NCBI GenBank assembly: GCA_041650395.1 | Contig: JBAZLG010000003.1 | Span: 310,917 to 374,916 of the forward strand | DNA: 64,000 nt | Source: Candidatus Micrarchaeia archaeon | Lineage (GTDB): Archaea > Micrarchaeota > Micrarchaeia > Anstonellales > VGKX01 | Direction of reading: 5' to 3' | Shown: positions 1 through 64,000 of the stretch, in pieces | How positions within the stretch are numbered: the stretch's first letter is position 1 | How the letters are laid out: each line of letters begins with the position of its first letter | The notes under the pieces: generated by a model | Told to the model about the DNA's origin: nothing | Databases searched by the model: none | Seen by the model: the letters and a program-made list of their open reading frames with translations, nothing else | Made by a program: the position numbers and the translations under genes

Positions 1-251
1 CCAAATTCGACGACTTGAACAAGAGTTTCACCCAAAGGAGGTTCAAGTGGAAGGAAATAATGGCCAACTGCGAAGAATTCCACGTCATAGCCTCGGACAA
101 CGACCCCTACGTGCCGCTGAAAAAGGCAGAGGAGCTTGCCGACATGCTGGACACCAAAGTCGAGATAGTGGAAGGCGCGGGGCACTTCAATGCCCTGGCA
201 AGGTACGACAGGTTCGAATACCTTCTTGACAAAATCAAAAAGAAGAAATAG
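1..251 (+). CDS. C-terminal fragment of an alpha/beta serine hydrolase (YdeN/RBBP9-like); the 5' end lies outside the window
   Basis: The ORF has no stop upstream in frame back to position 3, so it is 5'-truncated. The C-terminal pattern FHVIASDNDPYVP...GAGHF is typical of the YdeN/RBBP9 serine hydrolase family. Assignment is from memory of the family only. Confidence 0.4.
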   Translation, partial: KFDDLNKSFTQRRFKWKEIMANCEEFHVIASDNDPYVPLKKAEELADMLDTKVEIVEGAGHFNALARYDRFEYLLDKIKKKK

Positions 252-301
252 GAATGGCAGAGCCGCGCCTGCCAAGTTTGCCTGCCGAAAAAAAGAACAG
301 C

Positions 302-1099
302 CTAGTATATGACAAGCACAGGCTCGGTGTAGCGCCGGATTGAAAAGTCCGCCGCCCGTTTTTTTATCATCTCTGCCATGTGCTGCCTGGCAGTCACTAT
401 GTCGTCTTCCATGAGCCAGCCCAAAGGCAGGTTGAGCCTGATAATCCTGTCAGGTATCGAATGCCTGGTGGACTTTGGCGGGAGCGGGACTCCCGTCTTT
501 GCCTTTGCGACAATCTCGCTTTTAGTGAAATTGCGCCTGTAAAGCACCGTCCTGCCGGAATCGACCGCCTCCATGCACTTGAAGTCCTCGATATATCCCA
601 TGCCGTCAGCCGCGCCGATGCCCTTAAGCACGGCCTGCTGGTCCGCTATAATCTCGTCGAGGGAATTGCCGCCTGAAGCGTAAAGGCAGCATTTCAGCCC
701 AGACGCGGTCTTTGTCATTGCCATGAAATACGCCTGCTTGTTGTCCACTGCAGCCTTGCCAGCCTCGAAATCCACAATCTCGCACTTGAGCTTGCCCACT
801 GCGCTTGGGAACACGCCGGTTGTCGGGAGCCAGCCGCCCACCTTTATTTCCTCGTCATCGTAATCGACAACCTGGCAAGCTGCGCTGACGCACTGGATTG
901 CCTTGAGCACTGAAAACCTGTGGTTGCCGTCAAGGACCACGTGATGTTCCTTGTCCACTATGATTGGGTCCACGAGCTTGCCTATGTTGAGCATTGCCTC
1001 CTTCAGGTAAATCTCGTTCTTTTTTATGGTCTGCTCATGCCCAAGCAGCTTGTCAAGCGGCAATATGTCAAGCTTTGACAGGATTTCATCTGCAATCAT
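302..1099 (-). CDS. ParB/sulfiredoxin-fold domain protein (possibly SerK-like kinase family)
   Basis: 265-aa ORF with the motif HHVVLDGNHR, resembling the ParB/Srx DGxHR signature. I recognise no other domain. Confidence 0.4.
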   Translation of the reverse strand: MIADEILSKLDILPLDKLLGHEQTIKKNEIYLKEAMLNIGKLVDPIIVDKEHHVVLDGNHRFSVLKAIQCVSAACQVVDYDDEEIKVGGWLPTTGVFPSAVGKLKCEIVDFEAGKAAVDNKQAYFMAMTKTASGLKCCLYASGGNSLDEIIADQQAVLKGIGAADGMGYIEDFKCMEAVDSGRTVLYRRNFTKSEIVAKAKTGVPLPPKSTRHSIPDRIIRLNLPLGWLMEDDIVTARQHMAEMIKKRAADFSIRRYTEPVLVIY

Positions 1100-1241
1100 T
1101 CAAACAAACCCCCTTTGGTTAACTGGACGCACGTTATTGAAACATTGGAAAAGGCAAGGATTAAAACCAGATTACAACGACAATCGCCAAATATGCCGGC
1201 ATGCCGGGATTGGGGTTGCGGAATAAGGCAAGGCGCGCAGG

Positions 1242-4200
1242 CTAATCTTCCTTTGGCGCGGGCGGCGCCGGCTTTTGCGGCCCTTCCTTTTGTTCCCGGA
1301 GGCCATAATCCCCGATAGGAATGTCCTGGGGCGGAACCTGCCCGTCGCCCTTGCCCCGCCTCCTCCTCGCCAGGAATTCCTTGACTGTCGCGGGCAGGCC
1401 GGACTTTGTCACAATAACTAGCTCTATGGCTGCGACTGCGATTCCAATCACGGGGTGCACAAACATGCCCGCGACCACTGGCAGCAATCCAAGCTCTATC
1501 GGGAAGAACGCCATGCCGATTGAAACGCGGTAAACCATGTACGCGGAGGCCGCAAGCACGAGCCACGCAAGCGGCAGGGCAATGGATTCCACGGGTATCT
1601 GCGGGAGCTGGATGCCCGGGGCAGGCACCACTTCGCCAAGCACGCACCTGCCTTCCATGTTGCAGAAGCCCGTGCAGCAGTCCGATGAAATCTGGCACTT
1701 TTGCAATAGCGGCGAGCACTCGGCGCACCTGTTTGCCACGCATTCGCCAGAGCAGCATTCCTTCGTGGACTGGCAGGACGCGCTTGGCAGCTTGCACTGC
1801 GACACCGGCAGGCGCGCCTCGCATACCGCCGCCTCGGAACAGTAGCCGGAGCAGCAGCTCGTGCCAAGCGAGCAGACCTGCCCGTCCGGCAGGCAAGCAG
1901 GCGGCTTGGCGCAGTCGACCACCTCGAACTGCTTTTCAGAATAGAGATAGCCATTGCGCACCGCAGTGACAACGAACGTGCCGTTTTGCGACGGCTGGAA
2001 TATGTATGCGCCCGTGCCGTTGTGGAACAGGCTTTCAGGCACCCTCACGTTTTTCACAATCCTGTAAAGGCTTAGTGTTGCGTCCGGCGGGCTGACCGAC
2101 GCGCTCCCGTAGAACTGGGTGCACTGCGCGTTCACTGTAAGGTTGATTGGCGGCAGCACAACAGGCGTCTGGTTGCGCTCAAGCGAGCATATGCCGTCCG
2201 TGCATATGCCCGAGCAGCAGTCATAATCGTTCTGGCACGAGACTGTCAGGTTGCGGCACGACGGCGGCACTGCGCAGGACTGGACAGTGAAGTACTTGCT
2301 TGTGGACGAATAGCCCACCTTGGACACTGAAAGCTGGTATGAGCCTGCCTCGGGCACGAAGACGTACTTGCCGGCGGAGGAGGTTGAAACAGACACGGGC
2401 GAGAGACCGAGGCTTGACGGCGTGACCTCGACAGAGGAGTCAAGCAGCTGGCGCGTGGCATAGTCCCTGACTGTTATGGTGGCGGTCTCGCCTGCGCAGG
2501 TAGCGGCGAGGTCGACTTGCAGCTTGCGCTCCACAGCCCCGCCTCCCGAAGACACGGGCGGCGGGCTTTGCGAGAGCGAGAACGTGGCATTGGCTGTGTG
2601 CGAATAGCCGAGGTAATCCGTTTCATAGAGCCTGACGGTATAGGTGCCATAGGCAGGCGCAGCCACAGAAAGGCTTGTGGCATTGCACGCTATGGCCGAG
2701 CTGTTTATCACAGTGCCGTTCGAGTCCGCAAGCTCGTAGGAGCACGATATGGAATTCTGCGGGTTGAGTATCCTGTAGACCATGGCGAAGTCGAGCGTGT
2801 CGGCAATGACCTGCGACTGCGCGGGCGACGCGATGCTTGCAGCAAGCTCGGAGAAGTCGGCCCGCAGCGCGAACACGGGGCTCGAGGTCGAATTCAGGCC
2901 GTCGGATATGACAGCCTGCCAGTAATAGGTCGTGTTGTCGGCAAGGCTGAAATATGCCGAAGGCGACGTGCCGGACTGGGCAAGCGCAAGAGACGACAGG
3001 CTCGTGCCAAGGTAGAACGAATAGTTGAGTGCTTGCAGGCTCGACTGCAGGTCCGTCGCATTTGCATAGACCTGCCAGGGCTGCTCGAAGGCCACAGTTG
3101 CGTTGGCGGACGATACAGAAACCAGGCTTGGCGGCGAGTTCTCCATGTAGGTCCTGGTGCCTGAATAGCCAAGCCTTGAATCCGTTGTCGCCACGAGAAC
3201 GGAATAGTTGTATGAGCCTGCCTGCGCAGTTGGGAGCGAATAGGAACAGTAGGCAGGCGGCGCCTGCGAACTCAACGTGCCATTGAAGCTTATGCCGTTG
3301 ATGGTGACAGTGCATGAAGAGATGTTTGCAACCGCGCTGATTGACGCGTTTATGTCAAGCCTGCCAGTGCTGCCTATGTAGTTTTGCGCGGGCGTGGGCG
3401 CCACGAACTGAACCGAAGGCGCGCTCAAGTCTATCGTGAAGTTCCACTCGCTGGAATTCGCAGAGAATCCGGTGCCGTCAAACCCTGCCACGCGCCAGTA
3501 ATACGTGCCTGGCGAGAGCGACAAGTTGGTTGCCGATGAAGTTGAAATGCCATAGAATGCCGGGCCTGGCGAAGTGCCCATGTAGAGGTAATACGACACA
3601 TTGTCGCCGTCAGGGTCGGCGGAGTCGGACCAGTCGAAGCTGACATTGCCGTTTGTCAGGACCTGCCCGCTTGAAGGCGCAATCAGGTACGGCGCCTGCG
3701 GGGCTGTGTTTTGCACGGTGAGGGCCGACGAGTTCGCCGCAGTGCCATTGAGGGTGCCGTCCGTCGGGACAACCTCAAGCGTCCAAATCTGGCCTTTCAC
3801 GACTTCAGAAGCGGGGATTGACGAGACAAGGCCGGAAACCCCCGACTGGAAGCCGGAGGCAAAGCCGGTCCTGTTCCTCGCCCCATTGAGGTACCATGAA
3901 TAGTAATACGATATTGAATCGCCATTGGGGTCAGTTGACGTGGCCCAGCCGTATATGGCGTTCTGCCTGGCAACGTAGGTGCCGTTTGTGGAATTGAGCA
4001 GGCTGACAGAACCCGCCTGCGGCGGCGCATTGGGTATCGACTGGATGGTGGTAGACGCCGACGCATTGGTGTAGTCTGTGCCGTCGAACGCGCTTGCAGT
4101 GCACGTCAGGTTAGTGCCTGCCGGGCAAGTGGATGCAGAGCATGCGAACTGGCTCGAGGATGAGAACGCCTGCACCACGCCGGAGCCAGTTGAGAACTGG

Positions 4201-7200
4201 TAGCGCACTGCCAGGCTGTCCCCGTCAACGTCCGAATACGGCGTCAGGTTGGTGCAGTTCACAAGCGTGCCGGGGTATGCAGGGGCGGATATGCCGACTG
4301 CGAAGTCTGTCGGCGGCGTGTTGCCTATAGTGATTTCGGTGGAATTGATTGCCTGGCCGTCAGCCATGCCGTCGCTTGGCCTGATTTCAAGCACCCATCT
4401 CTGGCCTTTAACTATGCCGCCGGTCCTGTTTGCGGCATTGGACTCAATGCCCTGGGCGAAGTACGCAGACGAGCCCGAAGAATTGAGCGTGCCATTGAGA
4501 TACCACTTGTAATTGTAATATACCGGGTCTGACTGGTTGTCGGTGGCGTTTGCCATGCCAACAAGTATGTAGCCGCGCCTGAACCCGCTGCCCCCGGTGG
4601 AATTGACAATCCGCGAGGAGAGCGCCGCGGGCGGCGTGTTGGCAGGCGAGGATATCACCCTGCTTACAGTGGCGTCAGTGTGGTCCGTCCCGTCGCTTGC
4701 CCTGATTGTGCAGGACAGGGTCATGCCGGCCGGGCATGTGGCAGGCGAGCACGAGAGCGTGCCCGCCGGGGAGAATGCCTGAAGCTCGGTTGTGGAATTG
4801 AAGAACCTGTAAGTGAGGGACACGGCGTCGCCGTCAGCGTCGGTTATCGCCGAAGTGTTGGCGCAGGTCACGGTCGAGTTAGGATACATCGGGACCGGAG
4901 AGAGGCCCGCCCCGAACGTGGACGGCGGCGAGTTCTGCACCACGTAGGACGTCGAGTTCTGTGCCGTGCCGTTGAGATAGCCGTCTGTAGGTATTGCCTG
5001 GCAGAATACCGTGTCGGACTTGTTGAAGTACGAGCTTGGAATCACCTGCGAAGCCGATACGAGGGCGCCGTTGACATACCACGCGTAATGCATCGAAGTC
5101 GAATCATTCTCTGGGTCCGACACGCTCGCGTTCTGGCAGGTCAGGCTCGGGTTGGCCTTCATGACAGGCACCGGCACAATGGAAGGCGCCGATGTCACGG
5201 GCGCGCCGTTGGGGAACGCGTGGACAGAAGGCGTAGTGGATGCCTGCTGCGACGCGCTGTCCCTGAACGTGATCGAGATGGTGGTGGAGACGCCTGACGC
5301 GCCGGTGCAGTAATAGGTTGCGTTAAGCGTCTTTATGCCCTGGGATATCGACTGGACAGTGCACGTGCCAGAGCTTGCAGAAATCTGGATGTTCGTGATG
5401 TCCTCCGAGCCGTCCGCGTCATATACCCCGCCTGTAACAGTGAACGAGTGGTTGGACGCCGAGTCCGCAAAGGTGTTTTGCACTGCGATGTACGGCGGGC
5501 TGTTTAGTATCTGCGTCGAGTTTGTCGCCGAAGTCGAGTTGATGCCGTACTGGTTGATTATTATGGCGTCCACATAGAGCCTGCCGGAGCAGCCTGCGGC
5601 AATGGAGCAGTCAAACGTGGCATTGCTTGAATACGCCCTGAGCGTGGCGGTCGAGTTCCTCACCCTGTAATAATAGGTATAATTGGTTCCGTCAGGAGTG
5701 GACGCGCCATAGCCTGCGAACGTGAAGCTGGAATTGCCATAGCCAGGCGACGGGCTGATTGTCACATTGGCAGGCGGGAAGGGCACGGAGCTCACGATTG
5801 TCAGGTTTGCCGAAGACTGGCTCGTGCCATTGGCATAGCCGTCTGTCGGGGTTATGCTGCACGAGACAATGTCTCCAATGGAGTATGAGGAGTTTGTCAG
5901 GTAGGATGTGGCTATTCCTGCCGAAGCGCCATTGACGGACCACGAATAGTAGAATGACACAGTGTCATTGTCGGGGTCGCTGGTGCTGCCGTTGGTGCAG
6001 TTTATCTGCGGCGTCTGCTTGTATGCAGTCGACGGTGCAAGGGACGGCGCCGAGGTCGCGGGCGCGTGGTTGGGGTATGAGTTAGCTGCGGGCGCCGACG
6101 CGTTGTACGCGCCCGACTTGTCGGTGAACCCGATCGAGACGGTGCTTGAGGCGAAGGCTGTGCCTGTGCACTCGTATGTCACATTGAAGTAGGAGCCAGA
6201 AGTGTAATTGGAAACATAAACGCACGAGCCGCTTGAAGAGGAAATGTTGGTCGAGGCTATGTCAGAGCCGCCGTCGGCGTCATAAACCCCGGCAGTGGCC
6301 CTGAACTTGTGGCCCGCGCTCTGGTTGGCAAAAACACTCTCGACTGCCAGCGCAGGGTTGGAATTGGATATCGCAAGCCCGGAGGAATTTGCCGCAGTGC
6401 CATTGAGCAGGCCGTCTGTAGGCGTCACCTGGCAGATTACAATGTCATTCTTATAGAAGTACGAGTTGTTGATTGAAGCTGCCGAGGGGGCAACCGCCAC
6501 GCCATTGACATACCACTTGTAATAATACGATACAGTGTCGCCTTCCGCGTCGAACGTGTTGTTTGGAGTGCAGCTTATCTGGGCAGTTGACTTGTAGGCA
6601 GGAATTGGGGCGAGTATCGGGGCAGCGGTGGTGGGCGCCGTGTTGTTTATCAAAAGCGCGCTCGAGTTGCGCGCCGTGCCGCTTGCCGTGCCGTCAAACG
6701 GCCTGATTTCGCAAACCACGCTTTGGCCGTTGGTGTATGACGAGTTAGTTATGTACTGGGTCGTTATGCCCGAATACGCGCTGTTGACAAACCACCTGTA
6801 AGTGAATGAGACCGAATCGCCGTCAGCGTCAGAGGTTGTCCCGTTGTTGCAGGTTATGTTTAAGGTAGTCTTGGCTGCCGTGGGCGGCGCGAGAGTCGGC
6901 ACTCCCGTCACAGGCAGGCTGTTTGATATCACAAGAGCGGAAGAATTGGACGCTGTGCCGTTCTGGTAGCCGTCATAAGGAGTGGCCTGGCAGACAAGGG
7001 AGTCGCCCCTGGCATAGGAGGCATTCGTGATGGAGCTTGTTGAAACCCCGGCACTTGCGCCGTTCTTGAACCACGAATAGCTGACTGACACCGTGTCATT
7101 GTCGATGTCCGCGCCTGTCGCCGAGCAGTTGACCTGCGCCGTAGTCACATACGCCGTGGAAGGCGAGAGGCTGATGTTGGAGATGGCAGGGAGATGGTTG

Positions 7201-10200
7201 GGGTATGAGTTCGCTGCTGGCGCAGACGCGTTGTACGCGCCCGACTTGTCGGTGAACCCGATTGAGACGGTGCTTGAGGCGAAGGCTGCGCCTGTGCACT
7301 CGTATGTCGCATTGAAGTAGGGGCCCGAAGTGGAATTGGAAACGTAAACGCACGAGCCGCTTGACGAGGAAATGTTGGTCGAGGCTATGTCAGAGCCGCC
7401 GTCGGCGTCATAAACCCCGGCAGTGGCCCTGAACTTGTGGCCCGCGCTCTGGTTGGCAAAAACGTTTTCGACTGCCAGCACAGGGTTGGAATTGGACACC
7501 ACGAGCGCCGAGGAATTGACTGCCGTGCCGTTCGCGATGCCGTCAAAGGGCGTTACCTGGCAGACAACCAAGCTCGATTTGTTGAAATTCGAGCTTGCAA
7601 GGTACGGGGTCGAGGCAGCCTGCGCCACGCCGTTGACGTACCACCTGTAGAAGAAAGCCACAGTGTCGTTCTCATTGTCGCTTGTGGTGCCATTGGTGCA
7701 GTTTATTTGTCCGCTGGACTTGTATGCGGGAATTGGCGAAAGAGCCGGTGCTGCGGTTACAGGCGGGGTGTTTGTAAGGGCGAGTATCGTCGAGTTAACA
7801 GCCGCGCCATTGCCGATTCCGTCATTGGGAGTAATCTGGCAGCGCAGGTCCACTGCATTGTAATAGGTGGCGTTGGTGACGGACTGGCCAGTTATGCCGG
7901 TAGAGGCATTGTTCACAAACCACAGGTAGGAGAACGTGACAGAGTCGCCATCGGCGTCCGCCGTCGTGTTGTTATAACACGTTATTGCAGGCGTGTTCTT
8001 GTTTGCCACTGAAGGCACGAGGTATGGCGCGCTTGTCACAGGCAGGCTGTTGGAAACCACAAGCGCGGTCGAATTCACCGCCGTGCCGTTCTGATAGCCG
8101 TCATAAGGAGTGGCCTGGCAGACAAGGGAGTCGCCCCTTGCATAGGAGGCGTTTGAAATGGAGCTCGTGGCAATGCCAGTGGACGCGCCGTTTTTGAACC
8201 ACAGGTAATTCAGTGTTACCGTGTCATTGTCCGCGTCGGACGGGGAGGCCGTGCAATTCACCTGCAAAGTAGATGCGTAGGCCACGGCAGGCGCCAGAGT
8301 CACGTTGGTTGCCACGGGCAGGTGGTTTGGATATGCAGCCACTGAAGGAGTCGAGGCATTGTAAGCGCCCGACTTGTCCGTGAAGCCGATTGAGACAGTA
8401 GTTGATGCAAGCGCGGTGCCAGAGCACTCGTATGTCACGTTGAAATATCCGCCCGCGGTCGAGTTTGAAACGTAAACGCACGAGCCGGAGGTCGAGGAAA
8501 TGTTGGTCGAGGCCATGTCTGAAGCCCCGTCGCCGTCAAACACGCCCGCGCTCACGCGGAACCTGTGCCCGGCGCTCTGGTTAGCTATCGAGTTCTGCAA
8601 TGCCATCTGCGGCACGGAGTTCAGTATGGCGAGGGGCGAGGAATTGACGCTTGTGCCATTGACAAACGGGTCTGAAGGCGTTACCTGGCAGACTATGGAG
8701 TCGCCCTTGGAATATGATGAATTCGTTATTGACTGGCTTGAAACCCCGGCAGAATTGCCATTTACAAACCACTTGTACGACAGCGTGACATTGTCGCCGT
8801 CCGGGTCATAGGTCGAATTCGCGCTGCAGGTTATGGAAGGCGTGGTCTTGTAAGCGGGCGTAGGCGAGAGCACGGGCGTGCCTGTGACAGGCGGCGAGTT
8901 TATCACCTGGACCTGCGACGAGTTCATGCTCGTGCCGTTTAGCTCCCCGTCAAAGGGAGTTATCTGGCAGATTATGGTGGCTCCATTGGAGAATGAAGAG
9001 TTCGTCAGGTTCTGGCTTGTAATGCCGGAAAAGTTGCCATTGACAAACCACTTGTAGTAGAATGACACATTGTCGCCGTCAAAGTCGGAACTCGTGCCGT
9101 TCACGCACGACACCTGCGACGTGTTCTGGTAAATGGTTGGCGGCGCTATTGCGGGGACCGAAGTCACGGGCGCCGTGTCCAGCACGGTGATTGTGGTGGA
9201 ATTTACGGCAGAGCCATTGACAGGGCCGTTTGTGGGGGTGGCTTCAAGGGTCCAGTTCTGGTGCTTCACTACGCCCGTGCCTGTGATGTTGGCTATGTTC
9301 ACAAGCGCGCTAGACGCGAAGCCGTTTGGAGTAGAGTAATTGACAATGGCATATACCTGCGTGACAAAGGTCGAGCCTGAAGTCGCCGGCCCTTTCGCCT
9401 TTACGCCGATTTGCAGGCTTGACATGTCCGCGGAGTTCCAGTTGCCAAAGTCGCTTGGCCTGTATTGCCATGAATCCGAGTATGTAGCCCACGAGGAAGT
9501 GACAGAGTGCGCTGCCCCCAGGGTCGTCACATTGTGCTCGCGTATCGCAAGCTCCACGGTCCCGCCAGTGCCAGCGCCGAATGATTCTGCGACCGCGAAG
9601 AGTTCCAATGAAGTGATTGGCGAGCCCGAAGGCACAATGCCGGACGTCACAGTGTAGAGGTCGAGCAGGTATGAGCCCGAATCCGCGAACACGTAGGACG
9701 TGAGGCCGTCCATAGACGCCTCGTCAACGCTTTGCCAGTTTGGCGGCGCGGGTTCCGCGCTTAGCTGGCTTGAATTGCCGATTCCCGCGGGGCGCAGGGT
9801 TGCGTTAGACGGCGCGGAAACAACCCCGATAGAGCCGCTTGAATTCAGGGTGCCGTCAAGATACCATTTGTAGTAATAGCCGAGGTTGTTGCCGTCAAAG
9901 TCAGTGCCATTTGCATAGCCGAGAAGGCTGGAATTCGTGTAAAGCGCGCTGCCGCCCGTGGAGTTCCTTATCTGGACAAGCGAGAGCTGCGGCTCGGAGC
10001 CCACTGCCACAAAGACAGAGGACGTGGCATTGGAATAGCCGTTTGAAGCGGTGACCTCAAATTTCCACCTGTCCCCGCCCACGGCAGGCGTGGAGTTGCC
10101 TATGTTTGCTTCAATTCCTTGCAGCACCGGGCCGAAACTGCCCGTGGAATTGAGCACCCCGTTCCTGTACCACTTGTAAGTGTAATTGAGCGTGTCATTG

Positions 10201-13200
10201 TCAGCCTGCGACGCGTTGGCATAGCCTACAAGCACGGAGCCGTTCCTAAACGTAGTGCCGCCAGTGGAATTGAGCACGCGCAGGGATGGAATCGAAGGGG
10301 GCATGTGCGAGATGGCAAAGGGCGATGAGTTGAGGGCGGTGCCATTGTCCAGCCCGTCAAAAGGCGTGATTTCAAGCACCCAGACCGAGTCCGCGGACAG
10401 GGACGAGTTTGGTATGGAGGAAATGTTCACAAGCCTGCCCTGCGTGTAATTGCCCGCAGCCACGCCGCTTGAGAACAATGCCCCGTTCTTGTACCATTTA
10501 TAGTAATATGACAATGTGTTGTTGTCCGCGTCAGTGGCATTGGCAAAGCCCACAAGGGTTCCGGAGCTGTCTGCGTAAGTGCCGTTTGTGGCATTGAGTA
10601 TTGTGCTGTTCGCCATGACAGGCGGGATGTTGGCATATGATATATATACGGGGCTAGAGTTGAGCGCCTGGCCCCTGATGCCGTTTGAGGGCGTGACCTC
10701 GAGTGTCCAGTTCTGGTATGAGACCAGGCCCGAGAAGTTCTGGACATTCACAAGCGCGGACGGCGAATACCAGCCATACGTGGAGCGGGCTGCCTGCTGG
10801 CCTATGCTGGCGTTTAAAATCCGGACCTCGTCAATCAGGCCGACAAAGCCGGAGTTGCGCGAGCCTGTGGCAAAGCCGTTGTCAGGCTCATAATTCGCCT
10901 TGCCCCTGCCTATGAGCGCAGTGTCGAATGTCATTGCCGGCATGCCGAAGGAGAAATTCGCCGCCTGGAACTCGTTGAGGTAAATGCTGGTTGTTGTGGA
11001 ATTGGCGCTGTATGCGATGTATTCCCATTGGCTGCTGTCAAGCGGGCCAGTGTAGAGGTTGCCCGAGAACGGCGCTATTGTGCCCAGGTAATACGTTATC
11101 CCGCTCTCGCCAGTGCCCGCGTAAATCATGCCCGTTGATGCCTCAAGCAGGGACTGGACGTATTTGGAGCTTGTCGAGGGGCCTATGTTGGCGTTCATGA
11201 GCGACCATGAGGCGCCCTTGTCAGCGCTCTTGTACACCCTGCTCCTGTATGAGGACGAGCTTGTTCCAATCCTCGCGCCCGCGTAGATTGTTCCGTCCGA
11301 GCCTTCAAGCAGGGACTGGACGTCAGAAGCGCTTGTGAGCGTGCCGGTGTTTGCCCAAGTCGTGCCATTGTCAGTGCTTTTTAGCACCCTGCCCGAAGTG
11401 GATGTCTGTGACGCGGCCGCGTAGATGGAGCCATCGTCCGCCGCCAGGAACGCGTTTACCGAAACCGAGCCTGAATAAGCCGAAGACCAGCTGGAGCAGT
11501 CCGCGCTTTTGTAAATCTCCCCTGACGCGCTGCCCGCGAGGAACGTGCCCTGCGAAGTTATCATGAGGGAATTGACTGCCGTGGCGCCGACAACAGAGCC
11601 GCATGAGAGTTGCCATGAGCCGCCCGAATATTTCAATATGTTCTCGGTGTCCGTGGCCACGTAAATTGAGCCATCAGGCGCGCGCGCAAGCTGCGTGGCG
11701 GTGGTTGCTCCTGAAAGCGAGCCAGTGTCTGTCCAGTTGGACAGGTTTGAGGCCGAATAATAGACCTTGGCCGTGCCCGCACCGTCATCTCCCGCAGCAT
11801 AAACAGAGCCGTCGGGCATCACCAGAATCGAATTCACAAGGGTGGAAAGCCCCGCATAGCTCCAAGTGGCGCCGTCGTCGGAGCTTGAATACAGGCCGAT
11901 GTCGGTCCCTGCAAGAAGCTTGCCGGACGGGGACTCGGCAAGGCTCCTCACAATGCCGCCGCCGGAGATGGTGGAAGAGTTCCACGCCCCCGCCTTGTCA
12001 ATAGCAGTGGCGTAGAGCCTGCCAGATGAGAACGAATAGCCGATTTTGAGCTGGGAGAGGTTGCCGCCAAGGACGATATAGTCCATGTTGGTTTTGTTGC
12101 CGGAATAATTGGCAGAGAGGTTGGGGCGAAGCCACATTTCAACCGACAATGCGTTAAGGCCGGACATCTGGGCAGAAGTGACGTTCGCGTAGATTTGCGC
12201 CGCCGCCTGCGAGTTTGAAGAATATGATTCCTGCGGGAAATATCTCGCATTTCCAAAGCGCGCCGCAGAGACGCCTGCGCCGCTTGTCGCAGTCGCATTG
12301 AACCTGCCCGTGGCGTCTGCGACTAGGGTGCCGTTGGTTTCGCCCATGTGCCAGAGCCCCAGGGTTGAATTGCCAAGTGCGAAAGTCGAGGCATTTGAAA
12401 CGTGGTCGGCGTAGCGCAGAGTGCCGTCCTGGTACCATTTCAGGTAATAAGTAACCATGTCAGAGGAATTGGCGCTTGTCGCGTTTGCCCAGCCTGTCAG
12501 GTTCATCCTGGCATTGAAATACGTGCCGCCCGTAGAATTGAGTATTGCCGATAGGTTCATGCGCGGGGGCTTTGACCCGCCGCCGCCCGACTCCACGCAC
12601 GTCCACGCGCACGTGCCGTCCGGGCACATCATGTTTGGCGCAATGCAGTTCGGGTCATAATCGCAAGTTGACGGCGTGATGCCGTTTATCCTTACCCACG
12701 CGGCAGTGCCTGAAACAGATATGTTCTGTGGTATTCCTACGTGCACGAAGTCGGAGCCTATCAGGTTGTCGTTCGAGTCGTATACGCCCACCACGTTGCT
12801 CATTCTCGAGACATTGTCCGTAAGCTGCCATGAATAGTTGGTCAGCCGCAGGCCGGGGCTTGTGCAAAGCAGCCCTGTGTATGCGTCCGTGATATTTACA
12901 GTGACAACGGAGCCGGACTGGCTCATGTTCGCGCGGTAGCTGCCCACAAGCCAGCCGCCGGGTGCGTCCATTTTCTCCTGCTGGTCGCGCGTCACGTCGA
13001 GGCTCGTATAATTTGAAAAGACGACGGTGACAAGCCCGGGCAGGCGCGACTTTATGTCCTGCACGTCTATGTCGTAAAGCGAGCAGTTGACCGGGTCGGG
13101 CACGAAATAAGCCAGGCCGGGGCCGTAGTTGTGGACATATGAAGTGGTGTTGTTTTCAATGAAGAAAAGCCCGACCCTGGAGCTGTTATAGCCCGGCTGG

Positions 13201-13394
13201 CAGACCTTGAGCCAGAGGTTGTCCTGGTTTGTCAGGCTGCTGTCCTTGTAGCTTTCAGTGCCGCTGTCCCAGTGCAGCCAATATGTGTTATTGGACTGGT
13301 CGACGAAACTAACAGTGGCGAAAAGGTTGCCTGCTAGGATGAATGCCGCAATGGCGAGAAATGCATAAACTGATGCCTTGTGCAAATTGACCAC
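1242..13394 (-). CDS. Giant (4050 aa) secreted, membrane-anchored surface glycoprotein/adhesin. Architecture N to C: signal peptide, LamG-like jelly-roll domains, BNR/Asp-box beta-propeller repeats, more than 14 beta-sandwich modules with DxDxDG motifs, an FN3/PKD-like module, knottin-like Cys modules, 3 C-terminal TM helices and a K/P-rich cytoplasmic tail
   Basis: A single uninterrupted 12.15-kb ORF. N-terminal signal peptide MVNLHKASVYAFLAIAAFILAGNLFA. LamG-like motifs (LGLWHMGETNGTLVADATG...VEMWLRP and GLIDEVRILNASI). Asp-box repeats SxDxGxTW (SSSDDGATWSY, STDNGTTWANTG, SADKGASWSL). Repeated roughly 95-aa modules with DADGD/DPDGD followed by Y(Y)YKW(Y/F)xNG, then CQxTPxDG. C-terminal CxxxxxxCxxDxDCCSGxC cysteine modules, three hydrophobic helices, then a basic Pro-rich tail. 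Dozens of N-x-S/T sequons. The start codon lies 4 bp downstream of the upstream gene's stop. Confidence 0.85.
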   Translation of the reverse strand: MVNLHKASVYAFLAIAAFILAGNLFATVSFVDQSNNTYWLHWDSGTESYKDSSLTNQDNLWLKVCQPGYNSSRVGLFFIENNTTSYVHNYGPGLAYFVPDPVNCSLYDIDVQDIKSRLPGLVTVVFSNYTSLDVTRDQQEKMDAPGGWLVGSYRANMSQSGSVVTVNITDAYTGLLCTSPGLRLTNYSWQLTDNVSRMSNVVGVYDSNDNLIGSDFVHVGIPQNISVSGTAAWVRINGITPSTCDYDPNCIAPNMMCPDGTCAWTCVESGGGGSKPPRMNLSAILNSTGGTYFNARMNLTGWANATSANSSDMVTYYLKWYQDGTLRYADHVSNASTFALGNSTLGLWHMGETNGTLVADATGRFNATATSGAGVSAARFGNARYFPQESYSSNSQAAAQIYANVTSAQMSGLNALSVEMWLRPNLSANYSGNKTNMDYIVLGGNLSQLKIGYSFSSGRLYATAIDKAGAWNSSTISGGGIVRSLAESPSGKLLAGTDIGLYSSSDDGATWSYAGLSTLVNSILVMPDGSVYAAGDDGAGTAKVYYSASNLSNWTDTGSLSGATTATQLARAPDGSIYVATDTENILKYSGGSWQLSCGSVVGATAVNSLMITSQGTFLAGSASGEIYKSADCSSWSSAYSGSVSVNAFLAADDGSIYAAASQTSTSGRVLKSTDNGTTWANTGTLTSASDVQSLLEGSDGTIYAGARIGTSSSSYRSRVYKSADKGASWSLMNANIGPSTSSKYVQSLLEASTGMIYAGTGESGITYYLGTIAPFSGNLYTGPLDSSQWEYIAYSANSTTTSIYLNEFQAANFSFGMPAMTFDTALIGRGKANYEPDNGFATGSRNSGFVGLIDEVRILNASIGQQAARSTYGWYSPSALVNVQNFSGLVSYQNWTLEVTPSNGIRGQALNSSPVYISYANIPPVMANSTILNATNGTYADSSGTLVGFANATDADNNTLSYYYKWYKNGALFSSGVAAGNYTQGRLVNISSIPNSSLSADSVWVLEITPFDGLDNGTALNSSPFAISHMPPSIPSLRVLNSTGGTTFRNGSVLVGYANASQADNDTLNYTYKWYRNGVLNSTGSFGPVLQGIEANIGNSTPAVGGDRWKFEVTASNGYSNATSSVFVAVGSEPQLSLVQIRNSTGGSALYTNSSLLGYANGTDFDGNNLGYYYKWYLDGTLNSSGSIGVVSAPSNATLRPAGIGNSSQLSAEPAPPNWQSVDEASMDGLTSYVFADSGSYLLDLYTVTSGIVPSGSPITSLELFAVAESFGAGTGGTVELAIREHNVTTLGAAHSVTSSWATYSDSWQYRPSDFGNWNSADMSSLQIGVKAKGPATSGSTFVTQVYAIVNYSTPNGFASSALVNIANITGTGVVKHQNWTLEATPTNGPVNGSAVNSTTITVLDTAPVTSVPAIAPPTIYQNTSQVSCVNGTSSDFDGDNVSFYYKWFVNGNFSGITSQNLTNSSFSNGATIICQITPFDGELNGTSMNSSQVQVINSPPVTGTPVLSPTPAYKTTPSITCSANSTYDPDGDNVTLSYKWFVNGNSAGVSSQSITNSSYSKGDSIVCQVTPSDPFVNGTSVNSSPLAILNSVPQMALQNSIANQSAGHRFRVSAGVFDGDGASDMASTNISSTSGSCVYVSNSTAGGYFNVTYECSGTALASTTVSIGFTDKSGAYNASTPSVAAYPNHLPVATNVTLAPAVAYASTLQVNCTASPSDADNDTVTLNYLWFKNGASTGIATSSISNASYARGDSLVCQATPYDGYQNGTAVNSTALVVSNSLPVTSAPYLVPSVANKNTPAITCYNNTTADADGDSVTFSYLWFVNNASTGITGQSVTNATYYNAVDLRCQITPNDGIGNGAAVNSTILALTNTPPVTAAPALSPIPAYKSSGQINCTNGTTSDNENDTVAFFYRWYVNGVAQAASTPYLASSNFNKSSLVVCQVTPFDGIANGTAVNSSALVVSNSNPVLAVENVFANQSAGHKFRATAGVYDADGGSDIASTNISSSSGSCVYVSNSTSGPYFNATYECTGAAFASSTVSIGFTDKSGAYNASAPAANSYPNHLPAISNISLSPSTAYVTTAQVNCSATGADIDNDTVSVSYSWFKNGASAGVSTSSITNASYARGDSLVCQATPYDGYQNGTASNSSALVISNSLPVTGVPTLAPPTAAKTTLNITCNNGTTSDADGDSVSFTYRWFVNSAYSGITTQYITNSSYTNGQSVVCEIRPFDGTASGTARNSSALLINNTAPTTAAPILAPIPAYKSTAQISCTPNNTFDAEGDTVSYYYKWYVNGVAVAPSAASINNSYFYKNDIVICQVTPTDGLLNGTAANSSGLAISNSNPALAVESVFANQSAGHKFRATAGVYDADGGSDIASTNISSSSGSCVYVSNYTSGSYFNVTYECTGTAFASSTVSIGFTDKSGAYNASAPAANSYPNHAPATSAPSLAPSTAYKQTPQINCTNGSTSDPDNDTVSFYYSWSVNGASAGIATSYLTNSSYSIGDIVSCSITPTDGYANGTSQSSANLTIVSSVPFPPANVTISPSPGYGNSSFTFAGYGASTPDGTNYTYYYRVRNSTATLRAYSSNATFDCSIAAGCSGRLYVDAIIINQYGINSTSATNSTQILNSPPYIAVQNTFADSASNHSFTVTGGVYDADGSEDITNIQISASSGTCTVQSISQGIKTLNATYYCTGASGVSTTISITFRDSASQQASTTPSVHAFPNGAPVTSAPSIVPVPVMKANPSLTCQNASVSDPENDSTSMHYAWYVNGALVSASQVIPSSYFNKSDTVFCQAIPTDGYLNGTAQNSTSYVVQNSPPSTFGAGLSPVPMYPNSTVTCANTSAITDADGDAVSLTYRFFNSTTELQAFSPAGTLSCSPATCPAGMTLSCTIRASDGTDHTDATVSRVISSPANTPPAALSSRIVNSTGGSGFRRGYILVGMANATDNQSDPVYYNYKWYLNGTLNSSGSSAYFAQGIESNAANRTGGIVKGQRWVLEIRPSDGMADGQAINSTEITIGNTPPTDFAVGISAPAYPGTLVNCTNLTPYSDVDGDSLAVRYQFSTGSGVVQAFSSSSQFACSASTCPAGTNLTCTASAFDGTDYTNASASTTIQSIPNAPPQAGSVSLLNSTNGTYVARQNAIYGWATSTDPNGDSISYYYSWYLNGARNRTGFASGFQSGVSGLVSSIPASEVVKGQIWTLEVVPTDGTLNGTAANSSALTVQNTAPQAPYLIAPSSGQVLTNGNVSFDWSDSADPDGDNVSYYLYMGTSPGPAFYGISTSSATNLSLSPGTYYWRVAGFDGTGFSANSSEWNFTIDLSAPSVQFVAPTPAQNYIGSTGRLDINASISAVANISSCTVTINGISFNGTLSSQAPPAYCSYSLPTAQAGSYNYSVLVATTDSRLGYSGTRTYMENSPPSLVSVSSANATVAFEQPWQVYANATDLQSSLQALNYSFYLGTSLSSLALAQSGTSPSAYFSLADNTTYYWQAVISDGLNSTSSPVFALRADFSELAASIASPAQSQVIADTLDFAMVYRILNPQNSISCSYELADSNGTVINSSAIACNATSLSVAAPAYGTYTVRLYETDYLGYSHTANATFSLSQSPPPVSSGGGAVERKLQVDLAATCAGETATITVRDYATRQLLDSSVEVTPSSLGLSPVSVSTSSAGKYVFVPEAGSYQLSVSKVGYSSTSKYFTVQSCAVPPSCRNLTVSCQNDYDCCSGICTDGICSLERNQTPVVLPPINLTVNAQCTQFYGSASVSPPDATLSLYRIVKNVRVPESLFHNGTGAYIFQPSQNGTFVVTAVRNGYLYSEKQFEVVDCAKPPACLPDGQVCSLGTSCCSGYCSEAAVCEARLPVSQCKLPSASCQSTKECCSGECVANRCAECSPLLQKCQISSDCCTGFCNMEGRCVLGEVVPAPGIQLPQIPVESIALPLAWLVLAASAYMVYRVSIGMAFFPIELGLLPVVAGMFVHPVIGIAVAAIELVIVTKSGLPATVKEFLARRRRGKGDGQVPPQDIPIGDYGLREQKEGPQKPAPPAPKED
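4800..9300 (-). repeat. Four tandem copies of an intragenic repeat with an 1128-bp (376-aa) period inside the giant gene. The two central copies (about 5930-8185) are nearly identical at DNA level
   Basis: Antisense ORF translations recur at a 1128-bp offset (5962..6192 vs 7093..7320; 7096..7353 vs 8224..8481). The stretch 6181-6330 is about 95% identical to 7311-7460. The protein-level super-repeat NP(V/A)LAVE(N/S)VFANQSAGHKFRATAGVYDADGGSDIASTNISSSSGSCVYVSN... occurs twice almost verbatim, with two diverged flanking copies. Confidence 0.7.
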
Positions 13395-13398
13395 TTTT

Positions 13399-15099
13399 TC
13401 AGGACAGCCATTTCGTGACGTAAGAGTACAGCGAGGCCACGATGTTGTTCAGCGCAGCCACCTGTCCCTGGTTGATTATCCCTGTCCTCAATAGCCCGGG
13501 GTTTTGCGGATTGGGGTTGACAACTGTCATGTTGACCGACTTGAGCGCGGTGCCGGAGCTTGTGTAAGACGAGACGGAGATGTAATACGGCCCGAGTGCC
13601 GAAGTGTAAAGTGCCGGGTCAAGCACGTATGTCCTGTTTCCCGTGGGTATCAATGCAAACGACGCCATGCCCGACTCGTTCGCCATCACCTGCGCCATGC
13701 TTGTCGGCTTGAGGGAATAATTGGTATTGTTGGCGGCCCAGACCTGTATGGGCGCGAATATGCTCACGCCATTGTATTCGGCAAGCCTGATTATGTCGCC
13801 GAAGTGCGAGCCGCCGGCCGAGTCGTAGACAACCACTGTGACATTGTAAGGCCTGCCCGCGTACGTGAAGTTCGTTGACAGGCTGCCGTCCACGTAAACG
13901 TCCATGAACACTACCTTGTATATGGTCTTCTGGCTTGAGGCATTGTTGTTGGACTCGCTTGTCTCGTTCTGCACGTTCGCGCTGTCGCATGACACCCAGA
14001 ACGTGGTCGGGTTGTCATTCGCATTTGACAGGTTCCACATGGACGTGTTTATCGTGATGCTCTGCGTCGTGGTGGAGCCGGGCGGTATTTCGCCGGAAAC
14101 AACCGTGGAGCCCAGCACGTTTGAGGGGCTTATGCTGTTCCTGTAGAAGGTCACGTTGAAAGGCGTAGAGGCATTGACATTGCCCGCATTGCTCACGACG
14201 GTGCTTATCGTCAGGTTGTCGCCGTAATACACAGTGCCCGAGGGCGAGTATGACGGGGAGGAGCATGACAGGTCCACGCCAACTGAAAAGGAGGTTGAAA
14301 ATCCGTTATAGACAAGATACCTTGTCTGGGATGACGCCTTTGCCTGCGCTGCTGTCACCCCAGTCTGGAGAAGCACGGTGCCAGTCCGTGTTGTAAGGGT
14401 TGAGGAGGAACAGTTCTGCCCAACGGTGTCAGTGCAAACGCCTATGGCTATCTGCTGGTTGTCGGCGCTTATTGTCGAGGGGCCCGTGGTTGCCGTGCCG
14501 GTTATGGAGCTGAAACCCAGTAGGGTCACCTGACCTGTGTTCTGGTTGTACGATGAGGCGAAGGAGGGGACCGAATAAGAGCCCCTCATCCAGCCTCCGG
14601 ATTGCGGGATGAATACGAAACTGTCAGTCAGGCCGGGGCTTGAATCCGGCGAGACCACGGCATAGGCATAGGCGGGATAGACGCCCGGGGTGTCAAGGGC
14701 AGAGGTCGTGTCCCTGTAATAAGCCCCTGGGCTGCCCTGTTCCGAGCCGAAGGGGTCAAGGCCGTAAATGCCGTTAGTGGTGGTGGTGAAAACGTAATAG
14801 CTCGAGTTAACACGGTATGCGAAGCCGCCGTATGAGCCGTCGGCTATGTCCCCCGAATTGGTGTAATACACGCGCAGCTTGACGTTCGGGTTGCTTGTCG
14901 TGCCGTCAAGGAAGTTCTTGGCGCTCGTGTCGTAGTAAAGGCCCACGGGAAGCCCGGTGCTGTCGGAGGCTATGGTGGCGTTTATTATGTAGGGATATGC
15001 AACGGGCAATGCAAAAAGCGCGGCAAATAACAAGAACAGTAGCAATGAGCGTGGCTTAATACCCAATTTCCTCCCCTTATGCTTATTGCCGCGATACAT
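13399..15099 (-). CDS. Secreted sequon-rich surface protein (566 aa), co-operonic with the giant protein; possible S-layer or cell-surface component
   Basis: Signal-peptide-like N-terminus (KPRSLLLFLLFAALFALPVAYP). Very high density of N-x-S/T and Ser/Thr. The stop is 4 bp from the giant gene's start. No recognisable catalytic motifs. Confidence 0.7.
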   Translation of the reverse strand: MYRGNKHKGRKLGIKPRSLLLFLLFAALFALPVAYPYIINATIASDSTGLPVGLYYDTSAKNFLDGTTSNPNVKLRVYYTNSGDIADGSYGGFAYRVNSSYYVFTTTTNGIYGLDPFGSEQGSPGAYYRDTTSALDTPGVYPAYAYAVVSPDSSPGLTDSFVFIPQSGGWMRGSYSVPSFASSYNQNTGQVTLLGFSSITGTATTGPSTISADNQQIAIGVCTDTVGQNCSSSTLTTRTGTVLLQTGVTAAQAKASSQTRYLVYNGFSTSFSVGVDLSCSSPSYSPSGTVYYGDNLTISTVVSNAGNVNASTPFNVTFYRNSISPSNVLGSTVVSGEIPPGSTTTQSITINTSMWNLSNANDNPTTFWVSCDSANVQNETSESNNNASSQKTIYKVVFMDVYVDGSLSTNFTYAGRPYNVTVVVYDSAGGSHFGDIIRLAEYNGVSIFAPIQVWAANNTNYSLKPTSMAQVMANESGMASFALIPTGNRTYVLDPALYTSALGPYYISVSSYTSSGTALKSVNMTVVNPNPQNPGLLRTGIINQGQVAALNNIVASLYSYVTKWLS

Positions 15100-15137
15100 T
15101 TAAAATTACCTTTTCATGCCAGTGGAGGCAGGTTTTA

Positions 15138-16742
15138 TCATGTTCCATAGACAAGCCACGCATTGAGCCTGTCATAGGCCCTGAAAACGTAAAGAATCGC
15201 GGCGTCGAGGTTTGCCCTGTTTGGCAGGGTGCCGCCGTTATACGAGGGGGTTATTGTATAGTCCCTGTTTGTCACGTTGAATTCCTTTGAGAAAAATTGG
15301 CTGCCGCCCGGGTATTTGCCCACCATGACAAGCGTATATGGCCCGATTTTGGCTTCCTGCCCGATAACGCCGCCTGTAGGGGTGATGACGAACTGGACAT
15401 TGCCGTTTGAATCAGTGCGCGTGTATGCATAGCCGTAATTGGTCACATTGGAGTCCGTGAACTGGTTCATTGCCCATGAAATGTAGCCGTTTTTCTCCAT
15501 GATTTCTATGGTGGCGTTCGCGATTGGCGAGTTGTTGGCATATCTTGCAGTCAGGTTGAGGGCTATGGGCATGGCGGCCCTGACAGAGGAGGGGAAGCCG
15601 GTTGACGTGTTGTCCGAAAGGATGGTCACGTTGTAGGTCGGCCCGCCGCCATAGGTCATGTACGCGTCGTAAAGCCTGTAAATGAAATTGTTCTCCGCCT
15701 GTATGTTGGCCCTGTTCGCCGGGCTCTTGCGCATAGTTGCCGCGACTGAATCAGACGCAAGGTCCCTGTTTGTTATGTTGAGGTAGATTGTGGCAAGAAC
15801 CGAGCCTGTCGAGCTAAGCAGTTCGACCCGTGCCGAATAATTGCCTATCTTGGGGTCGATGAAGACGCTGCCGCCCGTCGGGACGATGGTGAATGACGGG
15901 AAAGTGCCGTTCACGGCTGAAACGATGCCCACTGCCTCGTTTGAGACATTGCTTTGCGTATATTGCGGCAGGGCGAGGGGCAGCCATGAGTTGTCCTCGA
16001 TTACCCTGACATAGGAGCCCGATGTGGCATTGAGCACGGTTAGGTTGAGCGGGTCGCCTGCGACGAACATGACAGTTGTGACGTTGTTGTCAAGCACCAG
16101 AGTGAAATTGCCAGTTTCGCCGCCGTACGCCCCAGTGAAGAAGAGCGTGATTGTCTCGTTGTACGTGCAGGTCTGGTTGCCGCCGGTGAATCCGCCAGAA
16201 AGGCGCAATGACTCGTTTTTTGTGTTGTTCGTGCCGTCGGGCGAGAAAAGGGAGCTTGAGACGTAATAGCTGCCGTTTATCAGCAGGAGGTCGTGGAAAG
16301 TGGTATAATTGAACACGTCGCAGACCTGCAATGGCGAGGCCGAGCTGTTTGGCACGCTTGTCCAGTTGGAAAGCGGGTTGGCGCAGGAAGCGGGGGCGTA
16401 GTTTGACGCAAGGACCTGGAAAAGCGGGTCCGCGCCCTGGTTGGTGAAAGAATTGGCATTGACGGATACCGGGACATTGCCGGTGTTGTTGAGTATGAAG
16501 TAGAAATCGTAATACGTGCCTATGCTGCCGTTGGTGACATTGAAGAAATGGATGGATGCGTTGGCGCCGCAGGTCGCCACGATTGTGAGGCCGAGAGTGC
16601 CGCCGGAGGAATAGGACTGCGCATGGACGGCGGGGGCAGCAAGAATCACAATAGGCAACAAGGCAAACAGGGCCATGAAGGCTGTTTTTGCAAAGTCCGG
16701 CAAGCCATTGGCCTGCCGCCTATCAATGCGTCTCCCACACAT
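15138..16742 (-). CDS. Secreted sequon-rich surface protein (534 aa), first gene of the surface-protein operon
   Basis: Hydrophobic signal segment MALFALLPIVILAAPAVHAQS (an alternative start is the Met at 16676). Many N-x-S/T sequons. There is a 38-bp spacer to the next gene on the same strand. Confidence 0.7.
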   Translation of the reverse strand: MCGRRIDRRQANGLPDFAKTAFMALFALLPIVILAAPAVHAQSYSSGGTLGLTIVATCGANASIHFFNVTNGSIGTYYDFYFILNNTGNVPVSVNANSFTNQGADPLFQVLASNYAPASCANPLSNWTSVPNSSASPLQVCDVFNYTTFHDLLLINGSYYVSSSLFSPDGTNNTKNESLRLSGGFTGGNQTCTYNETITLFFTGAYGGETGNFTLVLDNNVTTVMFVAGDPLNLTVLNATSGSYVRVIEDNSWLPLALPQYTQSNVSNEAVGIVSAVNGTFPSFTIVPTGGSVFIDPKIGNYSARVELLSSTGSVLATIYLNITNRDLASDSVAATMRKSPANRANIQAENNFIYRLYDAYMTYGGGPTYNVTILSDNTSTGFPSSVRAAMPIALNLTARYANNSPIANATIEIMEKNGYISWAMNQFTDSNVTNYGYAYTRTDSNGNVQFVITPTGGVIGQEAKIGPYTLVMVGKYPGGSQFFSKEFNVTNRDYTITPSYNGGTLPNRANLDAAILYVFRAYDRLNAWLVYGT

Positions 16743-16761
16743 TGGATATTACTGTATTTTC

Positions 16762-16782
16762 AGATATTTATAAATATAATTA
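16762..16782. promoter_or_regulatory. AT-rich palindromic TATA-like element (ATATTTATAAATAT) between the divergent surface-protein operon and proS; candidate bidirectional archaeal promoter
   Basis: TTTATAAATATA sits about 25-36 bp upstream of the 16742 start codon, which is leaderless-like geometry. It is the only AT-rich element in the 128-bp GC-rich divergent spacer. Confidence 0.35.
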
Positions 16783-16870
16783 TCCGAAAGCATATCACGG
16801 GCTTGGCGGGATGCTGCGAAAAGCTAAAAACAGCCGCATGCCATAATCAGGCAGGCAGGGCAAGGCGCCC

Positions 16871-18337
16871 TTGGAGCAAAAGGTAATTCTCATGAAAACG
16901 AAAAAAACTGAAAACTTCTCGGAATGGTACACGGAACTCATCAAGGAGGCGGAGCTTGCAGACATCCGCTACAATGTCAAGGGCTTTGTGGTCTTCCTCC
17001 CATGGTCGGTCATGAGCATGATGAAGATGTACAGGCTCTACGAGGCGGAGCTCGAGCGCACAGGGCACGTGCCTGCCTGGTTCCCGGCGCTCATCCCCGA
17101 GAGGAACTTCCACCTGGAATCAAAGCACGTGGAAGGCTTCACGCCTGAAGTGTTCTGGGTGACCGAAGCGGGCGGCAACAAGCTTGAGGAGAGGCTCGCC
17201 ATGCGCCCCACCTCGGAGACCGCGATGTACCAGATGTATTCCCTATGGGTGCAGGGATTGAAGGATTTGCCGCTGAAGATTTACCACTCCTCCCAGGTGT
17301 GGAGGCACGAGACCAAGGCCACGCGCCCGTTCATCAGGAGCAGGGAATTCCACTGGATTGAAAGCCACGACGCGTTCGCCACCCGCGAGGAGGCGGTGGC
17401 GCAGGTCCATCAGGACATGGAGATGGCGCAAAACGTCATAACGGGCAGGTTCTGCGTGCCGTTCCTGTTCTTCAGGAGGCCGCAGTGGGACAAGTTCCCC
17501 GGAGCGGACGACACGTTCGCAGCCGATACCCTGATGCCAGACGGCAAGGTGTTGCAATTGCCTTCGACCCACCTGCTCGGGCAGAATTTCTCAAAGCCGT
17601 TCAACATCACGTACCTCGACGAGAAGGGCGAGAAGCAGTTCGTCTACCAGACGTGCTACGGCCCCGCGATTTCAAGGATTTACGCCGCGGTGATTTCAGT
17701 CAATGGCGACGACAAGGGATTGCTTTTGCCTTCATGCCTTGCGCCAATGACGGTTGCGATAATCCCGATTTACAAAAAGGGCGGCGAGGAGGCGGTGCTT
17801 GCGAAGTGCAAGGCCGTCGAGAAAAGCCTTGCGGCCGCGGGCATAAAATGCACGATTGACACCACTGAAAACACCCCGGGCTTCAAGTTCAACAAGTGGG
17901 AGCTAAAAGGCGTCCCCGCGAGGATAGAGATAGGCGGCAGGGAGGCCGAGTCGGGCGAACTCACTGTGGCAATGCGCGACACTGGCGAAAAAGTCAAGGT
18001 GCACGAGTCGAAGCTTGCAACCGAGATTCCAAGGCTGCTTGCAGAAATGGACGGCAGGATTGCGGCTAAGTCCAGGGCAGGCTTTGAAGGGAAGATAAGG
18101 GACGCGAAGGATTATGCCGAGCTTGCAAAGGTGCTTGAGATTGGCGGGTTTGCGCGCGCCCCGTGGTGCTCGACAGACTTTGACGGCAAGGGATGCGCGG
18201 ACGAAGTGAAGGCGAAGACGACTGGCGACGTGCGCGGCACGCTTTTCGGGAAGGGCGAAAAACCCGCGGCGGGCGAGAAGTGCATCCACTGCGGCAAGGA
18301 AGCAAAGGAAATCGTCTACATCGCAAGGCAGTACTGA
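16871..18337 (+). CDS. proS: Prolyl-tRNA synthetase, archaeal/eukaryotic type with C-terminal zinc-binding domain
   Basis: Collinear similarity to archaeal ProRS: FSEWYTELI...RPTSET...REFHWIESHDAF...LGQNFSKPF...GEKQFVYQT...GDDKGLLLP...WELKGVPARIEIG...CIHCGKEAKEIVYIARQY. Confidence 0.93.
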   Translation: MEQKVILMKTKKTENFSEWYTELIKEAELADIRYNVKGFVVFLPWSVMSMMKMYRLYEAELERTGHVPAWFPALIPERNFHLESKHVEGFTPEVFWVTEAGGNKLEERLAMRPTSETAMYQMYSLWVQGLKDLPLKIYHSSQVWRHETKATRPFIRSREFHWIESHDAFATREEAVAQVHQDMEMAQNVITGRFCVPFLFFRRPQWDKFPGADDTFAADTLMPDGKVLQLPSTHLLGQNFSKPFNITYLDEKGEKQFVYQTCYGPAISRIYAAVISVNGDDKGLLLPSCLAPMTVAIIPIYKKGGEEAVLAKCKAVEKSLAAAGIKCTIDTTENTPGFKFNKWELKGVPARIEIGGREAESGELTVAMRDTGEKVKVHESKLATEIPRLLAEMDGRIAAKSRAGFEGKIRDAKDYAELAKVLEIGGFARAPWCSTDFDGKGCADEVKAKTTGDVRGTLFGKGEKPAAGEKCIHCGKEAKEIVYIARQY

Positions 18338-18419
18338 AACATTGCCCTGCCTATTTTTAATTTCCAGGCTGAAGCGCCCAGTCAATAGCTTTAATAATAA
18401 ATAATGTGGTAATAAGTGT

Positions 18420-19355
18420 ATGATTAACGGCACAAATGAACTGCGGGAAGAGCTTGGCGGCCCCTCCAAACCCCTAGTCACAGCCCTTGCGGCAGCAGAA
18501 GTCCTTTATTCCCTCAATTCAATGGAAAAGGAGGGCATGAAGCCATACGGCGATTACGCAACAAGCGCACTGCTGGAATTAGCCGGCACCACGGGGGATT
18601 TCAAGGTTCCTGTGGCTGCGGCGCACTTTTTCGCATGGCACTACATGTACAAATACGACGGCTCAAACGCCACGGCCAGGGATATGGCAGAAAGCCTCGC
18701 TGAATACGTAAAATCCGACTTCACGCCATGGGGAACAATCGAGGGAACCGGCGACGGGGCCACTTGCACGTATATTTCAGGCAGGAGCATAGTTCCACTG
18801 ATTCAAAAGCTTGAGAGCGCGCGCGCAGTGCTTTACATCGCTTCCGCTTCAGCAGCCGCAGGAAACGAAGCAATCAAGGGAATAAAGCGCGAAATAGGCT
18901 CATTGCGCTTGCGCGCGGGTTTCTTGCACATAGACCTCTTGCTTGGGGATACTGAATACAACCCGCTTTTCGGCTCGCAGTTCAAGCCAAAAGCCCGTGC
19001 CATATTGGGAGAAATCCTAAAGGCAAGCGAGATTGCAGACGACCTGCTCCCCGCAAGCGCGGAAATATCGGCAATGATATCCCTCAACTGGGATGCTAAA
19101 AAAGAAATAAACATCAAAAGCGTGCTTGCGGAAATGGAGGCAGTGCCAAGCCAGGAAGTCTGCGGCCTGCTTAGGGCAATGGAACAGCATGCGGACACAA
19201 AGTCCTCAAAGGAAACTATATCCGCCTCGCTTGCAAAGGCAATGGAAGGGAACATTGCGCTGCGGGGATTCACGCCAACAGGCAGCAAGAAGGCTGAAGG
19301 CCCGAAATTGCAGGACAAAGGAGGCCAGCAGGCGAAAACAAACAACACAGGTTGA
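18420..19355 (+). CDS. Hypothetical protein (311 aa)
   Basis: Long ORF with a TATA-like CTTTAATAATAAATA about 25 bp upstream, which is leaderless geometry. No recognisable motif. Confidence 0.5.
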   Translation: MINGTNELREELGGPSKPLVTALAAAEVLYSLNSMEKEGMKPYGDYATSALLELAGTTGDFKVPVAAAHFFAWHYMYKYDGSNATARDMAESLAEYVKSDFTPWGTIEGTGDGATCTYISGRSIVPLIQKLESARAVLYIASASAAAGNEAIKGIKREIGSLRLRAGFLHIDLLLGDTEYNPLFGSQFKPKARAILGEILKASEIADDLLPASAEISAMISLNWDAKKEINIKSVLAEMEAVPSQEVCGLLRAMEQHADTKSSKETISASLAKAMEGNIALRGFTPTGSKKAEGPKLQDKGGQQAKTNNTG

Positions 19356-19366
19356 GGCCGCACTTC

Positions 19367-20347
19367 TTAGGAACTGCCTGAAGGCTCGCCGCCCGCGGCA
19401 TTCCTGCCTTCTGTCTTGTGTATCAGTTCTGCGTAATATTTCTGGATGTAGGGGCGAAACGCGTCGTGGTATTTCATGGCCCTGATGAGATAGCGCGCGG
19501 ACGCGTCATAGTCCTCCTGCTTGAAATGGAAAACGCCAAGGTTCAGGCAGGCAAGCGATTTGAGCGCGTCGTCATCGCTTTTTCTAAGCAATTCCTCCAT
19601 GAAAGCCACGCCTGTTGGGGACCCGAGGGCCAGCTTGGACATGGAAAGCAGGAAATACGCCTCCTCGGAATCGGGATGCGCGCCCAGTATTTCCAAAAGC
19701 CCGTTTTGGGAGTCGAAGAACTTGGAATCGTCCTCGTTTGCGAACCCCATCATGAGCTTGCACGTCGCAAGCGAGAGCTTGACGTCAAGTTCGCGAGGCC
19801 TATATTCGACGAAAAGCGCCAGGAAGGAGAGGGCTTCAGGCAGGCTGCCTGAATAGAAATATGCCTGCCCCGCGTATTTCGCGCATGTTGCCATGGCGGC
19901 CTGGTTCTTCGCAGCCCGTGCGAGGCCAAATGCCTTGTCGAACATCTTGGCCGCCTCCTTGTGCCTGTGCGAATGGAAATCCATCATGCCAAGAATGAAA
20001 AATGGCAGGTGGTCGGCCTTGTTTGAGATGGAATAGCCCTCAAGAAGCCTCCTTGCGCCATCATAGTCGTCCATCTGCCAGAGGCACAGGGCCGCGTTTG
20101 CTGCCTGTTTGCCCGTGGGCTGCGAGAGTGAAAATGCGATTTCATAATCCCCGGCCGCAAGTCCGTACGAGCCGAGCCTCTGATATGCCATGGCCATAGC
20201 AAGCCTTTCCTTTGCAGTCAGGCTGCCCTTTGCCTGGAGCATGTCAATCATATCCATCTGCTTGGAGAAAAACCTGCCCTTTGCCTCTGGGATGTATTTT
20301 GTCCCGCCGCCCTTAATGGGCTTCTTGTCCATCAAAACATAATACAT
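19367..20347 (-). CDS. TPR repeat protein
   Basis: Repeated 34-residue TPR-like units (AYQRLGSYGLAAGDYEIAF..., FDKAFGLARAAKNQAAMATCAKYAGQAYFYSG...). Confidence 0.6.
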   Translation of the reverse strand: MYYVLMDKKPIKGGGTKYIPEAKGRFFSKQMDMIDMLQAKGSLTAKERLAMAMAYQRLGSYGLAAGDYEIAFSLSQPTGKQAANAALCLWQMDDYDGARRLLEGYSISNKADHLPFFILGMMDFHSHRHKEAAKMFDKAFGLARAAKNQAAMATCAKYAGQAYFYSGSLPEALSFLALFVEYRPRELDVKLSLATCKLMMGFANEDDSKFFDSQNGLLEILGAHPDSEEAYFLLSMSKLALGSPTGVAFMEELLRKSDDDALKSLACLNLGVFHFKQEDYDASARYLIRAMKYHDAFRPYIQKYYAELIHKTEGRNAAGGEPSGSS

Positions 20348-20382
20348 GGAAAATGCACCTTCAAAGCCAAGCCTGTGCCTGC

Positions 20383-21399
20383 CTATTCATGGTAGTCCGA
20401 GCCTGTTTCGCCGCGGAAAATGTCCTTGAGCTTTTCTATGTAGGGCGAGGCCATGATTGCGTAATTGCTGTTCTCCTCGACCGACCGCGCCAGGCATTCC
20501 ATCGACTTGGAGTAGTCGCCCGAATCAAAATAGAAAAGCCCCATGTTGTAAAGCGCGCCCGCGTAGTGCGGCCCTTTCTTCGCAAGCGCCTTCTCGAGAT
20601 AGCTAAACGCCTCCTCGCGGAAGCCCAGAATGGCAAGCGCCGCGCCAAGCTTCGTGATGGCGTCATAGTCGTCCGGGTCAAGCACGTGGGCGTACATGAA
20701 ATCGTCCACCGCCATGCTCGAGTGGCCGCAGGCGAGATGGCACTGGCCCCTGCGCATGTGCGCCTCCCTGTTGTCCTTGTCAAGCCTTATGATTTCCGTG
20801 AAGGATTTTATCGCGCCCTCAAAGTCGTCGGTGAAATACTGCGACATGGCAAGATAGGAGAGAGCCTTCTTGTAGAATGTCGGCTTTGATGCGGACAGGC
20901 CGTGCATCTGGATGGTCTTGACAGCCTCGTTCAGGTAGACCGCCGCCTCATCGTACTTCTCCTTCCTGTAAAGGAGCGCGCCTATGAAAAGCGAGGCTGA
21001 AAAATCATAGTCATAGAGCCAGTGCATGTCCTTTGCAAGCTCAATTGCCTTGTCTGGCTTGCCGGACCTGTCGAGGCAGATGATTGCGTTTTTCAGGTCC
21101 CTTGCGGGAAGCCTGGCGTCCAGCTTGAACGCCTCGATATAGTCGGCGGCGGCAAGGCCGTACTGCCCGAGCCTCTGGTATGCCATTGCCCGAGCTGTCA
21201 GGCTTTCGTGGGTTTTAGCAAGGGCTATGCTCTCGTTGGCGTCCTTGAGCCTGTTGAAATTCCTCTCGAATATCGACTGGACGCGCATGTGCCTTGCTGA
21301 ATCATTGCCCTGCCCGCTGGAAGGCGCAGGCTGCATGTTTGGATTCGCGCTTGCCATAACCATTTTCGGATAAACACATATATAAACATACAGTAACAC
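20383..21399 (-). CDS. TPR repeat protein, tandem with the previous one
   Basis: TPR-like repeats (AMAYQRLGQYGLAAADYIEAFKLD..., AGALYNMGLFYFDSGDYSKSMECLARSVE). TATA-like ATATATAAACA lies about 20-30 bp upstream of the start. Confidence 0.65.
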   Translation of the reverse strand: MLLYVYICVYPKMVMASANPNMQPAPSSGQGNDSARHMRVQSIFERNFNRLKDANESIALAKTHESLTARAMAYQRLGQYGLAAADYIEAFKLDARLPARDLKNAIICLDRSGKPDKAIELAKDMHWLYDYDFSASLFIGALLYRKEKYDEAAVYLNEAVKTIQMHGLSASKPTFYKKALSYLAMSQYFTDDFEGAIKSFTEIIRLDKDNREAHMRRGQCHLACGHSSMAVDDFMYAHVLDPDDYDAITKLGAALAILGFREEAFSYLEKALAKKGPHYAGALYNMGLFYFDSGDYSKSMECLARSVEENSNYAIMASPYIEKLKDIFRGETGSDYHE

Positions 21400-21494
21400 A
21401 AGCCGCGCCGGTGTTATTTCATAAAAAGCGGAAAATCATGAGATTGGGATAGGCTTAAAACCAGGGCAAGGCAAAGTGGGTTTCAGGTAAGGAA

Positions 21495-23546
21495 ATGCAA
21501 ATTGTCTATCCAGGGCACGCGACCGAAGGCGCGCTTTTTGGCATTGAATGGCTGGCAAGCGGGTTTGCAGGCAGTTATTCCTCCACAACCGCGCCGGGAG
21601 CCAACACGAGAAAATACCACGGCGTGCTTGCGGCGCCAGACCCGTCAGGCCTTCCAAAGAGATGGCTGATACTCCAGAAGCTTGACGAGAGGATAACGCC
21701 CCCGGAAGGCGCGGCACTCGAACTCGACACCAATTTCTACCCGGGCGCGGTATATCCGCAGGGGTACAAGAGCCTGCAAAAAATTTCCATGGGCGCGCAC
21801 GCAATAAGGTTCTCCTATTCCACCCGGCTTGGGAAAATTGAAAAGGAAATCCGCATGGTAGAAGGCGGCATGGCCGCCAAGGTTTCCTATTCTTTCGACC
21901 TGCAGGCGGAATCACGCATTGAATTAATCCCTAAATTCAACCACAGGCAGATACACTCGATTGGCGGCGCGTGCAGGCAGGAGTGCGATTTCCACACCTA
22001 CGGGTTTGGCACGAAAAACGGGCTGCTTGACATGCTGTCGCCAGACATGCGGTTTTCCCCAAAAGAGGAGACATTCAGGTCGTGCACGTATCCGCTTGAG
22101 AGGGAGAGGGGCTATGAGTTTTCAGAGGACCTTTATTCCCCCGGCGTTTTCATGGAATATGCCAAGTCTGGCAGGTTCTCCATATACGCGAGGGCATTTT
22201 ACAGGGACACGGCGGCCCACAACAATGACGGGAAGGCCTATGCGCAGGCCATGGCAGGAAAGGGCGCGGGATTGAAAAAAGGCAATGGCAAGCCGCCCGG
22301 GGCGCTGGCATGGGAGAGCAAAAGCCCGGACTGGTTTGCTGCGGGGCTTGAGGAGTCATGCGCAAAATTCATAACCGCCATGCCAAACGGGCAGGTAACC
22401 GCGCTTGCGGGCTATCCGTGGTTTTACGAGTGGAGCCGCGACGCAATGGTTTTCATTGACGGCGCCCTCCTCCCCTTCGGCAGGATGGGGATTGCGCGGG
22501 AAATACTTATCCATTTCGCCTCAATGCAGGAGAATGGCCTTGCACCGAACACTAGAGATTACGGCAGGGGCGGCGACAGGGCGGGAAGCGTTGATTCCAC
22601 GCTCTGGCTCATGTACGAGGCCCTGCTTTACATGAGAAAGTCCAATGACCCCCGCTTCGCGCAAATGCTTTGCCCGCATATAATGCAGGGCATAGGGGCG
22701 TACCTGAAAGGCAATGACGGGTTTGGCGCTGACGCCAAGGACCTGCTTGTGGAAACGCGGCAGGGCGGACTGACATGGATGGACGCTAGGGATGCCGCGG
22801 GCGCCGCGTTCACGCCAAGGATTGGAAAGCCCGTGGAAGTCAATGCCCTTTGGCACAACTGCCTTGCGCTTGCCGCAGGATGCCAGTGGATGAAACCGGA
22901 GGAGAGGGCGAATTTCTCGGCAATGGCGGACGAGACAGGAAGGCAGATGGGGAAGTTTTATGACAGGGAGAGGGCATGCCTGAAGGACGTGCTTGGCAAA
23001 GCCGAGTTCGAGATGCGCCCGAACCAGGCAATAGCCCTCGGTCTTGAGATAAACCCGTTTGGCAGGGAAGAGACTGCAAACTCGATAGAGGCAGTTGAAA
23101 AGGAGCTTTTGACGCCTTACGGCCTGCTCTCGCTCTCAAGGCAGGGCAAGGGGTTCATAGGCATTTACAGGGGAGGACAGCAGGAGCGCGACAGGGCCTA
23201 CCACAACGGCGCCATCTGGCCGTACCTCCTAGGATTCCACTTCAGCGCGAAAAAGAACGCGGGGATAATATGCAAGAAAAGGAAAATCGGGATGGACGGG
23301 TGTTACAGCGTAGAGGAGTTCCAGAAGAAATTCGACATTGTCCCGGTTCCCGGCAGCCAGCAATGGCGCCATGACGGCGGGCTAGAATTCTTCAACCCGC
23401 TGAAAAAGTCAATCGGCTCGTATGGGGCAGGGCACGTGCCGGAGCTGTATGAGCCTGACACGCGCATGCCCGCAGGCTCGCCTTTCCAGGCATGGTCGGA
23501 CGCGCAGGTGCTCAAGGCCTACTCTATCTGCCTTGGGACAATTTAG
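21495..23546 (+). CDS. Glycogen debranching enzyme, archaeal type (GDE N-terminal domain plus amylo-alpha-1,6-glucosidase C-domain)
   Basis: N-terminal ...NTRKYHGVLAAPDPSGLPKRWLILQKLDE... and C-terminal GYPWFYEWSRDAMVF...NGLAPNTRDYGRGGDRAGSVDSTLWL...AYHNGAIWPY... are characteristic of amylo-alpha-1,6-glucosidase/GDE_C enzymes. Confidence 0.8.
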   Translation: MQIVYPGHATEGALFGIEWLASGFAGSYSSTTAPGANTRKYHGVLAAPDPSGLPKRWLILQKLDERITPPEGAALELDTNFYPGAVYPQGYKSLQKISMGAHAIRFSYSTRLGKIEKEIRMVEGGMAAKVSYSFDLQAESRIELIPKFNHRQIHSIGGACRQECDFHTYGFGTKNGLLDMLSPDMRFSPKEETFRSCTYPLERERGYEFSEDLYSPGVFMEYAKSGRFSIYARAFYRDTAAHNNDGKAYAQAMAGKGAGLKKGNGKPPGALAWESKSPDWFAAGLEESCAKFITAMPNGQVTALAGYPWFYEWSRDAMVFIDGALLPFGRMGIAREILIHFASMQENGLAPNTRDYGRGGDRAGSVDSTLWLMYEALLYMRKSNDPRFAQMLCPHIMQGIGAYLKGNDGFGADAKDLLVETRQGGLTWMDARDAAGAAFTPRIGKPVEVNALWHNCLALAAGCQWMKPEERANFSAMADETGRQMGKFYDRERACLKDVLGKAEFEMRPNQAIALGLEINPFGREETANSIEAVEKELLTPYGLLSLSRQGKGFIGIYRGGQQERDRAYHNGAIWPYLLGFHFSAKKNAGIICKKRKIGMDGCYSVEEFQKKFDIVPVPGSQQWRHDGGLEFFNPLKKSIGSYGAGHVPELYEPDTRMPAGSPFQAWSDAQVLKAYSICLGTI

Positions 23547-23569
23547 AAAAAAATAATTCGCTTTTTTAG

Positions 23570-23590
23570 ATGCCTGCCCGCGCCTACGGG
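23570..23590. terminator. Perfect 7-bp stem hairpin (CTGCCCG-cgccta-CGGGCAG) flanked by T-runs between the convergent debranching-enzyme and pop5 genes
   Basis: The inverted repeat is seen directly. Adjacent TTTTTTAG and TTTTCTTTGGG T-tracts are typical archaeal termination signals. Confidence 0.3.
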
Positions 23591-23615
23591 CAGATTGTTT
23601 GCGCGCGTGGCAGGC

Positions 23616-23969
23616 TCAAGCCGTTTTCTTTGGGACAGATATTGCCGCGTCTTCAAGAAGCTTTTTCAGGCTGCCCGACGAGCGCAGGATTTGAAGGCGC
23701 GCCCTTTTGCCCTGTATAGCCCCGGAAATGGCAAGGCAGCCAAGCGCTTTCCTGTGCATCGCGTTTGAAACGCGGAAAACGCCCTTTTTAGATTCCATGT
23801 CGAGCCCGATTTTCTTGAAGCGCGCCCTGCTCATGCCAAGCGAGCCCAGGAAGGAGAACAATGAATTTGAAACGTGGTCCCATGCCTGGCCGGGGCTGAT
23901 TGAAGCCCTGTCAGGCCCGACTATCTTGAAGGCCACATACCTTTTTTTCGGATACAACGCCTTTGCCAT
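23616..23969 (-). CDS. rnp2: RNase P protein component 2 (Pop5)
   Basis: PKKRYVAFKIVGPD... N-terminus and the ...RLQILRSSGSLKKLLED C-terminus match the archaeal Pop5 pattern (KKRYIAFKVIS...IIKVLGVSGTIKRLKRKF). Confidence 0.75.
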   Translation of the reverse strand: MAKALYPKKRYVAFKIVGPDRASISPGQAWDHVSNSLFSFLGSLGMSRARFKKIGLDMESKKGVFRVSNAMHRKALGCLAISGAIQGKRARLQILRSSGSLKKLLEDAAISVPKKTA

Positions 23970-24041
23970 GATTACACCGGAATTTGACTTCGGGAAATTT
24001 CAATGAAGGCCGGAAATGGCAGCAAGCTGCCTGATTGGCCT

Positions 24042-24545
24042 TCACTCCCCCGTACCCTCCTGTACTGGTTTTTCCTTTTCCAGGTATATGTTCGCGATTG
24101 ATATGGCCTGCTTTGCCTTGGCCTCTTCCATGCCAAGCAGCAAGCCGAAGAAGACAAGCTCGCGTTCGGACGGGGCCATGAATTCCTCCCGCGCCATAGA
24201 GCACAGGATTACGCGCGCGCCTTCCTTCTTGCACGCCTTGATGAACAGCCGCGCCATGCCCAGCTTTTTTGCGATTGAAAACGGGCGGTTCTCGCCGCCC
24301 ATGACGAAATCGGAGAGCGGGAACGCGAAAGCGCCGTTGTTTTGCGCCACAGCCTTTATGGCCCCCGGGTCAAGCTCGTAGGATTTCAGGAAAAAAACAA
24401 GGGGCTTTTTTGCCATGTTGCCCAGGCTCTTGGCGTCCGCTGCGTAGATTATCCTGCTTTTGCAGTCATTGGCATTGTAAACAGACGAATAGCCGAGCTG
24501 GCGCAATGTGCCAATGTGCGTGAGAGCAATGTCGTAATATGCCAT
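24042..24545 (-). CDS. rnp3: RNase P protein component 3 (Rpp30), probably starting at the internal Met (MAYYDIALTH); compact, about 167 aa
   Basis: C-terminal ILCSMAREEFMAPSERELVFFGLLLGMEEAKAKQAIS matches the archaeal Rpp30 C-terminus ([34 protein letters not shown]). It is adjacent to pop5 as in the conserved rpp30-pop5 operon. The N-terminal 38 residues of the longer ORF (24042..24659) are hydrophobic junk and overlap the rpl15e 3' end. Confidence 0.65.
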   Translation of the reverse strand: MAYYDIALTHIGTLRQLGYSSVYNANDCKSRIIYAADAKSLGNMAKKPLVFFLKSYELDPGAIKAVAQNNGAFAFPLSDFVMGGENRPFSIAKKLGMARLFIKACKKEGARVILCSMAREEFMAPSERELVFFGLLLGMEEAKAKQAISIANIYLEKEKPVQEGTGE

Positions 24546-24639
24546 GATGACCAAGGGATATGCGCTGGAAAGAATAAAAAGCGGATTAAACGCCAGGAAA
24601 AAATGAAATTGAAAAAAAGAAAAAAGTGAAGGCAGGCCT

Positions 24640-25152
24640 TCAAGCCTGCTCGTAGCCATTGCCCCTGCCCCTCAAGCCCCTGTGCTTTTTGCCCGAGGAT
24701 GTCAGGCCCCTGAAGCCCCTGCCCATGTGCCTGTCTGTGCCATAGTAGACTTCGGAATCGAACATGAGGACTTCAAAGAACTGGTACTGCCCGTCCCTGC
24801 CAACGAAGTAGGAGTTGAGGACGTCCATGTTCCTGTAGCGCCTTGACGCCTTTTCCTCGGCTATTGCCTTGTAGGACTTGCCCGGGACGCGGTAGGCGGC
24901 GTTCTTTGCCGGCTTCCTTCCACCCCACGGGTGCGGCCTCTTCCTCTGGCCCCTGCCGGTCTTTACCCTGACGACGATTATGCCCTGCTTCGCCTTGTAG
25001 CCAAGCGAGCGTGCGCGCGCGAGGTTGGTGGGCTTTTCTACCCTGACAACCGTCGGCCCGCGCCTCCAGGTGGTAACGCGTTTCCTGTATTCGGGCGAGC
25101 GTTCCTTGTATTCCTTTTGGAAAGCCTCGCTAATGTACTTGTACATTCCCAT
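24640..25152 (-). CDS. rpl15e: Ribosomal protein L15e
   Basis: MGMYKYISEAFQKEYKER...LARARSLGYKAKQGIIVVRV...VLNSYFVGRDGQYQFFEVLMFD...FRGLTSSGKKHRGLRG matches L15e throughout. ATG chosen at 25152 (MGMYKY, cf. eukaryotic MGAYKY). TATA-like AATTAAAAAGGGG lies about 30 bp upstream. Confidence 0.9.
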   Translation of the reverse strand: MGMYKYISEAFQKEYKERSPEYRKRVTTWRRGPTVVRVEKPTNLARARSLGYKAKQGIIVVRVKTGRGQRKRPHPWGGRKPAKNAAYRVPGKSYKAIAEEKASRRYRNMDVLNSYFVGRDGQYQFFEVLMFDSEVYYGTDRHMGRGFRGLTSSGKKHRGLRGRGNGYEQA

Positions 25153-25651
25153 TCCAATCACCGTTGTGTTTTTTTGCCCCTTTTTAATTCGTTAATAGGG
25201 CTAGGCATCAAGACAATCAATGGACCAATCAAGGTTCAAGGCGAATCAATGCGCGAATCGGTTCAGGTAACGAACCCCACATTCCGAAAAGCTTCAGGAT
25301 ATACGAATCAAGGGTATTTAAAAGTAGCGGGGCAACCTAAAAGTAAATAAAGAGGAAATAGCGAATTAATGATGGGATGAATATGGACAAAAAGAACTCC
25401 ACAATTCTATCTGGCAAACAACTTGAGAGATACATAAACTCCGTTGACAAGGCCATTGAAAAAAGTTTTGCCGCTAACAAAAAGGCGCTGGAATACCTGG
25501 CCAAGAGATAGTGCAACCTCCATGGAATTCAGAGAGCACCGAAAAAATCAGGCAAGACACTGGAAATGTCTCTAGCAACTCTTTTTAAATAGGAAAAAGC
25601 AAGTTGAATCCAGGAAAGGGAGGATAGCTTATTCCGCATAGGTGCGACTTA

Positions 25652-27187
25652 ATGCAAATAACCGAGATAGTCAATCACGAATCAATAACAAACTTTGCCG
25701 AAAGATTGTCTAACTATTACTCCAATGAAAAGAAGGGGACAAACAAGAAAGAAAAAGGACAATATTTTACGCCTGCGAGTATCGCGGCATACATGGCATC
25801 ACTCGCTGATGTTCAATCCGAATCGATAAAAATACTTGATCCGGGAGCAGGTCTTGGGATACTTTCAGTTGCATTAATAGAAAAAATAAGAGAAAAAAAC
25901 AAGCGGCTAATCAATGTAGAATTGACATTATACGAGAACGACGAAAAAATTATACCTTACTTAAACGAAGTAATGAATATAATGAAGAAAAGACTTTCGA
26001 AATATAATGTAGGATTTAATTACGAAGTCAGACAAGAAGACTTCGTTGCATCTAATGTAAAATACATAACACCAAAACTTAATTCTTTTAACGAAGCGGA
26101 ATATCCGAAATACGATATAATAATATCTAACCCGCCTTATTTTAAAATAAATAAAAAAGAAATTGAAACCTACGGAATCGAGCAAATAACTGCAGGCCAG
26201 CCAAACATATACTACATTTTCATGGCAATTGCGACAAACATGCTAAGCAATGAAGGCCAAATGATATTCATTACACCAAGAAGCTTTTGCTCTGGGTTGT
26301 ATTATAGCAGTTTTAGGAATTGGCTAATCAAAAGAGTCCATTTCTCACAGGTCCACATATTCAAATCCAGGAAAAACGTGTTTGCAAAAGACAAGGTACT
26401 ACAGGAGAATGTGATAACCAAATTTACAAAGACCAAGCCACTAAAGATTGTCATGTCTACAAGTGAAGGAAGAGACATGGACGAGATAAAAAAAACAGAA
26501 GTAAATGAAGACGACATAATCTACAAATCTAACGGGCACATATTCTTCAGGTTGCCTGCGGATAAGGAAGAACTTGCAATAATAAGAAAACTGGACAAAT
26601 TGCCGATGAATTTCTACAAACTAGGGTACAAAATATCAACAGGAAAAGTAGTAGCCTTTAGAAATAGTGAATATTTGAAAAAAGAGATTGGTGAAAAAGA
26701 CATTCCGTTGATATGGATGCATAACATAAGAAATATGAGGATACTCTGGCCGAGCGAGAAAAATGGGAAGGCTAGGGCGATAGAAAAAAACGAAAAAACA
26801 AAAAAATTGCTAATAGAAAACGGCAATTACGTTGTTATGAAAAGATTTACCACAAAGGAACAGAAAAAAAGATTTGACGTTGCGCTTGTCACAGATGAAG
26901 ATTTTAAAAAACAAGGATATTTTGCATTAGACAATATGCTAAATTACATATATTGCCCTGGCAAAAAGCTGAATAGGGAAACAATAAGTGGCATTGCAGA
27001 ATATTTATCTCTCCCAATAGTGGACAGATATTTTAGGATATTAAACGGCCATACTCAGGTCAATGCAAATGAAGTCTACGCGCTTCCATTTCCAGAAGCA
27101 AAAAAATTAGAAAAAATAGGAAAGAACACTGATAAATTTGCTAATGAAAAACAGGAAAGAATATTGGAACAAATATTAACAAATTAG
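25652..27187 (+). CDS. N6-adenine DNA methyltransferase, gamma class (PstI/BsuBI/Eco57I-like), 511 aa
   Basis: QYFTP motif, motif I ILDPGAGLGILS, motif IV IISNPPYFKI. Size matches M.PstI/M.BsuBI-type enzymes. Confidence 0.85.
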   Translation: MQITEIVNHESITNFAERLSNYYSNEKKGTNKKEKGQYFTPASIAAYMASLADVQSESIKILDPGAGLGILSVALIEKIREKNKRLINVELTLYENDEKIIPYLNEVMNIMKKRLSKYNVGFNYEVRQEDFVASNVKYITPKLNSFNEAEYPKYDIIISNPPYFKINKKEIETYGIEQITAGQPNIYYIFMAIATNMLSNEGQMIFITPRSFCSGLYYSSFRNWLIKRVHFSQVHIFKSRKNVFAKDKVLQENVITKFTKTKPLKIVMSTSEGRDMDEIKKTEVNEDDIIYKSNGHIFFRLPADKEELAIIRKLDKLPMNFYKLGYKISTGKVVAFRNSEYLKKEIGEKDIPLIWMHNIRNMRILWPSEKNGKARAIEKNEKTKKLLIENGNYVVMKRFTTKEQKKRFDVALVTDEDFKKQGYFALDNMLNYIYCPGKKLNRETISGIAEYLSLPIVDRYFRILNGHTQVNANEVYALPFPEAKKLEKIGKNTDKFANEKQERILEQILTN

Positions 27188-27201
27188 GCAGGGGTTGTTT
27201 C

Positions 27202-28131
27202 ATGAGGAAAGTTGACGATGCACTGGAAATCTTGAGAGAGCTTAACGTGCCAAGAAAACAACAGAATGAAAGGACAGCCCTGACTCTATTGGCTTTACTC
27301 TCGCTAAAAAACAACAAGCCTTGGAAAAGTGCCAAGAAAACTTTGATAAGAATACATGACATCATGATTTTCATAAAAAATGAATACAAGAAGAAATACG
27401 CAGAAAACACCAGAGAAACAATAAGAAGACAAAGCCTTCACCAACTGGAAAAAGAAGTAGGAATTGTTGAAAGAAATTCAGATGACCCAACAAGACCAAC
27501 AAACAGCCCAAATACAAAATGGGCGGTTACAAAAGAGGCACTTGAAACAATAAGAAGCTACGGGACAAAACAATGGAAAAAGAATGTGGACAATCTGATG
27601 CAAAAGCGAGGAAGAAGTGAAAGCTCCGGCTGGCAACGCGCAAAACCCGCACAAGGAGTAATTATAGATGAGAAGGAATATCCCTTGTCGCCAGGAAAAC
27701 ATAATAAACTCCAAATAGACATAATTGGAAACTTCAGGGAAATTTTTTGCAAAGACGCAGAAGTGCTTTATTTCGGTGACACCGCTAAGAAAATGCTCTT
27801 CTTAAATGAAAAGAAATTGAAGGAGATAGGACTGAAGATAACAAAACATGAAATATTGCCAGACATTGTCCTACTGGACAATGCCAAAAATAGACTTTAT
27901 CTTATAGAAGCAGTTACATCACATGGCCCAGTATCAAAGAAGAGACAAATTGAATTGACAGAGTACTTCGCAAAAGTCGGCTTTAAAAAAATTTTTGTCA
28001 GCGCTTTCCCCGACTTTAAAGAATTCAAAAGGCATATAGATGACATCGCTTGGGAAACAGAAGTGTGGATAGCTGAAATGCCGGAGCACATGATTCATTT
28101 CAACGGCGACAAGTTCCTAAAAATAGACTGA
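27202..28131 (+). CDS. Candidate cognate restriction endonuclease (BsuBI/PstI family), 309 aa
   Basis: It starts 15 bp after the methyltransferase stop on the same strand in the AT-rich island. The size and the N-terminal winged-helix-like region followed by a C-terminal acidic/Lys-rich region are consistent with the R.BsuBI/PstI family. The assignment is from gene context and memory only, with no alignment. Confidence 0.5.
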   Translation: MRKVDDALEILRELNVPRKQQNERTALTLLALLSLKNNKPWKSAKKTLIRIHDIMIFIKNEYKKKYAENTRETIRRQSLHQLEKEVGIVERNSDDPTRPTNSPNTKWAVTKEALETIRSYGTKQWKKNVDNLMQKRGRSESSGWQRAKPAQGVIIDEKEYPLSPGKHNKLQIDIIGNFREIFCKDAEVLYFGDTAKKMLFLNEKKLKEIGLKITKHEILPDIVLLDNAKNRLYLIEAVTSHGPVSKKRQIELTEYFAKVGFKKIFVSAFPDFKEFKRHIDDIAWETEVWIAEMPEHMIHFNGDKFLKID

Positions 28132-28155
28132 CAAAAATAGCAAGAGGAAAAATTA

Positions 28156-28590
28156 ATGGGAAGGAACGAGATAAATGAATCGCTAAAAGATATAGCAACT
28201 CTTCTAGCAAAATACATAATCACAGCATTTGTATTTACTGCACTAGGAATCATTTTGATAATGCTTGTTCTTGGAATAAACCTACAGGAAATAAGAGAAA
28301 AAATAATGGGAGCATATGTAGTGAATATCGTAGCTGGCGCTGTTATTGTATTAGTGATGGCGAAATATGAAAAAAATAGAGAATTAACTTGGAAACTCGC
28401 AGGTCTTACCCTGTTAATAGTAATTTTTGCAGGGTTAGCTATTGGACAAATTATCGAATATAAAACTGTTCAAATCGACTACCTATTAGGACTAGTTAGC
28501 AGTTTAGTTATTGCATTTACTCTGTTAGGAATAACAAAAGATACTAATAATATGAATTCCTCTGCTCCCTCATCTCCTTCTGAGAAATAA
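28156..28590 (+). CDS. Small 4-TM membrane protein (144 aa), last gene of the AT-rich island
   Basis: Four hydrophobic helices. AT-rich codon usage like the R-M genes. Confidence 0.5.
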   Translation: MGRNEINESLKDIATLLAKYIITAFVFTALGIILIMLVLGINLQEIREKIMGAYVVNIVAGAVIVLVMAKYEKNRELTWKLAGLTLLIVIFAGLAIGQIIEYKTVQIDYLLGLVSSLVIAFTLLGITKDTNNMNSSAPSSPSEK

Positions 28591-28606
28591 GGGAGGTTTG
28601 GAGAAC

Positions 28607-29692
28607 TCAGGAATTCTCAGTCTCAAAGTCAAGCGAGCTTATGGCTGCGACCTGGCCAGAAGGGAGGTACATGCTCACAGGCGAGAAAGTGATTGAGTTG
28701 CCTTCGTGCTTCCTCGAGCCTATGTTGAGGTGGATTGAGCGCGGCTCCGCGCCCTCGTAGGACACTTCGAACTGCGCCACGACGACGCCGTCCGAGCCGC
28801 CCATTATCTCCGAGATGGTCTCCCTGACGAACGTGCTCTCGAACATGTCCAATAGAGCGTGGCGCGCGTTCTCGTCGACCTTGAATGATTTCCTTATCCC
28901 GTTATGCGTGGATTTCAATGTCACGTGCTTGCGGTCTATGAGGACCTTGCCCGCCACGAGCTGGATAAGGGACTTGACAAGCGCCACCTTGAACTTCTCA
29001 AACGAGCCTGCGGACGGCAAAAGCCCGGCTGGCGCGGACGGGGCGAGCATGGGCGGGGCTGGCTCGGGCATTGACTCCACAAGCCCTGAAATCTGTTTTA
29101 TGTTCTTCCTGATTTTGTCAAAATTCGAAAGCGCCTTTTCCGACTCGCCAAGCGAGGACGGCTGGGAATACAGCTTGCGCCTGATTTCCGAGAACTCGGC
29201 TGAAAGCGCTGCGAGCCTGCGCGAATTCTCCGACAGCTCCTCTTCCGACAACTGCCCGCCGTTTGATATCGCCTGGACAGAGGAATCGTTTATCAGGCCC
29301 TCAAGCTCCACCATGTTGCCAGCGAAATCCGCGCTAAGGTCGGAGGCGTTCTGGTGCATGTCCATTGCGTAAAGGTTTTCCGAAAGTGCCTTTGACGCGT
29401 CGACTATCCTGTTATAGGACTCGACAACCTGTTCCTTTTCCTGCGACTGGCCGGAGGGCCTTTTGAGCACGTCGGCTATGGCATTTGACAGGGAAAGGAG
29501 GAAAAGCGAGTCCTCATATACGCGCTGGGGCGAGACAGTGCCAGCCATGGCAAGGTTGTGCATGAGATGGGACTTCAATGATGCGTGGCTTGAATGCAGG
29601 TCGGCAATCCTTTGCCAGTATTCAGGTTCGCTAAGGGTGCGCGGCTTGCTGGACGCATGCCCCCGGCTGGCCTTTTTTCTGCTCTTTGACAT
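28607..29692 (-). CDS. Hypothetical coiled-coil protein with a C-terminal alpha/beta domain (362 aa from MSKSRKK), co-directional with the cysteine-ladder protein
   Basis: Long ORF. The internal Met at 29692 is preceded by a TATA-like TTACATTAAAT about 20-25 bp upstream. The central region is Ser/Glu/Leu-rich with heptad-like periodicity. No known motif. Confidence 0.5.
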   Translation of the reverse strand: MSKSRKKASRGHASSKPRTLSEPEYWQRIADLHSSHASLKSHLMHNLAMAGTVSPQRVYEDSLFLLSLSNAIADVLKRPSGQSQEKEQVVESYNRIVDASKALSENLYAMDMHQNASDLSADFAGNMVELEGLINDSSVQAISNGGQLSEEELSENSRRLAALSAEFSEIRRKLYSQPSSLGESEKALSNFDKIRKNIKQISGLVESMPEPAPPMLAPSAPAGLLPSAGSFEKFKVALVKSLIQLVAGKVLIDRKHVTLKSTHNGIRKSFKVDENARHALLDMFESTFVRETISEIMGGSDGVVVAQFEVSYEGAEPRSIHLNIGSRKHEGNSITFSPVSMYLPSGQVAAISSLDFETENS

Positions 29693-29827
29693 CTTGACCA
29701 CGGCTTGATTTAATGTAATGAACCTGTTAATAAACCTTGACATAAAACAAGGCGGAAAACAGGGCAGAAACAAAGTGCAAATCCCGCGTCCATTGGCAGG
29801 GCATGCCCGCGCAAGGCAGGAAAAACA

Positions 29828-31417
29828 TCATTTCGCCCCAAGCGTGAATATGCCCGCGCTTGTAGATTTGTTCCTTTCAAGCTCCCCCGCAAGCTGGGAC
29901 ACTATGGATTCCTTGACTGCCAGGTACTTGTCCCTTGGCATTGCGAGATTGCCTATCGCGTGGCGAAGCCCCTTGGAATTGAAGCAGAACATGCTATCAG
30001 ACAGCGCTTCCGAATTGTGGCAGAAATACGAGTCCGAGCACTTGGCGCACGAGTCAAGCTCGAAACACCTGTTGAGGTGCTGGGAATTGTAGCATTTCAG
30101 CGCGAACTGGGATTCGAGGACCCTGTAACAGCCATAGGCGTATTTTGAATTCAGGGCAAAGGAGCATAGCCCGATGTTTTCCGCATATACCGCGTCGTGC
30201 CCCTTGTAGGCATTGACCACATTGAACGCGTGCGGGAATGATACGAGCCCGGAATTCTGCCCGTCTGCAAGTTCAGGTGTAAAATAGGCTATTTCAGGCA
30301 GGGCACTGATTGCGGATGCGAGGTCCTCTATCTTGGCGCTTGCCGGGATTTTCCCAAGAGCCAGGGACTCGCGCATGGAGACCGTCCTTTTCACGGGGTA
30401 TTCCCTGAAAAAGGGGAGGGTCGATGGAAGCCAGGTGGCATCTCCAAACGCAGAGCGGACTGGCGACATGCCGACGCTTCCTTGCGAGAGCCACTCCCCG
30501 TATTCCCTTATGCCCGCCGGCTTCCTGCCAAAAAGCATGGAATAAGTGGCTGAAAAGCCCTTCTCGACCTGGCTTATGTCGGTACAAGCCTGCTGCGCCG
30601 GAAGGCCCAGGCCTGCACGCCCGGGCGGTTCCGAATCGCCTGCAAGTTCCAGCAAAGACGGGAACTCCCCGTCCCTTTCAAGCGCATCCGCCGCCTCGCC
30701 GAGTATTTTGGATTTTATGGCGAGATATTTGTCGCGGGGCAGCTGGAGGTTTCCGACGCAATACGCCCTGTTCCTCTGCCCGAAGCAAAAGAGCATGTCA
30801 TGGGAATTCAGCACATTGTGCGAGAAATAACAGTCGCTTGCCATGCCCACTATGGAACATTCAAAAGAGCGCTTCTGCCCGAAAGAGTCGAAAACGCGCA
30901 CGAGGAACTCGCCGGCGCCAAGCATGCCGGAGCCGAATATGTTCCTGCTGCCCTTCCTTACCATGAAGGAGGACGCGACGCACCGGGATTCCTCCACATT
31001 GCCGGAATTCATGACGTTTTGCGAGTCCAGGACAATGTCCGAGTCAATCACGCCCGAACTTGAGCCGAGATGCCTGTTGCCCGCGTATGCGGCCTGCCCG
31101 CGCATGCCCTCAAGTATAGAATCGAGGTCCTTGACCTGGTTTATGCCAAGTGAAAATGGCTTGTTGATTTCAACCTCTTCAGCGGAGACAAAGCGCGAGC
31201 CGCCAGCATAGCAGTCCATGGCAAGGGACACGCTCCTGCCCGAAACACATGATTTCCTCCTGGCGCGTGCGGGCATTGAGCGCGAAAGCCATGCCTCGTA
31301 TTTCCCGAGCGGGCCTATGCTCCTGCCAAAAATTATCCTGCATGTGGAATCCCATGCCGCCTCAACGGCGGCGCCCGCGCCCGCATCCCCGGGCGCCCGG
31401 ATTGTCTTGGTTGCCAT
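29828..31417 (-). CDS. Hypothetical internally duplicated protein: 2 x [Cys/Ser-ladder beta-solenoid-like repeats of about 12 aa, followed by a GNLxxPRDKYLAxK...ELER helix]
   Basis: The two halves are readable by eye: ...CSIVGMASDCYFSHNVLNSHDMLFCFGQRNRAYCVGNLQLPRDKYLAIKSKILGEAADALERDGEF and ...CYNSQHLNRCFELDSCAKCSDSYFCHNSEALSDSMFCFNSKGLRHAIGNLAMPRDKYLAVKESIVSQLAGELERN. No family recognised. Confidence 0.55.
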   Translation of the reverse strand: MATKTIRAPGDAGAGAAVEAAWDSTCRIIFGRSIGPLGKYEAWLSRSMPARARRKSCVSGRSVSLAMDCYAGGSRFVSAEEVEINKPFSLGINQVKDLDSILEGMRGQAAYAGNRHLGSSSGVIDSDIVLDSQNVMNSGNVEESRCVASSFMVRKGSRNIFGSGMLGAGEFLVRVFDSFGQKRSFECSIVGMASDCYFSHNVLNSHDMLFCFGQRNRAYCVGNLQLPRDKYLAIKSKILGEAADALERDGEFPSLLELAGDSEPPGRAGLGLPAQQACTDISQVEKGFSATYSMLFGRKPAGIREYGEWLSQGSVGMSPVRSAFGDATWLPSTLPFFREYPVKRTVSMRESLALGKIPASAKIEDLASAISALPEIAYFTPELADGQNSGLVSFPHAFNVVNAYKGHDAVYAENIGLCSFALNSKYAYGCYRVLESQFALKCYNSQHLNRCFELDSCAKCSDSYFCHNSEALSDSMFCFNSKGLRHAIGNLAMPRDKYLAVKESIVSQLAGELERNKSTSAGIFTLGAK

Positions 31418-31512
31418 GCTTGTTTGGGGCTTTCAGGAAATATTAAAATTCACATATAAAAATTGCACAAATAGAGAAAATATTATAAAGAATTGATAAT
31501 ATAAGCAATAAT
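31418..31512. promoter_or_regulatory. AT-rich divergent promoter region between the cysteine-ladder gene and the tandem Lrp regulator
   Basis: Several TATA-like elements (ATATTAAAATT, CATATAAAAATT, AATATTATAAAG, ATAATATAAGC) within 95 bp separating divergent start codons. Confidence 0.4.
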
Positions 31513-32502
31513 ATGGCAGGAAGTCAGGATGGCAGGCAGGGGCTGGACGCCCTGGACCGCAAAATCATGTACGAGCTCGACCTTAACGCCAGGGCAAGCG
31601 CGTCCGCGCTTGCAAAACGCCTGCGCAGGAGCAAGGAGACCATTAATTTCAGGCTCAACAGGCTTGTCAGGCAGGGCTGGATAAAGGGGTTCTACACGGT
31701 ATTCAACACCTCTGCGCTTGGGCTCTTCTACGTCAAGGCATACCTGAAATTCAAGGACGCGGCGCCGAAAAAGGAATCCGAGATTTTCTCATACATGTCG
31801 GGGCAAAGCCATGTGGCATACCTTGCAAGCCTAGAAGGGCGCTACGACGCCGTGGCGCTTGTGATGGTCAGAAGCATGGCGCAGGCAGACGGTTTTTTCT
31901 CCGCGTTCATGAAAAGGTACGGGGCATATGTGCAGGAAAAGGACGTGTGCGTGTTCCTCGCCACGCACAGGTTAAACCAGAAATTCCTCTACGCCGGGGG
32001 GAAAAGCGCGGACTGGACATACCCATACGAGCTTGGCGGCAAGAGGCTTGACAAGGAAGACATGGGGATACTTGAAAGCATCCAGTCAAACGCCAGGCTG
32101 CCCATAATCGGGATTGCAAAGGCCGCGGGCATAACCCCCGCCTCGGCAAAGTACAGGCTGAAAAGGCTTGAGAAAGAGGGGATAATACTCGCGTACGTCA
32201 CGTCGCCTAATTTCGACATGCTCGGATTGCAGTTCGCGCAGATAAACATCTCTCTTAACGACCCGAGCGCGAGAAAAGAGATAATGGCGTATTTCGATTC
32301 AACCAACAAGTGCCTCTTCGCGATTGAAATGCTTGGGAAATACGACGTGCTTGCCGAAGTCCACGTGCAAAGCCAGCAGGAATTGAGGGAAATAATAGCC
32401 AAATTCAAGGAGAGGTTCGTGGGCAAGTATAATGACTACGACGTCTCCACAATCACGAAGGAATACGTCGTCGTCTGGGGCCCCGTCGGGGAGAAGAAAT
32501 AG
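31513..32502 (+). CDS. Lrp/AsnC-family transcriptional regulator with two tandem fused HTH + RAM units
   Basis: Two copies of the Lrp-type HTH: LDALDRKIMYELDLNARASASALAKRLRRSKETINFRLNRLVRQGWIKG and LDKEDMGILESIQSNARLPIIGIAKAAGITPASAKYRLKRLEKEGII. Each is followed by a RAM-like region. Confidence 0.7.
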   Translation: MAGSQDGRQGLDALDRKIMYELDLNARASASALAKRLRRSKETINFRLNRLVRQGWIKGFYTVFNTSALGLFYVKAYLKFKDAAPKKESEIFSYMSGQSHVAYLASLEGRYDAVALVMVRSMAQADGFFSAFMKRYGAYVQEKDVCVFLATHRLNQKFLYAGGKSADWTYPYELGGKRLDKEDMGILESIQSNARLPIIGIAKAAGITPASAKYRLKRLEKEGIILAYVTSPNFDMLGLQFAQINISLNDPSARKEIMAYFDSTNKCLFAIEMLGKYDVLAEVHVQSQQELREIIAKFKERFVGKYNDYDVSTITKEYVVVWGPVGEKK

Positions 32503-32591
32503 TAAGGAACACGCATGCGGGAAAGCATGGAAAGGCTTGGAACAGCCAAGCCGCATGCATTGCCTGTGAAGGCGGGCGCCTGCTGGAACGC

Positions 32592-34028
32592 TTAGCCTTT
32601 GACTACGCCCATCGGCACAAGCCTTGCCACAATGTCTGAAATGCCTGCGGCCTTAACAGAATCAACCACCATGTCAACGTCCTTGTACGCGCCGGGGGCC
32701 TCCTCGGCTATCAGGCGCGGCTCTGTGGCGCGCACGATTATGCCGCGCTTTTTCAAGTCGCCTGCTATGTCCATGCCGCCCATCTTCTCTATGGCGGATT
32801 TCCTGGACATTGCCCTGCCTGCCCCGTGGCATGAGGAGCCGAAAGCCTGCTCCATGCCCGCCTGCTTGCCAACAAGGACATAGGACGCCGTGCCCATGGA
32901 ACCCGGGATTATGACAGGCTGGCCTGTGTTCCTGTACATGGAAGGAATCTCCTTCCTGCCAGCCGCAAACGCGCGCGTGGCGCCCTTGCGGTGCACGCAT
33001 ACCTGCCTGTTCTTCCCGTCTACCTTATGTGTCTCGAACTTTGCCACGTTATGGCACACGTCATAGACGACTGACATGCTGTCGCCCGTGCCGCCTCCAA
33101 AAACTGAATCGAACGTCTCCCTGACCCAATGGGTCATTACCTGCCTGTTGCAAAACGCGAAATTGACTGCGCACTTCATCGCCTTGAAATAATCGGACGC
33201 CTCCCTCGAATCAAGGGGAGCGCAGCAAAGTTCCCTGTCAGGCAGCTCTATCCTGTATTTTTCCGAGGCGCGAAGCATCACGCGAAGCGAGTCGTCGCAT
33301 ACCTGGTGGCCAAACCCGCGCGAGCCTGTGTGTATGAGTATTGTGGCCTCGCCTTCCACAAGCCCGAATTTCTTCGCCGCAGGGCTGTTTTCGATTTTCT
33401 GGATTTCCTGGACCTCCAGGAAATGGTTGCCCGCGCCAAGCGTGCCGAACTGCGGCATGCCGCGCTTTTTCGCCATGTCGGAAACAGCAAGCGGGTCGGC
33501 CCCGTCCATCCTGCCGTTCTCCTCGCAGGCGTCGAGGTCCTCCTTCCTGCCCATGCCGCTTCTCACGGCGTATTCCGCGCCATTGGCCAGCGCGTCCGCA
33601 AACTCGCCGGGCTGGAGCCGGAGCCTGCCTTTCACGCCCACGCCGCTTGGCACGTTCCTGAACAGGAGTTCCACGAGTTCGGGGAGCTTCTCGCGGACCA
33701 TCTTGGCGGGCATGCCCGTCCTTATCAGGCGCACGCCGCAGTTTATGTCATAGCCCACGCCGCCCGGGGATACCACGCCGCCCTCCTCCGGGTCAAACGC
33801 GGCGACCCCGCCAATAGGGAACCCGTAACCCTCGTGCCCGTCGGGCATAAGTATCGCGTTTGAGACAATGCCTGGGAGCTTTGCGACGTTTTTGAGCTGG
33901 TTGAAAGTCCTGTCCCTGCCCATGGTCGCCATGAGCTTTTCAGTGGCAAAGACTATCGCAGGCACGTTCATCCCGCCCTCTTGCGGGATTTGCCATACTG
34001 CCTCGGAAAGACGGTTCATTGAAATCAC
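32592..34028 (-). CDS. rtcB: RNA-splicing ligase RtcB
   Basis: Conserved segments MPDGHEGYGFPIGGV, GYDINCGVR, GAGNHFLEVQ, IPGSMGTASYVL and SSCHGAGRAMSR. Confidence 0.92.
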   Translation of the reverse strand: MISMNRLSEAVWQIPQEGGMNVPAIVFATEKLMATMGRDRTFNQLKNVAKLPGIVSNAILMPDGHEGYGFPIGGVAAFDPEEGGVVSPGGVGYDINCGVRLIRTGMPAKMVREKLPELVELLFRNVPSGVGVKGRLRLQPGEFADALANGAEYAVRSGMGRKEDLDACEENGRMDGADPLAVSDMAKKRGMPQFGTLGAGNHFLEVQEIQKIENSPAAKKFGLVEGEATILIHTGSRGFGHQVCDDSLRVMLRASEKYRIELPDRELCCAPLDSREASDYFKAMKCAVNFAFCNRQVMTHWVRETFDSVFGGGTGDSMSVVYDVCHNVAKFETHKVDGKNRQVCVHRKGATRAFAAGRKEIPSMYRNTGQPVIIPGSMGTASYVLVGKQAGMEQAFGSSCHGAGRAMSRKSAIEKMGGMDIAGDLKKRGIIVRATEPRLIAEEAPGAYKDVDMVVDSVKAAGISDIVARLVPMGVVKG

Positions 34029-34100
34029 CGGTAAGAATGATAATCAGGGAAATAGTATGAAGCAAGGACATTTTTAAAGGCAGGGATAAATTATCAATAT

Positions 34101-35366
34101 ATGTCAAGAAAATTATGGATTGGAAGTTTCGCGCGCACCAGCGTCAGGATGGGCGAGTCGCCGTCAAAATCCCAGCAGGAGACCCATGGGAAGGGGCCGG
34201 GCAGGAGAGACAGGCGCGCCGACAGGCAGCGCGGGCAATCGGAATCCCAGAAAAACGACAGGCAGGGCCGCAGGGGCGGCTACGGCGGCGCCCAGTACCA
34301 GCGCAGGGACGAGAGGCGCGGGCAGGGCGATGATACGGGCCGCGCATTCCAGTCAAGGGAGCAGAGGAAGTCCTATTACAGGGAAGCCATACTCGCAATC
34401 GACGTAGGGGGGACGAAGTCCCACGCAATACTCGAAGTCAACGGGAAGATAGTCGGCGAGCTTAGGGTCGGCACGCCGAAGAAAAACCACAAGCTTCTCG
34501 TGGACGCGATAACCACACTTGCCCAAAGGGTCGGAGCGCGCGATGTGAGCGCTATAGGCCTTTGCATGCCGGGCTTTGTCGAAGACGGGGTAGTGCACGG
34601 GCTGCCAAACATCGGGATAACCGGCAAGATAGAGATTGGCAAGGAAGTGTCAAAACGCCTCGGCGCGCCGGTGGTGGTTGAAAACGATTCAAAGGCATTC
34701 GCAATAGCCGAATACGCTGCGGGCGCAGGCAAGGGCGCAAACCCTCTCCTCGGCATAACTTTTGGAACCGGGGTCGGCGGCGGGGCGGTGATAAACGGCG
34801 AGATGTACACCGGAGCCAAAAACATGTCTTGCGAGTTCGGGCACGTGAAGGTCGCAGCCGAAGGCGAGGCCTGCGGATGCGGCGGCACCGGGTGCCTTGA
34901 AACCTTCTGTTCGGGAAAGGCAATAGAGCGCGAATACAGGAAACGCCTCGAAGCCGCGGGCGGGAAGCCGGGGGAGGACCATGACAGGCCCCACCAGCTC
35001 GATGCGCACATAATATCCCAGACAGCCTCCGCAAAGGAGATACTTGAGAACAATGACGACAAGATTGCCATCGAGGTTTGCAGGCGCGCGGCATGGTTTG
35101 CCGGCAGGGGCGCGGGGAGCATGGCGAACGCATTCAACCCGCAAAAAATAGTCATAGGCGGCTCCGTGGCGCCGCATTACCTGGAGAAATACGCGGCGGA
35201 TTTCAGGGAAGGCTTCCTGTCTGCGGCCATCGGGCCGTTGCAGGGCACGCCCGTGTCTCTGGCGAAATTCGAGAACCCGAGCCTGGAAGGCGCGCTGATA
35301 CTCGCAAAGGCATACTTGAGCGCGCAAAAAGGTATGCGGCAGCAGGGCAAGGGCGCCAGGCGCTGA
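34101..35366 (+). CDS. ROK-family sugar kinase (glucokinase-like) with an approximately 95-aa R/G/Q-rich low-complexity N-terminal extension
   Basis: ROK core AILAIDVGGTKSH...GTGVGGGAVINGEMYTGA...CGCGGTGCLE. The in-frame N-terminus is RRDRRADRQRGQSESQKNDRQGRRGGYGGAQYQRRDERRGQGDD. An alternative, non-ATG downstream start cannot be excluded. Confidence 0.8.
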   Translation: MSRKLWIGSFARTSVRMGESPSKSQQETHGKGPGRRDRRADRQRGQSESQKNDRQGRRGGYGGAQYQRRDERRGQGDDTGRAFQSREQRKSYYREAILAIDVGGTKSHAILEVNGKIVGELRVGTPKKNHKLLVDAITTLAQRVGARDVSAIGLCMPGFVEDGVVHGLPNIGITGKIEIGKEVSKRLGAPVVVENDSKAFAIAEYAAGAGKGANPLLGITFGTGVGGGAVINGEMYTGAKNMSCEFGHVKVAAEGEACGCGGTGCLETFCSGKAIEREYRKRLEAAGGKPGEDHDRPHQLDAHIISQTASAKEILENNDDKIAIEVCRRAAWFAGRGAGSMANAFNPQKIVIGGSVAPHYLEKYAADFREGFLSAAIGPLQGTPVSLAKFENPSLEGALILAKAYLSAQKGMRQQGKGARR

Positions 35367-35379
35367 CTTCTTTTGCAGT

Positions 35380-36708
35380 TCATGCCTGCTGGCCGGGCAT
35401 TTTCCCGGACAGGATATTCCGTGTCGCTGACTTGTAAAGCTCCACGTTGGGCTGGTCGTAAGGGTTGACGCCGAGCAGGTGGCAGAGAAGCACGACTTCT
35501 ATCATCTCAAACTGCATGATATAGCCAAGCGAGCTTGTGCTCTTTGATTTCAGCCTGACGTCCATGAACGGGATTGACAGGTCTGAAAACGTCCCCTTGA
35601 CGCCGCCAAGTATTGCGTCAAGTATTTCCTGCGTGTCCTTGCCCTGGATGTGGTTGACCAGGGAATCGTACTGGGGCATCTGCGGCACCTGGATGTGCCT
35701 GCCCGCAGGGTCGTAGGACACGAGCCTGAAATAAATGTTCCTCGAGCCTGCCAGGTAGAGCTGCGCCACCGAGTGCAGGTCCGTGGTGCCGATGGACACT
35801 GTAGGGAGTATGCCCGTGTTGACGCGGGCTGATTCGTCTATGTTCCACTCCTTGCCAGAACTCTCCGCGAGGAGCTGGCGGTACCACTTGCCCAAAGCTT
35901 CCATTTCCGGGGAAAATATGAACTGGTCGAAGACCTGCCTGCCCGACATGTAATGCCCGTAGAGTATGCTGGCGCTTTTTGCAGCAGGCGATTCCGAAAC
36001 ATCGCATTCAAGGCATGCAGAATTGGCCTTTCGCGCCCCTGCGAGCACAGACTTGACGTCCGCTCCGACTAAAGCCAGCGGGACAAGCCCGACAGTCGTG
36101 AATACCGAATACCTGCCGCCTATCTCGTGGGGGGAATGTATCGCCTCAATGCCGAATTCCGCGGCGACCCTCTCAAAGGGCGAGCCCTGGTCTGTTATGA
36201 TTGCCATGCTGTCCTTCACGTCCGCGCCAGCGGAGAGCAGGGTCTCGTGCAATATCTCAAAATTGGCCACAGTCTCCGTAGTCTTGCCGGACTTTGAAAT
36301 GCCAAGGACCATGACCTTCTTGCCTTCCCTGACCCTCGATTCCACAACCGAGAGTATGGCCCTTAGGGATTCCGGGTCGCAGCTTTCGGCAAAGAGCACC
36401 TGCTTGTCGCTTGTCAGGTTGCCGTACTTGCCTGTGAGCGAGCGTATGATTGCCTTTGCGCCAAGGTTGGAACCGCCTATGCCCGCGACCACTATGGTGT
36501 CCTTGTCGGCATGGCGCGAGGCGAAGGATAGCGCCGAGTCCGAGAACTCATGCGCAGCCGGAAGCGCGGAGAACAGGTCCCCCTGCATGGCTGCGGCGCC
36601 GGACATGGCGGATTTGAGTTCCTCGTGCCTGCGGCCAAGCCTGGACAGGCCGGATTCGATCTTGTCAGGGTGCATGCATACGTGGGAAAAGTCAATTTGT
36701 ACGCCCAT
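35380..36708 (-). CDS. pgi: Glucose-6-phosphate isomerase (short bacterial/archaeal PGI type)
   Basis: KDTIVVAGIGGSNLGAKAI, MVLGISKSGKTTET and overall collinearity with approximately 440-aa PGIs. Confidence 0.88.
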   Translation of the reverse strand: MGVQIDFSHVCMHPDKIESGLSRLGRRHEELKSAMSGAAAMQGDLFSALPAAHEFSDSALSFASRHADKDTIVVAGIGGSNLGAKAIIRSLTGKYGNLTSDKQVLFAESCDPESLRAILSVVESRVREGKKVMVLGISKSGKTTETVANFEILHETLLSAGADVKDSMAIITDQGSPFERVAAEFGIEAIHSPHEIGGRYSVFTTVGLVPLALVGADVKSVLAGARKANSACLECDVSESPAAKSASILYGHYMSGRQVFDQFIFSPEMEALGKWYRQLLAESSGKEWNIDESARVNTGILPTVSIGTTDLHSVAQLYLAGSRNIYFRLVSYDPAGRHIQVPQMPQYDSLVNHIQGKDTQEILDAILGGVKGTFSDLSIPFMDVRLKSKSTSSLGYIMQFEMIEVVLLCHLLGVNPYDQPNVELYKSATRNILSGKMPGQQA

Positions 36709-36786
36709 TTGTTATCCACATCTTGTGCTCTTGATGCACTTACATTTGATGCCTGACTTTATAAAGTATTTTTACGCATGTCTGGC

Positions 36787-36975
36787 ATGGTGGCTTACGT
36801 CAAGGTAATCTCCAACAGGAAGGAGAAGATAGTCAAGGATTACCCCAGCCCCAAGACCAAGAAGATCATTTTCCCAGTGAAAAAGAAGGATGATTTCATA
36901 ATCACGCCCTATGACTCTCGGCCAGAAGATTCAGGCATCAAGCCAGCCAAGGTCCACAAGAAAGGGAAGTTCTAG
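36787..36975 (+). CDS. Small basic protein (about 62 aa), possibly nucleic-acid binding
   Basis: Lys-rich ORF. TATA-like CTTTATAAAG lies about 27 bp upstream of the ATG at 36787; the 36778 ATG is too close to the TATA. Confidence 0.35.
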   Translation: MVAYVKVISNRKEKIVKDYPSPKTKKIIFPVKKKDDFIITPYDSRPEDSGIKPAKVHKKGKF

Positions 36976-37118
36976 ACTGCAGCCCCGAAACCCAGCATAA
37001 CAAGAGAGGGCTTTGGGATGTTTTCGTCAATGAGCGATGCGATATTAATATAAGCGGGAGCGTAGAAACAGATTCACATTCCAAGAGTGCCACTCATAGG
37101 TTTAGAGGTGTTATTGCA

Positions 37119-37409
37119 ATGGCAAAGATAGTATTCAAATCCCAGAACATGGAGATAGACGCTCCGGCAGGCTCGAACATAGCCGACGTGTGCGACTCGA
37201 ACAACGTCCCCTTCCCGTTCTCGTGCAGGTCGGGCGTGTGCACCACGTGCCTGTGCAATGTCCTTGAAGGCGCCGAACTCCTCAATGAAAAGGAGGACAA
37301 CGAGAAAATGACGCTTGAGGGCGCGGGCGCCAAGGAGAACCAGAGGCTTGGCTGCCAGGTCAAGGTGGTCAAGGAAGGCAGGGTAGTCCTTGAAAGCGTC
37401 GAATACTGA
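37119..37409 (+). CDS. [2Fe-2S] ferredoxin (plant-type fold)
   Basis: CRSGVCTTC...LGC cysteine spacing (CxxxxCxxC...C). A GAGGTG Shine-Dalgarno-like motif lies 9 nt upstream. Confidence 0.7.
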   Translation: MAKIVFKSQNMEIDAPAGSNIADVCDSNNVPFPFSCRSGVCTTCLCNVLEGAELLNEKEDNEKMTLEGAGAKENQRLGCQVKVVKEGRVVLESVEY

Positions 37410-37437
37410 TTAGCAGGGGACCCGGGGCGCCAAAGCG

Positions 37438-38466
37438 ATGGACTTGACTATTGCAGGCTATCTTGCAGGGCTTGGGATTCTCTCCCTCATTGCCGGCAAG
37501 GCGCTTGGCCCCGTCCTCATAGCGATAATACAGCATTTCACCGCAAGGACCAAGACTACCCTTGACGACAGGATATTCAAGGAGATATCCGGCCCCATAC
37601 AGTCCTTTTTCTTCGTATTCGTCTTTGTCATGGGCACGCACTACCTAGGCGTGTTCAATGACGCGGCGCGGGTAATCGACGATTACACGACCTCAATCGC
37701 CATAATTCTTGTGACCTACCTCCTTGTCAACGTGGCAAAGGCGTTTTTCGAGTGGTACGAGGAGGAGGGCATAAAGGACAGCAGGATAAAGCTGGACGTC
37801 ACCTTCCTGCCCCTTGTGAGGAAGATAGCGCAGATATTCATCGCAATAATCGGCCTTGCAATGGCATTGGCGCAGGTGGGCTTTGACGTCACGGGCATAC
37901 TGGCGGTGACAAGCGTCGCAAGCGTAGTGGTCGGCCTTGCGGCGCAGGAGACGCTTGGCAACATTTTCGCTGGCATGGCCCTGCAGCTCGACAGGCCATA
38001 TTATTACGGCGACTACGTGAAGCTCTCTTCAGGAGAGCTTGTCAGGCTGAAAAAAATAGGCATCAGGACCACGAGGCTTGCCGACATGGCGGGAAACACC
38101 ATAGTGGCGACGAACTCCGAATTCGCGAAACAGCGCGTCACCAGGCTCACGAAGGGCGCGAAAATCGCCTCGCTTGCTGTCCCGTTCGAGGCGCCCTGCG
38201 AAATATCTCCTGAAAGCCTGGAAAAGAGGATAAGGGAGGGGCTGACGCTTGGCCGGTTCGGGATTGACGACATGGGTTCTGTGCGGATTTACGTATCCAA
38301 GGTCAAGGCGCTTGGCTGGTACGAGGCGAACCTCATAGTCCATACGAAGGAGCCAGAACAGCTCGCGCTGTTTGCCGATTACGCGAACAGGATTATTTTC
38401 GAAATGATGGAAAAGGCCAGGCAGGGAAGCGGCGCAGCCAAGGGAGCAGGAAGGAAGAAAAGATAA
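37438..38466 (+). CDS. MscS-family mechanosensitive channel
   Basis: N-terminal TM helices followed by the MscS core VGLAAQETLGNIFAGMALQLDRPYYYGDYV. Confidence 0.85.
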   Translation: MDLTIAGYLAGLGILSLIAGKALGPVLIAIIQHFTARTKTTLDDRIFKEISGPIQSFFFVFVFVMGTHYLGVFNDAARVIDDYTTSIAIILVTYLLVNVAKAFFEWYEEEGIKDSRIKLDVTFLPLVRKIAQIFIAIIGLAMALAQVGFDVTGILAVTSVASVVVGLAAQETLGNIFAGMALQLDRPYYYGDYVKLSSGELVRLKKIGIRTTRLADMAGNTIVATNSEFAKQRVTRLTKGAKIASLAVPFEAPCEISPESLEKRIREGLTLGRFGIDDMGSVRIYVSKVKALGWYEANLIVHTKEPEQLALFADYANRIIFEMMEKARQGSGAAKGAGRKKR

Positions 38467-38493
38467 AAACAGGGAAATGCGGCAATCGGCCGC

Positions 38494-40644
38494 CTACTTG
38501 CAGAGATATACATAACCAGAAACAGTCGCCTGCCCGGAACAGCAATAGCTCTGGCTTGTGGCTGTCTTGCCCGCGGGAACGCAGCATTTCTTGTTGGAGC
38601 ATACAAGGCCGCTCTGGCAATCCGAGGATACAGAGCACGGGCCAAGGACGCTTGACTGGGGGCATGCCGTAGTCTGGGCTCTCCCGGAGCAGCAGTAATA
38701 GGGCGGATTATAAAGGTTAGGCGGGTTCCCGCAATAGCACATGCTGGTAATCTTGCCCTGGCCGCATTCCCTGTAGCACTGGTGCATGCCAACCCAGCAA
38801 TGGTATGTGGACGAGCAGTAGGCATAGCCGTCGCACATGCAGCTTGTCCCCCACGAGCCGCACTTGGCAGTGCACTTGGCGGTGGATGTTGAATAATAGG
38901 TAGTGCCTGTGCAGTATGCCTTTGCGGAGTCGAGGCAGTTCTGCTGCCCGTCCGAAGTGCACAATGGCACGCACTTCTTTGTGGCCGAATAGTAATACTT
39001 GCTTCCACTGCAAAGCGTATTGGAAGAGTCAAGGCAGTTTTGCTGGAGATTGGCCGTGCACTGCTGGGTGCAGGCGCTGTATTGGAGAACACCATTGCAG
39101 CAATAGCCTGAAACAGCAAGAGTGCCGCCGCAGTTGCAGCCTGTTGATACTACTGCGGCGTTGTTGGTGCATGAGGGCGCGCACACGTTGGTGAAGCAGT
39201 ACTGGCTTGTGCTGCAAACCGGCCCGTTGCCGCACTTGCACGTGCCCAGCTGGGCATTTGCACAGCATTGGGAAGTGGAATATGTATTCAGGCAGCAATA
39301 GCCTGAAGTCTTAAGCGAGCCTCCGCACAGGCAGCCTGATGAAGGTATGGCCCCTCCGGAGCACGCCACGGCGCACGTTGCCGACTGATGGGTGCCTGAA
39401 CAGCAAAAGCCGCTTGAATATATGCCGCTGCCGCACTTGCACGCGGAGGTTATGGAACCCTCGGAGCAGGAAGGGACGCATGTGTTCCCTGCGAGATAAC
39501 AATACTGGCTTGTGGTGCACACAGCGCCAGTCCCGCACTTGCATGAGCCCTGCTGCCCGTCAGTGCAGGCGACAGAGCATGCGCCGGACTGGCACGTGCC
39601 GCCATAACAGCAATACCTGCCTGTGGAGGAGGTGCAGACAGGGCCGGAAGTGCCGCACTTGCAGTCAAATACATTCAAGCCAGAGGCGCACTGGTCGTAA
39701 CAGCCGTTTACATCATAATGCCCGTCTGCGCAGCAGTAGCCGGAAGTCCTTGCCATTCCGCTGCACTTGCACTGCGAAGTTATCGGGCTGGTGTCGCTCC
39801 ATGCGCAGTCGGAAATGCAGGAGGCAGAACACGTGCCGTCAGTGCAGCACTTGCTTGAAGGCGAGCAGAGTGTGGAGGATGGGCCGCACTTGCACGTGGC
39901 ACTGACAGGGTTGTTGTTATTAGGCGTGCACGCCTGGGCGCAGGATGAGGAACATGACCCATCGGTACAGCACATGAGGCCTGCAGAGCAGACCTGATTG
40001 CCATTGCACCTGCACTGCTGGCTGGAGACAGAGCCTGTGGAGCACGCGGGGTAACAGTCGGACTTGCACGTGTTGTCGGAACAGCAATACTGCCCCGGGG
40101 AGCAGGTGCTTGAAGTCCCGCAAATGCAGGCCTGGCTGGCCTGCTGGCCTACGCCGCACTGCGAATATGCGGGGCAGGAAGTGCCCGAAGGCACGCACGC
40201 GCCATTGGAACAGCATGTCTGGCCTGAAGGGCATGTGCCAGTGCCGCCAACACTGCACGTGTTTGGAGGCGGATTGATTATTGATGATACCCAGCCGGAG
40301 CTGGAGCATGATACTGAAGTTCCTGCGAGCGTGGAGAGGAAGGGGGGCGCTACCGCGACCGTAGCCGCCGAGACAAGCGAGCCTGCCAGAAGGGTTGCAG
40401 CCCACACAGCGGCGCGCGCGCGCATTTCAGAGCCGGAGAACTGCCCGAACGCGTAGACGAGGCCGGACGAGATTGCGCCGATAAGGGAAACTATAGGAAG
40501 TACGGAAACAAGAGAGCCGCAAAGGTTTGAAGCAGTGGAATACAAAGTGTCGGTTTGCGAATATGCCAAGCCTGCGGCAATGGCCCAAACGAGCGCTAAA
40601 AACGAAATGCCCAAGAGGAAATCCCTGGCTTGAGAATGTCCCAT
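38494..40644 (-). CDS. Cysteine-rich (about 13% Cys) membrane-anchored surface protein, paralog A (716 aa)
   Basis: N-terminal 3 hydrophobic helices (FLLGISFLALVWAIAAG; LVSVLPIVSLIGAISSGLVYAFG; AAVWAATLLAGSLVSA). These are followed by about 600 aa of tandem CxxxxC/QYCCSDxTCxxxC knottin-like modules. Confidence 0.7.
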   Translation of the reverse strand: MGHSQARDFLLGISFLALVWAIAAGLAYSQTDTLYSTASNLCGSLVSVLPIVSLIGAISSGLVYAFGQFSGSEMRARAAVWAATLLAGSLVSAATVAVAPPFLSTLAGTSVSCSSSGWVSSIINPPPNTCSVGGTGTCPSGQTCCSNGACVPSGTSCPAYSQCGVGQQASQACICGTSSTCSPGQYCCSDNTCKSDCYPACSTGSVSSQQCRCNGNQVCSAGLMCCTDGSCSSSCAQACTPNNNNPVSATCKCGPSSTLCSPSSKCCTDGTCSASCISDCAWSDTSPITSQCKCSGMARTSGYCCADGHYDVNGCYDQCASGLNVFDCKCGTSGPVCTSSTGRYCCYGGTCQSGACSVACTDGQQGSCKCGTGAVCTTSQYCYLAGNTCVPSCSEGSITSACKCGSGIYSSGFCCSGTHQSATCAVACSGGAIPSSGCLCGGSLKTSGYCCLNTYSTSQCCANAQLGTCKCGNGPVCSTSQYCFTNVCAPSCTNNAAVVSTGCNCGGTLAVSGYCCNGVLQYSACTQQCTANLQQNCLDSSNTLCSGSKYYYSATKKCVPLCTSDGQQNCLDSAKAYCTGTTYYSTSTAKCTAKCGSWGTSCMCDGYAYCSSTYHCWVGMHQCYRECGQGKITSMCYCGNPPNLYNPPYYCCSGRAQTTACPQSSVLGPCSVSSDCQSGLVCSNKKCCVPAGKTATSQSYCCSGQATVSGYVYLCK
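39300..39790. repeat. Near-identical DNA block shared with 41362-41852 (offset 2062 bp) inside the paralogous Cys-rich genes. A second block, about 40366-40545 vs 42452-42631 (N-terminal anchors), is also near-identical
   Basis: Antisense ORF translations are identical or nearly so (39450..39674 vs 41374..41736; 39311..39544 vs the start of 40692..41606). Direct comparison shows 130 bp from 40379 vs 42464 differing at 2 positions. Confidence 0.75.
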
Positions 40645-40729
40645 ATATAATCCAGGGGATATTTGGCTGCAGTATATTTAATCCTGAGCAATTAGGGAAG
40701 CCGCCGGCATGATTGGAAAAAGGGCTTGC

Positions 40730-42730
40730 TCAAACGCAAACGTAATGCCCGCCGCTTTTCCTGCAAGAGTAGCCGGAGCAGCACTGCGAAGTGGAACTGC
40801 ACAGCATGCCATAGCCTATGCAGCAGTGATTGCTCTTGCACGCGAGGCCAGAACAGCAGGTATAGCCGGAAGTGCCCCCGCAGTAAGAGTTCTGAGTTGC
40901 GCATGAATAGGACGACTGCCACGTGCTTCCCTGGTTGTAGCAGTAGCCATAGGTCCTGATTGCGCCTGCGCAGTAGCACGCGCTTGTAATTTGCCCGTTG
41001 GGGCATTTGCCAACGCACTTGGAAGTGCCGGTGTAATAGTAATATGGCACACTGCTGTAACAGACATTGCCCGCGGTATCCACGCAGTTTTGCTGGAGGT
41101 TGGTTGTGCAGAGGTTGTAGCAGTTGGTTGCCTGCGGCACGCTGTTGCAGCAGTAACCCGAAGTGACAATTGTGGAACCGCACTTGCAGATGCTTGTGAC
41201 GGCCGCATTGTTGGTGCAGGCCGGGGCCACGCGGCAGTTGTAGCCGCCCACATAGTCGCAATAGCCATTTGAATTGCACAGGGTCTGGCCGCACTGGCAA
41301 TAACCCTGCTGGTTTTGTGCGCAGCACGAATACGTTGCCGAGTAGGTGCCCGAACAACAGTATCCTGACGTCTTTAGCACTCCATTGCACAGGCAGCCGG
41401 AAGAAGGTATGGCCCCTTCGGAGCACGCCACGGCGCACGTTGCCGACTGATGCGTGCCTGAACAGCAAAAGCCGCTTGAATATATGCCGCTGCCGCACTT
41501 GCACGCGGAGGAGATGGAACCCTCGGAGCAGGAAGGGACGCAGGTGTTCCCTGCGAGATAACAATACTGGCTTGTGGTGCACACAGCGCCAGTCCCGCAC
41601 TTGCATGAGCCCTGCTGCCCGTCAGTGCAGGCGACAGAGCATGCGCCGGACTGGCACGTGCCGCCATAACAGCAATACCTGCCTGTGGAGGAGGTGCAGA
41701 CAGGGCCGGAAGTGCCGCACTTGCAGTCAAATACATTGAACCCGGAAGCGCACTGGTCGTAACAGCCAGTTACATCATAATGCCCGTCGGCGCAGCAGTA
41801 GCCGGAAGTCCTTGCCATTCCGCCGCACTTGCATTGCGAAGTTATCGGGCTGGTGTCGCTGTGTGCGCAGTCAGGGACGCAGGATGAGCCGCAAGTGCCG
41901 TCAGAGCAGCAATACTGGCTCGGATAACAGATGCTTGCCGAAGGCCCGCAGGTGCATTCTGCCGCAAGCGGGGCAGTGTTGCTTTGCGGGCACGAGCAAA
42001 ATATCTTGCACGTGCCATCTGAACAGCACGTCAAGCCGGAGGAGCAGACCTGGTTGCCATTGCACCTGCACTGCTGGCTGGAGACAGAGCCTGTGGAGCA
42101 GGCAGGGTAACAGTCGGACTTGCACGTGTTGTCGGAACAGCAATACTGCCCCGGGGAGCAGGTGTTGGAAGTCCCGCAAATGCAGGTCTGGCTGGCCTGC
42201 TGGCCTACGCCGCACTGCGAATAGGACGGGCAGGAAGCGGTCGGGGCCACGCATGCCCCGCTCGAACAGCATTTCTGCCCAGCGCCGCACGCGCCCGCGC
42301 CCTGGCACGAGCATTGGGCGCTTGCTGTTGCGCCCGGGGTGCAGGCAGGGAGGCTGTTAAGGTCGAAAAACCAGCTCGGGCCCGAACCCTGGCAGCTCAC
42401 TTCAGAGCCAAGCATTGTCGAAAGCACAGGAGGCGCCACGGCCACTGCAATCGCCGAGACAAGCGAGCCTGCCAGAAGGGTTGCAGCCCACACAGCGGCG
42501 CGCGCGCGCATTTCAGAGCCGGAAAACTGCCCGAAAGCGTAGACGAGGCCGGACGAGATTGCGCCGATAAGGGAAACTATAGGAAGTACGGAAACCAGCG
42601 AGCCGCAAAGGTTTGAAGCAGTGGAATACAAGGGGTCGTTTTGGGAATAGGAAAGCCCGGCTATGGCAATCCATGCAATCATGAAAAACAAAGCCGCAAA
42701 AAGGAAGTCCCGTGATTGAGATATGCCCAT
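40730..42730 (-). CDS. Cysteine-rich membrane-anchored surface protein, paralog B (start at internal MGISQSRDF)
   Basis: The N-terminus is collinear with paralog A from MGISQSRDF; the ORF track start at 42796 adds 22 non-conserved residues. The same Cys module organisation is present. Confidence 0.7.
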   Translation of the reverse strand: MGISQSRDFLFAALFFMIAWIAIAGLSYSQNDPLYSTASNLCGSLVSVLPIVSLIGAISSGLVYAFGQFSGSEMRARAAVWAATLLAGSLVSAIAVAVAPPVLSTMLGSEVSCQGSGPSWFFDLNSLPACTPGATASAQCSCQGAGACGAGQKCCSSGACVAPTASCPSYSQCGVGQQASQTCICGTSNTCSPGQYCCSDNTCKSDCYPACSTGSVSSQQCRCNGNQVCSSGLTCCSDGTCKIFCSCPQSNTAPLAAECTCGPSASICYPSQYCCSDGTCGSSCVPDCAHSDTSPITSQCKCGGMARTSGYCCADGHYDVTGCYDQCASGFNVFDCKCGTSGPVCTSSTGRYCCYGGTCQSGACSVACTDGQQGSCKCGTGAVCTTSQYCYLAGNTCVPSCSEGSISSACKCGSGIYSSGFCCSGTHQSATCAVACSEGAIPSSGCLCNGVLKTSGYCCSGTYSATYSCCAQNQQGYCQCGQTLCNSNGYCDYVGGYNCRVAPACTNNAAVTSICKCGSTIVTSGYCCNSVPQATNCYNLCTTNLQQNCVDTAGNVCYSSVPYYYYTGTSKCVGKCPNGQITSACYCAGAIRTYGYCYNQGSTWQSSYSCATQNSYCGGTSGYTCCSGLACKSNHCCIGYGMLCSSTSQCCSGYSCRKSGGHYVCV

Positions 42731-42926
42731 GCTATCGGAATCAATATCCCCGCCCGGATATTTAAACTTGCGGTAGGTGCGGGCCCCGACGGGCATGGCA
42801 GGAGGATTAGGAAGGGAAAGCAGGCAGGGCGCCTCGTAGCGCGGGCTACAATATAATTATAAATCATATTAATTATACTTATTTTATGTCCCATGCCCAG
42901 GCATGGGAAAAAGCGTGGGGGATTTT

Positions 42927-43079
42927 ATGTCTATAGTAGAGTTCGGCGAATACAAGGGCAACAAGCTCATAAAGCTCAAAAGGGACGAGAACGACCAATA
43001 CCCGTTCAGCTTCGGCAAGTCAAAGGCAAAGCTCATTGTCGAGAACTTTGAGGAAATAAAGAAATTCGCAGAGGAATAA
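42927..43079 (+). CDS. Small ORF (50 aa) not in the ORF track; possible PC4/YdbC-like ssDNA-binding protein
   Basis: MSIVEFGEYKGNKLIKLKRDENDQYPFSFGKSKAKLIVENFEEIKKFAEE. The pattern xxFxxYKGxxLIxLRxxxxxxxPxSFGKxKAKLIxEN resembles bacterial/archaeal PC4-like proteins. An AT-rich promoter region lies upstream (42849-42886). Confidence 0.3.
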   Translation: MSIVEFGEYKGNKLIKLKRDENDQYPFSFGKSKAKLIVENFEEIKKFAEE

Positions 43080-43133
43080 GAGAGGCTCGCGCCTCCATTC
43101 CCGGCATTGGCCCTTGGATAAAAACGTGGAACA

Positions 43134-44258
43134 TTGGCTGACGCAGGCATAATATCAATAGGCAACTTCGACCCTTCGAGGCTGTTGCCCTTCATTTTCG
43201 CCGCGATAGTGGCGTATTCCCTCGCAAAGGCGCTAAATTATTCCATAAAAATATTGGCAAAAAGGATAGCGGGCAAGACCAAAACCATACTGGACGACCT
43301 TATCCTGAACGCCATAGACAATCCCCTGACAATCGGCCTGACAGGATTGAGCATATACATAGCCGCGGTGTTCTCCGGCATAGACGGCCTGCCGGTTTTC
43401 CAGTTCGTATCGAGGGAATTCCTAATCCTGCTTGCGGCCTACACCCTGTACAACCTCTTTTGCGCAACCCTGCGCTGGTACGTGGCGGAGGTCGCGCCAA
43501 AGCGCAATCCCGGCATTGCCGAGATGGAAACGACAATCAGGCGGATTGCCGGCATATTCATAGTTTCAGCCGCAATAATCATGATACTCACTGCGGCCGG
43601 CATCGAGGTCAGCCCCCTGCTCGCGTCATTTGGCATTGCGGGCCTGGCTGTCGCGCTGGCGTTCCAGGACACGCTTGGCAATTTCTTCGCGGGCATATAC
43701 ATTTCACTTGACAGGCCCATAAAGGACGGGGATTACATACAGCTTGAGACAGGTCAGGAGGGATATGTGGAGAAAATAGGCTGGAGGAGCGCGAAAATCA
43801 GGCTTATCACCAACAACACGGTGATTGTCCCGAACTCAAAGCTGGCCTCGAGCATACTGACAAATTTCTACGCGCCCGACAAGACGCTGACCATACTGAT
43901 TCCCTGCTCGGTAAGCTATGCCACAGACCTGAAAAAGGCGAAAAAAGTCGCTATCGAGGCAATGAAGAGGCTGCAAAAGGCGGACAAGGCGATAGACAAG
44001 AAAACCGAGCCCATTGTCTGGTTCGAGCAGTTCGCCGATTCGGGCGTGACATTCAAGGCGTGGCTTGCCATAACAGAGTATTACGAGAAATACCGCGTCA
44101 CAAGCGAGGCGATAATCGCCATCCACGAGGCTTTCAGGAAAAACGGCATAGAGATACCGTATCCAAAGCGCGACGTTTACATCAGGCAGGCCCCGGGCGG
44201 GGCGGCCCTTCCAAGGCAGGGCTGGCATTTGTCTGAAAGCAAGGGCGCCAAACCCTGA
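43134..44258 (+). CDS. MscS-family mechanosensitive channel (second copy, diverged)
   Basis: TM helices followed by LAVALAFQDTLGNFFAGIYISLDRPIKDGDYIQL. The hairpin CCCGGC-gcaaaa-GCCGGG after the stop (44296-44316) is seen in sequence; a pyrimidine/T-rich stretch follows it. Confidence 0.85.
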   Translation: MADAGIISIGNFDPSRLLPFIFAAIVAYSLAKALNYSIKILAKRIAGKTKTILDDLILNAIDNPLTIGLTGLSIYIAAVFSGIDGLPVFQFVSREFLILLAAYTLYNLFCATLRWYVAEVAPKRNPGIAEMETTIRRIAGIFIVSAAIIMILTAAGIEVSPLLASFGIAGLAVALAFQDTLGNFFAGIYISLDRPIKDGDYIQLETGQEGYVEKIGWRSAKIRLITNNTVIVPNSKLASSILTNFYAPDKTLTILIPCSVSYATDLKKAKKVAIEAMKRLQKADKAIDKKTEPIVWFEQFADSGVTFKAWLAITEYYEKYRVTSEAIIAIHEAFRKNGIEIPYPKRDVYIRQAPGGAALPRQGWHLSESKGAKP

Positions 44259-44399
44259 AATGCCCGCTTTGCACTGCCACGCGGCTGCCGCGCCTTCCCG
44301 GCGCAAAAGCCGGGCCTGCCATTCTGCTTATTATTTTAAATTATAGCCGGCAATTCCTATACCCTGAAAAAGCAACGGGTTGTGGGGCGGAGAATCATA

Positions 44400-46943
44400 A
44401 TGCAACTAACTCCAGGCATGCGCCAGTACATGGAGGTCAAAGGCAAGCATCCGGACTGCCTAGTGCTATTCAGGATGGGCGACTTCTTCGAGACTTTTTA
44501 TGACGACGCGCGGACAGTCTCGCGCGAGCTTGACATAGTGCTCACGTCAAGGGGCAAGGACGAGAAAAAGGCGCCGCTTGCCGGGATACCGTTCCACGCG
44601 CTGGACAGCTACCTGGCAAAGCTTGTCAAAAAGGGCTACAAGGTGTGCATCGTAGAGCAGCTTGAGGACCCGAAGCTTGCAAAGGGGCTTGTGAAGAGGG
44701 GAGTGGTAAGGATAATCACCCCGGGCACGGTTGTCGAGGAGAACATACTTTCCAAGGATTCGAACAACTACATCTGCGCAGTGGCAAAGGACAAGGATAC
44801 CTACGGCATCGCGTTCGCGGACATATCTACAGGCGAATTCGTGGCGACCCAGGCGGAAGGCGAGGCCAAGCTGCTCTCGGAAATCGAGAAATTCAAGCCA
44901 ACGGAGGCCATAATACCCGCGGCGCTAGCCGACCATTCGATAGCGAAGTCCATCAGGGACAGGGGCGCGTTCGTGAATTCATTCGACGAGCGCCATTTCT
45001 GGGAGGACAGCGCCAAAAAGGAGCTGATGGGGCATTTCAATGTCTCGTTCCTGGACGGGTTCGGGCTTGCGGGGAAACCCGCGGCTGCCTGCGCAGCAGG
45101 CGCTCTGCTCGCCTACCTGAAAAAGCACCAGATGTCCCAAATCACGCACGTCAAGAAAGTGTCCTACTACTCTCCCGAAGGATTCATGCTTCTAGACTCG
45201 GCGACCATCAGGAACCTGGAGATTGTGAGGAACATCAGGGACGGCTCGAGCCAGGGAACGCTTTTTGAAATGCTTGACAGGACCAAAACGCCCATGGGCA
45301 CGCGCACGCTCAAGCGCTACCTACTCCAGCCGCTGATGGACATCAGGGAGATTGAAAAAAGGCACGACGCAGTCTCCGAACTCGCAGGCAACACTTTCGC
45401 AGCGGAGAAAATCAGGGAGGCGCTTTCCCGCTTCGGCGATTTGGAGAGGATAAACGCCCGCGTGTCGCTTGGGACCGCCTCCCCGCGCGACCTGGTGGGG
45501 CTCAAGGCGTCGCTTGCCGCGATACCCGCCCTCAAAAGGGAGGTGGCGCCGTTCAAGTCGGGGCTGCTTGCCCAGGCGGCCGGGATGCCGGGCATGGAGG
45601 AACTGCATTCACTTCTGGACTCGGCCATAAAGGACGAGCCCGCGGCAACCACTAGGGAGGGAAACATCATCAAGGAAGGCTATAACGGCCAGCTCGACGC
45701 GTTGAGGAAATCCGGGAGTTCCGCACGCGCGGAAATTGAAAAAATGGAGGAAGAAGAGAAGGCGCGCACGGGCATCAGGACGCTCAAGATAAAATTCAAC
45801 AGGGTTTTCGGCTATTTCATTGAAATTTCCAACTCATACCTCAAGCAGGTGCCGCCCGAATACCAGCGCAAGCAGACGCAGGCCAACAGCGAGAGGTTCA
45901 CCACGGATAGGCTAAAGCAGATAGAGACTGGCTATCTCGGCGCGCAGGAGAAAAGCATTGCCCTAGAATACGAGCTTTTCATGGAAGTGCTCGCAAAGGC
46001 AGCGCTAAATTCCGGGAAGATGCTCGAGGCTGCCGGGCAGATAGCCTCGATAGACTGCATGCTCTCCCTTGCACAGGCGGCGGCCGAAAACGGCTATGTC
46101 AGGCCTGCCATGTCGGAATCATACGCGATGTCGGTCGTGAACGGCAGGCACCCCGTGGTTGAGAGGATTGCGCCCGGGTTCGTGAAAAACGACTGCGCGT
46201 TTTCCGACGCGGAGAAAATGAAGATAATCACGGGCCCGAACATGGCTGGCAAATCCACATATCTGAGGCAGAACGCGCTTGCCATACTCATGGCGCAGGC
46301 GGGCAGCTTCGTCCCGGCGGACAGCGCCGCCATGGGCGTCGTGGACAGGATATTCTCGCGCGTGGGCGCGTATGACGACCTGTCCATGGGGCAGTCCACG
46401 TTCATGGTTGAAATGAGCGAGTGCGCGAACATACTCAACAATGCCACGGCAAGGTCCTTTGTCATACTCGACGAGGTAGGGAGGGGCACAAGCACGTACG
46501 ACGGATTCGCGCTTGCGACGGCCATTGCGGAGCACCTGTATTCGAAAATAGGCGCGAAGACCCTCTTCGCCACGCATTATCACCAGCTAAACGGCCTCGC
46601 AAAGTCTTTCCCGGGGATAAGGAACTACCACGCGCTTGTCAGCGAGGACAACGGCGAGATAACCTTCCTGAGGAAAATCGTGAAGGGCGGGACAGACAAG
46701 AGCTATGGCATACACGTGGCAAAGCTTGCGGGCGTCCCGGACGGCGTGATACGCCGCTCGCGCGAGGTCATGGCTAGGATAGAATCGGAAAACGGCGTGC
46801 CAAAGTCCGTCGAGTCGACCACCACCACGAAGTCAGACATTGAACTGCACGAGCCTGACACGGGCAAGAAAATCAAGATTCGCGAGGAAAAGACCGAGAC
46901 GAGGTACAAGGACAAGGGGCAAAAGACGCTAATGGACGCATGA
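44400..46943 (+). CDS. mutS: DNA mismatch repair protein MutS (bacterial MutS1 type)
   Basis: MQLTPGMRQYMEVKGKHPDCLVLFRMGDFFETFYDDA N-terminus. Walker A GPNMAGKSTYLRQ. ...STFMVEM..., DEVGRGTSTYDG. Start chosen at the ATG 18 nt inside the track ORF; a GGCGGAG SD-like motif lies upstream. Confidence 0.92.
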   Translation: MQLTPGMRQYMEVKGKHPDCLVLFRMGDFFETFYDDARTVSRELDIVLTSRGKDEKKAPLAGIPFHALDSYLAKLVKKGYKVCIVEQLEDPKLAKGLVKRGVVRIITPGTVVEENILSKDSNNYICAVAKDKDTYGIAFADISTGEFVATQAEGEAKLLSEIEKFKPTEAIIPAALADHSIAKSIRDRGAFVNSFDERHFWEDSAKKELMGHFNVSFLDGFGLAGKPAAACAAGALLAYLKKHQMSQITHVKKVSYYSPEGFMLLDSATIRNLEIVRNIRDGSSQGTLFEMLDRTKTPMGTRTLKRYLLQPLMDIREIEKRHDAVSELAGNTFAAEKIREALSRFGDLERINARVSLGTASPRDLVGLKASLAAIPALKREVAPFKSGLLAQAAGMPGMEELHSLLDSAIKDEPAATTREGNIIKEGYNGQLDALRKSGSSARAEIEKMEEEEKARTGIRTLKIKFNRVFGYFIEISNSYLKQVPPEYQRKQTQANSERFTTDRLKQIETGYLGAQEKSIALEYELFMEVLAKAALNSGKMLEAAGQIASIDCMLSLAQAAAENGYVRPAMSESYAMSVVNGRHPVVERIAPGFVKNDCAFSDAEKMKIITGPNMAGKSTYLRQNALAILMAQAGSFVPADSAAMGVVDRIFSRVGAYDDLSMGQSTFMVEMSECANILNNATARSFVILDEVGRGTSTYDGFALATAIAEHLYSKIGAKTLFATHYHQLNGLAKSFPGIRNYHALVSEDNGEITFLRKIVKGGTDKSYGIHVAKLAGVPDGVIRRSREVMARIESENGVPKSVESTTTTKSDIELHEPDTGKKIKIREEKTETRYKDKGQKTLMDA

Positions 46944-46952
46944 GGGCAGGGT

Positions 46953-48695
46953 TTGGTTAAAATGGGAAAAATAAGGTTCCTTGACAAGGAGACTATAAAC
47001 AAGATTGCCGCTGGCGAGGTAATAGAGAGGCCGGCCTCGATAGTGAAGGAGCTTGCCGAAAACGCGCTTGACGCCGGCGCAACTGAAATAGGCATAGAAG
47101 TGCGCGATGGCGGCAAGAGGTTCATCGCAGTTTCAGACAATGGCAGCGGCATGTCCGCGGAGGACGCGCGCGTGTGCGCCCTGTCCCACACCACAAGCAA
47201 GCTGTCAGACCTCTTCGACATCAGGACGCTTGGGTTCAGGGGCGAGGCCCTTGCAAGCATGGCGGCAGTCTCGCGCATGGGCATAACCACATGCGACGCC
47301 GAGGGCGAGAAAAAGGGCGCTGGCATGGAACTCGCGATAGAGGCGGGGGAGATCAAGTCCGAGAAAAAGGCCGGGCCAAGCGTCGGGACGCGCATAGTGG
47401 TCGAAGACCTGTTTTTCAACACGCCCGCGAGGAAAAAGCACCTCAAGGGCGCCGAGGTGGAGTTCCAGCACATCCTCTCCCTGGTCTCAAACTATTCCAT
47501 CGCATACCCCAAAGTTGTCTTCAGGCTGGTTTCCGACGGCAGGCAGGCGGTTGTGACTCCGAGGGCCGCAAGCATGAGGGACAGGATAACCACGGTCTGG
47601 GGCGCTGACATTGCAAAAAACCTCGTGCCCGTGTCGTACAAGGACGGGTTTTGCGCGATATCCGGGTTCCTTGGCAAGCCCTACATAACAAAGCCCGATA
47701 AGTCCATGCAGGTCATATTCGTCAATGGCAGGCTGGTGAAATCCGAAACCGTGTCGAAGGCGCTTGCGGAAGCGTACAAGACAATGCTGTTTTTGGACAG
47801 GCAGCCTGTCTGCGCGCTTGAATTCGAGATTGACTTCTCAAAGATAGACGTGAACGTGCATCCCCAGAAAAACATCATCAGGATAGAGAGGGAGGACCTG
47901 CTCTATAATGCCGTGTTCGAGGCAGTGAAGTCCGCATTCGCCGCGCAAAACCTCGTGCCTTCGGTAAGCCCCGACAATGTGACACGGTCAAGGGCAGTGG
48001 GGCAGTACGGCCTCGACAAGGGGACGCAAAGCACGCTTAGCGCCCGGACAGGCGAGGCGGTGGCGCACGCGCCCGCGACGGCCGACGCGCAGGCAAGGCT
48101 TGAATCGTTCATGCCAAAAAAGCTCGGCCAGCTTTTCATGCTAGGGCAGGCCAACAGGACATACCTGCTTGCGGCAACGCCGGAAGGGATTGCCATATTC
48201 GACCAGCACGCGGTCGAGGAGAGGGTGAATTTCGAGAAGTTCCTCTCGCAGGTGAAAGATTCAAGCGTGCAGAAAAACAGCCTGATTGCGCCCATTGTGC
48301 TCAATGTCGGCCCGGCAAAGGCCGCCGCGATAAGGCAGAACATGGAAAGCCTTGAGAGGCTTGGGATGGGCATTGTGCAAAAGGGCGAGGCGACTTTCGA
48401 GATAACCCACATGCCCCTGCTGCTTGGCATTCCCGGGAAAGACCTGGCAATGGAGCTGATTGCGGCTGTTGAGGACTCCAGGGGCACGCTCGAGGAAAGG
48501 ATAGAGGGGAAAATAGCCACAAAGGCCTGCCGCGCGTCGATAAAGGCGGGCGACATTCTTTCAATGCCCCAGATAAAGGAGCTTGTGCTTAGGCTTGACG
48601 CGTGCAAAAAGCCGTATACCTGCCCGCACGGGAGGCCAACCGGAATCAGGCTGACCTATGCAGACCTCGAGAAGAAGTTCAAAAGGGTGGAGTAG
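46953..48695 (+). CDS. mutL: DNA mismatch repair protein MutL
   Basis: GHKL ATPase motifs: NKIAAGEVIERPASIVKELAENALDAGAT, DNGSGM, GFRGEALASM. C-terminal dimerisation region. Confidence 0.92.
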   Translation: MVKMGKIRFLDKETINKIAAGEVIERPASIVKELAENALDAGATEIGIEVRDGGKRFIAVSDNGSGMSAEDARVCALSHTTSKLSDLFDIRTLGFRGEALASMAAVSRMGITTCDAEGEKKGAGMELAIEAGEIKSEKKAGPSVGTRIVVEDLFFNTPARKKHLKGAEVEFQHILSLVSNYSIAYPKVVFRLVSDGRQAVVTPRAASMRDRITTVWGADIAKNLVPVSYKDGFCAISGFLGKPYITKPDKSMQVIFVNGRLVKSETVSKALAEAYKTMLFLDRQPVCALEFEIDFSKIDVNVHPQKNIIRIEREDLLYNAVFEAVKSAFAAQNLVPSVSPDNVTRSRAVGQYGLDKGTQSTLSARTGEAVAHAPATADAQARLESFMPKKLGQLFMLGQANRTYLLAATPEGIAIFDQHAVEERVNFEKFLSQVKDSSVQKNSLIAPIVLNVGPAKAAAIRQNMESLERLGMGIVQKGEATFEITHMPLLLGIPGKDLAMELIAAVEDSRGTLEERIEGKIATKACRASIKAGDILSMPQIKELVLRLDACKKPYTCPHGRPTGIRLTYADLEKKFKRVE

Positions 48696-48702
48696 GGAAA
48701 AG

Positions 48703-49317
48703 TCAGGCGATTATCCCAAGGTGCGTGAGGAGTATCTGGAAGCCGATTAGCACGAGCACCAGCCCTCCGATTATTCCCGACCATTTCCCTCCGGCCTTTC
48801 CAAGCCTGTGCCCGAATTTCAACCCTATTGCCGAGAATATGAAGGCCACAACGCCAATTGCCGCAAGGTAAGAGAGGAAATCGCCGGTTATCAATGCCAG
48901 GGATATGCCCACTGCAAGGGCGTCTATGCTCGTGGCAACGGAGACCATGAGTATTGAGCGCAGGTTGGTGTCAACTGCAGGGCACGAATCGCTCATGTAC
49001 GACGAGTACGCCATTTTCAACCCTACATAGGAGAGCAGGCCGAACGCAATCCAGTGGTCCACTGCCGAGATGAGGGGCAATATGAACGCGCCTGCAAGAT
49101 AGCCTGTCCCGGTCATGCCCACCTGGAAAACTCCGAACGAGAGTGCTGGGAAATAGTAATTCAGGTAGCCCTGGCCGGAGCTGTCCGCGCTTGGATGTGC
49201 GGGCCTGGCCTTGCGCCCAATGGCTACTGCCTGGGCATTTTGCGACATGCCTATGCACACTGAAACTGCGAAACAGTCGGCCGCAAGCCCGAGTGCGACG
49301 GCAAGTTGGGTTAACAT
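48703..49317 (-). CDS. mntP: Manganese efflux pump MntP (2 x DUF204)
   Basis: Two repeats containing LAADCFAVSV... and SIDALAVGISLAL, with 6 TM helices; the usual MntP layout. Confidence 0.8.
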   Translation of the reverse strand: MLTQLAVALGLAADCFAVSVCIGMSQNAQAVAIGRKARPAHPSADSSGQGYLNYYFPALSFGVFQVGMTGTGYLAGAFILPLISAVDHWIAFGLLSYVGLKMAYSSYMSDSCPAVDTNLRSILMVSVATSIDALAVGISLALITGDFLSYLAAIGVVAFIFSAIGLKFGHRLGKAGGKWSGIIGGLVLVLIGFQILLTHLGIIA

Positions 49318-49469
49318 GGGTTGGGATTTGGGAAACCGGGATTAAAAAAGCAGATGGAATTGATACCTCCAAAATGGCATTTCAGCCCAAAAAACAGATA
49401 ATAATAAACACCTTGCGCGGGTAATAAATAAACGCGGTTCTGGCAATCAAGGAGCCAGAAGGCGGGCAT

Positions 49470-50120
49470 ATGCGACAAACCATAAACAAGGTACTAACTA
49501 ACATGCCGGGGCAGAAAACCGAGCCTGCCGGGGACAATGGCCAGGGCATTTTCAGCAGGATGCAAAAAAAAGGCATAGAAAAGGCATGGGCCGACCTGCA
49601 CATACTCGAGACCAGGCAGTTCTCCACATGGCTCAAGAAAGTCGGCGCGTGCCAGGGATGCGCAATACGCGTAAGCGTCAATGACAAAAGGACGCAGATG
49701 AGCGTGGAGCAAGGCCCCGAGTCCGCTATAGCGTTTTTTGACAATAACATAGTGCCATTGAACGGCAAGGCCGTGCTCGTGGCGAAAATGCGGATGGGCG
49801 AGGAGGTCGCGGTGCCTGCAGGCGACGGCTACAGCTACACCATAGCCAGGGGCGTTGCCGGCTACGCGCTTTATGAAAACGACCTCCAGTACTCGCTTGA
49901 CAAGTGCGAGATTTCAAGGGAAGGCGCGAAAAACGCCGATGGGTTCACGTCAAAGCTGCTTGCTGAATTCGACAGGATACGCATTGAAAGGGAAAGCATG
50001 CGCCTTGCCTACGCCTCCCTTGGCGGAACCGGGCTAAGGCAGAACAAGATTATGAAAAGCATGCTGGACGTGCTTGGCAAGGTAAAGGCGGCAATAGATT
50101 CTGCAATGGAAAACCAGTGA
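49470..50120 (+). CDS. Hypothetical protein (216 aa)
   Basis: Clean ORF. No recognisable motifs. Confidence 0.45.
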   Translation: MRQTINKVLTNMPGQKTEPAGDNGQGIFSRMQKKGIEKAWADLHILETRQFSTWLKKVGACQGCAIRVSVNDKRTQMSVEQGPESAIAFFDNNIVPLNGKAVLVAKMRMGEEVAVPAGDGYSYTIARGVAGYALYENDLQYSLDKCEISREGAKNADGFTSKLLAEFDRIRIERESMRLAYASLGGTGLRQNKIMKSMLDVLGKVKAAIDSAMENQ

Positions 50121-50222
50121 GGCGGGAGTGCCACAGGATGAAGGCCGCTCTGCATCGGGCATCCGGCGAACAAGCCGCGCGTGGCAGGCGGGCTTGAAAA
50201 ACTTAGCCGATTCCCCGCCTGT

Positions 50223-51941
50223 TTAGAACCTGTCCCGCCTGGTGTAACTCGTGTGCAGGAGCATCTCCGCCTTTTCAGAGCCGGGATGGTCGAGGAACTC
50301 CGAGTATATCCGCTTCACTACGGGGTTTTCATGCGAGCGGCGCAGGGGCAGCTGCCTGTCGGCCAGGTAAATCGCCTCCGCGCGCTTTTGCAATGTGTCT
50401 GGAGCCTGGTAAATGGGCTGCCCGCCGCCGCCGATGCACCCTCCGGGGCATGCCATCATTTCTATGAACTGGTAATCGTCTTTAACTTCAAGGAGTTTCC
50501 TTATGTTCATGCCCCCGCTGGCGCAGGCGAATTTCACTTCCTTGCCCTTGATTTGAATGGAGCCTTCCTTGATGCCTTTCATGCCCCTTAGCTGGTCGAA
50601 CTCGAGCCTCGATACTGCCTTGCCCTCCGCGAACTCATAGGCGGTCCTCAATGCGGCTTCCATGACCCCGCCGGAAGCGCCAAACACTGCGCCCGCGCCT
50701 GTGGACACGCCAAGCGCCGGGTCGAAGTTCTCGTCTGGGAGCTTGGCGAAGTCGACCTTGTTCATCTTGATGAGCCTGCCAAGCTCGCGAGTGGTGAGCA
50801 CGTAATCCACCGCGGAAGCCATTTCATCCCGCGTGGACTCGAATTTCTTGGCAGTGCAGGGCATGATGCTCACGACCACGATGTCCTTCGGCTTTATGCC
50901 CGCCTTTTTCGCCCAATATGTCTTTGTGAGCATGCCAAGCATCTCGTGCGGGCTCTTGCACGTGGACATGTGCGGGAACAGGTCCGGGAAGAAATGCTCC
51001 ATCATCAGTATCCATGCTGGGCAGCAGGTGGTAATCATCGGGAAAGTGCCGCCGCGCTCGAACCGCCTTAGGAATTCGGACGCCTCCTCCATTATGGTCA
51101 TGTCGGCGCCGAGGTTGACGTCGAATACATAGTCGAAGCCAAGCCGCCGCAGGGATGATACCATCTTGCCGGTCACAAGCGCGCCCGCGCCCATGCCGAA
51201 AAGCTCGCCAAGCGCCGCCCTGATTGAAGGCGCTGTCTGCGCCACTACGACTTTTGAATCGTCCGCGAGCGCCTCCCTGACCTCTTCAATGTGCGACCTC
51301 TCGGAAATGGCGCCTACGGGGCAGTTGAGTATGCACTGGCCGCACCTGATGCATGCCACGTCCGCCAGGTGCTTGCCGCCATAGGGCGAGACGTGCTCGC
51401 TGTAGCCCCTGCTTGAGAAATCTATGGCGTAAACGCCCTGTATTTCCGCGCAGACCTTGACGCACCTGCCGCAGTTTATGCACTTGTTGTTGTCGCGTAT
51501 CACGGAGCTGCCAAGGTCGGGCTTGTAATTCTTGAGGACTTCGAAGCGCGTGAACTCTATGCCCACCTCGTTGTAAACGCCGCAAATCTCATTGTCGTCC
51601 GTGACGGAGCACGACTGCGGCTTTGGAATCATCAGGTTGATGTTGAGCTGCCGTGCCCTCTTCACCCTCTCGTTTGAAGTGTTGACTACAGAGCCCTGCC
51701 TAGGCCTTGTCGAGCATGCGGGCACGAGTTTCCCGTCCATCTCGACCATGCAAATCCTGCACCTGCTTTCAGGGAACAGGCTCGCGTGGTAGCAAAGAGT
51801 AGGGATTTTGATTCCCTTTTCCTTGCATATGTCAAGCAATGTCTTCGAGCCGTCGACCTGCACGCCTGCCCCGTCAAGGGTTATTTCCATGGGCCTTGGC
51901 GCCGCGTCCTTGCCGCCGTCGGGTTCTATCCTGATTTTCAT
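50223..51941 (-). CDS. hydA: [FeFe]-hydrogenase catalytic subunit HydA (N-terminal 2Fe-2S domain, two 4Fe-4S domains, H-cluster domain)
   Basis: H-cluster signature motifs are all present: L1 TTCCPAW, L2 MPCTAKKFE, L3 EMMACPGGCIGGGGQP. N-terminal CYHASLFPESRCRIC (2Fe-2S) plus CINCGRCVKVC and CIRCGQCILNC (4Fe-4S). ATG chosen at 51941 (MKIRIEP). The track ORF begins with a TTG immediately abutting the hydB stop. Confidence 0.85.
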   Translation of the reverse strand: MKIRIEPDGGKDAAPRPMEITLDGAGVQVDGSKTLLDICKEKGIKIPTLCYHASLFPESRCRICMVEMDGKLVPACSTRPRQGSVVNTSNERVKRARQLNINLMIPKPQSCSVTDDNEICGVYNEVGIEFTRFEVLKNYKPDLGSSVIRDNNKCINCGRCVKVCAEIQGVYAIDFSSRGYSEHVSPYGGKHLADVACIRCGQCILNCPVGAISERSHIEEVREALADDSKVVVAQTAPSIRAALGELFGMGAGALVTGKMVSSLRRLGFDYVFDVNLGADMTIMEEASEFLRRFERGGTFPMITTCCPAWILMMEHFFPDLFPHMSTCKSPHEMLGMLTKTYWAKKAGIKPKDIVVVSIMPCTAKKFESTRDEMASAVDYVLTTRELGRLIKMNKVDFAKLPDENFDPALGVSTGAGAVFGASGGVMEAALRTAYEFAEGKAVSRLEFDQLRGMKGIKEGSIQIKGKEVKFACASGGMNIRKLLEVKDDYQFIEMMACPGGCIGGGGQPIYQAPDTLQKRAEAIYLADRQLPLRRSHENPVVKRIYSEFLDHPGSEKAEMLLHTSYTRRDRF

Positions 51942-51965
51942 GTGGGTTCTCCGCCTTGCCGCCAA

Positions 51966-53102
51966 TCACGCTTTTGTCGGTTTTTTCTTGAGGTATTCGA
52001 TGTAATCGGGCATGAAATGCTCAAGCCCCGTGAGTATGTGGTTGCCCGCCGACTGCCCAAGGCCGCAGATGCTTGTGTCCTGTATGTGCCTTGCAAGCTC
52101 TTTCAGGTCAGCGAGGTCTTTCACCTCGCCCTTCCCGGACCTGATTTTCTTGAGGAAGTCGAGCACCCTGATAGTCCCTTCCCTGCAGGGCGTGCACTTG
52201 CCGCAGGACTCGTAGGTGTAGAATTTCGCAATGCTGTAGGATATGTCCACTATGTTCTGCTTCTCGTCTATGAATATTACGGAGTATGCGCCGTGCTGGC
52301 AGTTTTCCTTGCAAATCATGTCCGATGTTATGGAGGCGCCGTAGTCGACCGGCATTATCCCCCCAAAACAGCCAAACGACATAGCCTTGAGCCTGTTCTT
52401 GGGCCTTGCGATGTCGACCACGGTGGACATCTTCACTCCAAGCGGGAATTCGTACACTCCGGGGTTTGTGATGTTCCCGGAAAGCGAGAACATGCGCATG
52501 TCCGGGTTCCAGTCGTCATAGAGCATGGCCTGCGCGGCGCACGTGAGGGTCTCGACGTTGTTTATCACAGTCGGCTTGCCCCAGAGACCGTGGACTGTGG
52601 GGTGCGAGTCGTCCGGGCAGCCGCGGAATCCCATGATAGACTGGACAATGGCCGTCTTTTCCCCGCACACGTATGCCCCGGCGCCCCTGACAATCTCGAT
52701 GGACACGTCCATGCCGGACTTCGCCACTACGTCGTCGACGTGCTCCTGAAGCCTCTCGCGCAGGTAGCCATATTCCCCGCGCAGGTAGATGAACGCCCTT
52801 TTCGCCCCTATGGCGTATGCGCATATCAGCATCCCCTCGACCATTGTGCGGGGATTGTGCATTATGATGAACTTGTCCTTGAAAGTCCCAGGCTCCCCCT
52901 CGTCCGCATTGCAGATTATGAACCTCTCGTCCGCTTGCGCGGCCCTGCACGCGCGCCATTTCCTGCCGGTTGGGTAGGCGGCGCCGCCCCTGCCCACAAG
53001 ACCTTTTTTCTCTATGAGCGCGATAACTTCCTCCGGCTGCATGGCTTTCGCCTTGTCAAGCGCGTACATGTTCGTCTGCCTTAGGATTTGCATAACCATC
53101 AA
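51966..53102 (-). CDS. hydB: NuoF-like NADH-binding flavoprotein subunit (HydB), core-only form
   Basis: GLVGRGGAAYPTGRKW (NADH/FMN site) and the 4Fe-4S motif ESCGKCTPCREG. Its stop abuts the hydA start region. Confidence 0.85.
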   Translation of the reverse strand: MMVMQILRQTNMYALDKAKAMQPEEVIALIEKKGLVGRGGAAYPTGRKWRACRAAQADERFIICNADEGEPGTFKDKFIIMHNPRTMVEGMLICAYAIGAKRAFIYLRGEYGYLRERLQEHVDDVVAKSGMDVSIEIVRGAGAYVCGEKTAIVQSIMGFRGCPDDSHPTVHGLWGKPTVINNVETLTCAAQAMLYDDWNPDMRMFSLSGNITNPGVYEFPLGVKMSTVVDIARPKNRLKAMSFGCFGGIMPVDYGASITSDMICKENCQHGAYSVIFIDEKQNIVDISYSIAKFYTYESCGKCTPCREGTIRVLDFLKKIRSGKGEVKDLADLKELARHIQDTSICGLGQSAGNHILTGLEHFMPDYIEYLKKKPTKA

Positions 53103-53118
53103 CTATTGTTCCTGCGGC

Positions 53119-53574
53119 TCACTTGCGCTTTTTCTGCCCCGGCTTTTCGGAGGGCTTCGCAGCCTTTTCCCTGAATTTCCTGATTACCTGGAGAATGCGC
53201 TCCTCGCTCAGCTTGGTATGCGGGACGCCATTGACAAGCATGGCGGGAGCCTCGTCGCAGCAGCCTATGCACGACGTCTTGTAAAGCGAGAACATCCCGT
53301 CCTTTGTGGTCTTGCCGAACTTTGCCCCAAGCTCCTTTTCAAGGAACTTCTCCATTGTCATGCCGTTGTTTAGCACGCATGACGGGGAGCCGCATATCTC
53401 AATCACGTTCTTGCCCTGCGGCTCGGTCTTAAGCATTGTATAGAACTTGGCAGTGCCCCAGACCTGCGAGATTGGAATGTCCAGGTCTATCGCTATCTGC
53501 TTGAGAGCGTGCTCCGACAGGTAGCCGTGCCTCTCCTGCGCGTCATGGAGGACATTGAGTAGTATTTTCGCCAT
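53119..53574 (-). CDS. hydC: NuoE-like thioredoxin-fold [2Fe-2S] subunit (HydC)
   Basis: CGSPSC...CIGCCDEAP cysteine pattern typical of NuoE/HydC. It lies 16 nt upstream of hydB. Confidence 0.8.
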   Translation of the reverse strand: MAKILLNVLHDAQERHGYLSEHALKQIAIDLDIPISQVWGTAKFYTMLKTEPQGKNVIEICGSPSCVLNNGMTMEKFLEKELGAKFGKTTKDGMFSLYKTSCIGCCDEAPAMLVNGVPHTKLSEERILQVIRKFREKAAKPSEKPGQKKRK

Positions 53575-53726
53575 TTTCTCTCACCCATCGGAAACAACCG
53601 GCACGTCGTATTTAACGTTTGATTGGGCGGCTTTTAAACATGGCAGTCAATTGATACCCGCGAGGTAGCAATTTGGCAGGAAAAGAAGCTGCAGTGGCGA
53701 AAAGGCGGAAAAAGAACAGGGGAAAA

Positions 53727-54557
53727 TCAGGCTGGGGCGGGCATTTGGGCCGCAGGCTGCCTGCGCACAGGCAAGAAGCGGTTGAAGGCCGGCACGAGAA
53801 GGTTTGACGCCAGCAGCGCGACAAGAATCCCGTCAATCGAGAAAGGCAGGCTTGGCGACACGTAGCCGAACGCCAGGTTGAATGCCACCACGAAAATGCC
53901 CTGCGCAACAAGCGCGTTCCTTGAATAGCACGAGGTCTTAGGGTCTGTCAGCATGATGCCTGCGAAAAACGAGAACCCGAGCACTGCCGCAAGCATCTGC
54001 GCGTTTAGAAGGGACGCCGGGCCGAGGTATGCGGCAGATACCAGCAGGGTGCCTGCAAGGAACGCGAGGGTGATGGGCAGCTTGCCGATTTTCCAGCCTG
54101 CCGCTATGGCAAGCGCGGCTGCTATGAAACTTGCAGGTGCGGATATTGAGAGGCCCGCTGCCCACCAGCTGTCTGATGACTGGAATATAACCGCGGATGC
54201 GAGGAGCCCGAACGCCGCAGGGTTGAAAATTGGCCTTTTCATGTATGTGACAAGGTGCTTTGCGGCAATGGCAAGCGCCGCTGCTGCGACTGCAGACAGC
54301 GGGCCTGACGGGTAAATCACAAGAGAAATGATAAGGCCTGTGATAAGCCCGCTTTTGGGGAAAGCGTCCCTGCCTTTTAGGAACCTGTAGGCAAGATAGT
54401 CAAGCGCGAGAGCAGTAATTGGCGCCAGGACAAGCTGCCATGAAACAGCCCCGAACCCGTAATAGAGCCCTATGGCTGCGCAAACCGCAAGCGCGGCTAT
54501 GGTATAGTCATAGACGTTTATCGACTTGAATTTTTTTACAATGTCCAAGCAAAGCAC
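53727..54557 (-). CDS. RnfD/NqrB-family-like polytopic membrane protein (short, 276 aa), orphan
   Basis: IAAKHLVTYMKRPIFNPAAFGLLASAVIF resembles the conserved RnfD/RsxD segment ([26 protein letters not shown]). 7-8 predicted TM helices. No other Rnf/Nqr subunits nearby. Confidence 0.5.
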   Translation of the reverse strand: MLCLDIVKKFKSINVYDYTIAALAVCAAIGLYYGFGAVSWQLVLAPITALALDYLAYRFLKGRDAFPKSGLITGLIISLVIYPSGPLSAVAAAALAIAAKHLVTYMKRPIFNPAAFGLLASAVIFQSSDSWWAAGLSISAPASFIAAALAIAAGWKIGKLPITLAFLAGTLLVSAAYLGPASLLNAQMLAAVLGFSFFAGIMLTDPKTSCYSRNALVAQGIFVVAFNLAFGYVSPSLPFSIDGILVALLASNLLVPAFNRFLPVRRQPAAQMPAPA

Positions 54558-54652
54558 CAGTCAGGCCCCAATGCCTGCAATGTATGGCAAGGCAGCTGAT
54601 ATATTACCCTGCCTAGCCATGGCCGGATGGGAAAAAAGGAAAAAAAGGGATG

Positions 54653-55144
54653 TCAGCCCGGGACCACGTAGCCGCTTGGGTCAACTATGACAAAGCTGTC
54701 GTCGCCAAAGGACGTCTCTCCGTTTGGCTGCGGGTCGTCGCCATAGCTTGTCTCTATTATGTAGAGCGAATAGCCCGGCTTGAGGCTTACCTGCGATGTC
54801 TGCCCTGTCCTTGCCACTGTGAGGTTCACAAGGATTGAGCCGTCAGCCTGCTGTTCCTGCGAAATGCCAAAGCCGCTCATCGCCCTTTTCGCAGCGTCGC
54901 TAAGCCCGCCGGGGGCTATCTGGAGAGCGTATGGCGCGTATGGCTCGTCGGAAAGTTTCACGGCGTTTGGGGCGGGGAGGCCCTGGGAGCCTGCGCCCGC
55001 CTGCGTGCCTGCCCCTGTTGCCGCATTGGGGGCCATGGACGAGGCGTGCTGGCTTGCAGCCTGCTGGGTGTTGCCTGTGCCTGTGCAGCCGAATATCAGC
55101 AGCATGCCCACTAGTATCGCTATTATGAAGTTCTTCATTTGCAT
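54653..55144 (-). CDS. Secreted lipoprotein-like protein (163 aa)
   Basis: Signal/lipobox-like MQMKNFIIAILVGMLLIFGCTG. Low-complexity Ala/Gly/Gln region. Confidence 0.5.
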   Translation of the reverse strand: MQMKNFIIAILVGMLLIFGCTGTGNTQQAASQHASSMAPNAATGAGTQAGAGSQGLPAPNAVKLSDEPYAPYALQIAPGGLSDAAKRAMSGFGISQEQQADGSILVNLTVARTGQTSQVSLKPGYSLYIIETSYGDDPQPNGETSFGDDSFVIVDPSGYVVPG

Positions 55145-55270
55145 GCACCTCTTTACGTTGGTTATGTAAGGCTAATGTAACCTTAAGGAAAATAAGGTTT
55201 AAAATACTACCTAAAGAGTATCAATTGAAGGAGGGAAGAATCCTGCGGCGGAAAGCCGGAAAAGCGTGCG

Positions 55271-55849
55271 TCAGTTTTTCTTCGCGTATTTCGCCTTAAG
55301 CGCTTCAATCCTGTCAAGCACTGCCTGTTCCGGCTTGTGGAGCCTTTCGCCAAGTTCGTAATATTTCCCAAAGGAATACGCAAGCGGCCGCTTTTCCTTG
55401 TCAGTGGATATGTCCACTATCTCGCCTATGAACATGGCATGGTCGCCAAGCTCCTTGATTTCAACGAGCCTGCACTCGATATTGGTGGCAGCGCCCCCGA
55501 CCATGAGGGCCCCGATTTTCCTGCCTGGATAGAAATTGCAGCCAAGCTCCTTGAGGACTGAAACCTTGTCGACCTCGTGGCCCGAACTCCCGCCTGCCAC
55601 GCTTGCAATCACGTTCTGGCCGGAAGCCGCCATGCTTATGCCGAATTCCTTGGAGGCTGTTATGTTCTGCGACGTGGCCTTGCCAGTCTTGTTCCCGCCG
55701 ACATGGACAGCCATGAGCGCAGGCGACCATGAAACGTAATACGTCCATTCCGCAGCCATTATGTCATGGCCGTTGGGGCCGTGGCTTGTTATCAGCCCGA
55801 CGCCGGTCACGAACTTGCTTGCCAGCTCATTTCCCCATCCTAGGTCCAT
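55271..55849 (-). CDS. Flavin reductase-like (FMN-binding split-barrel) domain protein
   Basis: VGLITSHGPNGHDIMAAEWTYYVSWSPALMAVHV...EFGISMA pattern typical of the flavin reductase-like family. Confidence 0.65.
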   Translation of the reverse strand: MDLGWGNELASKFVTGVGLITSHGPNGHDIMAAEWTYYVSWSPALMAVHVGGNKTGKATSQNITASKEFGISMAASGQNVIASVAGGSSGHEVDKVSVLKELGCNFYPGRKIGALMVGGAATNIECRLVEIKELGDHAMFIGEIVDISTDKEKRPLAYSFGKYYELGERLHKPEQAVLDRIEALKAKYAKKN

Positions 55850-55885
55850 TAGAAACGCCTCTCAAATCCGCGCGGCAGGGGCAGG

Positions 55886-56338
55886 TCAATTTACAATTAC
55901 CTTTCCCCTCATGCCCGGATGTATAGTGCAATAATAGTCATAAGTTCCGCTTGAATTGAACTGGTAGCTCCACGAACTCCCGGCGGGGATGTTGCCTGAA
56001 TTGAAAATCCCGGAAGTTGAAGTGGCAGTGTGCGCCACAGGGTCGCTGTTTGACCATGTAACAACCGTGCCCGCTGGCACCGTGATTTCCGCAGGCGAGA
56101 ACGCAAAGCCGCCTATGTCGACGCGGGCCTGCGCCGAAGGCGCGCCTGCGGGCTGGGGCGGCTGCGGGATAGCGCCATTGCCAGGCTGCCCGGAATCAGG
56201 CGGCGCGGGCGGCATTGCGCCCTGCCCCGTGTTTTGCGCGCCGGGCTGTTGGGGCGCGGCCTGGCCGCCAGTGCAGCCAAAAAGCAGGATTGCGGAAATA
56301 ATCAGCACGAATAAAAACCATTTGCCCATTGGAACCAC
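55886..56338 (-). CDS. Halocyanin/amicyanin-like type-1 blue copper protein (cupredoxin) lipoprotein
   Basis: Lipobox-like LLFGCTGG; Pro/Gln-rich linker. Copper ligands in DPVAHTATS (His) and CTIHPGM (Cys-x2-His-x2-Met). Confidence 0.75.
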   Translation of the reverse strand: MVPMGKWFLFVLIISAILLFGCTGGQAAPQQPGAQNTGQGAMPPAPPDSGQPGNGAIPQPPQPAGAPSAQARVDIGGFAFSPAEITVPAGTVVTWSNSDPVAHTATSTSGIFNSGNIPAGSSWSYQFNSSGTYDYYCTIHPGMRGKVIVN

Positions 56339-56445
56339 CTTCCGTTTGCTTAAAGGTATATTCCACTAAGTTTATAGCAATTTGGTCTGGAAAAAATAGG
56401 GAAATAAGCAGGGGAGCAAAAAACCCAAAAAGGAAAAAACAGGGC

Positions 56446-56805
56446 TTACTGGCCCGAAGGCCTCTGCCCCAAAAAGCCTGTGCGGTTCCGGGCGCACAAA
56501 AGGGAGCCGTTTAGGTTCTGGCAGGTGCCTGTCATGTTGAAGCGCCCTGAATCCGCAGCGCATGAGTCGCCCGCGGATTTTCCATTGCATGCCTGCCCGA
56601 GGGCCTGCTGCATTGCCTGCCTTTGCGAATCGTCGAGGGCTCCTGTCCTGTTGCCTGAAAAGTCCCTGTTTCCGTCAGCCTGCCAATTGGCGCCCTTCTC
56701 GCCCTGGGGCTGGCTCGTGCAGCCCTGCGAGAGCACGATGAAGGCTATGAGGAGCACAAGCAGGAGCACGAGGAATTTCTCGAGGTTCTCGTTCATGTCA
56801 TACAC
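56446..56805 (-). CDS. Small secreted lipoprotein-like protein (119 aa)
   Basis: LVLLIAFIVLSQGCTS signal/lipobox. Six cysteines. Confidence 0.45.
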   Translation of the reverse strand: MYDMNENLEKFLVLLLVLLIAFIVLSQGCTSQPQGEKGANWQADGNRDFSGNRTGALDDSQRQAMQQALGQACNGKSAGDSCAADSGRFNMTGTCQNLNGSLLCARNRTGFLGQRPSGQ

Positions 56806-56902
56806 CCGTGGAGCAGCCCATAATCAAGAAAAGCCAGGGGGAAGGGCATGCGCAGCCGGATAAAAGATTAGGTGATCCATCCCCCTGGCTTAAAAAAATC
56901 CC

Positions 56903-57499
56903 TTACTGCCGGGACTCGCCGCCTTCGGCGGCCGGAGGGGGCATCCTGCCTTCAAATTCCCCGTGGCCAAGCCCCATGCCAATGCCTTCATGAAGCCCGG
57001 GCATTGTAGAGTTCAGCCCAAGCTCCTCGTGCAGTTGCCTCGAGAGCACGGCTATCTGCGAGTACGTGGCAAACGTTGTCTCATTGAGCTTGCCAAACAT
57101 AGGCCCGCCAAAGCCGTATTCCGAGTGCAGAGAGCTTGCGGCCGCATAGTCGCCTGAAAGCACGGCGTTCTGGAATTCCTCCATTGCCGTGGAGTTGAAA
57201 GTCCCGTTCATTGCTTCCCTGCCGCGCATTAAGCCCCTTGTCCCGTTGAAGGATTCGTTGCCCTCGAACCAGCACGCCCTGCCGGACGAGCCGTTTTGGG
57301 CCTGGCAGCCCATCTCAACCTCGCCGCGGGCAAACCCGTGCGGGTCTGTGAAATTCCCTGTGCCGTTGAAGGTCCAGTTGCCATGCGCCATTTCGCCTGG
57401 CATGCGAACGTCGAACCCGCGCCATCCGGAAGCGGCGAATGTCACGCCAACGGAGACCGCAAGCGCCAGCGCGAGCACGGCGATAAACGTCTTGTCCAT
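56903..57499 (-). CDS. Secreted sequon-rich protein (about 198 aa from MDKTFIAV)
   Basis: Signal peptide MDKTFIAVLALALAVSVGVTFAAS. Multiple NxT/S sequons (NWT, NGT, NFT, NGS, NES, NGT, NST...). Confidence 0.5.
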   Translation of the reverse strand: MDKTFIAVLALALAVSVGVTFAASGWRGFDVRMPGEMAHGNWTFNGTGNFTDPHGFARGEVEMGCQAQNGSSGRACWFEGNESFNGTRGLMRGREAMNGTFNSTAMEEFQNAVLSGDYAAASSLHSEYGFGGPMFGKLNETTFATYSQIAVLSRQLHEELGLNSTMPGLHEGIGMGLGHGEFEGRMPPPAAEGGESRQ

Positions 57500-57672
57500 A
57501 TTCCCACCTCTAAAAAGCCGCATCACGCAGCGGCTCAAAGTAATACCAATGTAACCTTAATGTAAGAAAGTTTAAAAGCCTTGCGAAATAGCACTGCCAT
57601 GCGGGAAAAACCCGAAAGGCACGCAAAGCAAAATAAGGCAGAGGGGCAAATGTGATAGAGGAAGCTGGTGCA

Positions 57673-58215
57673 ATGCTCGAACTTGTCCAAAGGATTTTTC
57701 TAATAGCAAAAGCAGACTTCACGGGAAAGTGCGCCCCGGACCTGAAGCTGGAGTCGGTTCTGGGGCTGGACCCTGGCTGGCTCGATTCAAACGGGATAAA
57801 ATGCGTCATTTTCGACGCAGACAATACCCTGTTCCCCCACCACGCCGGCAGGGCAGGCTCGAAAACCCTCGCATTCCTCAAAAGCCTTTCGAGAAAATAC
57901 AGGCTTGGGATTGCAAGCAACGCCCCGAATGAGGCGCGCGTGGCGCAGCTTGAAAATTATTTCAGGGCTAAGGGAGTGAAAATCGCAGTGAGCAGGGGAA
58001 AAGGCAAAAAGCCCCTGCCCGGGCAGTTCGAATACATTGCGAAAAAATTCAGCCTTAAGCCAGCCCAGTGCGCCATGGTAGGCGACAACCTGTTCACGGA
58101 CATAGCAGGCGCAAAACTTGCTGGGATGAAGGCCGTGAAGGTCAGGCCCTATGACCAAAAGTCGGAGCCATGGCACTTTGCATTCATGAGATTTTTAGAG
58201 AAGGCGCTGGAATAA
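57673..58215 (+). CDS. HAD-superfamily phosphatase, subfamily IIIA (YqeG-like)
   Basis: CVIFDADNTLF (DxDxT motif I), GIASNAP, and a Lys in KGKKPLPG. Start chosen at ATG 57673. Confidence 0.7.
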   Translation: MLELVQRIFLIAKADFTGKCAPDLKLESVLGLDPGWLDSNGIKCVIFDADNTLFPHHAGRAGSKTLAFLKSLSRKYRLGIASNAPNEARVAQLENYFRAKGVKIAVSRGKGKKPLPGQFEYIAKKFSLKPAQCAMVGDNLFTDIAGAKLAGMKAVKVRPYDQKSEPWHFAFMRFLEKALE

Positions 58216-58302
58216 GGCATAATAGGATGAGAAAAAGCCTGAAGAAGAAAAATAAAAAAAGGAAAAAAAAGAAAACTTTTTAGAAGAGCGATTTTTTGGA
58301 AA

Positions 58303-58524
58303 TCAGAACTTCTTGTGCTTCGGGAAGCAGTTCCTGCAGTATACAGGCCTGCCTTCTGTCGGCTTGAAAGGCACTTCGCACTCCTGGCCGCAGTCTGAAC
58401 ACACAGCCTTGTGCATTTCCCTGTCGCCGCCGCCGTAGCCGCCTCTGCTGCCGCCACCGTAGCCGCCCCTGCCGCCTCTTCCGCCGCCGTAATTGTCTCT
58501 GTCGTCGAAACTCATTCTTTCCAC
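58303..58524 (-). CDS. Small RGG-repeat zinc-ribbon protein (73 aa)
   Basis: GGGRGGRGGYGGGSRGGYGGG followed by CSDCGQEC...x16...CRNCFP (CxxC-x16-CxxC). Confidence 0.6.
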   Translation of the reverse strand: MERMSFDDRDNYGGGRGGRGGYGGGSRGGYGGGDREMHKAVCSDCGQECEVPFKPTEGRPVYCRNCFPKHKKF

Positions 58525-58670
58525 CTATTTATATTGGACATTAAATGTCCCTGTTAGGATGTAACCTGTGTAATTTATAATAGCCCCCAATGCGGCAAAA
58601 AACGCGTTTTTTGGGAAATTGCGACAATTTTGGGGGAAATTAAGAAGATAAAAGGAAAAAAAAGGAATGG

Positions 58671-58859
58671 CTAATCCCAGAAAATGTCCTCAATCCTGCA
58701 CTTGAACGTCTTTGCAAGCGCAAAGGCGAGTGTCAGGGACGGAAGGTATTTGCCATTCTCGATTGCGACTATAGTCTGCCGTGTGACACCCGTCTTTGTC
58801 GCCAGGTCGTCCTGGGTGAGCCTGTGCCTCGCCCTAAGTTCGCGCAGCTTGTTTTCCAT
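58671..58859 (-). CDS. XRE-family HTH transcriptional regulator (62 aa)
   Basis: LRELRARHRLTQDDLATKTGVTRQTIVAIENGKYLPSLTLAFALAKTF is a classic Cro/C1-type HTH. Confidence 0.75.
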   Translation of the reverse strand: MENKLRELRARHRLTQDDLATKTGVTRQTIVAIENGKYLPSLTLAFALAKTFKCRIEDIFWD

Positions 58860-58881
58860 GGTTGCACCGGTTCAAGACAAT

Positions 58882-59361
58882 TCAGGACTGGCGCTCAAGG
58901 TATATCAGGGTAAAGCCCTTTGCCGCCGCCATCCCAAGCCCCACCACTATGAGTGGAAGCAGGAGGGGCTCTAAAGCTTCCGGCTTTACAGCCAGCGAGA
59001 GGTAGAAGCCGTAAACCACCAGCCCGACAACAGCTACAAATGCGGAGTTCCTCTCGGCAAGCGCCTGGTGCATCTGCTCGCGCTCGTCAAGCCCCGAATA
59101 GACCTGCGTCATTATGTGCAGTACGTCTATCAGGAGGATGCCGATTGCCAGCGCGGAGAGGCCAAGCCTTATGTCAAGAGGCATTGGCAATGCGTTAATC
59201 ACAAGCACAATGGCAACGAACACGAGTATGTACGCAATACCCTGCCATGTGTTGACGCCGAGGCCCCAACCGAATTTTCTAGGAGTAAACCATTTTGGAT
59301 TTCCGAACATGCTGATCACCAAGTATAGTTTATTTGACATAAAGTATATAAAACTATACAT
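58882..59361 (-). CDS. Membrane protein (4 TM) co-transcribed upstream of the XRE regulator
   Basis: Four hydrophobic helices, 23 bp upstream of the XRE gene. This recalls the DUF2178-type membrane protein plus HTH pairing. Confidence 0.55.
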   Translation of the reverse strand: MYSFIYFMSNKLYLVISMFGNPKWFTPRKFGWGLGVNTWQGIAYILVFVAIVLVINALPMPLDIRLGLSALAIGILLIDVLHIMTQVYSGLDEREQMHQALAERNSAFVAVVGLVVYGFYLSLAVKPEALEPLLLPLIVVGLGMAAAKGFTLIYLERQS

Positions 59362-59431
59362 TACACCCGCCCCTCCGGGGCAGAAGGCGAGAACGGTGTT
59401 AGTTTATATAATTTTGTGGCGAAAGAAAATC

Positions 59432-60526
59432 ATGCAAAACGCTCAAATGCTTAGCCCAAGGCAGGCTGTTGTGAGGCAGGTTTCATCAGGCGGAAAAATC
59501 ACTGTGCCGCAGAAGGAGATAGACGCCAAGGTGAAAACACTTCTCGAGATAAGGCCGCTTGTGCGCACCACTGAAGATGAAAAGCTCATCATAGCTTCTG
59601 CCACAAATGCCGCGTTTGTAAGCTATTGGGATAAAATGGGCGGCCTGGCGAACAGGATAATCGACGGCGACACAGCACTCACAGGCAAGCCGGATTTGGA
59701 CATTGGGCAGAGGCGGGAGCTGGTAGCAAGCGCTTTTTCCGACTGGGAGGGTTCCAAAACAAAATTCGAGTGCAAATGCGACAAGAATCAATGTTCCAAA
59801 AGGATTACATTTGAGAAATACCGCACGCTTTCTGATTACAATGGCAAGGAAGGAGTGGACATTGCCGGCGCAGTCGCCATCTCATGCAAAAACGACGGCT
59901 TCCCGGCAAGGATACTCGAAGTAGGCGCCGGCGACTCAAACACTCTCCATGAATTGAAAGGGCAGTTCGGGGACAGGATAGAAACCCACGCGCTCGGCCT
60001 TTTCGAGGAGCCGCATGCCCCGGTGGACGCGCACCACTCGCTAAGCGCGGAGTTTTACCCAGCGGAATTCTCCAAAAAGTTTGACATGATATTCTCGTTT
60101 TATACTATGGGCTATCTCGCCCTCCCGCATCTGGGGCTTAGAAACATAGCGCATTCGCTTTCTGATGGAGGCAAGGCCATTGTGCATTTTGCGCTTGGAG
60201 ACTTGAAGTCGGGCAATGATGAAAAGGGCCTGGCGGGCATGCTTGAAAGCCACCTTAAGGAATACCTCGGCATGATTACCGACGGGAAATCGGTAATAGC
60301 CAATTATTATGGCGAGCTTGTTACAGGGTTCATGCGCCTGGAAAACCTGTCGCCTGGCACTCTATTTGAAAAGGCGAGCAACGTATACAGGGCCGCAGCA
60401 TGGGCATGCGAACTTGGGCTCATTGGCGCATCAACGAGATTCAAGCTCGAGATAAACAGAATCCAAAAGGACAAGTTTGGCGACTACCCAGACATAGTCA
60501 CGATAGAAAGGCGCAAGGAATCCTGA
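59432..60526 (+). CDS. SAM-dependent methyltransferase-domain protein (trimmed to ATG at 59432)
   Basis: Class I MTase motif I-like ILEVGAGDSNTLHEL. The track ORF (59114..) would overlap the membrane-protein gene on the opposite strand, so the internal start is preferred. Confidence 0.5.
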   Translation: MQNAQMLSPRQAVVRQVSSGGKITVPQKEIDAKVKTLLEIRPLVRTTEDEKLIIASATNAAFVSYWDKMGGLANRIIDGDTALTGKPDLDIGQRRELVASAFSDWEGSKTKFECKCDKNQCSKRITFEKYRTLSDYNGKEGVDIAGAVAISCKNDGFPARILEVGAGDSNTLHELKGQFGDRIETHALGLFEEPHAPVDAHHSLSAEFYPAEFSKKFDMIFSFYTMGYLALPHLGLRNIAHSLSDGGKAIVHFALGDLKSGNDEKGLAGMLESHLKEYLGMITDGKSVIANYYGELVTGFMRLENLSPGTLFEKASNVYRAAAWACELGLIGASTRFKLEINRIQKDKFGDYPDIVTIERRKES

Positions 60527-60587
60527 AGAAAAAGCATGTTGGGGGCAAAACGCCCCGCATCTATGCCATCCGTGTTTTCCCTGGCAA

Positions 60588-60875
60588 TCACATGCCAAGG
60601 AATTTCATTGCCCCGAACACGAGGTATGCCGGCCAGAATATTGCCTTAAACACCCCGACCACTCCCATCCAAAGGCTTGTGGCCGTAGTCAGGAAATATA
60701 CCAAAGCGCCAATGAAGCCCAGGATATAAACCGCGCTTGCGCCCCCATGGTTGGATGTAGGCCCTTTGAAGTTCCATCCCTTGTAACAGCCGTCCTTGCT
60801 TTCCTTCTCTATCTTTGCACCGATTGCCTTTCCGATGCTCTCCCATGACTGCTCCTTTGCCGGCGTTTTTTTCAT
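60588..60875 (-). CDS. Small membrane protein (95 aa)
   Basis: Two C-terminal hydrophobic helices. Clean ORF in an otherwise non-coding gap. Confidence 0.4.
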   Translation of the reverse strand: MKKTPAKEQSWESIGKAIGAKIEKESKDGCYKGWNFKGPTSNHGGASAVYILGFIGALVYFLTTATSLWMGVVGVFKAIFWPAYLVFGAMKFLGM

Positions 60876-61011
60876 ATTTTTTCACCACTTGGTATAAGGA
60901 TGGTTCCATTTGTTTATATTTCTTTTTCCGGCAGGGCCAAGCTGCCCGCCCGGGTTGATAAAACCGCATCAGACCGCCCGCTACAACCGATTTTGCCAAG
61001 AATTGCTTTTT

Positions 61012-62592
61012 TCAGTTCCTGCTGTTGAATGCAAATTCTATGAGGCTTGCCCTTATCTCAAGCAGTTGCCTCATTTTCCCGTCAAGGGCAGATGCAACAG
61101 AGAGCAGGTAGCATTCTATTGCATTTTCAAATTGTTTGGCTTTATAGAAGTTTTCCGCAGCTTCCAGATAATACTGCGAGTGCACGCTCTCGCCGCACAG
61201 GGGCACGACATATTGAAGCCACATGCCTGCCTCGCCATGCCTGCCTTCGGCCTCAAGCTCTCTTGAGTAATTAATGCCATTTGAGGCTATTTTGATATTG
61301 CAAATCGCCTTTACTTGCGGGACTTGAGTCAAGTTCTCCGCCTGCGAGTACATTGAAATTATGTCTTCATAGCGGCCTTCTGATTCAAGGTAAGCCTGAA
61401 TGCCAACGAGCATTTTCAATCCAGAATTTGCAAGCTCTTCGGCTTCCTGGCTGCTCATTGCATGGTTTCCTGCCTTCAACAATGAAAACGCGGAATCCAG
61501 GTCATTATTGCTTCTGGCAAAATAGTCCGCCGCCTTGAGGTGGTACGCCTTTTTTATGTCATTCTCAATTGCGGTTTCAGCGCCTGCATTGTACAACTTT
61601 CCAAGCCTTTCAAGCAGCCATTCAAGTGCGGGTGCCGGGCGGTTTTTCACGTATTCAGATTCTGCCTGCTTGAAATTCGACTCTGCCTGTGCCTCGTATT
61701 TGAAAGCTCTGTCCTTGCTGTTTGTGGCAAGGCTCGCGTAATGATAAGCCACACCCGCCTCTTCAGGCTTTTTTGCAAGTGCATAATGCCTGCCAGCCAA
61801 TGCAAAATAGTATTCTTTTTTCTCGCTGTCGTCTGTTGCCAGGCCCGCCTTCATGTATGACTCCGCAGCCAGGCGGTTCTGGACACTGCTTCCATAGCCT
61901 GTCCCCTGGCTGTAATGCTTTCCTGCCAGGGCATTGCATTTCTCAATTGCCGCGGGCTCTTCTGACAATTTCGCCATTTCCTCGTACGCATTGCCGAGAT
62001 AATCGCTGTTTTTGCAATTGCCGCCAATAACTTTTTTGAGAAGGCTTATTTTTTCAATTTTGCCTTCGGTTTTTTCTGCCGCCCGCAAGTACATGAAATA
62101 TGCCAGTTCGTCTCCGTTTTTTTCAAGTATGTCTCCCATCCTGGCAAGGTAACTGGGCGTTTCCTTCCCTTTCCATGCAGCGCAGGAAGTTGCATACTCG
62201 AAACCGTTTAGCATCTTGTTTATGCTGCCTGCGATTATGGCCTCCTCGCCTCCAAGTGCATAGCTCTTTTCCGCCTTTTCAAAATAGTGCGATTTTTTTT
62301 CCGGTTCTGACGCCGTATTTCCGGCATCCTGGTATGCGCGCCCCGCGTCGCGGTAGCATTCCGAGGCATTCAGGTGGTCGTCTGCTTTCAGGTAATAATG
62401 CGCAGCCTTCTGAAAATGATTGGCGCAAGTGTCGTCTTCTTTGGTGCGCCTGCCTTTGATTTCGTGGTATTTCGCCTTTGGGACGTTTAGCAACTTGGAG
62501 AGGAAAACAAGTTCTGCGCCCTTTTGCCTGCCGCTTGCCTTGGCCTCTGCACTTTGGGCCTGGGCTGGCATTTTGCATTCTGCGGGTTTCAT
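61012..62592 (-). CDS. TPR/SNAP-like alpha-solenoid repeat protein (526 aa)
   Basis: Recurrent motifs (KKSHYFEKAEKSYALGG; KKEYYFALAGRHYALAKK; AAHYYLKADDHLNASECY; AAESYMKAGLATDD) with a roughly 35-40 aa period. Confidence 0.55.
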   Translation of the reverse strand: MKPAECKMPAQAQSAEAKASGRQKGAELVFLSKLLNVPKAKYHEIKGRRTKEDDTCANHFQKAAHYYLKADDHLNASECYRDAGRAYQDAGNTASEPEKKSHYFEKAEKSYALGGEEAIIAGSINKMLNGFEYATSCAAWKGKETPSYLARMGDILEKNGDELAYFMYLRAAEKTEGKIEKISLLKKVIGGNCKNSDYLGNAYEEMAKLSEEPAAIEKCNALAGKHYSQGTGYGSSVQNRLAAESYMKAGLATDDSEKKEYYFALAGRHYALAKKPEEAGVAYHYASLATNSKDRAFKYEAQAESNFKQAESEYVKNRPAPALEWLLERLGKLYNAGAETAIENDIKKAYHLKAADYFARSNNDLDSAFSLLKAGNHAMSSQEAEELANSGLKMLVGIQAYLESEGRYEDIISMYSQAENLTQVPQVKAICNIKIASNGINYSRELEAEGRHGEAGMWLQYVVPLCGESVHSQYYLEAAENFYKAKQFENAIECYLLSVASALDGKMRQLLEIRASLIEFAFNSRN

Positions 62593-62755
62593 GCAAATAT
62601 ATGGTAATTAGTGTTTAAAAATGCATTGGTATCGGGCAATACCCCATGCCTTGCACAAGCCAGCCAAATGGGGTTTTACGGCGTTTAATTATGGCGGAAA
62701 TCTTTAAATATGAGCTTTTTGGTAACATTAAAGCGAGCGCATGGAGGCGGGTAAT

Positions 62756-63367
62756 ATGAGAAAACTGGTTGTGCTGACTTTCATAAGCCTTGACGGAGTG
62801 ATGCAGGCGCCTGGCGGACCTGAAGAGGATACCACCGGCGGCTTCAAGTACGGAGGCTGGACTTTCCCCTACTTTGACGATTTTGGGAATAAGGTGATGG
62901 GAAAGCAGATGGGGCATAAATTTGATTTGCTTCTTGGCAGGAAAACCTACGAGATATTTGCAGGCTACTGGCCCAATGCAAAGCCCGAGCAGAAGGCAAT
63001 TGCAGATCCGTTGAACAACGCGAAGAAATACGTTGCATCAAGGACGTTGAAGAAGCTTGAGTGGAAAAATTCCGAGCTTCTCAAAGGCGATGTCGCGCAG
63101 GCAGTCAGGAAAATAAAGGAACAGGACGGGCCTGAAATACAGGTCCATGGCAGTGGCGACCTTATCCAGACGCTTCTGAAAAACGACTTGGTGGACGAGC
63201 TTTGGCTGAAAATATTTCCTGTCACTTTGGGCAGCGGCAAGCGGCTGTTTGCACAAGGCACCATACCTGCGGGTTTCAAGCTAATTGAAAGCTCGGTTTC
63301 CCCAAGCGGGGTGATATTTGCGTCTTACGCACGAGCAGGTGCGGTAAAGACAGGCTCGTTTGCCTAA
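62756..63367 (+). CDS. Dihydrofolate reductase-like protein (RibD C-terminal domain family)
   Basis: MRKLVVLTFISLDGVMQAPGGPEEDTTGGFKYGGWTFPYFD is the characteristic N-terminus of this family. GGAGG lies 8 nt upstream of the ATG at 62756. Confidence 0.75.
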   Translation: MRKLVVLTFISLDGVMQAPGGPEEDTTGGFKYGGWTFPYFDDFGNKVMGKQMGHKFDLLLGRKTYEIFAGYWPNAKPEQKAIADPLNNAKKYVASRTLKKLEWKNSELLKGDVAQAVRKIKEQDGPEIQVHGSGDLIQTLLKNDLVDELWLKIFPVTLGSGKRLFAQGTIPAGFKLIESSVSPSGVIFASYARAGAVKTGSFA

Positions 63368-63500
63368 ATGAACAGGCTTTCACTTTCGGCAAACTTCTCA
63401 AAAAAGAAGGGTTAAAGTGATAAAAGCGGCAACAGCGGAAGGATTTTTCAGCGCATATCCCAAACATGCCCGTGTAGCTAAGGCAAGCAAAAACGCATCT

Positions 63501-63592
63501 ACTTGTCGCAAGCGACAAGTCAGTCGTAATTCTTGCGAATTACTCCTTCTACTTGCCCTGTCGGGCAAGTCTGCAAAAATGTTATTTTTGCA
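63501..63592. promoter_or_regulatory. Cluster of four consecutive perfect inverted repeats (hairpins) in a convergent intergenic region
   Basis: ACTTGTCGC-aa-GCGACAAGT (63501-63520). GTAATTC-ttgc-GAATTAC (63526-63543). ACTTGCCC-tgtc-GGGCAAGT (63551-63570). TGCAAAAAT-gtt-ATTTTTGCA (63572-63592). The first and third share ACTTG...CAAGT ends. Confidence 0.6.
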
Positions 63593-63670
63593 TCAGACCG
63601 TCCGCTAGGCTCTCGTTAGTCTGCCTGAGCGCCACACACAGGTCATTTCCGCGGAAACAGGGCGCCATCT

Positions 63671-63988
63671 TCATTTGAATAGGGCATCCCTCAGCTCTTT
63701 CTTCAACTTCAGAAGGTTCGTCTTCCCGACCTGCTCCTTTACCAAAACGCCGCGCCTGACGAGCTTTTCCACCGTGCGGTGGGTCTTCACTTTGCCAAGC
63801 CCCTCGAGCCGGGAAACGCTCGCCTGCATGGCCTGGCCCCCGCCCTCCAGGATTTTCTCAAGAACCTTGGATTCATCCGCGCCCAACACCGAAAGAAATG
63901 CCTTTTTCCTGTCGATGTGCGGGCCTGGAACGTCTATTTTCTTCTCAAAGTAAAGGTAGGCCGCCATCACTCCGAAAACAAAGCCCAA
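63671..63988 (-). CDS. Membrane-anchored winged-helix transcriptional regulator-like protein (105 aa)
   Basis: N-terminal TM helix (MGFVFGVMAAYLYF). C-terminal wHTH-like region LSVLGADESKVLEKILEGGGQAMQASVSRLEGLGKVKTHRTVEKLVRRGVLVK. Confidence 0.5.
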   Translation of the reverse strand: MGFVFGVMAAYLYFEKKIDVPGPHIDRKKAFLSVLGADESKVLEKILEGGGQAMQASVSRLEGLGKVKTHRTVEKLVRRGVLVKEQVGKTNLLKLKKELRDALFK

Positions 63989-64000
63989 GAGGACGAACGC

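Follow-up and report, generated by a model that had tools for sequence, protein, structure and literature searches.

Surface proteins with LamG, PKD, propeller and CARDB domains, and giant surface proteins more generally, have been proposed as host-interaction factors in Micrarchaeota and other DPANN archaea (PMC5498576; PMC10266531; doi 10.1101/2023.10.27.564410). 'Ca. Mancarchaeum acidiphilum' Mia14 encodes fusions of PKD, β-propeller and CARDB domains and expanded LamG proteins that are strain-specific (PMC5498576), and Nanobdella possesses lectin- and pectin-lyase-like glycoproteins (doi 10.1101/2023.10.27.564410). The operon described here belongs to the same phylum or superphylum and has in common with these proteins the LamG, propeller, CARDB and Ig/PKD-like domains, the β-helix found in relatives of the operon, predicted secretion and heavy N-glycosylation, and a proposed role in host interaction. 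However, the two reports list single proteins by their known domains and, compared by description, mention neither the three-gene set (A-B-C) nor the H and T modules outlined below. Nanohaloarchaeota produce giant membrane-anchored proteins, namely SPEARE and SVXNc_0300 of 9409 aa (PMC6642349; PMC10266531), which resemble the present g3 protein as giant, Sec-exported, Ig-rich ectodomains that take up a large share of a small DPANN genome and are proposed to bind the host. g3 differs from these proteins in several respects: neither a VirB4/TraG-like ATPase nor a protease or coiled-coil tip domain is seen in it, its putative anchor consists of three C-terminal hydrophobic segments, and its operon partners are g1 and g2 in place of secretion ATPases. 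A relationship in sequence between g3 and SPEARE or SVXNc_0300 was not found. Comparison with relatives identifies the operon as one instance of a conserved, undescribed DPANN cassette built from H and T modules. The two shared modules, the DPANN-wide occurrence of the trio, and the standing of the giant part as variable payload, not core, are additions to a preliminary description of the locus.

The window, a stretch of 64,000 nucleotides, derives from a Candidatus Micrarchaeia (Micrarchaeota, DPANN) archaeon, a lineage in accord with the small uncultivated host that was suspected initially. It contains an intact, chromosomal three-gene operon, g1-g2-g3, flanked by archaeal housekeeping genes (ProRS, L15e, Rpp14, RtcB). 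The coordinates bear out the initial account of three same-strand reading frames separated by spacers of 38 bp (g1-g2) and 4 bp (g2-g3) (Table 1). Gene callers place the start of g3 at a TTG three codons downstream of the GTG, which yields a 4047-aa product. The TATA-like box upstream of g1 is likely to be the archaeal promoter of the operon, with a leaderless or near-leaderless transcript.

Table 1. Features of the g1-g2-g3 operon (positions in the window; residues of the respective protein).
Feature	Positions	Strand	Residues	Details
TATA-like box TTTATAAATA	16765..16774	-		~28 nt upstream of g1 ATG; read from the sequence
g1 (gene A, X-T-T)	15138..16742	-	534 aa	ATG start; orthologues 87, 77, 75 and 69% identical, paralogue 41%
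g1 signal peptide			1-41	cleavage between AVHA and QS
g1 N-terminal X domain			42-211	4 conserved Cys
g1 T1 module	15642..16109	-	212-367	HMM match 196 bits; position-specific class T1
g1 T2 module	15141..15632	-	371-534	
g2 (gene B, H-mid-CARDB-T)	13399..15099	-	566 aa	ATG start; length-conserved member of the trio
g2 H module	14482..14988	-	38-206	directly after signal peptide
g2 CARDB domain	13936..14274	-	276-388	Pfam PF07705, 28.5 bits (cut-off 22.7)
g2 T module	13402..13908	-	398-566	HMM 183 bits; class B; C-terminal helix QGQVAALNNIVASLYSYVTKWL
g3 (gene C, H-payload-TM)	1242..13394	-	4050 aa	GTG start; signal peptide, ectodomain, three hydrophobic segments, tail
g3 H module	12570..13316	-	27-275	C-terminal Cys-rich stretch C244-C266; HMM 476 bits
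Cadherin-like module 1, N-terminal half	12405..12545	-	284-330	
LamG, N-terminal part	11985..12404	-	331-470	
Asp-box/BNR-type β-propeller	11058..11984	-	471-779	inserted in LamG
LamG, C-terminal part	10764..11057	-	780-877	
Cadherin-like module 1, C-terminal half	10620..10763	-	878-925	
Cadherin-like modules 2 and 3	9966..10619	-	926-1143	long-loop type with YYYKWY motif
Cadherin-like module 4	9168..9965	-	1144-1190 and 1368-1409	split by insert
Module 4 insert	9294..9824	-	1191-1367	~175 aa
Cadherin-like array	3405..9167	-	1410-3330	~16 modules; 4 interspersed B-type Ig-like modules
Further Ig-like domains (tentative)	2520..3404	-	3331-3625	Big_7 E 0.0033; weak module match at 3433-3508
Membrane-proximal region	1635..2519	-	3626-3920	two CarboxypepD_reg-like sandwiches; four 6-Cys knottin-like modules
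Three consecutive hydrophobic segments (putative anchor)	1410..1604	-	3931-3995	Kyte-Doolittle scan and the sequence itself
Tail (predicted cytoplasmic)	1245..1409	-	3996-4050	55 aa; basic, Pro/Lys-rich; starts RRRR

All three proteins possess Sec-type signal peptides and an excess of N-glycosylation sequons. Each has an N-terminal hydrophobic segment, and AxA-type cleavage motifs are conserved among the homologues. Ser, Thr and Asn together make up 28.8% of g1, 32.2% of g2 and 31.3% of g3, and NxS/T sequons number 27 in g1 (9.7±2.7 expected from 1000 shuffles), 17 in g2 (10.2±2.8) and 187 in g3 (67.9±7.2). Both the signal peptides and the high content of these residues had been recognized earlier. 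The products of the operon look secreted and glycosylated, and a surface location is suggested by the sequon enrichment, the 80 Cys residues of g3, which occur in pairs, and the CARDB, LamG, propeller and cadherin-like domain types.

The g3 protein is supported as a giant multidomain protein with the predicted topology of a C-terminally anchored ectodomain. Its modules do not form the simple linear series that had been envisaged, as two of them are interrupted by insertions: LamG sits within a cadherin-like module and in turn contains the Asp-box propeller. Stitched together, the halves of module 1 (21 and 25 bits) cover HMM positions 2-83 of 87 with a score of 47 bits, and stitched LamG (residues 327-470 and 780-880) matches Laminin_G_3 with 38 bits (E 2.2e-9, profile positions 5-146 of 151), passing the gathering score of 27.6 only once the insert is cut out. 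One LamG domain is verified in this manner, whereas the several jelly rolls proposed at first were not borne out. Within the propeller, DUF6242 (38.5 bits) and Reg_prop (36 bits) exceed their cut-offs and BNR_2 (26.2 bits) falls below its gathering score; the three strict SxDxGxTW Asp-boxes of g3 (residues 504, 673 and 723) agree with the propeller repeats noted previously. Module 4 when stitched scores 77 bits (HMM positions 7-87 of 87), and neither Pfam nor the PDB yielded a match for its insert. Cadherin-like modules of 85-98 aa total ~21 copies, 16 of which carry the D-x-D-x-D / YxW[YF]xNG motif, in keeping with the initial count of more than 14. The array includes a super-repeat of ~376 aa with 70-88% amino acid identity, and its last copy is PKD/FN3-like. 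The unit described originally as FN3/PKD-like is a divergent copy of the cadherin-like module, and its PKD score of 20.5 bits does not reach the cut-off (23.5).

The cadherin-like module profile finds protocadherin-15 EC repeats in the PDB at E 0.0046, too weak a match to establish membership, and g3 gives no match to Pfam Cadherin. As in classical cadherins and protocadherins, and in bacterial Ca-binding repeat adhesins such as SiiE and the LapA/MpIBP-type giants, tandem β-sandwiches of ~90 aa bear acidic D-x-D-x-D motifs and ligand-binding domains are distal; with cadherins g3 further shares the order of signal peptide, ectodomain, TM region and cytoplasmic tail. Unlike in these adhesins, each g3 module has a conserved Cys pair, a module loop accommodates nested domains, and export is predicted to proceed via Sec instead of a type I secretion system as for SiiE and the LapA/MpIBP-type proteins. 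Close to the membrane, the two sandwiches are related to one another, and the segment scores 32.3 bits with CarboxypepD_reg, equal to the cut-off. The four Cys modules (residues 3713-3917) display the spacing C-x6-C-x5-CC-x3-C-x4/5-C, in line with the knottin-like assignment; matches to UPF0506 and conotoxins are sub-threshold. Judged from spacing alone, this is the consensus pattern of inhibitor cystine knot peptides, from which the g3 modules differ in being arranged in tandem and embedded in a giant archaeal membrane protein beside the membrane. Two further proteins in the window (38494-42796) consist almost wholly of CC-containing repeats similar to these modules. The three C-terminal helices and the Lys/Pro-rich tail correspond to the hydrophobic segments that putatively anchor g3 and to the segment that the positive-inside rule predicts to be cytoplasmic. 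Searches against Pfam, NCBIfam, PHROGs and PDB sequences recognized only CARDB, LamG, propeller and CarboxypepD_reg pieces, and the view that the whole matches no described family stands.

Two modules link the three proteins. T is an undescribed module that comprises an Ig/macroglobulin-like sandwich and a conserved terminal helix. In g1, the first copy ends in helix RANIQAENNFIYRLYDAYMT followed by a GGG linker, and the helix of the second (ANLDAAILYVFRAYDRLNAWLV) lies at the very end of the protein. Homology between g1 (residues 217-363) and g2 (403-562) is detected by BLASTP (E 1e-6), with HMM scores of 183-212 bits. The T helix is only moderately amphipathic (μH 0.32-0.35) and is modeled with a pLDDT of ~60-66. 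H is an undescribed domain of about 170-270 aa located directly after the signal peptide. The g2 and g3 copies align with an hhalign probability of 98.2% (E 3.9e-14); Pfam and PDB searches returned no relative of the former, and the latter, conserved in L002, L008, the L004 paralogue and L007, would form the distal tip of the ectodomain from its position at the mature N-terminus. The g2 family comprises 62 clusters at 50% identity (E<=1e-30), ~55 of them full-length (540-610 aa), and all named members are DPANN proteins without annotation. CARDB is matched in 23 of 28 members, and for this domain the family profile matches PDB entry 2l0d (E 4e-12); the full-length g2 structure model has a pLDDT of 45, too low to be of use.

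Homologous operons, which the preliminary description had suggested seeking in other archaea, recur in DPANN. Orthologous operons with the same gene order occur in L002, L003 and L008 (identities 69-87% for g1, 59% for g2 and 57-63% for g3). The MAG that carries L002 also harbors a paralogous operon, L004 (g1′ 41%, g2′ 48%), in which the 596-aa g3′ keeps only the H module, followed by a β-helix, and is devoid of a TM anchor, so that the L004 complex would need another anchor. A distant DPANN cassette (L007/L010/L011) consists of A (X-T-T, 3059 aa), B (546 aa), C (H-X-T-T, 1161 aa) and B′ (564 aa). The order A(X-T-T)-B(H-CARDB-T)-C(H-payload) is found in the orthologues, the paralogous operon and the distant cassette, which amount to only three or four independent cassette types. 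Payloads are exchanged between cassettes, either as a β-helix or as the 3059-aa giant in gene A; B is constant in length and A and C range from about 500 to >4000 aa, and g1 and g2 are conserved more strongly than the g3 payload.

Of the 173 proteins that were fetched, 75 have a single T and 31 have exactly two in tandem, and none has more. T almost always ends within 12 residues of the C-terminus, as it does in all 31 tandem pairs, with two exceptions among single-T proteins, and T is never combined with a C-terminal TM segment in these 173 proteins. Such a segment is present in 4 of 15 H-only proteins, and the 670-aa protein P0155, with H, Cys repeats, CPD-reg and TM, is a minimal version of g3. 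In every cassette seen, a B gene comes immediately after each T-T gene, and L011 shows this for both of its pairs. The T modules sort into three classes according to position: for 135 of 137, the closest copy in a different protein belongs to the same class, which is consistent with three non-equivalent places in one assembly. H is present in two copies in the window operon and three in L011, without a closed stoichiometry.

As two modules are shared and the same trio occurs in other DPANN archaea, g1, g2 and g3 probably constitute one attachment structure. We consider it moderately probable that the intact H/T cassette assembles for adhesion as a g3 stalk with docked g1 and g2. The g3 protein would be a type-I-like membrane-anchored stalk, on the order of 100 nm if extended, with its H module at the far end, and g1 and g2, which have no anchor of their own, would be retained on the cell through docking. 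A 2+1 joint may arise from the T pair of g1 together with the one T of g2, and H of g2 may pair with H of g3, as gene order, copy-number rules and position-specific conservation suggest. The glycosylated complex could then bind glycans or proteins presented by a host, a partner cell or a substrate by means of LamG, the propeller, CARDB and the X domains, an adhesin role that is proposed from these domain types and the literature on DPANN surface proteins (PMC5498576; PMC10266531).

The same modules could instead belong to independent, parallel surface proteins in which T is an envelope anchor, its helix directed to the S-layer or membrane surface, and H is a distal binding domain, with the modules shared through duplication and shuffling and not for mutual assembly. 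C-terminal modules that bind the envelope have a precedent in bacterial SLH domains, and all three proteins have the same polarity, the variable or binding part being N-terminal and the conserved part C-terminal. As T proteins never have a TM anchor, T itself could be the anchor; moreover, in L005 a single-T protein precedes an H-TM protein and no T-T partner is visible on the 5 kb contig. This arrangement nevertheless leaves unexplained why a single-T B gene directly follows each T-T gene, twice in L011, why T never reaches three copies per chain, why three T positions are conserved separately, and why B is constant in length when A and C are not. We regard it as unlikely, though not negligible. 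The analogy with SlaA/SlaB of Sulfolobales, in which g3 would be the anchored stalk and g1 and g2 the canopy of an S-layer or associated lattice, draws on a co-encoded, glycosylated, Ig-rich secreted set with one TM-anchored partner, as in archaeal S-layer pairs (doi 10.1101/2023.10.27.564410; doi 10.1101/2021.04.28.441871), and on the better conservation of g1 and g2. Domain searches, in which an ordinary S-layer family had been foreseen as a possible outcome, found no S-layer family match, and there is no sequence relationship to SlaA/SlaB or the Micrarchaeota S-layer protein SLP_Mh and no PF05123 or PF05124 match; the S-layer protein for which Micrarchaeota provide experimental support is another one, of 101 kDa and PF05123 type (doi 10.1101/2021.04.28.441871). 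In contrast to these systems there are three partners with variable payloads, a 4050-aa stalk would far exceed the pseudoperiplasm of 20-25 nm measured in Micrarchaeum (doi 10.1101/2021.04.28.441871), and paralogous cassettes with differing payloads in one genome suit accessory adhesins better than a single lattice. A lattice is accordingly very doubtful.

The sialidase-like BNR propeller and LamG might also denote an enzyme and not an adhesin, namely a giant glycoside hydrolase tethered to the surface for the breakdown of glycans from the host or the environment, to which the BNR_2 and Asp-box signals and a partial match to the NCBIfam F510_1955 family glycosylhydrolase (41 bits) could be referred. 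However, the cut-off for that family is 175 and the match covers profile positions 120-244 only, BNR_2 is under its gathering score, the propeller families with the best scores (DUF6242, Reg_prop) have no catalytic function, a search for solved relatives of the region found none, and no catalytic residues are assignable, which renders a hydrolase highly improbable. That g3 is an assembly artefact or pseudogene, or that the locus is viral or part of a mobile element, is exceedingly improbable. The gene is strongly repetitive, the exact protein is recorded in just one assembly, and the L002 orthologue has one in-frame TAA. Nevertheless, g3 contains no exact DNA repeat of at least 100 nt and its super-repeats are 69-83% identical as DNA, and therefore collapse of repeats in an assembly with k = 141 is unlikely. 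No matches were found in phage genomes, IMG/VR or PHROGs, and the housekeeping flanks oppose a mobile locus. The L002 orthologue aligns colinearly in a single frame across 2172 codons with 62.9% identity, and a frame open for 4050 codons is impossible by chance.

The open reading frames g1, g2 and g3 were separated by spacers of 38 bp and 4 bp, and a prolyl-tRNA synthetase (ProRS) gene was divergent from the operon. A TTTATAAATA box was located ~28 nt ahead of the g1 start codon, the first ATG of the operon, consistent with an archaeal promoter whose transcript is nearly leaderless. In public gene calls g3 starts at a TTG three codons downstream, yielding a protein of 4047 aa, and g2 starts at an internal TTG (544 aa) such that the basic n-region of the signal peptide is lost. 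The conserved N-termini of g2 homologues in two related loci, L002 and L004, supported the ATG at 15099 as the start of g2. A further ORF on the same strand, 143 bp downstream of g3, bore the ParB/sulfiredoxin-like motif LDGNHRF, had neither a signal peptide nor a Pfam match at 1e-3, and probably is outside the surface operon. Scans of the window for tRNA and Rfam families found nothing.

The residues Ser, Thr and Asn together comprised 29–32% of each of the three proteins. NxS/T sequons numbered 27 in g1, 17 in g2 and 187 in g3, compared to 9.7±2.7, 10.2±2.8 and 67.9±7.2, respectively, in composition-matched shuffles. Each N-terminus followed the n-h-c pattern of Sec-type signal peptides, with basic residues first, then a hydrophobic segment and lastly an AxA-like site, which was conserved in homologues. 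Class III (pilin) signal peptides were ruled out by these N-termini, as were subunits of type IV pilin-like, archaeal thread or bundling-pilus structures by the N-termini and by protein lengths of 534–4050 aa; a reading of the termini also ruled out archaeosortase-type C-terminal signals. The operon of three secreted surface-type genes proposed in the preliminary description therefore is real, as judged by the ORFs, their spacing, the signal peptides, the composition and the excess of sequons. The assignment of the host as a small uncultivated archaeon also was borne out: the NCBI entry [quoted passage not shown] was identical to g1, the closest locus among species-representative genomes was in a Candidatus Micrarchaeota MAG, and archaeal housekeeping genes (ProRS, L15e, RNase P Rpp14, RtcB) flanked the operon.

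Features of the window and of related loci (positions refer to the window unless a contig is named)
Feature	Position	Strand	Description
g1	16742..15138	-	ORF, 534 aa
g2	15099..13399	-	ORF, 566 aa
g3	13394..1242	-	ORF, 4050 aa from GTG
ORF downstream of g3	302-1099	-	265 aa
AT-rich island	~24000-29000		GC 35-49% vs 54-59% elsewhere
Eco57I/N6-type methylase	25652-27187		within AT-rich island
BsuBI/PstI-type endonuclease	27202-28131		within AT-rich island
Cys-rich paralogue	38494-40644	-	716 aa, 104 Cys
Cys-rich paralogue	40730-42796	-	688 aa, 98 Cys
MutS and MutL	44382-48695	+	full-length bacterial-type MutS (all five domains) beside MutL
[FeFe]-hydrogenase large-subunit-like gene	50223-53102	-	Fe_hyd_lg_C + small-subunit domain
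L008, orthologous operon			g1 87%; g3 ~85% over the part on the contig
L003, orthologous operon			g1 75%; contig ends before g3
L002, orthologous operon			g1 69%; g2 59%; g3 colinear in one frame, 2172 codons, 62.9% identity
In-frame TAA in L002 g3 orthologue	~6569-6571 (GCA_964752355.1, CBANNR010000053.1)		Tyr codon (ADDGSIY) in window
L004, paralogous cassette	5977-11068 (GCA_964752355.1, CBANNR010000009.1)		same MAG as L002
L005, metagenome locus	1839-4984 (Logan SRR18502801)		559-aa and 492-aa proteins

The three proteins are tied by two shared modules. Alignment of g1 aa 217-363 with g2 aa 403-562 (E 1e-6) delineated the first of these, T, a module of ~160 aa of which g1 contains two copies (aa 212-367 and aa 371-534) and g2 a single copy at aa 398-566. 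An AlphaFold2 model of T from an alignment of 17 copies predicted a beta-sandwich with core pLDDT >90 and a terminal helix with pLDDT ~60-66. The module matched PDB sequences only weakly and non-significantly (E>=0.03), and g1 gave no usable match in the same database. The second module, H, follows the signal peptide in g3 (aa 27-275) and is homologous to g2 aa 38-206 (hhalign probability 98.2%, E 3.9e-14); no relatives were detected in Pfam, NCBIfam, PHROGs or PDB. Between H and T, aa 276-388 of g2 matched CARDB (PF07705) with 28.5 bits against a gathering score of 22.7. A CARDB match recurred in 23 of 28 g2 family members, with PDB entry 2l0d detected at E 4e-12. The structure model of full-length g2 had a pLDDT of 45 and was left out of the fold search.

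Whole-protein scans of g3 with Pfam and NCBIfam were almost blank. Internal comparison instead revealed a module of 85–98 aa in ~21 copies between aa 284 and 3508, 16 of which carry D-x-[DNE]-x-[DN] followed by Y-x-W-[YF]-x-N-G, with a conserved Cys pair in most copies. The best solved relatives of the module profile were the EC repeats of protocadherin-15, no single stretch being significant alone, and Pfam Cadherin did not match the modules; as the E value was only 0.0046, the module is named cadherin-like with no claim of membership. A second, Ig-like module of ~105 aa is interspersed in four copies, and the two types together build a super-repeat of ~376 aa with 70–88% amino acid identity. 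As read from the sequence, the architecture is nested and not linear. The two halves of cadherin-like module 1 (aa 284-330 and 878-925) scored 21 and 25 bits apart, and when stitched formed one full-length module of 47 bits whose loop holds a unit of LamG and propeller domains. The stitched segments aa 327-470 and 780-880 in turn matched Laminin_G_3 (PF13385) with 38.0 bits (gathering score 27.6) over profile positions 5-146 of 151, a match that was missed in intact g3 because of an insert of 309 aa (aa 471-779). This insert is an Asp-box beta-propeller with strict SxDxGxTW motifs at aa 504, 673 and 723. It scored above the gathering scores of DUF6242 (38.5 bits; 29) and Reg_prop (36 bits; 20.4), and below that of BNR_2 (26.2 bits; 31.4). 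Thus, the Asp-box propeller noted in the preliminary description was confirmed by three strict motifs and two profiles, and one of its LamG jelly rolls was verified, the plural not being so. PDB sequence searches with the LamG/propeller region gave no usable match. In module 4, the loop that corresponds to that of module 1 is interrupted by a domain of ~175 aa, the stitched module scoring 77 bits. This domain had no detectable relative, with PDB sequence matches that were non-significant (E>=0.03). The arrangement of a split module and LamG-like domain also was found in P0087 and P0170, unrelated proteins ending in two T modules. The three-level nesting of module, LamG and propeller neatly illustrates how an inserted domain can conceal LamG from routine annotation.

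The FN3/PKD-like unit previously proposed in g3 corresponds to aa 3228-3330: a sandwich copy indeed is present, but its score with PKD (PF00801), 20.5 bits at E 5e-4, falls below the gathering score of 23.5, and the segment aligned as a divergent copy of the main cadherin-like module. Towards the C-terminus, weakly supported Ig-like domains are followed by two CarboxypepD_reg-like sandwiches, four modules with six Cys each, hydrophobic segments and a tail. On the isolated g3 segment, CarboxypepD_reg (PF13620) exactly reached its gathering score with 32.3 bits; intact g3 scored 22.2 bits. Knottins are characterized by six Cys with inhibitor-cystine-knot (ICK) spacing, I-IV, II-V and III-VI disulfides, and a knotted fold. 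The four Cys modules of g3, candidate knottins, have ICK spacing and gave family matches only below threshold. The two tandem Cys-rich paralogues elsewhere in the window, in which Cys makes up ~14% of residues, consist of repeats such as CSPGQYCCSDNTCKSDC in a CC-containing style as in the four g3 modules; both proteins begin with hydrophobic helices, lack NxS/T sequons and are without a Pfam match. Three consecutive hydrophobic segments in g3 (aa 3931-3995) precede a basic Pro/Lys-rich tail that begins RRRR, giving a predicted topology of signal peptide, ectodomain, membrane anchor and cytoplasmic tail. The interpretation of the operon and of g3 as a secreted, C-terminally anchored surface protein therefore was supported.

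An A-B-C cassette was defined by T and H modules in the gene order X-T-T (gene A, in which X is the N-terminal domain of g1), H-CARDB-T (gene B) and H-payload (gene C), and HMM scans of the window and loci L002-L011 found this arrangement in the window operon. Orthologous operons in the same order were present in three other Micrarchaeota assemblies. The g3 orthologue in L002 is interrupted by a single in-frame TAA, its frame otherwise being unbroken over 2172 codons; sequencing error, recent nonsense mutation and recoding are all conceivable causes. In the paralogous cassette L004, g1' and g2' were 41% and 48% identical to their counterparts, and the 596-aa product of gene C shares only H with g3, continuing as a beta-helix with no TM anchor. 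Since L002 and L004 occur in one MAG, a single genome can carry several cassettes with different payloads. In a distant cassette (L007/L010/L011) it is gene A that encodes the giant, of 3059 aa with T-T at its end, and after it come B (546 aa), C (H-X-T-T, 1161 aa) and a second B (564 aa). The occurrence of homologous operons, which the preliminary description proposed to check in symbiotic or episymbiotic archaea, thus extends from orthologues to paralogous and distant cassettes. Locus retrieval with a narrower alignment recovered only two metagenome loci. L005 is a divergent variant, in which a protein with one T at its end and a TM segment in its interior precedes an H protein anchored by a C-terminal TM segment. 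The 5-kb contig shows no T-T gene, which is at odds with a 2+1 rule for T.

An exhaustive HMMER search for the g2 family returned 731 proteins at E<=1e-3 and 62 at E<=1e-30, ~55 of the strong matches being full-length (540–610 aa). Few members are named, and all of these are hypothetical proteins from Micrarchaeota, Woesearchaeota and Diapherotrites. Module grammar was counted over 173 fetched proteins: T occurred once in 75 chains and exactly twice, in tandem, in 31, and never in three or more copies. The module nearly always was at the extreme C-terminus and never accompanied a C-terminal TM segment, which was present in 4 of 15 H-only proteins. One fetched protein, P0155 (670 aa), combines H, Cys repeats, a CPD-reg-like domain, a TM segment and a tail, and resembles g3 minus an insert of 3300 aa. 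The T modules fell into three position-specific classes (A-T1, A-T2 and B-T), with 135 of 137 having a nearest neighbour of the same class in another protein. At the level of sequence, these comparisons showed that gene B is constant, genes A and C are variable and gene order is conserved. No description of the cassette or of H or T was found in a limited literature set.

Overall, g1, g2 and g3 probably constitute one hetero-oligomeric surface adhesion apparatus. Protein g3 would be a membrane-anchored stalk of ~30 sandwich domains, on the order of 100 nm if extended, with H at the distal end. Both g1 and g2 lack an anchor, so that these proteins must be retained through binding something. The two T modules of g1 and the one of g2 may form a 2+1 joint of three non-equivalent modules, which would fit the strict pairing of every T-T gene with a following single-T B gene, the absence of chains with three or more T, and the separate conservation of the three T positions. 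A contact between the homologous H modules of B and C, as their relatedness suggests, would tie the g1-g2 pair to the anchored protein, and LamG, the propeller, CARDB and the X domain of g1 may be presented as ligand-binding parts. The main rival, which we consider improbable, takes T to be an envelope-anchoring module, with the three proteins acting side by side. More speculatively, and with slightly greater doubt, H and T may be dedicated non-covalent connectors. Payload proteins of as many as several thousand residues, separately encoded and freely exchangeable, would then be linked end-to-end through an H-H joint and a pseudo-trimeric 2+1 joint of T modules, and a protein of H-TM type, for instance g3, would anchor the resulting long modular surface fibres.

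Readings of the operon as an S-layer, an enzyme, an artefact or a viral element are less likely. The S-layer protein of Micrarchaeota is of PF05123 type (doi 10.1101/2021.04.28.441871), and an ordinary S-layer family, or a PF05123-type protein as the identity of g3, was ruled out as S_layer_N (PF05123) and S_layer_C (PF05124) had no match at E<=0.01 in g1, g2 or g3. Similarity to the sialidase/F510_1955 glycosylhydrolase family (NF045728) was confined to profile positions 120-244, with 41.4 bits against a cut-off of 175. Membership of g3 in the cadherin, PKD protein or sialidase families is not demonstrable. A SPEARE-type giant was ruled out because g3 has no VirB4/TraG-like ATPase domain; the neighbours of the operon are the ProRS gene and the ORF with the ParB-like motif, not a secretion ATPase gene. 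Of the two forms of g3, public records contain only that of 4047 aa, on a single ENA contig. Nevertheless, an open frame of 4050 codons cannot be due to chance. No exact DNA repeat of >=100 nt exists within g3 and the super-repeats are only 69–83% identical in DNA, so that repeat collapse is unlikely in an assembly with k=141; the artefact against which the preliminary description had cautioned thus is improbable. A viral origin was ruled out by the absence of matches in IMG/VR, INPHARED phages and PHROGs.

DPANN archaea depend on physical contact with their hosts, and the proteins that mediate contact are mostly unknown. As a class, giant or strain-specific surface proteins with LamG, PKD, propeller and CARDB domains are known in the Micrarchaeota Mia14 (PMC5498576), in Nanohaloarchaeota (PMC6642349, PMC10266531) and in Nanobdella (doi 10.1101/2023.10.27.564410), and a role in host contact was proposed for them in these studies. 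Protein g3 is like these giants in kind; what is added here is the A-B-C cassette with its module grammar and the nested LamG/propeller. The cassette suggests that at least some of the giant LamG/PKD/CARDB proteins, so far catalogued in one genome after another as peculiarities of single strains, are part of a conserved system of three genes. Its constant adaptor would be the B family, with 62 clusters at 50% identity (E<=1e-30), and its payloads would be interchangeable. It also offers an explanation of how anchorless surface proteins could stay on the cell. Gene B could serve as a marker for adhesion loci in DPANN genomes, and the two small modules H and T are concrete targets. If true, the connector model would describe a way of assembling archaeal cell-surface appendages that has not been recognised before, and would be a candidate molecular basis for the host-contact structures of Micrarchaeota, in which the identity of the intercellular structures seen by cryo-ET was left explicitly unresolved (PMC11329633).

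Elsewhere in the window, the AT-rich island with its methylase and endonuclease genes is probably a horizontally acquired restriction-modification unit. The [FeFe]-hydrogenase-like gene adjoins a NuoF-like flavoprotein gene, in line with the [FeFe] hydrogenases recently reported from anaerobic archaea, DPANN among them (PMC11216029). The gene for MutS adjoins that for MutL.

Follow-up and report, generated by a model that had tools for sequence, protein, structure and literature searches.

The locus described here is a predicted two-gene type II restriction-modification (R-M) operon of the PstI/BsuBI family, in the order methyltransferase (M) then endonuclease (R), on the chromosome of a Candidatus Micrarchaeia (DPANN) archaeon. 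It lies within a stretch of 64,000 nucleotides, referred to here as the window. For the locus as a whole the best explanation, to which we give a probability of roughly 85%, is that a PstI/BsuBI-type R-M system was acquired horizontally and replaced a doc gene at the site of an older toxin-antitoxin insertion. A horizontally acquired, AT-rich system of this type had been proposed from the letters of the DNA (the sequence-only reading), and is borne out by Pfam, SdaI and PADLOC matches, by GC content and by an empty site in the relative L032. The features of the locus are the following.

24640..25146, reverse strand: rpl15e (ribosomal protein L15e), the left host flank (Pfam Ribosomal_L15e, 2.7e-47).
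25147..25330, no strand: conserved host intergenic region 5' of rpl15e, outside the island (nucleotide homology with L007/L034 and L032 up to 25330).
25331..25536, forward strand: toxin-antitoxin insertion remnant, made up of a small ORF and the first five doc codons (missing from L032, present in L007/L034).
25537..25651, forward strand: region 5' of M, which came with the cassette (no homology to L007 or L032).
25652..27187, forward strand: M, a gamma-type N6-adenine DNA methyltransferase of 511 aa (Pfam, PADLOC, motifs).
27202..28131, forward strand: R, a BsuBI/PstI-family type II restriction endonuclease of 309 aa (both family Pfam domains, SdaI match).
28156..28590, forward strand: 144-aa ORF with four hydrophobic segments, an ORFan (ORF list; no homologue).
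28561..28606, no strand: right junction and residual spacer common to the relatives (alignments; CTGCTCCCTCATC at 28562-28574, then a 26-nt indel).
28607..29773, reverse strand: right host flank, a lineage-specific hypothetical protein (orthologues border this site in L007/L034 and also in L032).

The endonuclease gene begins 14 nt after the M stop codon. Its product matches both Pfam domains of the family, BsuBI_PstI_RE_N (PF17728; 2.2e-46, 157.6 bits with a cut-off of 27, residues 1-136) and BsuBI_PstI_RE (PF06616; 3.9e-56, 189.2 bits with a cut-off of 27, residues 156-302, profile positions 7-153 of 154), and it aligns end to end with SdaI (PDB 2ixs; residues 4-306, 2e-44, 32.5% identity), confirming the earlier suggestion that the linked 309-aa protein is a BsuBI/PstI-family endonuclease. 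The full-length type II PADLOC model REase_II also matches (1.2e-89). The predicted architecture is an N-terminal wHTH domain followed by a C-terminal PD-(D/E)XK-type domain, in which all nuclease-core residues are present (P220, D221, E236, V238, H241, G242, P243, K247 and R248). The exact protein is already recorded at NCBI as a BsuBI/PstI-family enzyme of Candidatus Micrarchaeia; the family is very large (over 7,600 relatives of R at E <= 1e-10), and the nearest relatives bear DPANN and CPR names.

M is the 511-aa gamma-class N6-adenine methyltransferase that the sequence-only reading had recognised from its motifs, QYFTP at residue 37, DPGAGLG at 63 and NPPY at 160. The AdoMet motif I (DPGAGLG) precedes the catalytic motif IV (NPPY), as in the gamma class, and the assignment is upheld by Pfam matches above the gathering cut-off (Eco57I, 1.3e-17; N6_Mtase, 1.4e-11; together covering residues 30-249) and by the full-length type II PADLOC model MTase_II PDLC03227 (4.2e-120 over residues 16-507). 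Only PstI/BsuBI-type methylases align with the C-terminal 250 residues, a putative target-recognition region. Identity to M in five related cassettes (L002-L006) is 54-63%.

Both genes have the lengths found in their relatives, and the same pairing occurs in L002-L006, on a Haematospirillum plasmid and in Stx2a prophages. The two proteins have diverged in step, M and R with 63% and 70% identity, respectively, to L002 and 54-55% and 65-66% to L003-L006; divergence at such similar rates argues for joint purifying selection. From what is known of the family, M would N6-methylate adenine in a short palindromic site of the host DNA and R would cleave the same site when unmethylated, for example in incoming virus or plasmid DNA. 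Transcription would probably start from the pair's own AT-rich, TATA-type promoter just 5' of M, so that M is read first; an archaeal TATA-like box read from the sequence (TTTAAATA, 25584-25591), 60 nt ahead of the M start codon, is a putative element of this kind.

We infer the recognition sequence and the enzymatic activity of the pair, and the most likely target is CTGCAG or a site containing CTGCAG. The identity of R to a CTGCAG-type enzyme (40%) and to SdaI (32.5%) is too low for the site to be assigned from identity. CTGCAG itself is found 15 times in the window with 22.5 occurrences expected, mid-table among palindromes and not notably avoided, and thus provides no independent genomic signature of CTGCAG specificity; the lack of avoidance would be expected if the acquisition was recent and is not positive evidence.

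PstI of Providencia stuartii and BsuBI of Bacillus subtilis are the founders of PF06616 and PF17728, and R carries both domains, a likeness by Pfam profile only. The partner in PstI/BsuBI-type systems is an N6-adenine methyltransferase of about 500 aa, as it is here. SdaI reportedly recognises an 8-bp site, CCTGCAGG; it is collinear with R, implying the same two-domain fold (winged-helix N domain, nuclease C domain), yet it has E-A-V-K where R and the whole PstI-like majority have E-A-V-T, and of the K-R pair further downstream in R it does not have the K. The EcoGIII-type system of Stx2a prophages in E. coli O104:H4 and O145:H28 combines the same two families in an M-then-R tandem with a very short junction. 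Its R is 40% identical to ours over 98% of the length, and its methylase 31% identical to M over 481 aa, end to end (2e-77); at 31-40% identity the same recognition site is not to be assumed. That system resides on a bacterial prophage, whereas the cassette in the window sits on an archaeal chromosome with no linked phage genes. In strain RM13514 the prophage R is identical to an R shown to be biochemically active in earlier work cited there, and the partner methylase methylates 98.8% of CTGCAG sites (PMC3893438); the phage records that we aligned were L039 and L040, whose R may or may not be the one of RM13514.

Against this background the pair looks like an ordinary and apparently intact member of its family. 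It might instead be a decayed or solitary relic, with a working M, an inactive R and a purely epigenetic, orphan-methylase role. Activity is not provable from sequence, the window shows no depletion of CTGCAG sites, and R genes of the family do decay, as in the ArgO145 prophage, whose copy is annotated with a frameshift and in-frame stops. The R of the window, in contrast, is full length and free of frameshifts. Of 92 columns with at least 95% conservation among 119 homologues it retains 88, the four deviations being conservative, and the retained positions include the block PD...EAVTSHGP...KR (PD, E-x-V-T-S-H-G-P, K-R) that it has in common with the Stx2a-prophage R, for which activity has been reported. 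Together with the parallel divergence of M and R, this makes a relic quite improbable.

A further question is whether the small four-TM protein noted in the sequence-only reading, which does exist as a 144-aa ORF with four hydrophobic stretches, is the third member of a three-gene defence unit, for example as a membrane effector or exclusion protein. Several properties speak for such a partnership: a 435-nt ORF in DNA of 33% GC is improbable by chance, it starts 24 nt past the R stop on the same strand, a GAGG lies 8-9 nt before its ATG, and its four hydrophobic segments are clear. However, an exhaustive phmmer search of 1.84 billion representative proteins returned only the ORF itself and one spurious repeat protein; the ORF is not found downstream of R in L002-L006 and adjoins no related cassette; one gene caller skipped it; its GC at third codon positions (GC3, 0.23) is unlike that of M and R; and its last ten or so codons with the stop lie in pre-existing local DNA, the host spacer. 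We therefore consider a three-gene unit unlikely, and the ORF is, judging from these comparisons, not a conserved part of the R-M system.

The M-R genes occupy a block of about 3.2 kb with about 35% GC in a window of 56% GC, the sole such block in the 64 kb. The flanks have a GC content of 0.53-0.59, which drops to 0.32-0.41 from about 25200 to 28600. The segment 25331-28561 has a GC content of 0.357, against 0.556 for the remaining window; the lowest-GC 3-kb stretch of the 64 kb falls within it, and all 3-kb intervals below 0.47 GC overlap it. GC3 is 0.36 in M and 0.40 in R, compared with 0.64-0.80 in six neighbouring host genes. Sliding-window GC and codon third positions thus agree with the earlier observation of an AT-rich block distinct from its surroundings. 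Among the related cassettes, those in L002 and L005/L006 have 0.32-0.37 GC inside flanks of 0.46-0.50, those in L003/L004 match their own flanks in composition, and the gene context is unrelated in each relative. The GC discontinuity, the low-GC relatives, the DPANN- and CPR-named kin and the varied contexts together point to a horizontal origin. Since the toxin-antitoxin remnant has stayed AT-rich since the ancestor with L007, low GC alone is no proof that the M-R insertion is recent.

Comparison with relatives lacking the island, which had been put forward as the way to define its limits, gave the boundaries: the breakpoints were set by blastn and alignments against L007/L034, which carry the doc allele, and L032, which carries the empty allele. 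The island had been drawn as one unit at 25190-28600. The low-GC block at these limits stands, but the single unit does not, as it lumped three layers of differing age. On these alignments the block is a composite of host intergenic DNA (25190-25330), the remnant of an older toxin-antitoxin insertion (25331-25536) and the R-M insertion (about 25537-28561). On the left, the 168-aa rpl15e product (gene call in L001) is 90% identical to the L034/L007 orthologue and 84% identical to that of L032. The intergenic region upstream of rpl15e contains a hairpin at 25260-25276 (GGTTCAGGTAACGAACC) and, at 25312-25330, a TATA-like palindrome (GGGTATTTAAAAGTAGCGG), and has a putative promoter role; 25147-25330 matches no Rfam family and folds no better than shuffled sequence (z = 0.45). 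On the right, homology to the L007 spacer picks up again at 28562 and firm three-way homology begins at about 28605. The hypothetical protein beyond has no Pfam match and only 3 homologues in 5.8 billion proteins.

The small ORF ahead of M (25383-25511; 42 aa, or 44 aa from an alternative start at 25377) had been regarded as a possible controller-like element. Known C proteins of R-M systems are Xre-type helix-turn-helix proteins. The small ORF has no HTH, matches nothing in Pfam, NCBIfam or PADLOC, and is missing 5' of M in all five related cassettes. Its sole homologue in 5.8 billion proteins, a 41-aa protein with 90% amino acid identity, lies at the same locus in a sister genome (L007/L034) that has no R-M system, 10 nt upstream of a 199-aa Fic/Doc gene. 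We accordingly reject a controller role. In L007/L034/L036 the small ORF is tightly paired with doc across a gap of 10 nt, and the doc allele was found in contigs of three independent assemblies. In the window, the first five doc codons including the start codon (ATGGAATTCAGAGAG, 25522-25536) persist in register after the same 10-nt spacer behind the small-ORF stop, and homology to L007 stops abruptly after 25536. Codons 9-42 of the small ORF differ from the L007 homologue by 8 synonymous and 1 non-synonymous codons, which fits purifying selection.

The displaced gene in the sister genome matches Pfam Fic (35.6 bits; gathering score 24) and TIGR01550 DOC_P1 (1e-6, 28.8 bits, below the curated cut-off of 38.65 bits). 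Its product carries the motif HPFSDGNKR, and the Doc-type pattern H-x-F-x-(D/N)-(A/G)-N-K-R is found in the sister genome only. As in Phd-Doc and other Fic-family type II modules, a small ORF there lies 10 nt before a Fic-fold protein with H-x-F-x-D-G-N-K-R. Unlike in Phd-Doc, the upstream ORF is just 41-42 aa long and has no match to Phd, YefM or any other antitoxin family, and the 199-aa Doc-like protein has an extra C-terminal region; the window keeps only the small ORF and the doc stub. By its position the small ORF is a putative antitoxin, with no homologues beyond its own lineage.

Three allelic states are therefore seen at one site: empty in L032, where both 25331-25536 and M-R are absent, small ORF plus doc in L007/L034, and R-M in the window. 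The empty site confirms that DNA was inserted between the hypothetical gene and the region upstream of rpl15e. All four flanking proteins group the window with L007/L034 and leave L032 outside, a three-taxon polarity taken from pairwise identities and not from a rooted tree. The site between rpl15e and the lineage-specific gene would thus have been empty initially, as in L032. The common ancestor with L007 would then have gained the toxin-antitoxin-like pair of small ORF and Doc (Fic family), after which an M-R cassette of low GC, drawn from a gene pool of DPANN/CPR type, would have replaced doc from codon 6 to just beyond its stop. The small ORF would have been left an orphan, and the novel 144-aa membrane ORF left reading across the right junction.

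One may ask whether history ran the other way, with M-R and the small ORF, as its own regulator, ancestral, and doc replacing M-R in the L007 lineage. The direction is drawn from only three alleles without a rooted tree, and both alleles contain the small ORF. A doc ATG with four further codons, kept in register behind the 10-nt spacer, makes sense only as a remnant of doc, and the small ORF is tightly coupled to doc, occurs in none of the five related M-R cassettes and, unlike known C proteins, is without an HTH domain; we regard the reverse order as most improbable. A more elaborate reading keeps the order but ties all parts together: in a competition of addiction modules, the incoming cassette could have deleted doc without killing the cell thanks to the antitoxin left in place, the small ORF, now an orphan, would serve as an anti-addiction factor against Doc-carrying elements, and the 144-aa ORF would be a newborn gene recruited to the R-M operon. 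This we think unlikely as a whole.

Under the preferred reading, replacement of doc by the R-M cassette, the exchange probably took place by illegitimate or short-homology recombination, with neither integrase nor transposase. The interval from rpl15e to the hypothetical gene has no integrase-like or recombinase ORF, no tRNA is present in the 64-kb window, and only chance-level short repeats, with no terminal inverted repeats or target duplication, flank the block. ORF and repeat searches thus bear out the earlier remark that neither an integrase nor a target-site duplication is recognisable, and on these searches an integrase- or transposase-borne island is rejected. Substitution-type allelic rearrangements at R-M loci are common, with 116 locus pairs described (Furuta, Abe and Kobayashi 2010, PMC2853133). 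In the parts of that study drawn on here, the cases resemble the window in having an R-M system where a close relative has unrelated DNA, with conserved flanks, a lower-GC insert and no integrase or transposase. Compared with those cases, the present locus differs in that a Doc toxin gene was displaced, its upstream partner survives, there is no long target duplication, and the host is a DPANN archaeon and not a bacterium.

The R-M system alone matters little, being routine and already automatically annotated. Should the organism be grown in culture or transformed one day, the system is predicted to act as a barrier at CTGCAG-type sites. For annotation, the locus cautions that a small ORF upstream of an R-M operon need not be a controller. 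DPANN archaea and CPR bacteria seem to share a circulating clade of these low-GC cassettes, and the clean series of empty, Doc and R-M alleles at one Micrarchaeia site points to integrase-free turnover of selfish or defence modules in DPANN archaea.

The low-GC block proposed by the sequence-only reading is borne out by both sliding-window and third-position GC. In a 400-nt sliding window, GC drops from 0.53-0.59 to 0.32-0.41 at about 25200-28600 and recovers within 200 nt. GC is 0.357 in 25331-28561, versus 0.556 in the remaining window; the 3-kb stretch with the lowest GC in the 64 kb lies inside this interval, and all 3-kb windows below 0.47 GC overlap it. Third-position GC is 0.36 in the methyltransferase gene (M), 0.40 in the endonuclease gene (R) and 0.23 in a 144-aa ORF downstream, and 0.64-0.80 in six neighbouring genes. 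All ORFs were found where that reading had placed them, and its core call, a horizontally acquired island carrying a PstI/BsuBI-type restriction-modification (R-M) system, is correct, the system being an ordinary member of its family. The block is real; its limits, drawn at 25190-28600, were redrawn into three layers with the help of relatives. The proposed comparison with genomes lacking the island was run on a sister genome (L007/L034) and on a relative with an empty site (L032), and defined the breakpoints.

Features of the site, in window coordinates
24640-25146 (-), rpl15e, left flank
25147-25330, host intergenic DNA, by homology to relatives
25331-25536, remnant of a putative toxin-antitoxin pair, common to L007 and not in L032
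25383-25511 (+), 42-aa ORF
about 25537-28561, R-M insertion (region of M, R and the 144-aa ORF, missing from L007)
25652-27187 (+), M, 511-aa gamma-type N6-adenine methyltransferase
27202-28131 (+), R, 309-aa BsuBI/PstI-family endonuclease
28156-28590 (+), 144-aa ORF
28607-29773 (-), lineage-specific hypothetical gene, right flank

The assignment of R to the BsuBI/PstI family holds on several counts. Residues 1-136 match the Pfam BsuBI/PstI helix-turn-helix domain (2.2e-46), residues 156-302 match the nuclease domain (3.9e-56), and residues 4-306 align to the SdaI restriction endonuclease (PDB 2ixs; 2e-44, 32.5% identity). The type II endonuclease model of PADLOC matches at 1e-89, and NCBI already lists the exact protein as 'BsuBI/PstI family type II restriction endonuclease [Candidatus Micrarchaeia archaeon]'. 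R has more than 7,600 relatives at E <= 1e-10 and, among 119 homologues, retains 88 of the 92 positions conserved at 95% or more, all four deviations being conservative. The change of the SdaI E-A-V-K lysine to threonine was considered as an inactivating substitution and rejected: threonine is found in all close relatives and in the R protein of an Stx2a-prophage system. Because that protein shares with R the threonine-bearing block PD...E-x-V-T-S-H-G-P...K-R, threonine is the family norm and no defect.

M is likewise an N6-adenine methyltransferase as claimed, matching Eco57I and N6_Mtase in Pfam and, over its full length, the type II methyltransferase model of PADLOC (4e-120); the motifs QYFTP, DPGAGLG and NPPY are present at residues 37, 63 and 160. 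One further PADLOC model, PDLC03359 (840 positions), spans both proteins as it would a fusion, with M at positions 7-507 and R at 531-836. In the Bacillus cereus plasmid pBCK802 (L037, 2426-4933), one 835-aa ORF carries a BsuBI/PstI-family endonuclease annotation and has a length sufficient for a methyltransferase-endonuclease fusion.

The closest system with reported specificity is the Stx2a-prophage BsuBI/PstI-type pair, which has the same M-then-R gene order; identity is 40% for R, over 98% of its length, and 31% for M, end to end. For that pair, methylation at 98.8% of CTGCAG sites and a biochemically active R are reported (PMC3893438). For the pair in the window, activity, expression and promoter use are what we infer. 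The window contains 15 CTGCAG sites (22.5 expected), one of them inside M; site avoidance was dropped as a clue to specificity, since the ratio of 0.67 is unremarkable among the 64 six-base palindromes. A separate observation concerns GATC, which is nearly missing from the window (1-64000; 9 sites against 101 expected under a Markov model, ratio 0.09); of the nine, one (25838) falls in the foreign M gene. Low ratios are also seen for CTAG (0.43) and GGCC (0.57). The scarcity of GATC suggests long-term pressure by a GATC-targeting restriction system in the lineage or in its host or viruses.

The 42-aa ORF upstream of M had been regarded as a possible controller-like element. This is ruled out: the protein has no helix-turn-helix domain or other family match in Pfam, NCBIfam or PADLOC, the ORF is missing from all related cassettes (L002-L006), and in L007/L034, a genome without the R-M system, a 41-aa homologue (90% identical) lies ten nucleotides upstream of a 199-aa doc ORF. 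Only two clusters, from the window and the sister genome, were found among 5.8 billion proteins. Between the two genomes, codons 9-42 show 8 synonymous and 1 non-synonymous codon differences, and the ORF is therefore a real gene under purifying selection. By its position, it is a putative antitoxin.

The sister contig L007, found by a genome scan with L15e (89% identical to that of the window), is syntenic with the window on both sides, over 23662-25536 and 28611-30565 (blastn), and carries the 199-aa ORF in place of M, R and the 144-aa ORF. This ORF matches Pfam Fic (35.6 bits, gathering score 24) and, at 1e-6 with a score under the curated cut-off, the death-on-curing model TIGR01550, and has the Doc-type motif HPFSDGNKR. 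The doc allele is present in contigs of three independent assemblies (L034, L035, which is the L007 record, and the 534-bp L036). On the left, homology to L007 runs past the stop of the 42-aa ORF, through the spacer and into the first five doc codons (ATGGAATTCAGAGAG in the window at 25522-25536, ATGGAATTCAAAGAG in L007), and stops there. At the right edge, both CTGCTCCYTCATC, a 13-nt match beginning at 28562, and the subsequent end of the hypothetical gene are common to relatives. In the empty allele of L032 only 317 bp separate the hypothetical gene from rpl15e, and homology to the window stops at 25330 and restarts at 28607. For all four flanking proteins, the window and L007/L034 are mutually closest, with L032 outside. 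From this comparison of alleles, the low-GC block therefore consists of three layers. The simplest history is that the site was empty, that the pair of small ORF and doc would have been gained in the common ancestor of the window and L007/L034, and that M-R would then have replaced doc in the lineage of the window. No further alleles came up when metagenomes were scanned for a degenerate 3'-terminal pattern of the small ORF. In L032, the motif TCAGGAATTCTC(R)T(Y)CT(Y)AAA is also duplicated in tandem, right behind the hypothetical-gene stop (1935-2075, reverse strand), and a part (28573-28590) of the right-junction spacer in the window is similar to its first copy.

The small four-TM protein of the sequence-only reading exists as an ORF with four hydrophobic segments, starting 24 nt past R; as a component of the cassette it fails, being in no related cassette, and it is not part of the R-M system. 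One gene caller skips it, and its last ~10 codons and stop are DNA common to relatives. Searched exhaustively against 1.84 billion representatives, it gave no homologue beyond itself and one spurious protein, a 3143-aa repeat protein whose 20 matches come from compositional bias. It is best treated as an ORFan whose reality is uncertain and which may be a young or chimeric gene.

As noted before, no integrase or target-site duplication accompanies the island: there is no recombinase gene between the conserved flanks, no tRNA gene in the 64-kb window, and neither a terminal inverted repeat nor a duplicated target; the repeats present are short, AT-rich and at chance level. The pattern fits the 'substitution' class of R-M rearrangements described by Furuta et al. 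(PMC2853133). A GAATTC site is found no more than 7 nt from each M-R junction (25525-25530 and 28554-28559), and a third copy (28611-28616) at the flanking hypothetical gene's stop codon; the window holds 36 copies versus 18 expected from dinucleotide shuffles. This post hoc observation hints at short-homology recombination, or may be a coincidence.

In the host flank, two elements lie 115-185 nt upstream of rpl15e (25260-25330): the hairpin GGTTCAGGTAACGAACC and the TATA-like palindrome GGGTATTTAAAAGTAGCGG. Both are present in the window, L034 and L032 and exceed the surrounding intergenic conservation, the hairpin being perfectly conserved. This upstream region folds no better than shuffled sequence, and no Rfam family was found in 24900-28800, the one sub-threshold chance match being mt-tmRNA (24 bits, gathering score 65). 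Between Rpp14 and rpl15e, overlapping the 3' end of the latter by 20 nt, a 205-aa ORF (24042-24659, -) has a sub-threshold RNase P p30 match (21 bits, gathering score 35) and is probably a divergent Rpp30. On the other side, a 529-aa Cys-rich hypothetical protein (29828-31417, -), kept in L007 and without a Pfam match, is internally duplicated, its halves aligning at about 25% identity (tblastn).

In one relative (L003 9107-10574; L004 6569-8036), a cassette of the same M-R clade lies ~2 kb from a Kiwa (KwaA/KwaB) defence pair, forming a small defence island. In all five closest contexts examined (L002-L006), a 508-515-aa M is directly followed by a 309-310-aa R, and the neighbours are unrelated case by case (ATP synthase; deoxyhypusine synthase with the Kiwa system; leucyl-tRNA synthetase). 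M and R co-diverge, with 63% and 70% identity to L002 and 54-55% and 65-66% to L003-L006, respectively. Cassette GC is 0.32-0.37 everywhere, with flanks at 0.46-0.50 in L002 and L005/L006, and equals its surroundings only in L003/L004. The named relatives of R belong to DPANN archaea and CPR bacteria. M-R is a low-GC cassette moving among small-genome lineages.

Follow-up and report, generated by a model that had tools for sequence, protein, structure and literature searches.

Two adjacent minus-strand genes in the 64-kb window (the whole stretch of Micrarchaeia DNA analysed here), hereafter called A and B, code for large proteins in which a predicted pilin-type hairpin precedes a long Cys-rich region. 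We consider their products to be variable, disulfide-knotted adhesins of the cell surface or of a pilus, anchored through the pilin part, a reading to which we assign a probability of about 55%, and not parts of an osmotic stress response. The ways in which DPANN archaea attach to their hosts and take up resources are largely unknown, hence the relevance of these genes, whose products are concrete candidate host-contact molecules that can be tested in the few Micrarchaeota co-cultures.

Tandem genes for Cys-rich proteins

Gene A (38494..40644, minus strand; NCBI WC506_06605) encodes a pilin-domain/Cys-rich fusion protein of 716 residues, and gene B (40730..42730, minus strand; NCBI WC506_06610) encodes its 666-residue paralogue. 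The tandem of open reading frames described in the initial annotation is present as such. The Cys-rich character of the proteins also stands, with a content slightly higher than the 13% first given, namely 104 Cys residues in A (14.5%) and 98 in the 666-residue form of B (14.7%), the proportion being 17% in the bodies. The longest open reading frame for B spans 40730-42796 (688 residues). However, translation almost certainly begins with the ATG in position 42730, because this codon aligns with the start of A and is the one called by NCBI, and because a TATA-like element, TTTAAATAT, lies within the 22-codon extension, which is probably untranslated up to 42796. This element (42758..42766, minus strand) is ~32 nt 5' of the B ATG, and a similar one, ATTAAATATA (40673..40682, minus strand), is found ~33 nt 5' of the A ATG. 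Both were read from the sequence. As TTAAATAT is present 32-33 nt 5' of each ATG, A and B appear to have one putative promoter each. Neither A nor B had a close relative in the collections searched, nor in metagenome scans that used either protein as the query.

An N-terminal domain of the TrbC/VirB2 type

The N-terminal part of both proteins was initially viewed as a three-helix anchor. That the two proteins share this part was confirmed, but rather than an anonymous anchor it comprises a predicted signal peptide followed by a TrbC/VirB2-type pilin hairpin. In A, the signal peptide corresponds to residues 1-29 (40558..40644, minus strand), with a predicted cleavage site AYS|Q and an AF2 helix at residues 4-28, and the TrbC/VirB2-like hairpin corresponds to residues 30-113 (40306..40557, minus strand), as indicated by family and Pfam matches, AF2 modelling and hhalign comparisons. 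Two hydrophobic helices make up the hairpin, together with the loop GQFSGSEMRARAAVW; Cys42 and Cys113 within it are conserved. The AF2 model of the A N-terminus has a pLDDT of 88, with helices 4-28, 31-69 and 72-107. In B, the signal peptide and hairpin cover residues 1-113 (42392..42730, minus strand; 92.7 bits against the family profile), and residues 34-93 match those of A without a break, in agreement with the 60 identical residues reported at first.

A phmmer search with residues 1-117 against 1.84e9 cluster representatives yielded 246 matches at E<=1e-3, mostly 105-200 residues long. The Pfam signatures PF18895 (T4SS_pilin) and PF04956 (TrbC) match 34 and 20 of 56 family members, respectively, nearly end to end. 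A and B themselves are under the Pfam thresholds (16.1 bits for B with TrbC, for a cut-off of 27.9; no match at E<=1 for A), and ten typical small family members, at 16-22 bits, are likewise below the gathering scores. By contrast, their homologue P0176 is above both of them (36.3 > 27.9 for TrbC; 33.5 > 26.6 for T4SS_pilin), and the pilin assignment of A and B is therefore transitive. P0176, named TrbC/VirB2 family protein by NCBI, reaches 112 bits with the family profile and shares 44% identity with residues 14-91 of A (E=1e-20). The family profile also aligns with the mature N-terminus, helix 1 and loop of R388 TrwL (PDB 8s6h), with an hhalign P value of 4.5e-4 and a probability of only 33%. 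A Foldseek search of the PDB with the hairpin model returned generic helical matches alone.

As in the TrbC/VirB2 pilins, including R388 TrwL, Agrobacterium tumefaciens VirB2 and archaeal TedC/CedA1 (PMC9905601), the family members have a predicted signal peptide, two hydrophobic helices and a short charged loop, which is the architecture that characterizes such pilins. They also resemble them by a conserved Pro residue in helix 1, a YA-G motif before the loop and a mature size of ~75-85 residues. In the leaders, a small-x-small motif precedes a Gln residue (SFAQ, VSAQ; VAFAQ in P0176), similar to the cleavage sites of TrwL (AAA|Q) and TedC (AVA|QA; PMC9905601). A and B differ from the TrbC/VirB2 pilins by a Cys-rich C-terminal extension of 550-600 residues, and the family as a whole differs by the Cys pair that flanks the hairpin. 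On the basis of these sequence comparisons, we assign the N-terminus of A and B to the TrbC/VirB2-type T4SS pilin domains.

Nearly all retrieved members of this pilin family come from Micrarchaeia. The best 77 genome loci belong to 45 MAGs, and each bears the label Micrarchaeota, Micrarchaeia, Anstonellales or simply 'archaeon'. These loci harbour 134 pilin open reading frames in all, with arrays of 2-7 in 32 of the 77 loci. A typical member has 105-150 residues and is commonly encoded in a tandem array. At least 90% of the members have kept the residues equivalent to Cys42 and Cys113 as well as those of the loop, whose consensus is GQxxGxExRARxxxW (also written GQxxGAETRARAxxW). The C-terminal tail varies in length, from absent to over 1000 residues of Cys-rich repeats; among 219 members, 103 have tails shorter than 10 residues, and 11 have tails longer than 300 residues, with a mean Cys content of 14%. 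A and B are, as judged by homology, extreme members of this Micrarchaeia gene family, which we did not find described in the literature on VirB2, pilins or Cys-rich surface proteins of DPANN archaea and Micrarchaeota.

Patescibacteria (CPR) are the bacterial counterpart of DPANN archaea. Arrays of 2-11 VirB2-like pilin genes, over half of them near virB4, are reported for these bacteria (PMC12102498), and such an array and the T4SS were found to be essential for the epibiotic growth of Southlakia epibionticum (PMC12857230). Both systems belong to ultrasmall episymbionts, feature tandem, divergent VirB2-like genes (2-11 in CPR and 2-7 in Micrarchaeia) and match the same Pfam models. Micrarchaeia thus carry a multi-copy VirB2-like pilin family comparable to that of Patescibacteria. 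However, one is bacterial and the other archaeal, and the virB4 linkage of CPR arrays was not recognised here. Furthermore, some Micrarchaeia pilins are fused to large, fast-evolving Cys-rich ectodomains that belong to no known family, and the available text of the two CPR reports (PMC12102498, PMC12857230) makes no mention of long Cys-rich C-terminal fusions.

The Cys-rich bodies

The body of A (residues 114-716; 38497..40305, minus strand), predicted to be extracellular from its modules, even Cys counts and AF2 model, consists of a CxCG module array (residues 173-535; 39040-40128, minus strand) and a divergent Cys-rich C-terminal part (38497-39039, minus strand). That of B (residues 114-666; 40733..42391, minus strand), with a module array at ~40979-42184, is also predicted to be extracellular. 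Each protein has about ten tandem Cys modules, as first described, which are 31-41 residues long and all begin with CxC(G/N/S). Nine modules of A are clearly delimited and contain 6 or 8 Cys residues each. CxC and CC motifs are present in every module, a Cys spacing of 0 occurring 13 times and a spacing of 1 occurring 12-13 times. An AF2 model of residues 292-468 of A shows small beta-hairpins, with pLDDT values of 78-92 over residues 362-461, where the alignment is deepest.

The proposal that these modules fit no known family was borne out by our searches. Using the full proteins, nothing was found for the body in Pfam and NCBIfam at E<=1, nor among PDB sequences, and the best Foldseek matches of the body model in the PDB were hirudin (E=5.9) and wheat-germ agglutinin (E=8.6). 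A profile of ~70 residues spanning a double module, run against 5.8e9 proteins, gave 196 word-sharing candidates and no significant match, in a search of low power that missed A and B as well. Disulfide-rich tandem-repeat ectodomains include those of granulin, EGF and laminin-EGF, hevein and wheat-germ agglutinin, and the variant surface proteins of Giardia. The A and B bodies resemble them by their short modules of 6-8 Cys residues, CC doublets and predicted small beta-hairpins, and A and B share probable membrane anchoring, multiple copies and recombination with the Giardia proteins, but a sequence or fold match is lacking. The body is predicted to represent a new disulfide-rich repeat module of interest for structural work.

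The N-x-S/T sequons are completely absent from A and B, where 6.8 and 5.5, respectively, would be expected. This depletion makes most sense for a domain that faces the glycosylation machinery outside the cell. Together with the signal peptide, the two-helix hairpin and the even number of Cys residues in each delimited module, it supports the initial description of N-terminally anchored surface proteins, and it is very probable that A and B lie outside the cytoplasm, anchored in the membrane.

An [FeFe]-hydrogenase gene is present in the window, a hint of anaerobic life, under which extracellular thiols might stay reduced. Along with the S/G/T/A-rich composition of the bodies and their CxC and CC motifs, which we take to resemble those of metallothioneins, it would be in line with an extracellular or periplasm-like metal binder, either a metallothionein-like thiolate 'sponge' or a mineral-binding surface, instead of a disulfide rod. 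We find this quite improbable, given that no metallothionein match was obtained in Pfam or NCBIfam at E<=1, that the 6- and 8-Cys variants of modules with even Cys numbers differ by two residues, as disulfide partners would, and that the regular beta-hairpins of the AF2 model are unlike the irregular wraps of metal-thiolate clusters.

Mosaic identity of A and B

Three blocks of high identity were found between the two genes, where two shared segments had been proposed: the sharing is real, and only the count changes. Block 1 (A 40360..40554, residues 31-95; B 42446-42640; minus strand) has 184 of 195 identical nucleotides (94%), block 2 (A 39955..40167, residues 160-230; B 42011-42223; minus strand) has 196 of 213 (92%), and block 3 (A 39325..39774, residues 291-440; B 41387-41836; minus strand) has 434 of 450 (96%). 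The central region was indeed near-identical at the DNA level, with 466 of 491 identical nucleotides between 39300-39790 and 41362-41852 and one perfect run of 194 nt, but its protein sequences, identical at 156 of 163 residues, are not the same throughout as had been stated. In the C-terminal third, the proteins share ~30-50% identity, with indels. In all, 93 Cys residues are aligned between A and B.

Among codons for the same amino acid, synonymous differences amount to 21 of 268 in the three blocks and 90 of 180 outside them (Fisher P=2.7e-24). As synonymous sites are near-identical in the blocks and differ in about half of cases elsewhere, the mosaic indicates gene conversion. This contrast agrees with the duplication and gene conversion or module shuffling suggested in the initial annotation, and more precisely with a tandem duplication and later segmental homogenisation.

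Perfect runs of up to 194 nt exceed typical assembly k-mers, and the locus is known from one contig, no independent assembly that carries it having been found. The pair might thus be an assembly artefact, in which a single gene was duplicated or two strain variants were joined one after the other. We hold this to be very improbable, as both copies have an uninterrupted reading frame and a promoter-like element of their own, and tandem arrays are common in the family (32 of 77 loci). Assembly duplication in particular appears unlikely: over 1390 aligned bases, 18% differ between the copies, whose C-terminal thirds are different to the point of being unalignable.

Genetic environment

The two genes that bracket A and B code for genuine MscS-family channels, with matches to PF00924, PF21088 and PF21082, as first noted. 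If the four genes formed a single functional osmotic or envelope-stress locus, one would expect co-orientation and conserved adjacency, and neither is seen. The MscS genes are on the strand opposite to A and B, one convergent and the other divergent, and none of the 77 related loci yielded an MscS homologue within ~10 kb of a pilin gene, so that the conserved MscS/Cys-rich/Cys-rich/MscS arrangement envisaged at the outset does not hold. The two channels are moreover old paralogues, with 31.6% identity to one another, and A and B are each preceded by a TATA-like element. A stress locus is thus hardly credible, and an MscS-linked stress operon was ruled out. The opposite orientation and the absence from related loci make the bracketing look coincidental.

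In contrast with the known TrbC/VirB2 pilins, no VirB3, VirB4 or VirB6 genes were recognised as neighbours of A, B or their family. Neither these nor other T4SS genes were recognised in the window, at up to ~10 kb from the pilin genes of the 77 loci (by neighbour clustering and Pfam analysis of Walker-A proteins), among large unannotated neighbours (by Pfam scan) or in three further annotated loci. The recurrent neighbours of pilin genes in the 77 loci are housekeeping genes. Adjacent genes also include PMT_2 and GT2. One array (L062) has, at a distance of 5 kb, a gene for a T2SSE-family ATPase, which is probably unrelated.

A model for pilin-anchored adhesins

In the adhesin model, the precursors would be exported through a Sec-type signal peptide, with a predicted cleavage before Gln. 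The pilin hairpin would have both termini outside and its charged loop in the cytoplasm, or on the lumen side in a pilus, with a Cys residue on each outer end. It would be followed by an extracellular rod of 550-600 residues made of about ten CxCG modules, each predicted to form a small disulfide-stapled beta-hairpin unit, and ending in the divergent Cys-rich C-terminal tip. The hairpin might serve as a membrane anchor for the rod or take the place of a minor subunit in a VirB2-type filament; a homopolymeric VirB2-type pilus could accommodate 600 extra residues on each of its subunits only with difficulty. Protruding from the surface of the DPANN episymbiont, the rod would act as an adhesin or make contact with the host. 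Through gene conversion, the two tandem copies would keep their anchor and proximal modules alike, and the divergence of the distal tip would generate two specificities.

Alternatively, the hairpin might be a mere anchor, with A and B forming a structural coat of the envelope or stalk, similar to an S-layer or glycocalyx, and unrelated to a filament or to host adhesion. The lack of recognised T4SS assembly genes near any family member, the large size of the body relative to the pilin domain and its bland composition (~49% S/T/G/A/N, few charges) are in keeping with such a role. Nevertheless, we deem it unlikely, since the conservation of the loop and of both flanking Cys residues exceeds the needs of a passive anchor, the tandem arrays of divergent small copies look like pilin repertoires, and the most diverged part is the distal tip, consistent with a recognition role.

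Extending the adhesin model, we tentatively put forward a possible scenario in which Micrarchaeia would own an expanded, glycosylation-linked VirB2-type pilin system that parallels the CPR arrays and is not clustered with recognisable VirB4 or VirB6 genes. Some of its pilins, including A and B, would have grown into giant disulfide-knotted 'pilin-adhesins' that decorate or cap a conjugation-type filament for host attachment or exchange, with gene conversion contributing surface variation.

Two precedents are of interest in this respect. The SPEARE proteins of Nanohaloarchaeota are giant surface proteins with a VirB4/TraG-like ATPase domain, for which a role in host contact was proposed (PMC10266531). 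Like A and B, they are DPANN surface proteins that contain one T4SS-component domain, but this domain is an ATPase rather than a pilin, their repeats are Ig-like rather than Cys modules, and they reach several thousand residues, compared with ~700. In CedA/VirB6, an N-terminal pilin-like region is fused to a larger protein (PMC9905601), similar to the pilin-type hairpin at the N-terminus of the far larger A and B proteins. The C-terminal part of CedA/VirB6 is a polytopic membrane domain, whereas that of A and B is predicted to be a soluble Cys-rich ectodomain. The CedA/VirB6 layout is shared by another member of the Micrarchaeia family, P0091, which has two pilin domains and a polytopic membrane region of ~330 residues.

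Two paralogous genes with mosaic identity

The proteins encoded by A and B are identical to two NCBI hypothetical proteins of a Candidatus Micrarchaeia MAG, WC506_06605 and WC506_06610, respectively, on a 375,815-bp contig. Gene A (38494-40644, minus strand) codes for 716 residues, and gene B, on the same strand, occupies 40730-42796 as the longest ORF. The start of B is most likely at 42730, yielding 666 residues, because this ATG aligns with the start of A and matches the NCBI call, and because a TATA-like element read from the sequence, TTTAAATAT (42758-42766), lies inside the upstream extension. Since it houses this box, the 22-codon N-terminal extension (42731-42796) is probably untranslated, and the 666-residue call is the better one. 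A carries a TATA-like ATTAAATATA at equal spacing, 32-33 nt from the ATG; with these putative TATA-like promoters, A and B are two separately promoted paralogues. The tandem Cys-rich pair with mosaic near-identity described in the initial annotation is thus real, with small corrections to the start of B and to the Cys contents, which are 14.5% for A, 14.7% for B and 17% for their bodies (aa 114-716 and 114-666).

Overall protein identity between A and B is 61.5% and strongly patchy. Residues 34-93 are identical, in agreement with the 60 shared N-terminal residues noticed initially, and DNA identity reaches 92% over aa 160-230 and 96% over aa 291-440, with a longest perfect run of 194 nt. The central block of about 170 residues is indeed near-identical at the DNA level (39300-39790 vs 41362-41852, 466/491 nt), but its protein sequence, first described as identical, matches at 156 of 163 residues. 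The last third shows about 30-50% identity, with indels. Among codons for the same amino acid, synonymous differences amount to 21/268 inside the three blocks (aa 31-95, 160-230 and 291-440) vs 90/180 outside (Fisher P = 2.7e-24). Protein-level constraint cannot erase synonymous sites, and therefore the blocks were homogenised recently. As judged from these sites, the duplication plus gene conversion proposed earlier is supported; the duplication itself is old, and gene conversion or unequal recombination later homogenised the three blocks. A duplication created by the assembly is unlikely, given the 18% of aligned bases at which the copies differ and their dissimilar C-terminal thirds.

The N-terminal domain is related to VirB2-type pilins

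A phmmer search with aa 1-117 against 1.84e9 cluster representatives collected 246 proteins at E<=1e-3, most of them 105-200 residues long. In the alignment of these proteins, a leader precedes a nearly invariant Cys and a hydrophobic helix that contains a conserved Pro; next come the loop GQxMGAETRARAxxWA and another hydrophobic helix, followed by another nearly invariant Cys. When members were scanned singly, T4SS_pilin (PF18895) was matched in 34/56 and TrbC/VirB2 (PF04956) in 20/56, nearly end to end, usually with 16-22 bits, under the gathering scores. A and B themselves have no direct Pfam threshold score supporting a pilin assignment. The relative P0176, named TrbC/VirB2 family protein by NCBI and 44% identical to A (E 1e-20), exceeds both gathering thresholds (36.3 > 27.9 and 33.5 > 26.6). 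The sole non-spurious match of the family profile among PDB sequences was R388 TrwL, with the alignment beginning at the mature N-terminus of TrwL, and hhalign of the family against three plasmid-derived TrwL sequences gave P = 4.5e-4 (probability 33%). AlphaFold2 (AF2) with the family alignment predicted a signal helix followed by a helical hairpin (pLDDT 88), a fold so simple that Foldseek was uninformative. The predicted signal-peptidase site of A, AYS/Q, leaves Gln at the mature N-terminus, resembling the leader ends of TrwL (AAA/Q) and archaeal TedC (AVA/QA; PMC9905601). By transitive homology, there is good support for placing the domain in the TrbC/VirB2 pilin superfamily, as a divergent branch. 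The three-helix anchor noted initially therefore corresponds to the signal helix plus hairpin, and its pilin identity had been missed.

A multi-copy pilin family of Micrarchaeia

Scanning a single genome for each species gave 250 confirmed matches, and we used the 77 best loci, drawn from 45 MAGs, for context. All 45 MAGs are labelled Micrarchaeota, Micrarchaeia, Anstonellales or just 'archaeon'; this multi-copy pilin family was retrieved almost only from Micrarchaeia, and we found no description of it in the literature searched. ORF calling and hmmsearch identified 134 pilin-domain ORFs in the 77 loci, with tandem arrays of 2-7 ORFs in 32 of them. Among 219 collected proteins, 103 have tails shorter than 10 residues, tails of 30-120 residues already contain 10-13% Cys, and 11 tails exceed 300 residues (mean 14% Cys, 10 being Cys-rich). 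Given this gradation, A and B lie at the long extreme of a graded series, in a family where tandem genes are frequent. No close relatives of either were found, both being singletons at close range.

Cys patterns vary among the long forms. A recurring unit of ~70 residues in A and B, CxCG-x-C-xxxQYC-x-C-xxx-C ... CxCG-x-SGYCC-x-C, is common to P0148 and P0003. The latter (1209 aa; L078:946-4575) combines a pilin domain, ~800 residues of Cys-rich repeats including such double modules and a C-terminal Gly_rich_2 domain (PF21722). The ectodomains of the family thus appear to be modular and shuffled. In the metagenomic P0091 (518 aa), two tandem pilin domains precede a polytopic membrane region of ~330 residues without Pfam match, a layout matching that of CedA/VirB6, with its pilin-like N-terminus; P0091 may supply the VirB6-type partner missing from the family.

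Orphan Cys-rich bodies

Each body contains about 10 modules of 31-41 residues starting with CxC[G/N/S], from aa 173 in A and 183 in B, and 93 Cys residues align between the two. In A, nine modules can be clearly delimited. Their Cys counts are even throughout, at 8 or 6; the modules with 6 lack the second residue of the CC doublet and one Cys further on. The AF2 model of A aa 292-468, based on an 11-row alignment of paralogous modules, shows short beta-hairpins (mean pLDDT 69; 78-92 over aa 362-461). As first reported, the modules could not be placed in a known family: we found no match in Pfam, NCBIfam, PDB sequences or Foldseek-PDB, the best Foldseek hits being hirudin (E 5.9) and wheat-germ agglutinin (E 8.6). 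No hit emerged for a module profile searched against 5.8e9 proteins, but the power of this search is low, as it did not return A and B either.

The bodies are almost devoid of charge, with about 49% S/T/G/A/N. They contain no N-x-S/T sequon (38497-40305 for A, 40733-42391 for B), whereas shuffled sequences lead one to expect 6.8 in A (P < 0.0005) and 5.5 in B (P = 0.0025). Sequons are likewise depleted in the relatives P0148, P0073 and P0081, and enriched in P0003, P0090 and P0120 (20-23 observed vs 12-16 expected), such that two opposite glycosylation regimes appear to exist inside one family. Whether it removes or favours sequons, such selection argues for an extracellular location of these Cys-rich domains; together with the signal peptide and hairpin, it supports the surface location proposed initially. 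We rate A and B, which combine a signal peptide, a VirB2-type hairpin and an array of orphan Cys modules, as VirB2-type pilins with a giant orphan Cys-rich ectodomain.

Genetic environment

Both genes flanking the pair code for genuine MscS channels. They are on the opposite strand to A and B, share 31.6% identity and lack counterparts at the 77 related loci, so their position on both sides of the pair is best taken as coincidental; the suggested osmotic or stress locus was an over-reading, and the proposed gene order is not conserved in relatives.

Recurrent neighbours of the arrays in the 77 best loci are housekeeping genes (eRF1, SOD, tRNase Z, PheRS, Na+/H+ exchanger). A PAC2-family gene (PF09754, proteasome-assembly-chaperone-like) lies directly downstream of the small-pilin array in 19/77 loci (L005, L007, L012, L014, L017, L020 and 13 others; e.g. 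L012:11251-12009), on the same strand and at 0-490 nt. This could reflect lineage synteny or a functional link; in nanohaloarchaea, a proteasome activator gene adjoins that of a VirB4-containing giant surface protein (PMC10266531). PMT_2 (GT-C) and GT2 glycosyltransferase genes flank arrays in about 8 loci (including L082:10774-14554, L083:10808-14514, L032:10742-13791 and L040:345-3942), which suggests that family pilins are glycosylated. None of these recurrent neighbours occurs within the 64-kb window. No VirB4/VirB6-like protein was recognised near arrays in the 77 loci, where Walker-A proteins are Cdc6, RFC, Cdc48, SRP54 and one T2SSE ATPase; large unannotated neighbours had no Pfam match.

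Proposed function

A and B would adopt an N-out/C-out topology with the Arg-rich loop inside and a Cys42-Cys113 disulfide outside, and intramodule disulfides might stiffen the body into a rod. A homopolymeric pilus would not accommodate a 600-residue appendage on each of its subunits; the proteins may be displayed on the cell surface or serve as minor or tip subunits of a VirB2-type filament, possibly to adhere to a host or substrate, and specificity would then reside in the diverged distal tip. Nanohaloarchaeal giant surface proteins, which carry a VirB4-like domain, are a DPANN precedent for a T4SS part fused to an adhesin-like ectodomain (PMC10266531), and the pilin-like N-terminus of CedA/VirB6 for a pilin hairpin heading a larger protein (PMC9905601). 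The family closely parallels the arrays of 2-11 divergent VirB2-like pilins of Patescibacteria (PMC12102498), one of which is essential in one epibiont (PMC12857230).

Other genes of the window

Elsewhere, the window carries ordinary housekeeping genes of archaea (ProRS, RtcB, ROK kinase, PGI, MutS, [FeFe]-hydrogenase, RNase P p30-like protein). The genes at 44382-48695 and 50223-53102, which code for bacterial-type MutS and MutL and for an [FeFe]-hydrogenase accompanied by a NuoF-like subunit, suggest a fermentative, probably anaerobic lifestyle, which touches on the question of whether extracellular Cys residues are oxidised. On the minus strand, a 4050-residue ORF with weak Sde0182_C and CarboxypepD_reg matches only (1242-13394), a 566-residue CARDB protein (13399-15099) and a 534-residue protein without family (15138-16742) resemble the giant surface-protein clusters that are typical of DPANN archaea. 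A low-GC island (25652-28131; 35% vs about 56%) encodes an Eco57I-like N6-methyltransferase and a BsuBI/PstI-type restriction endonuclease, and is probably a horizontally acquired restriction-modification system.
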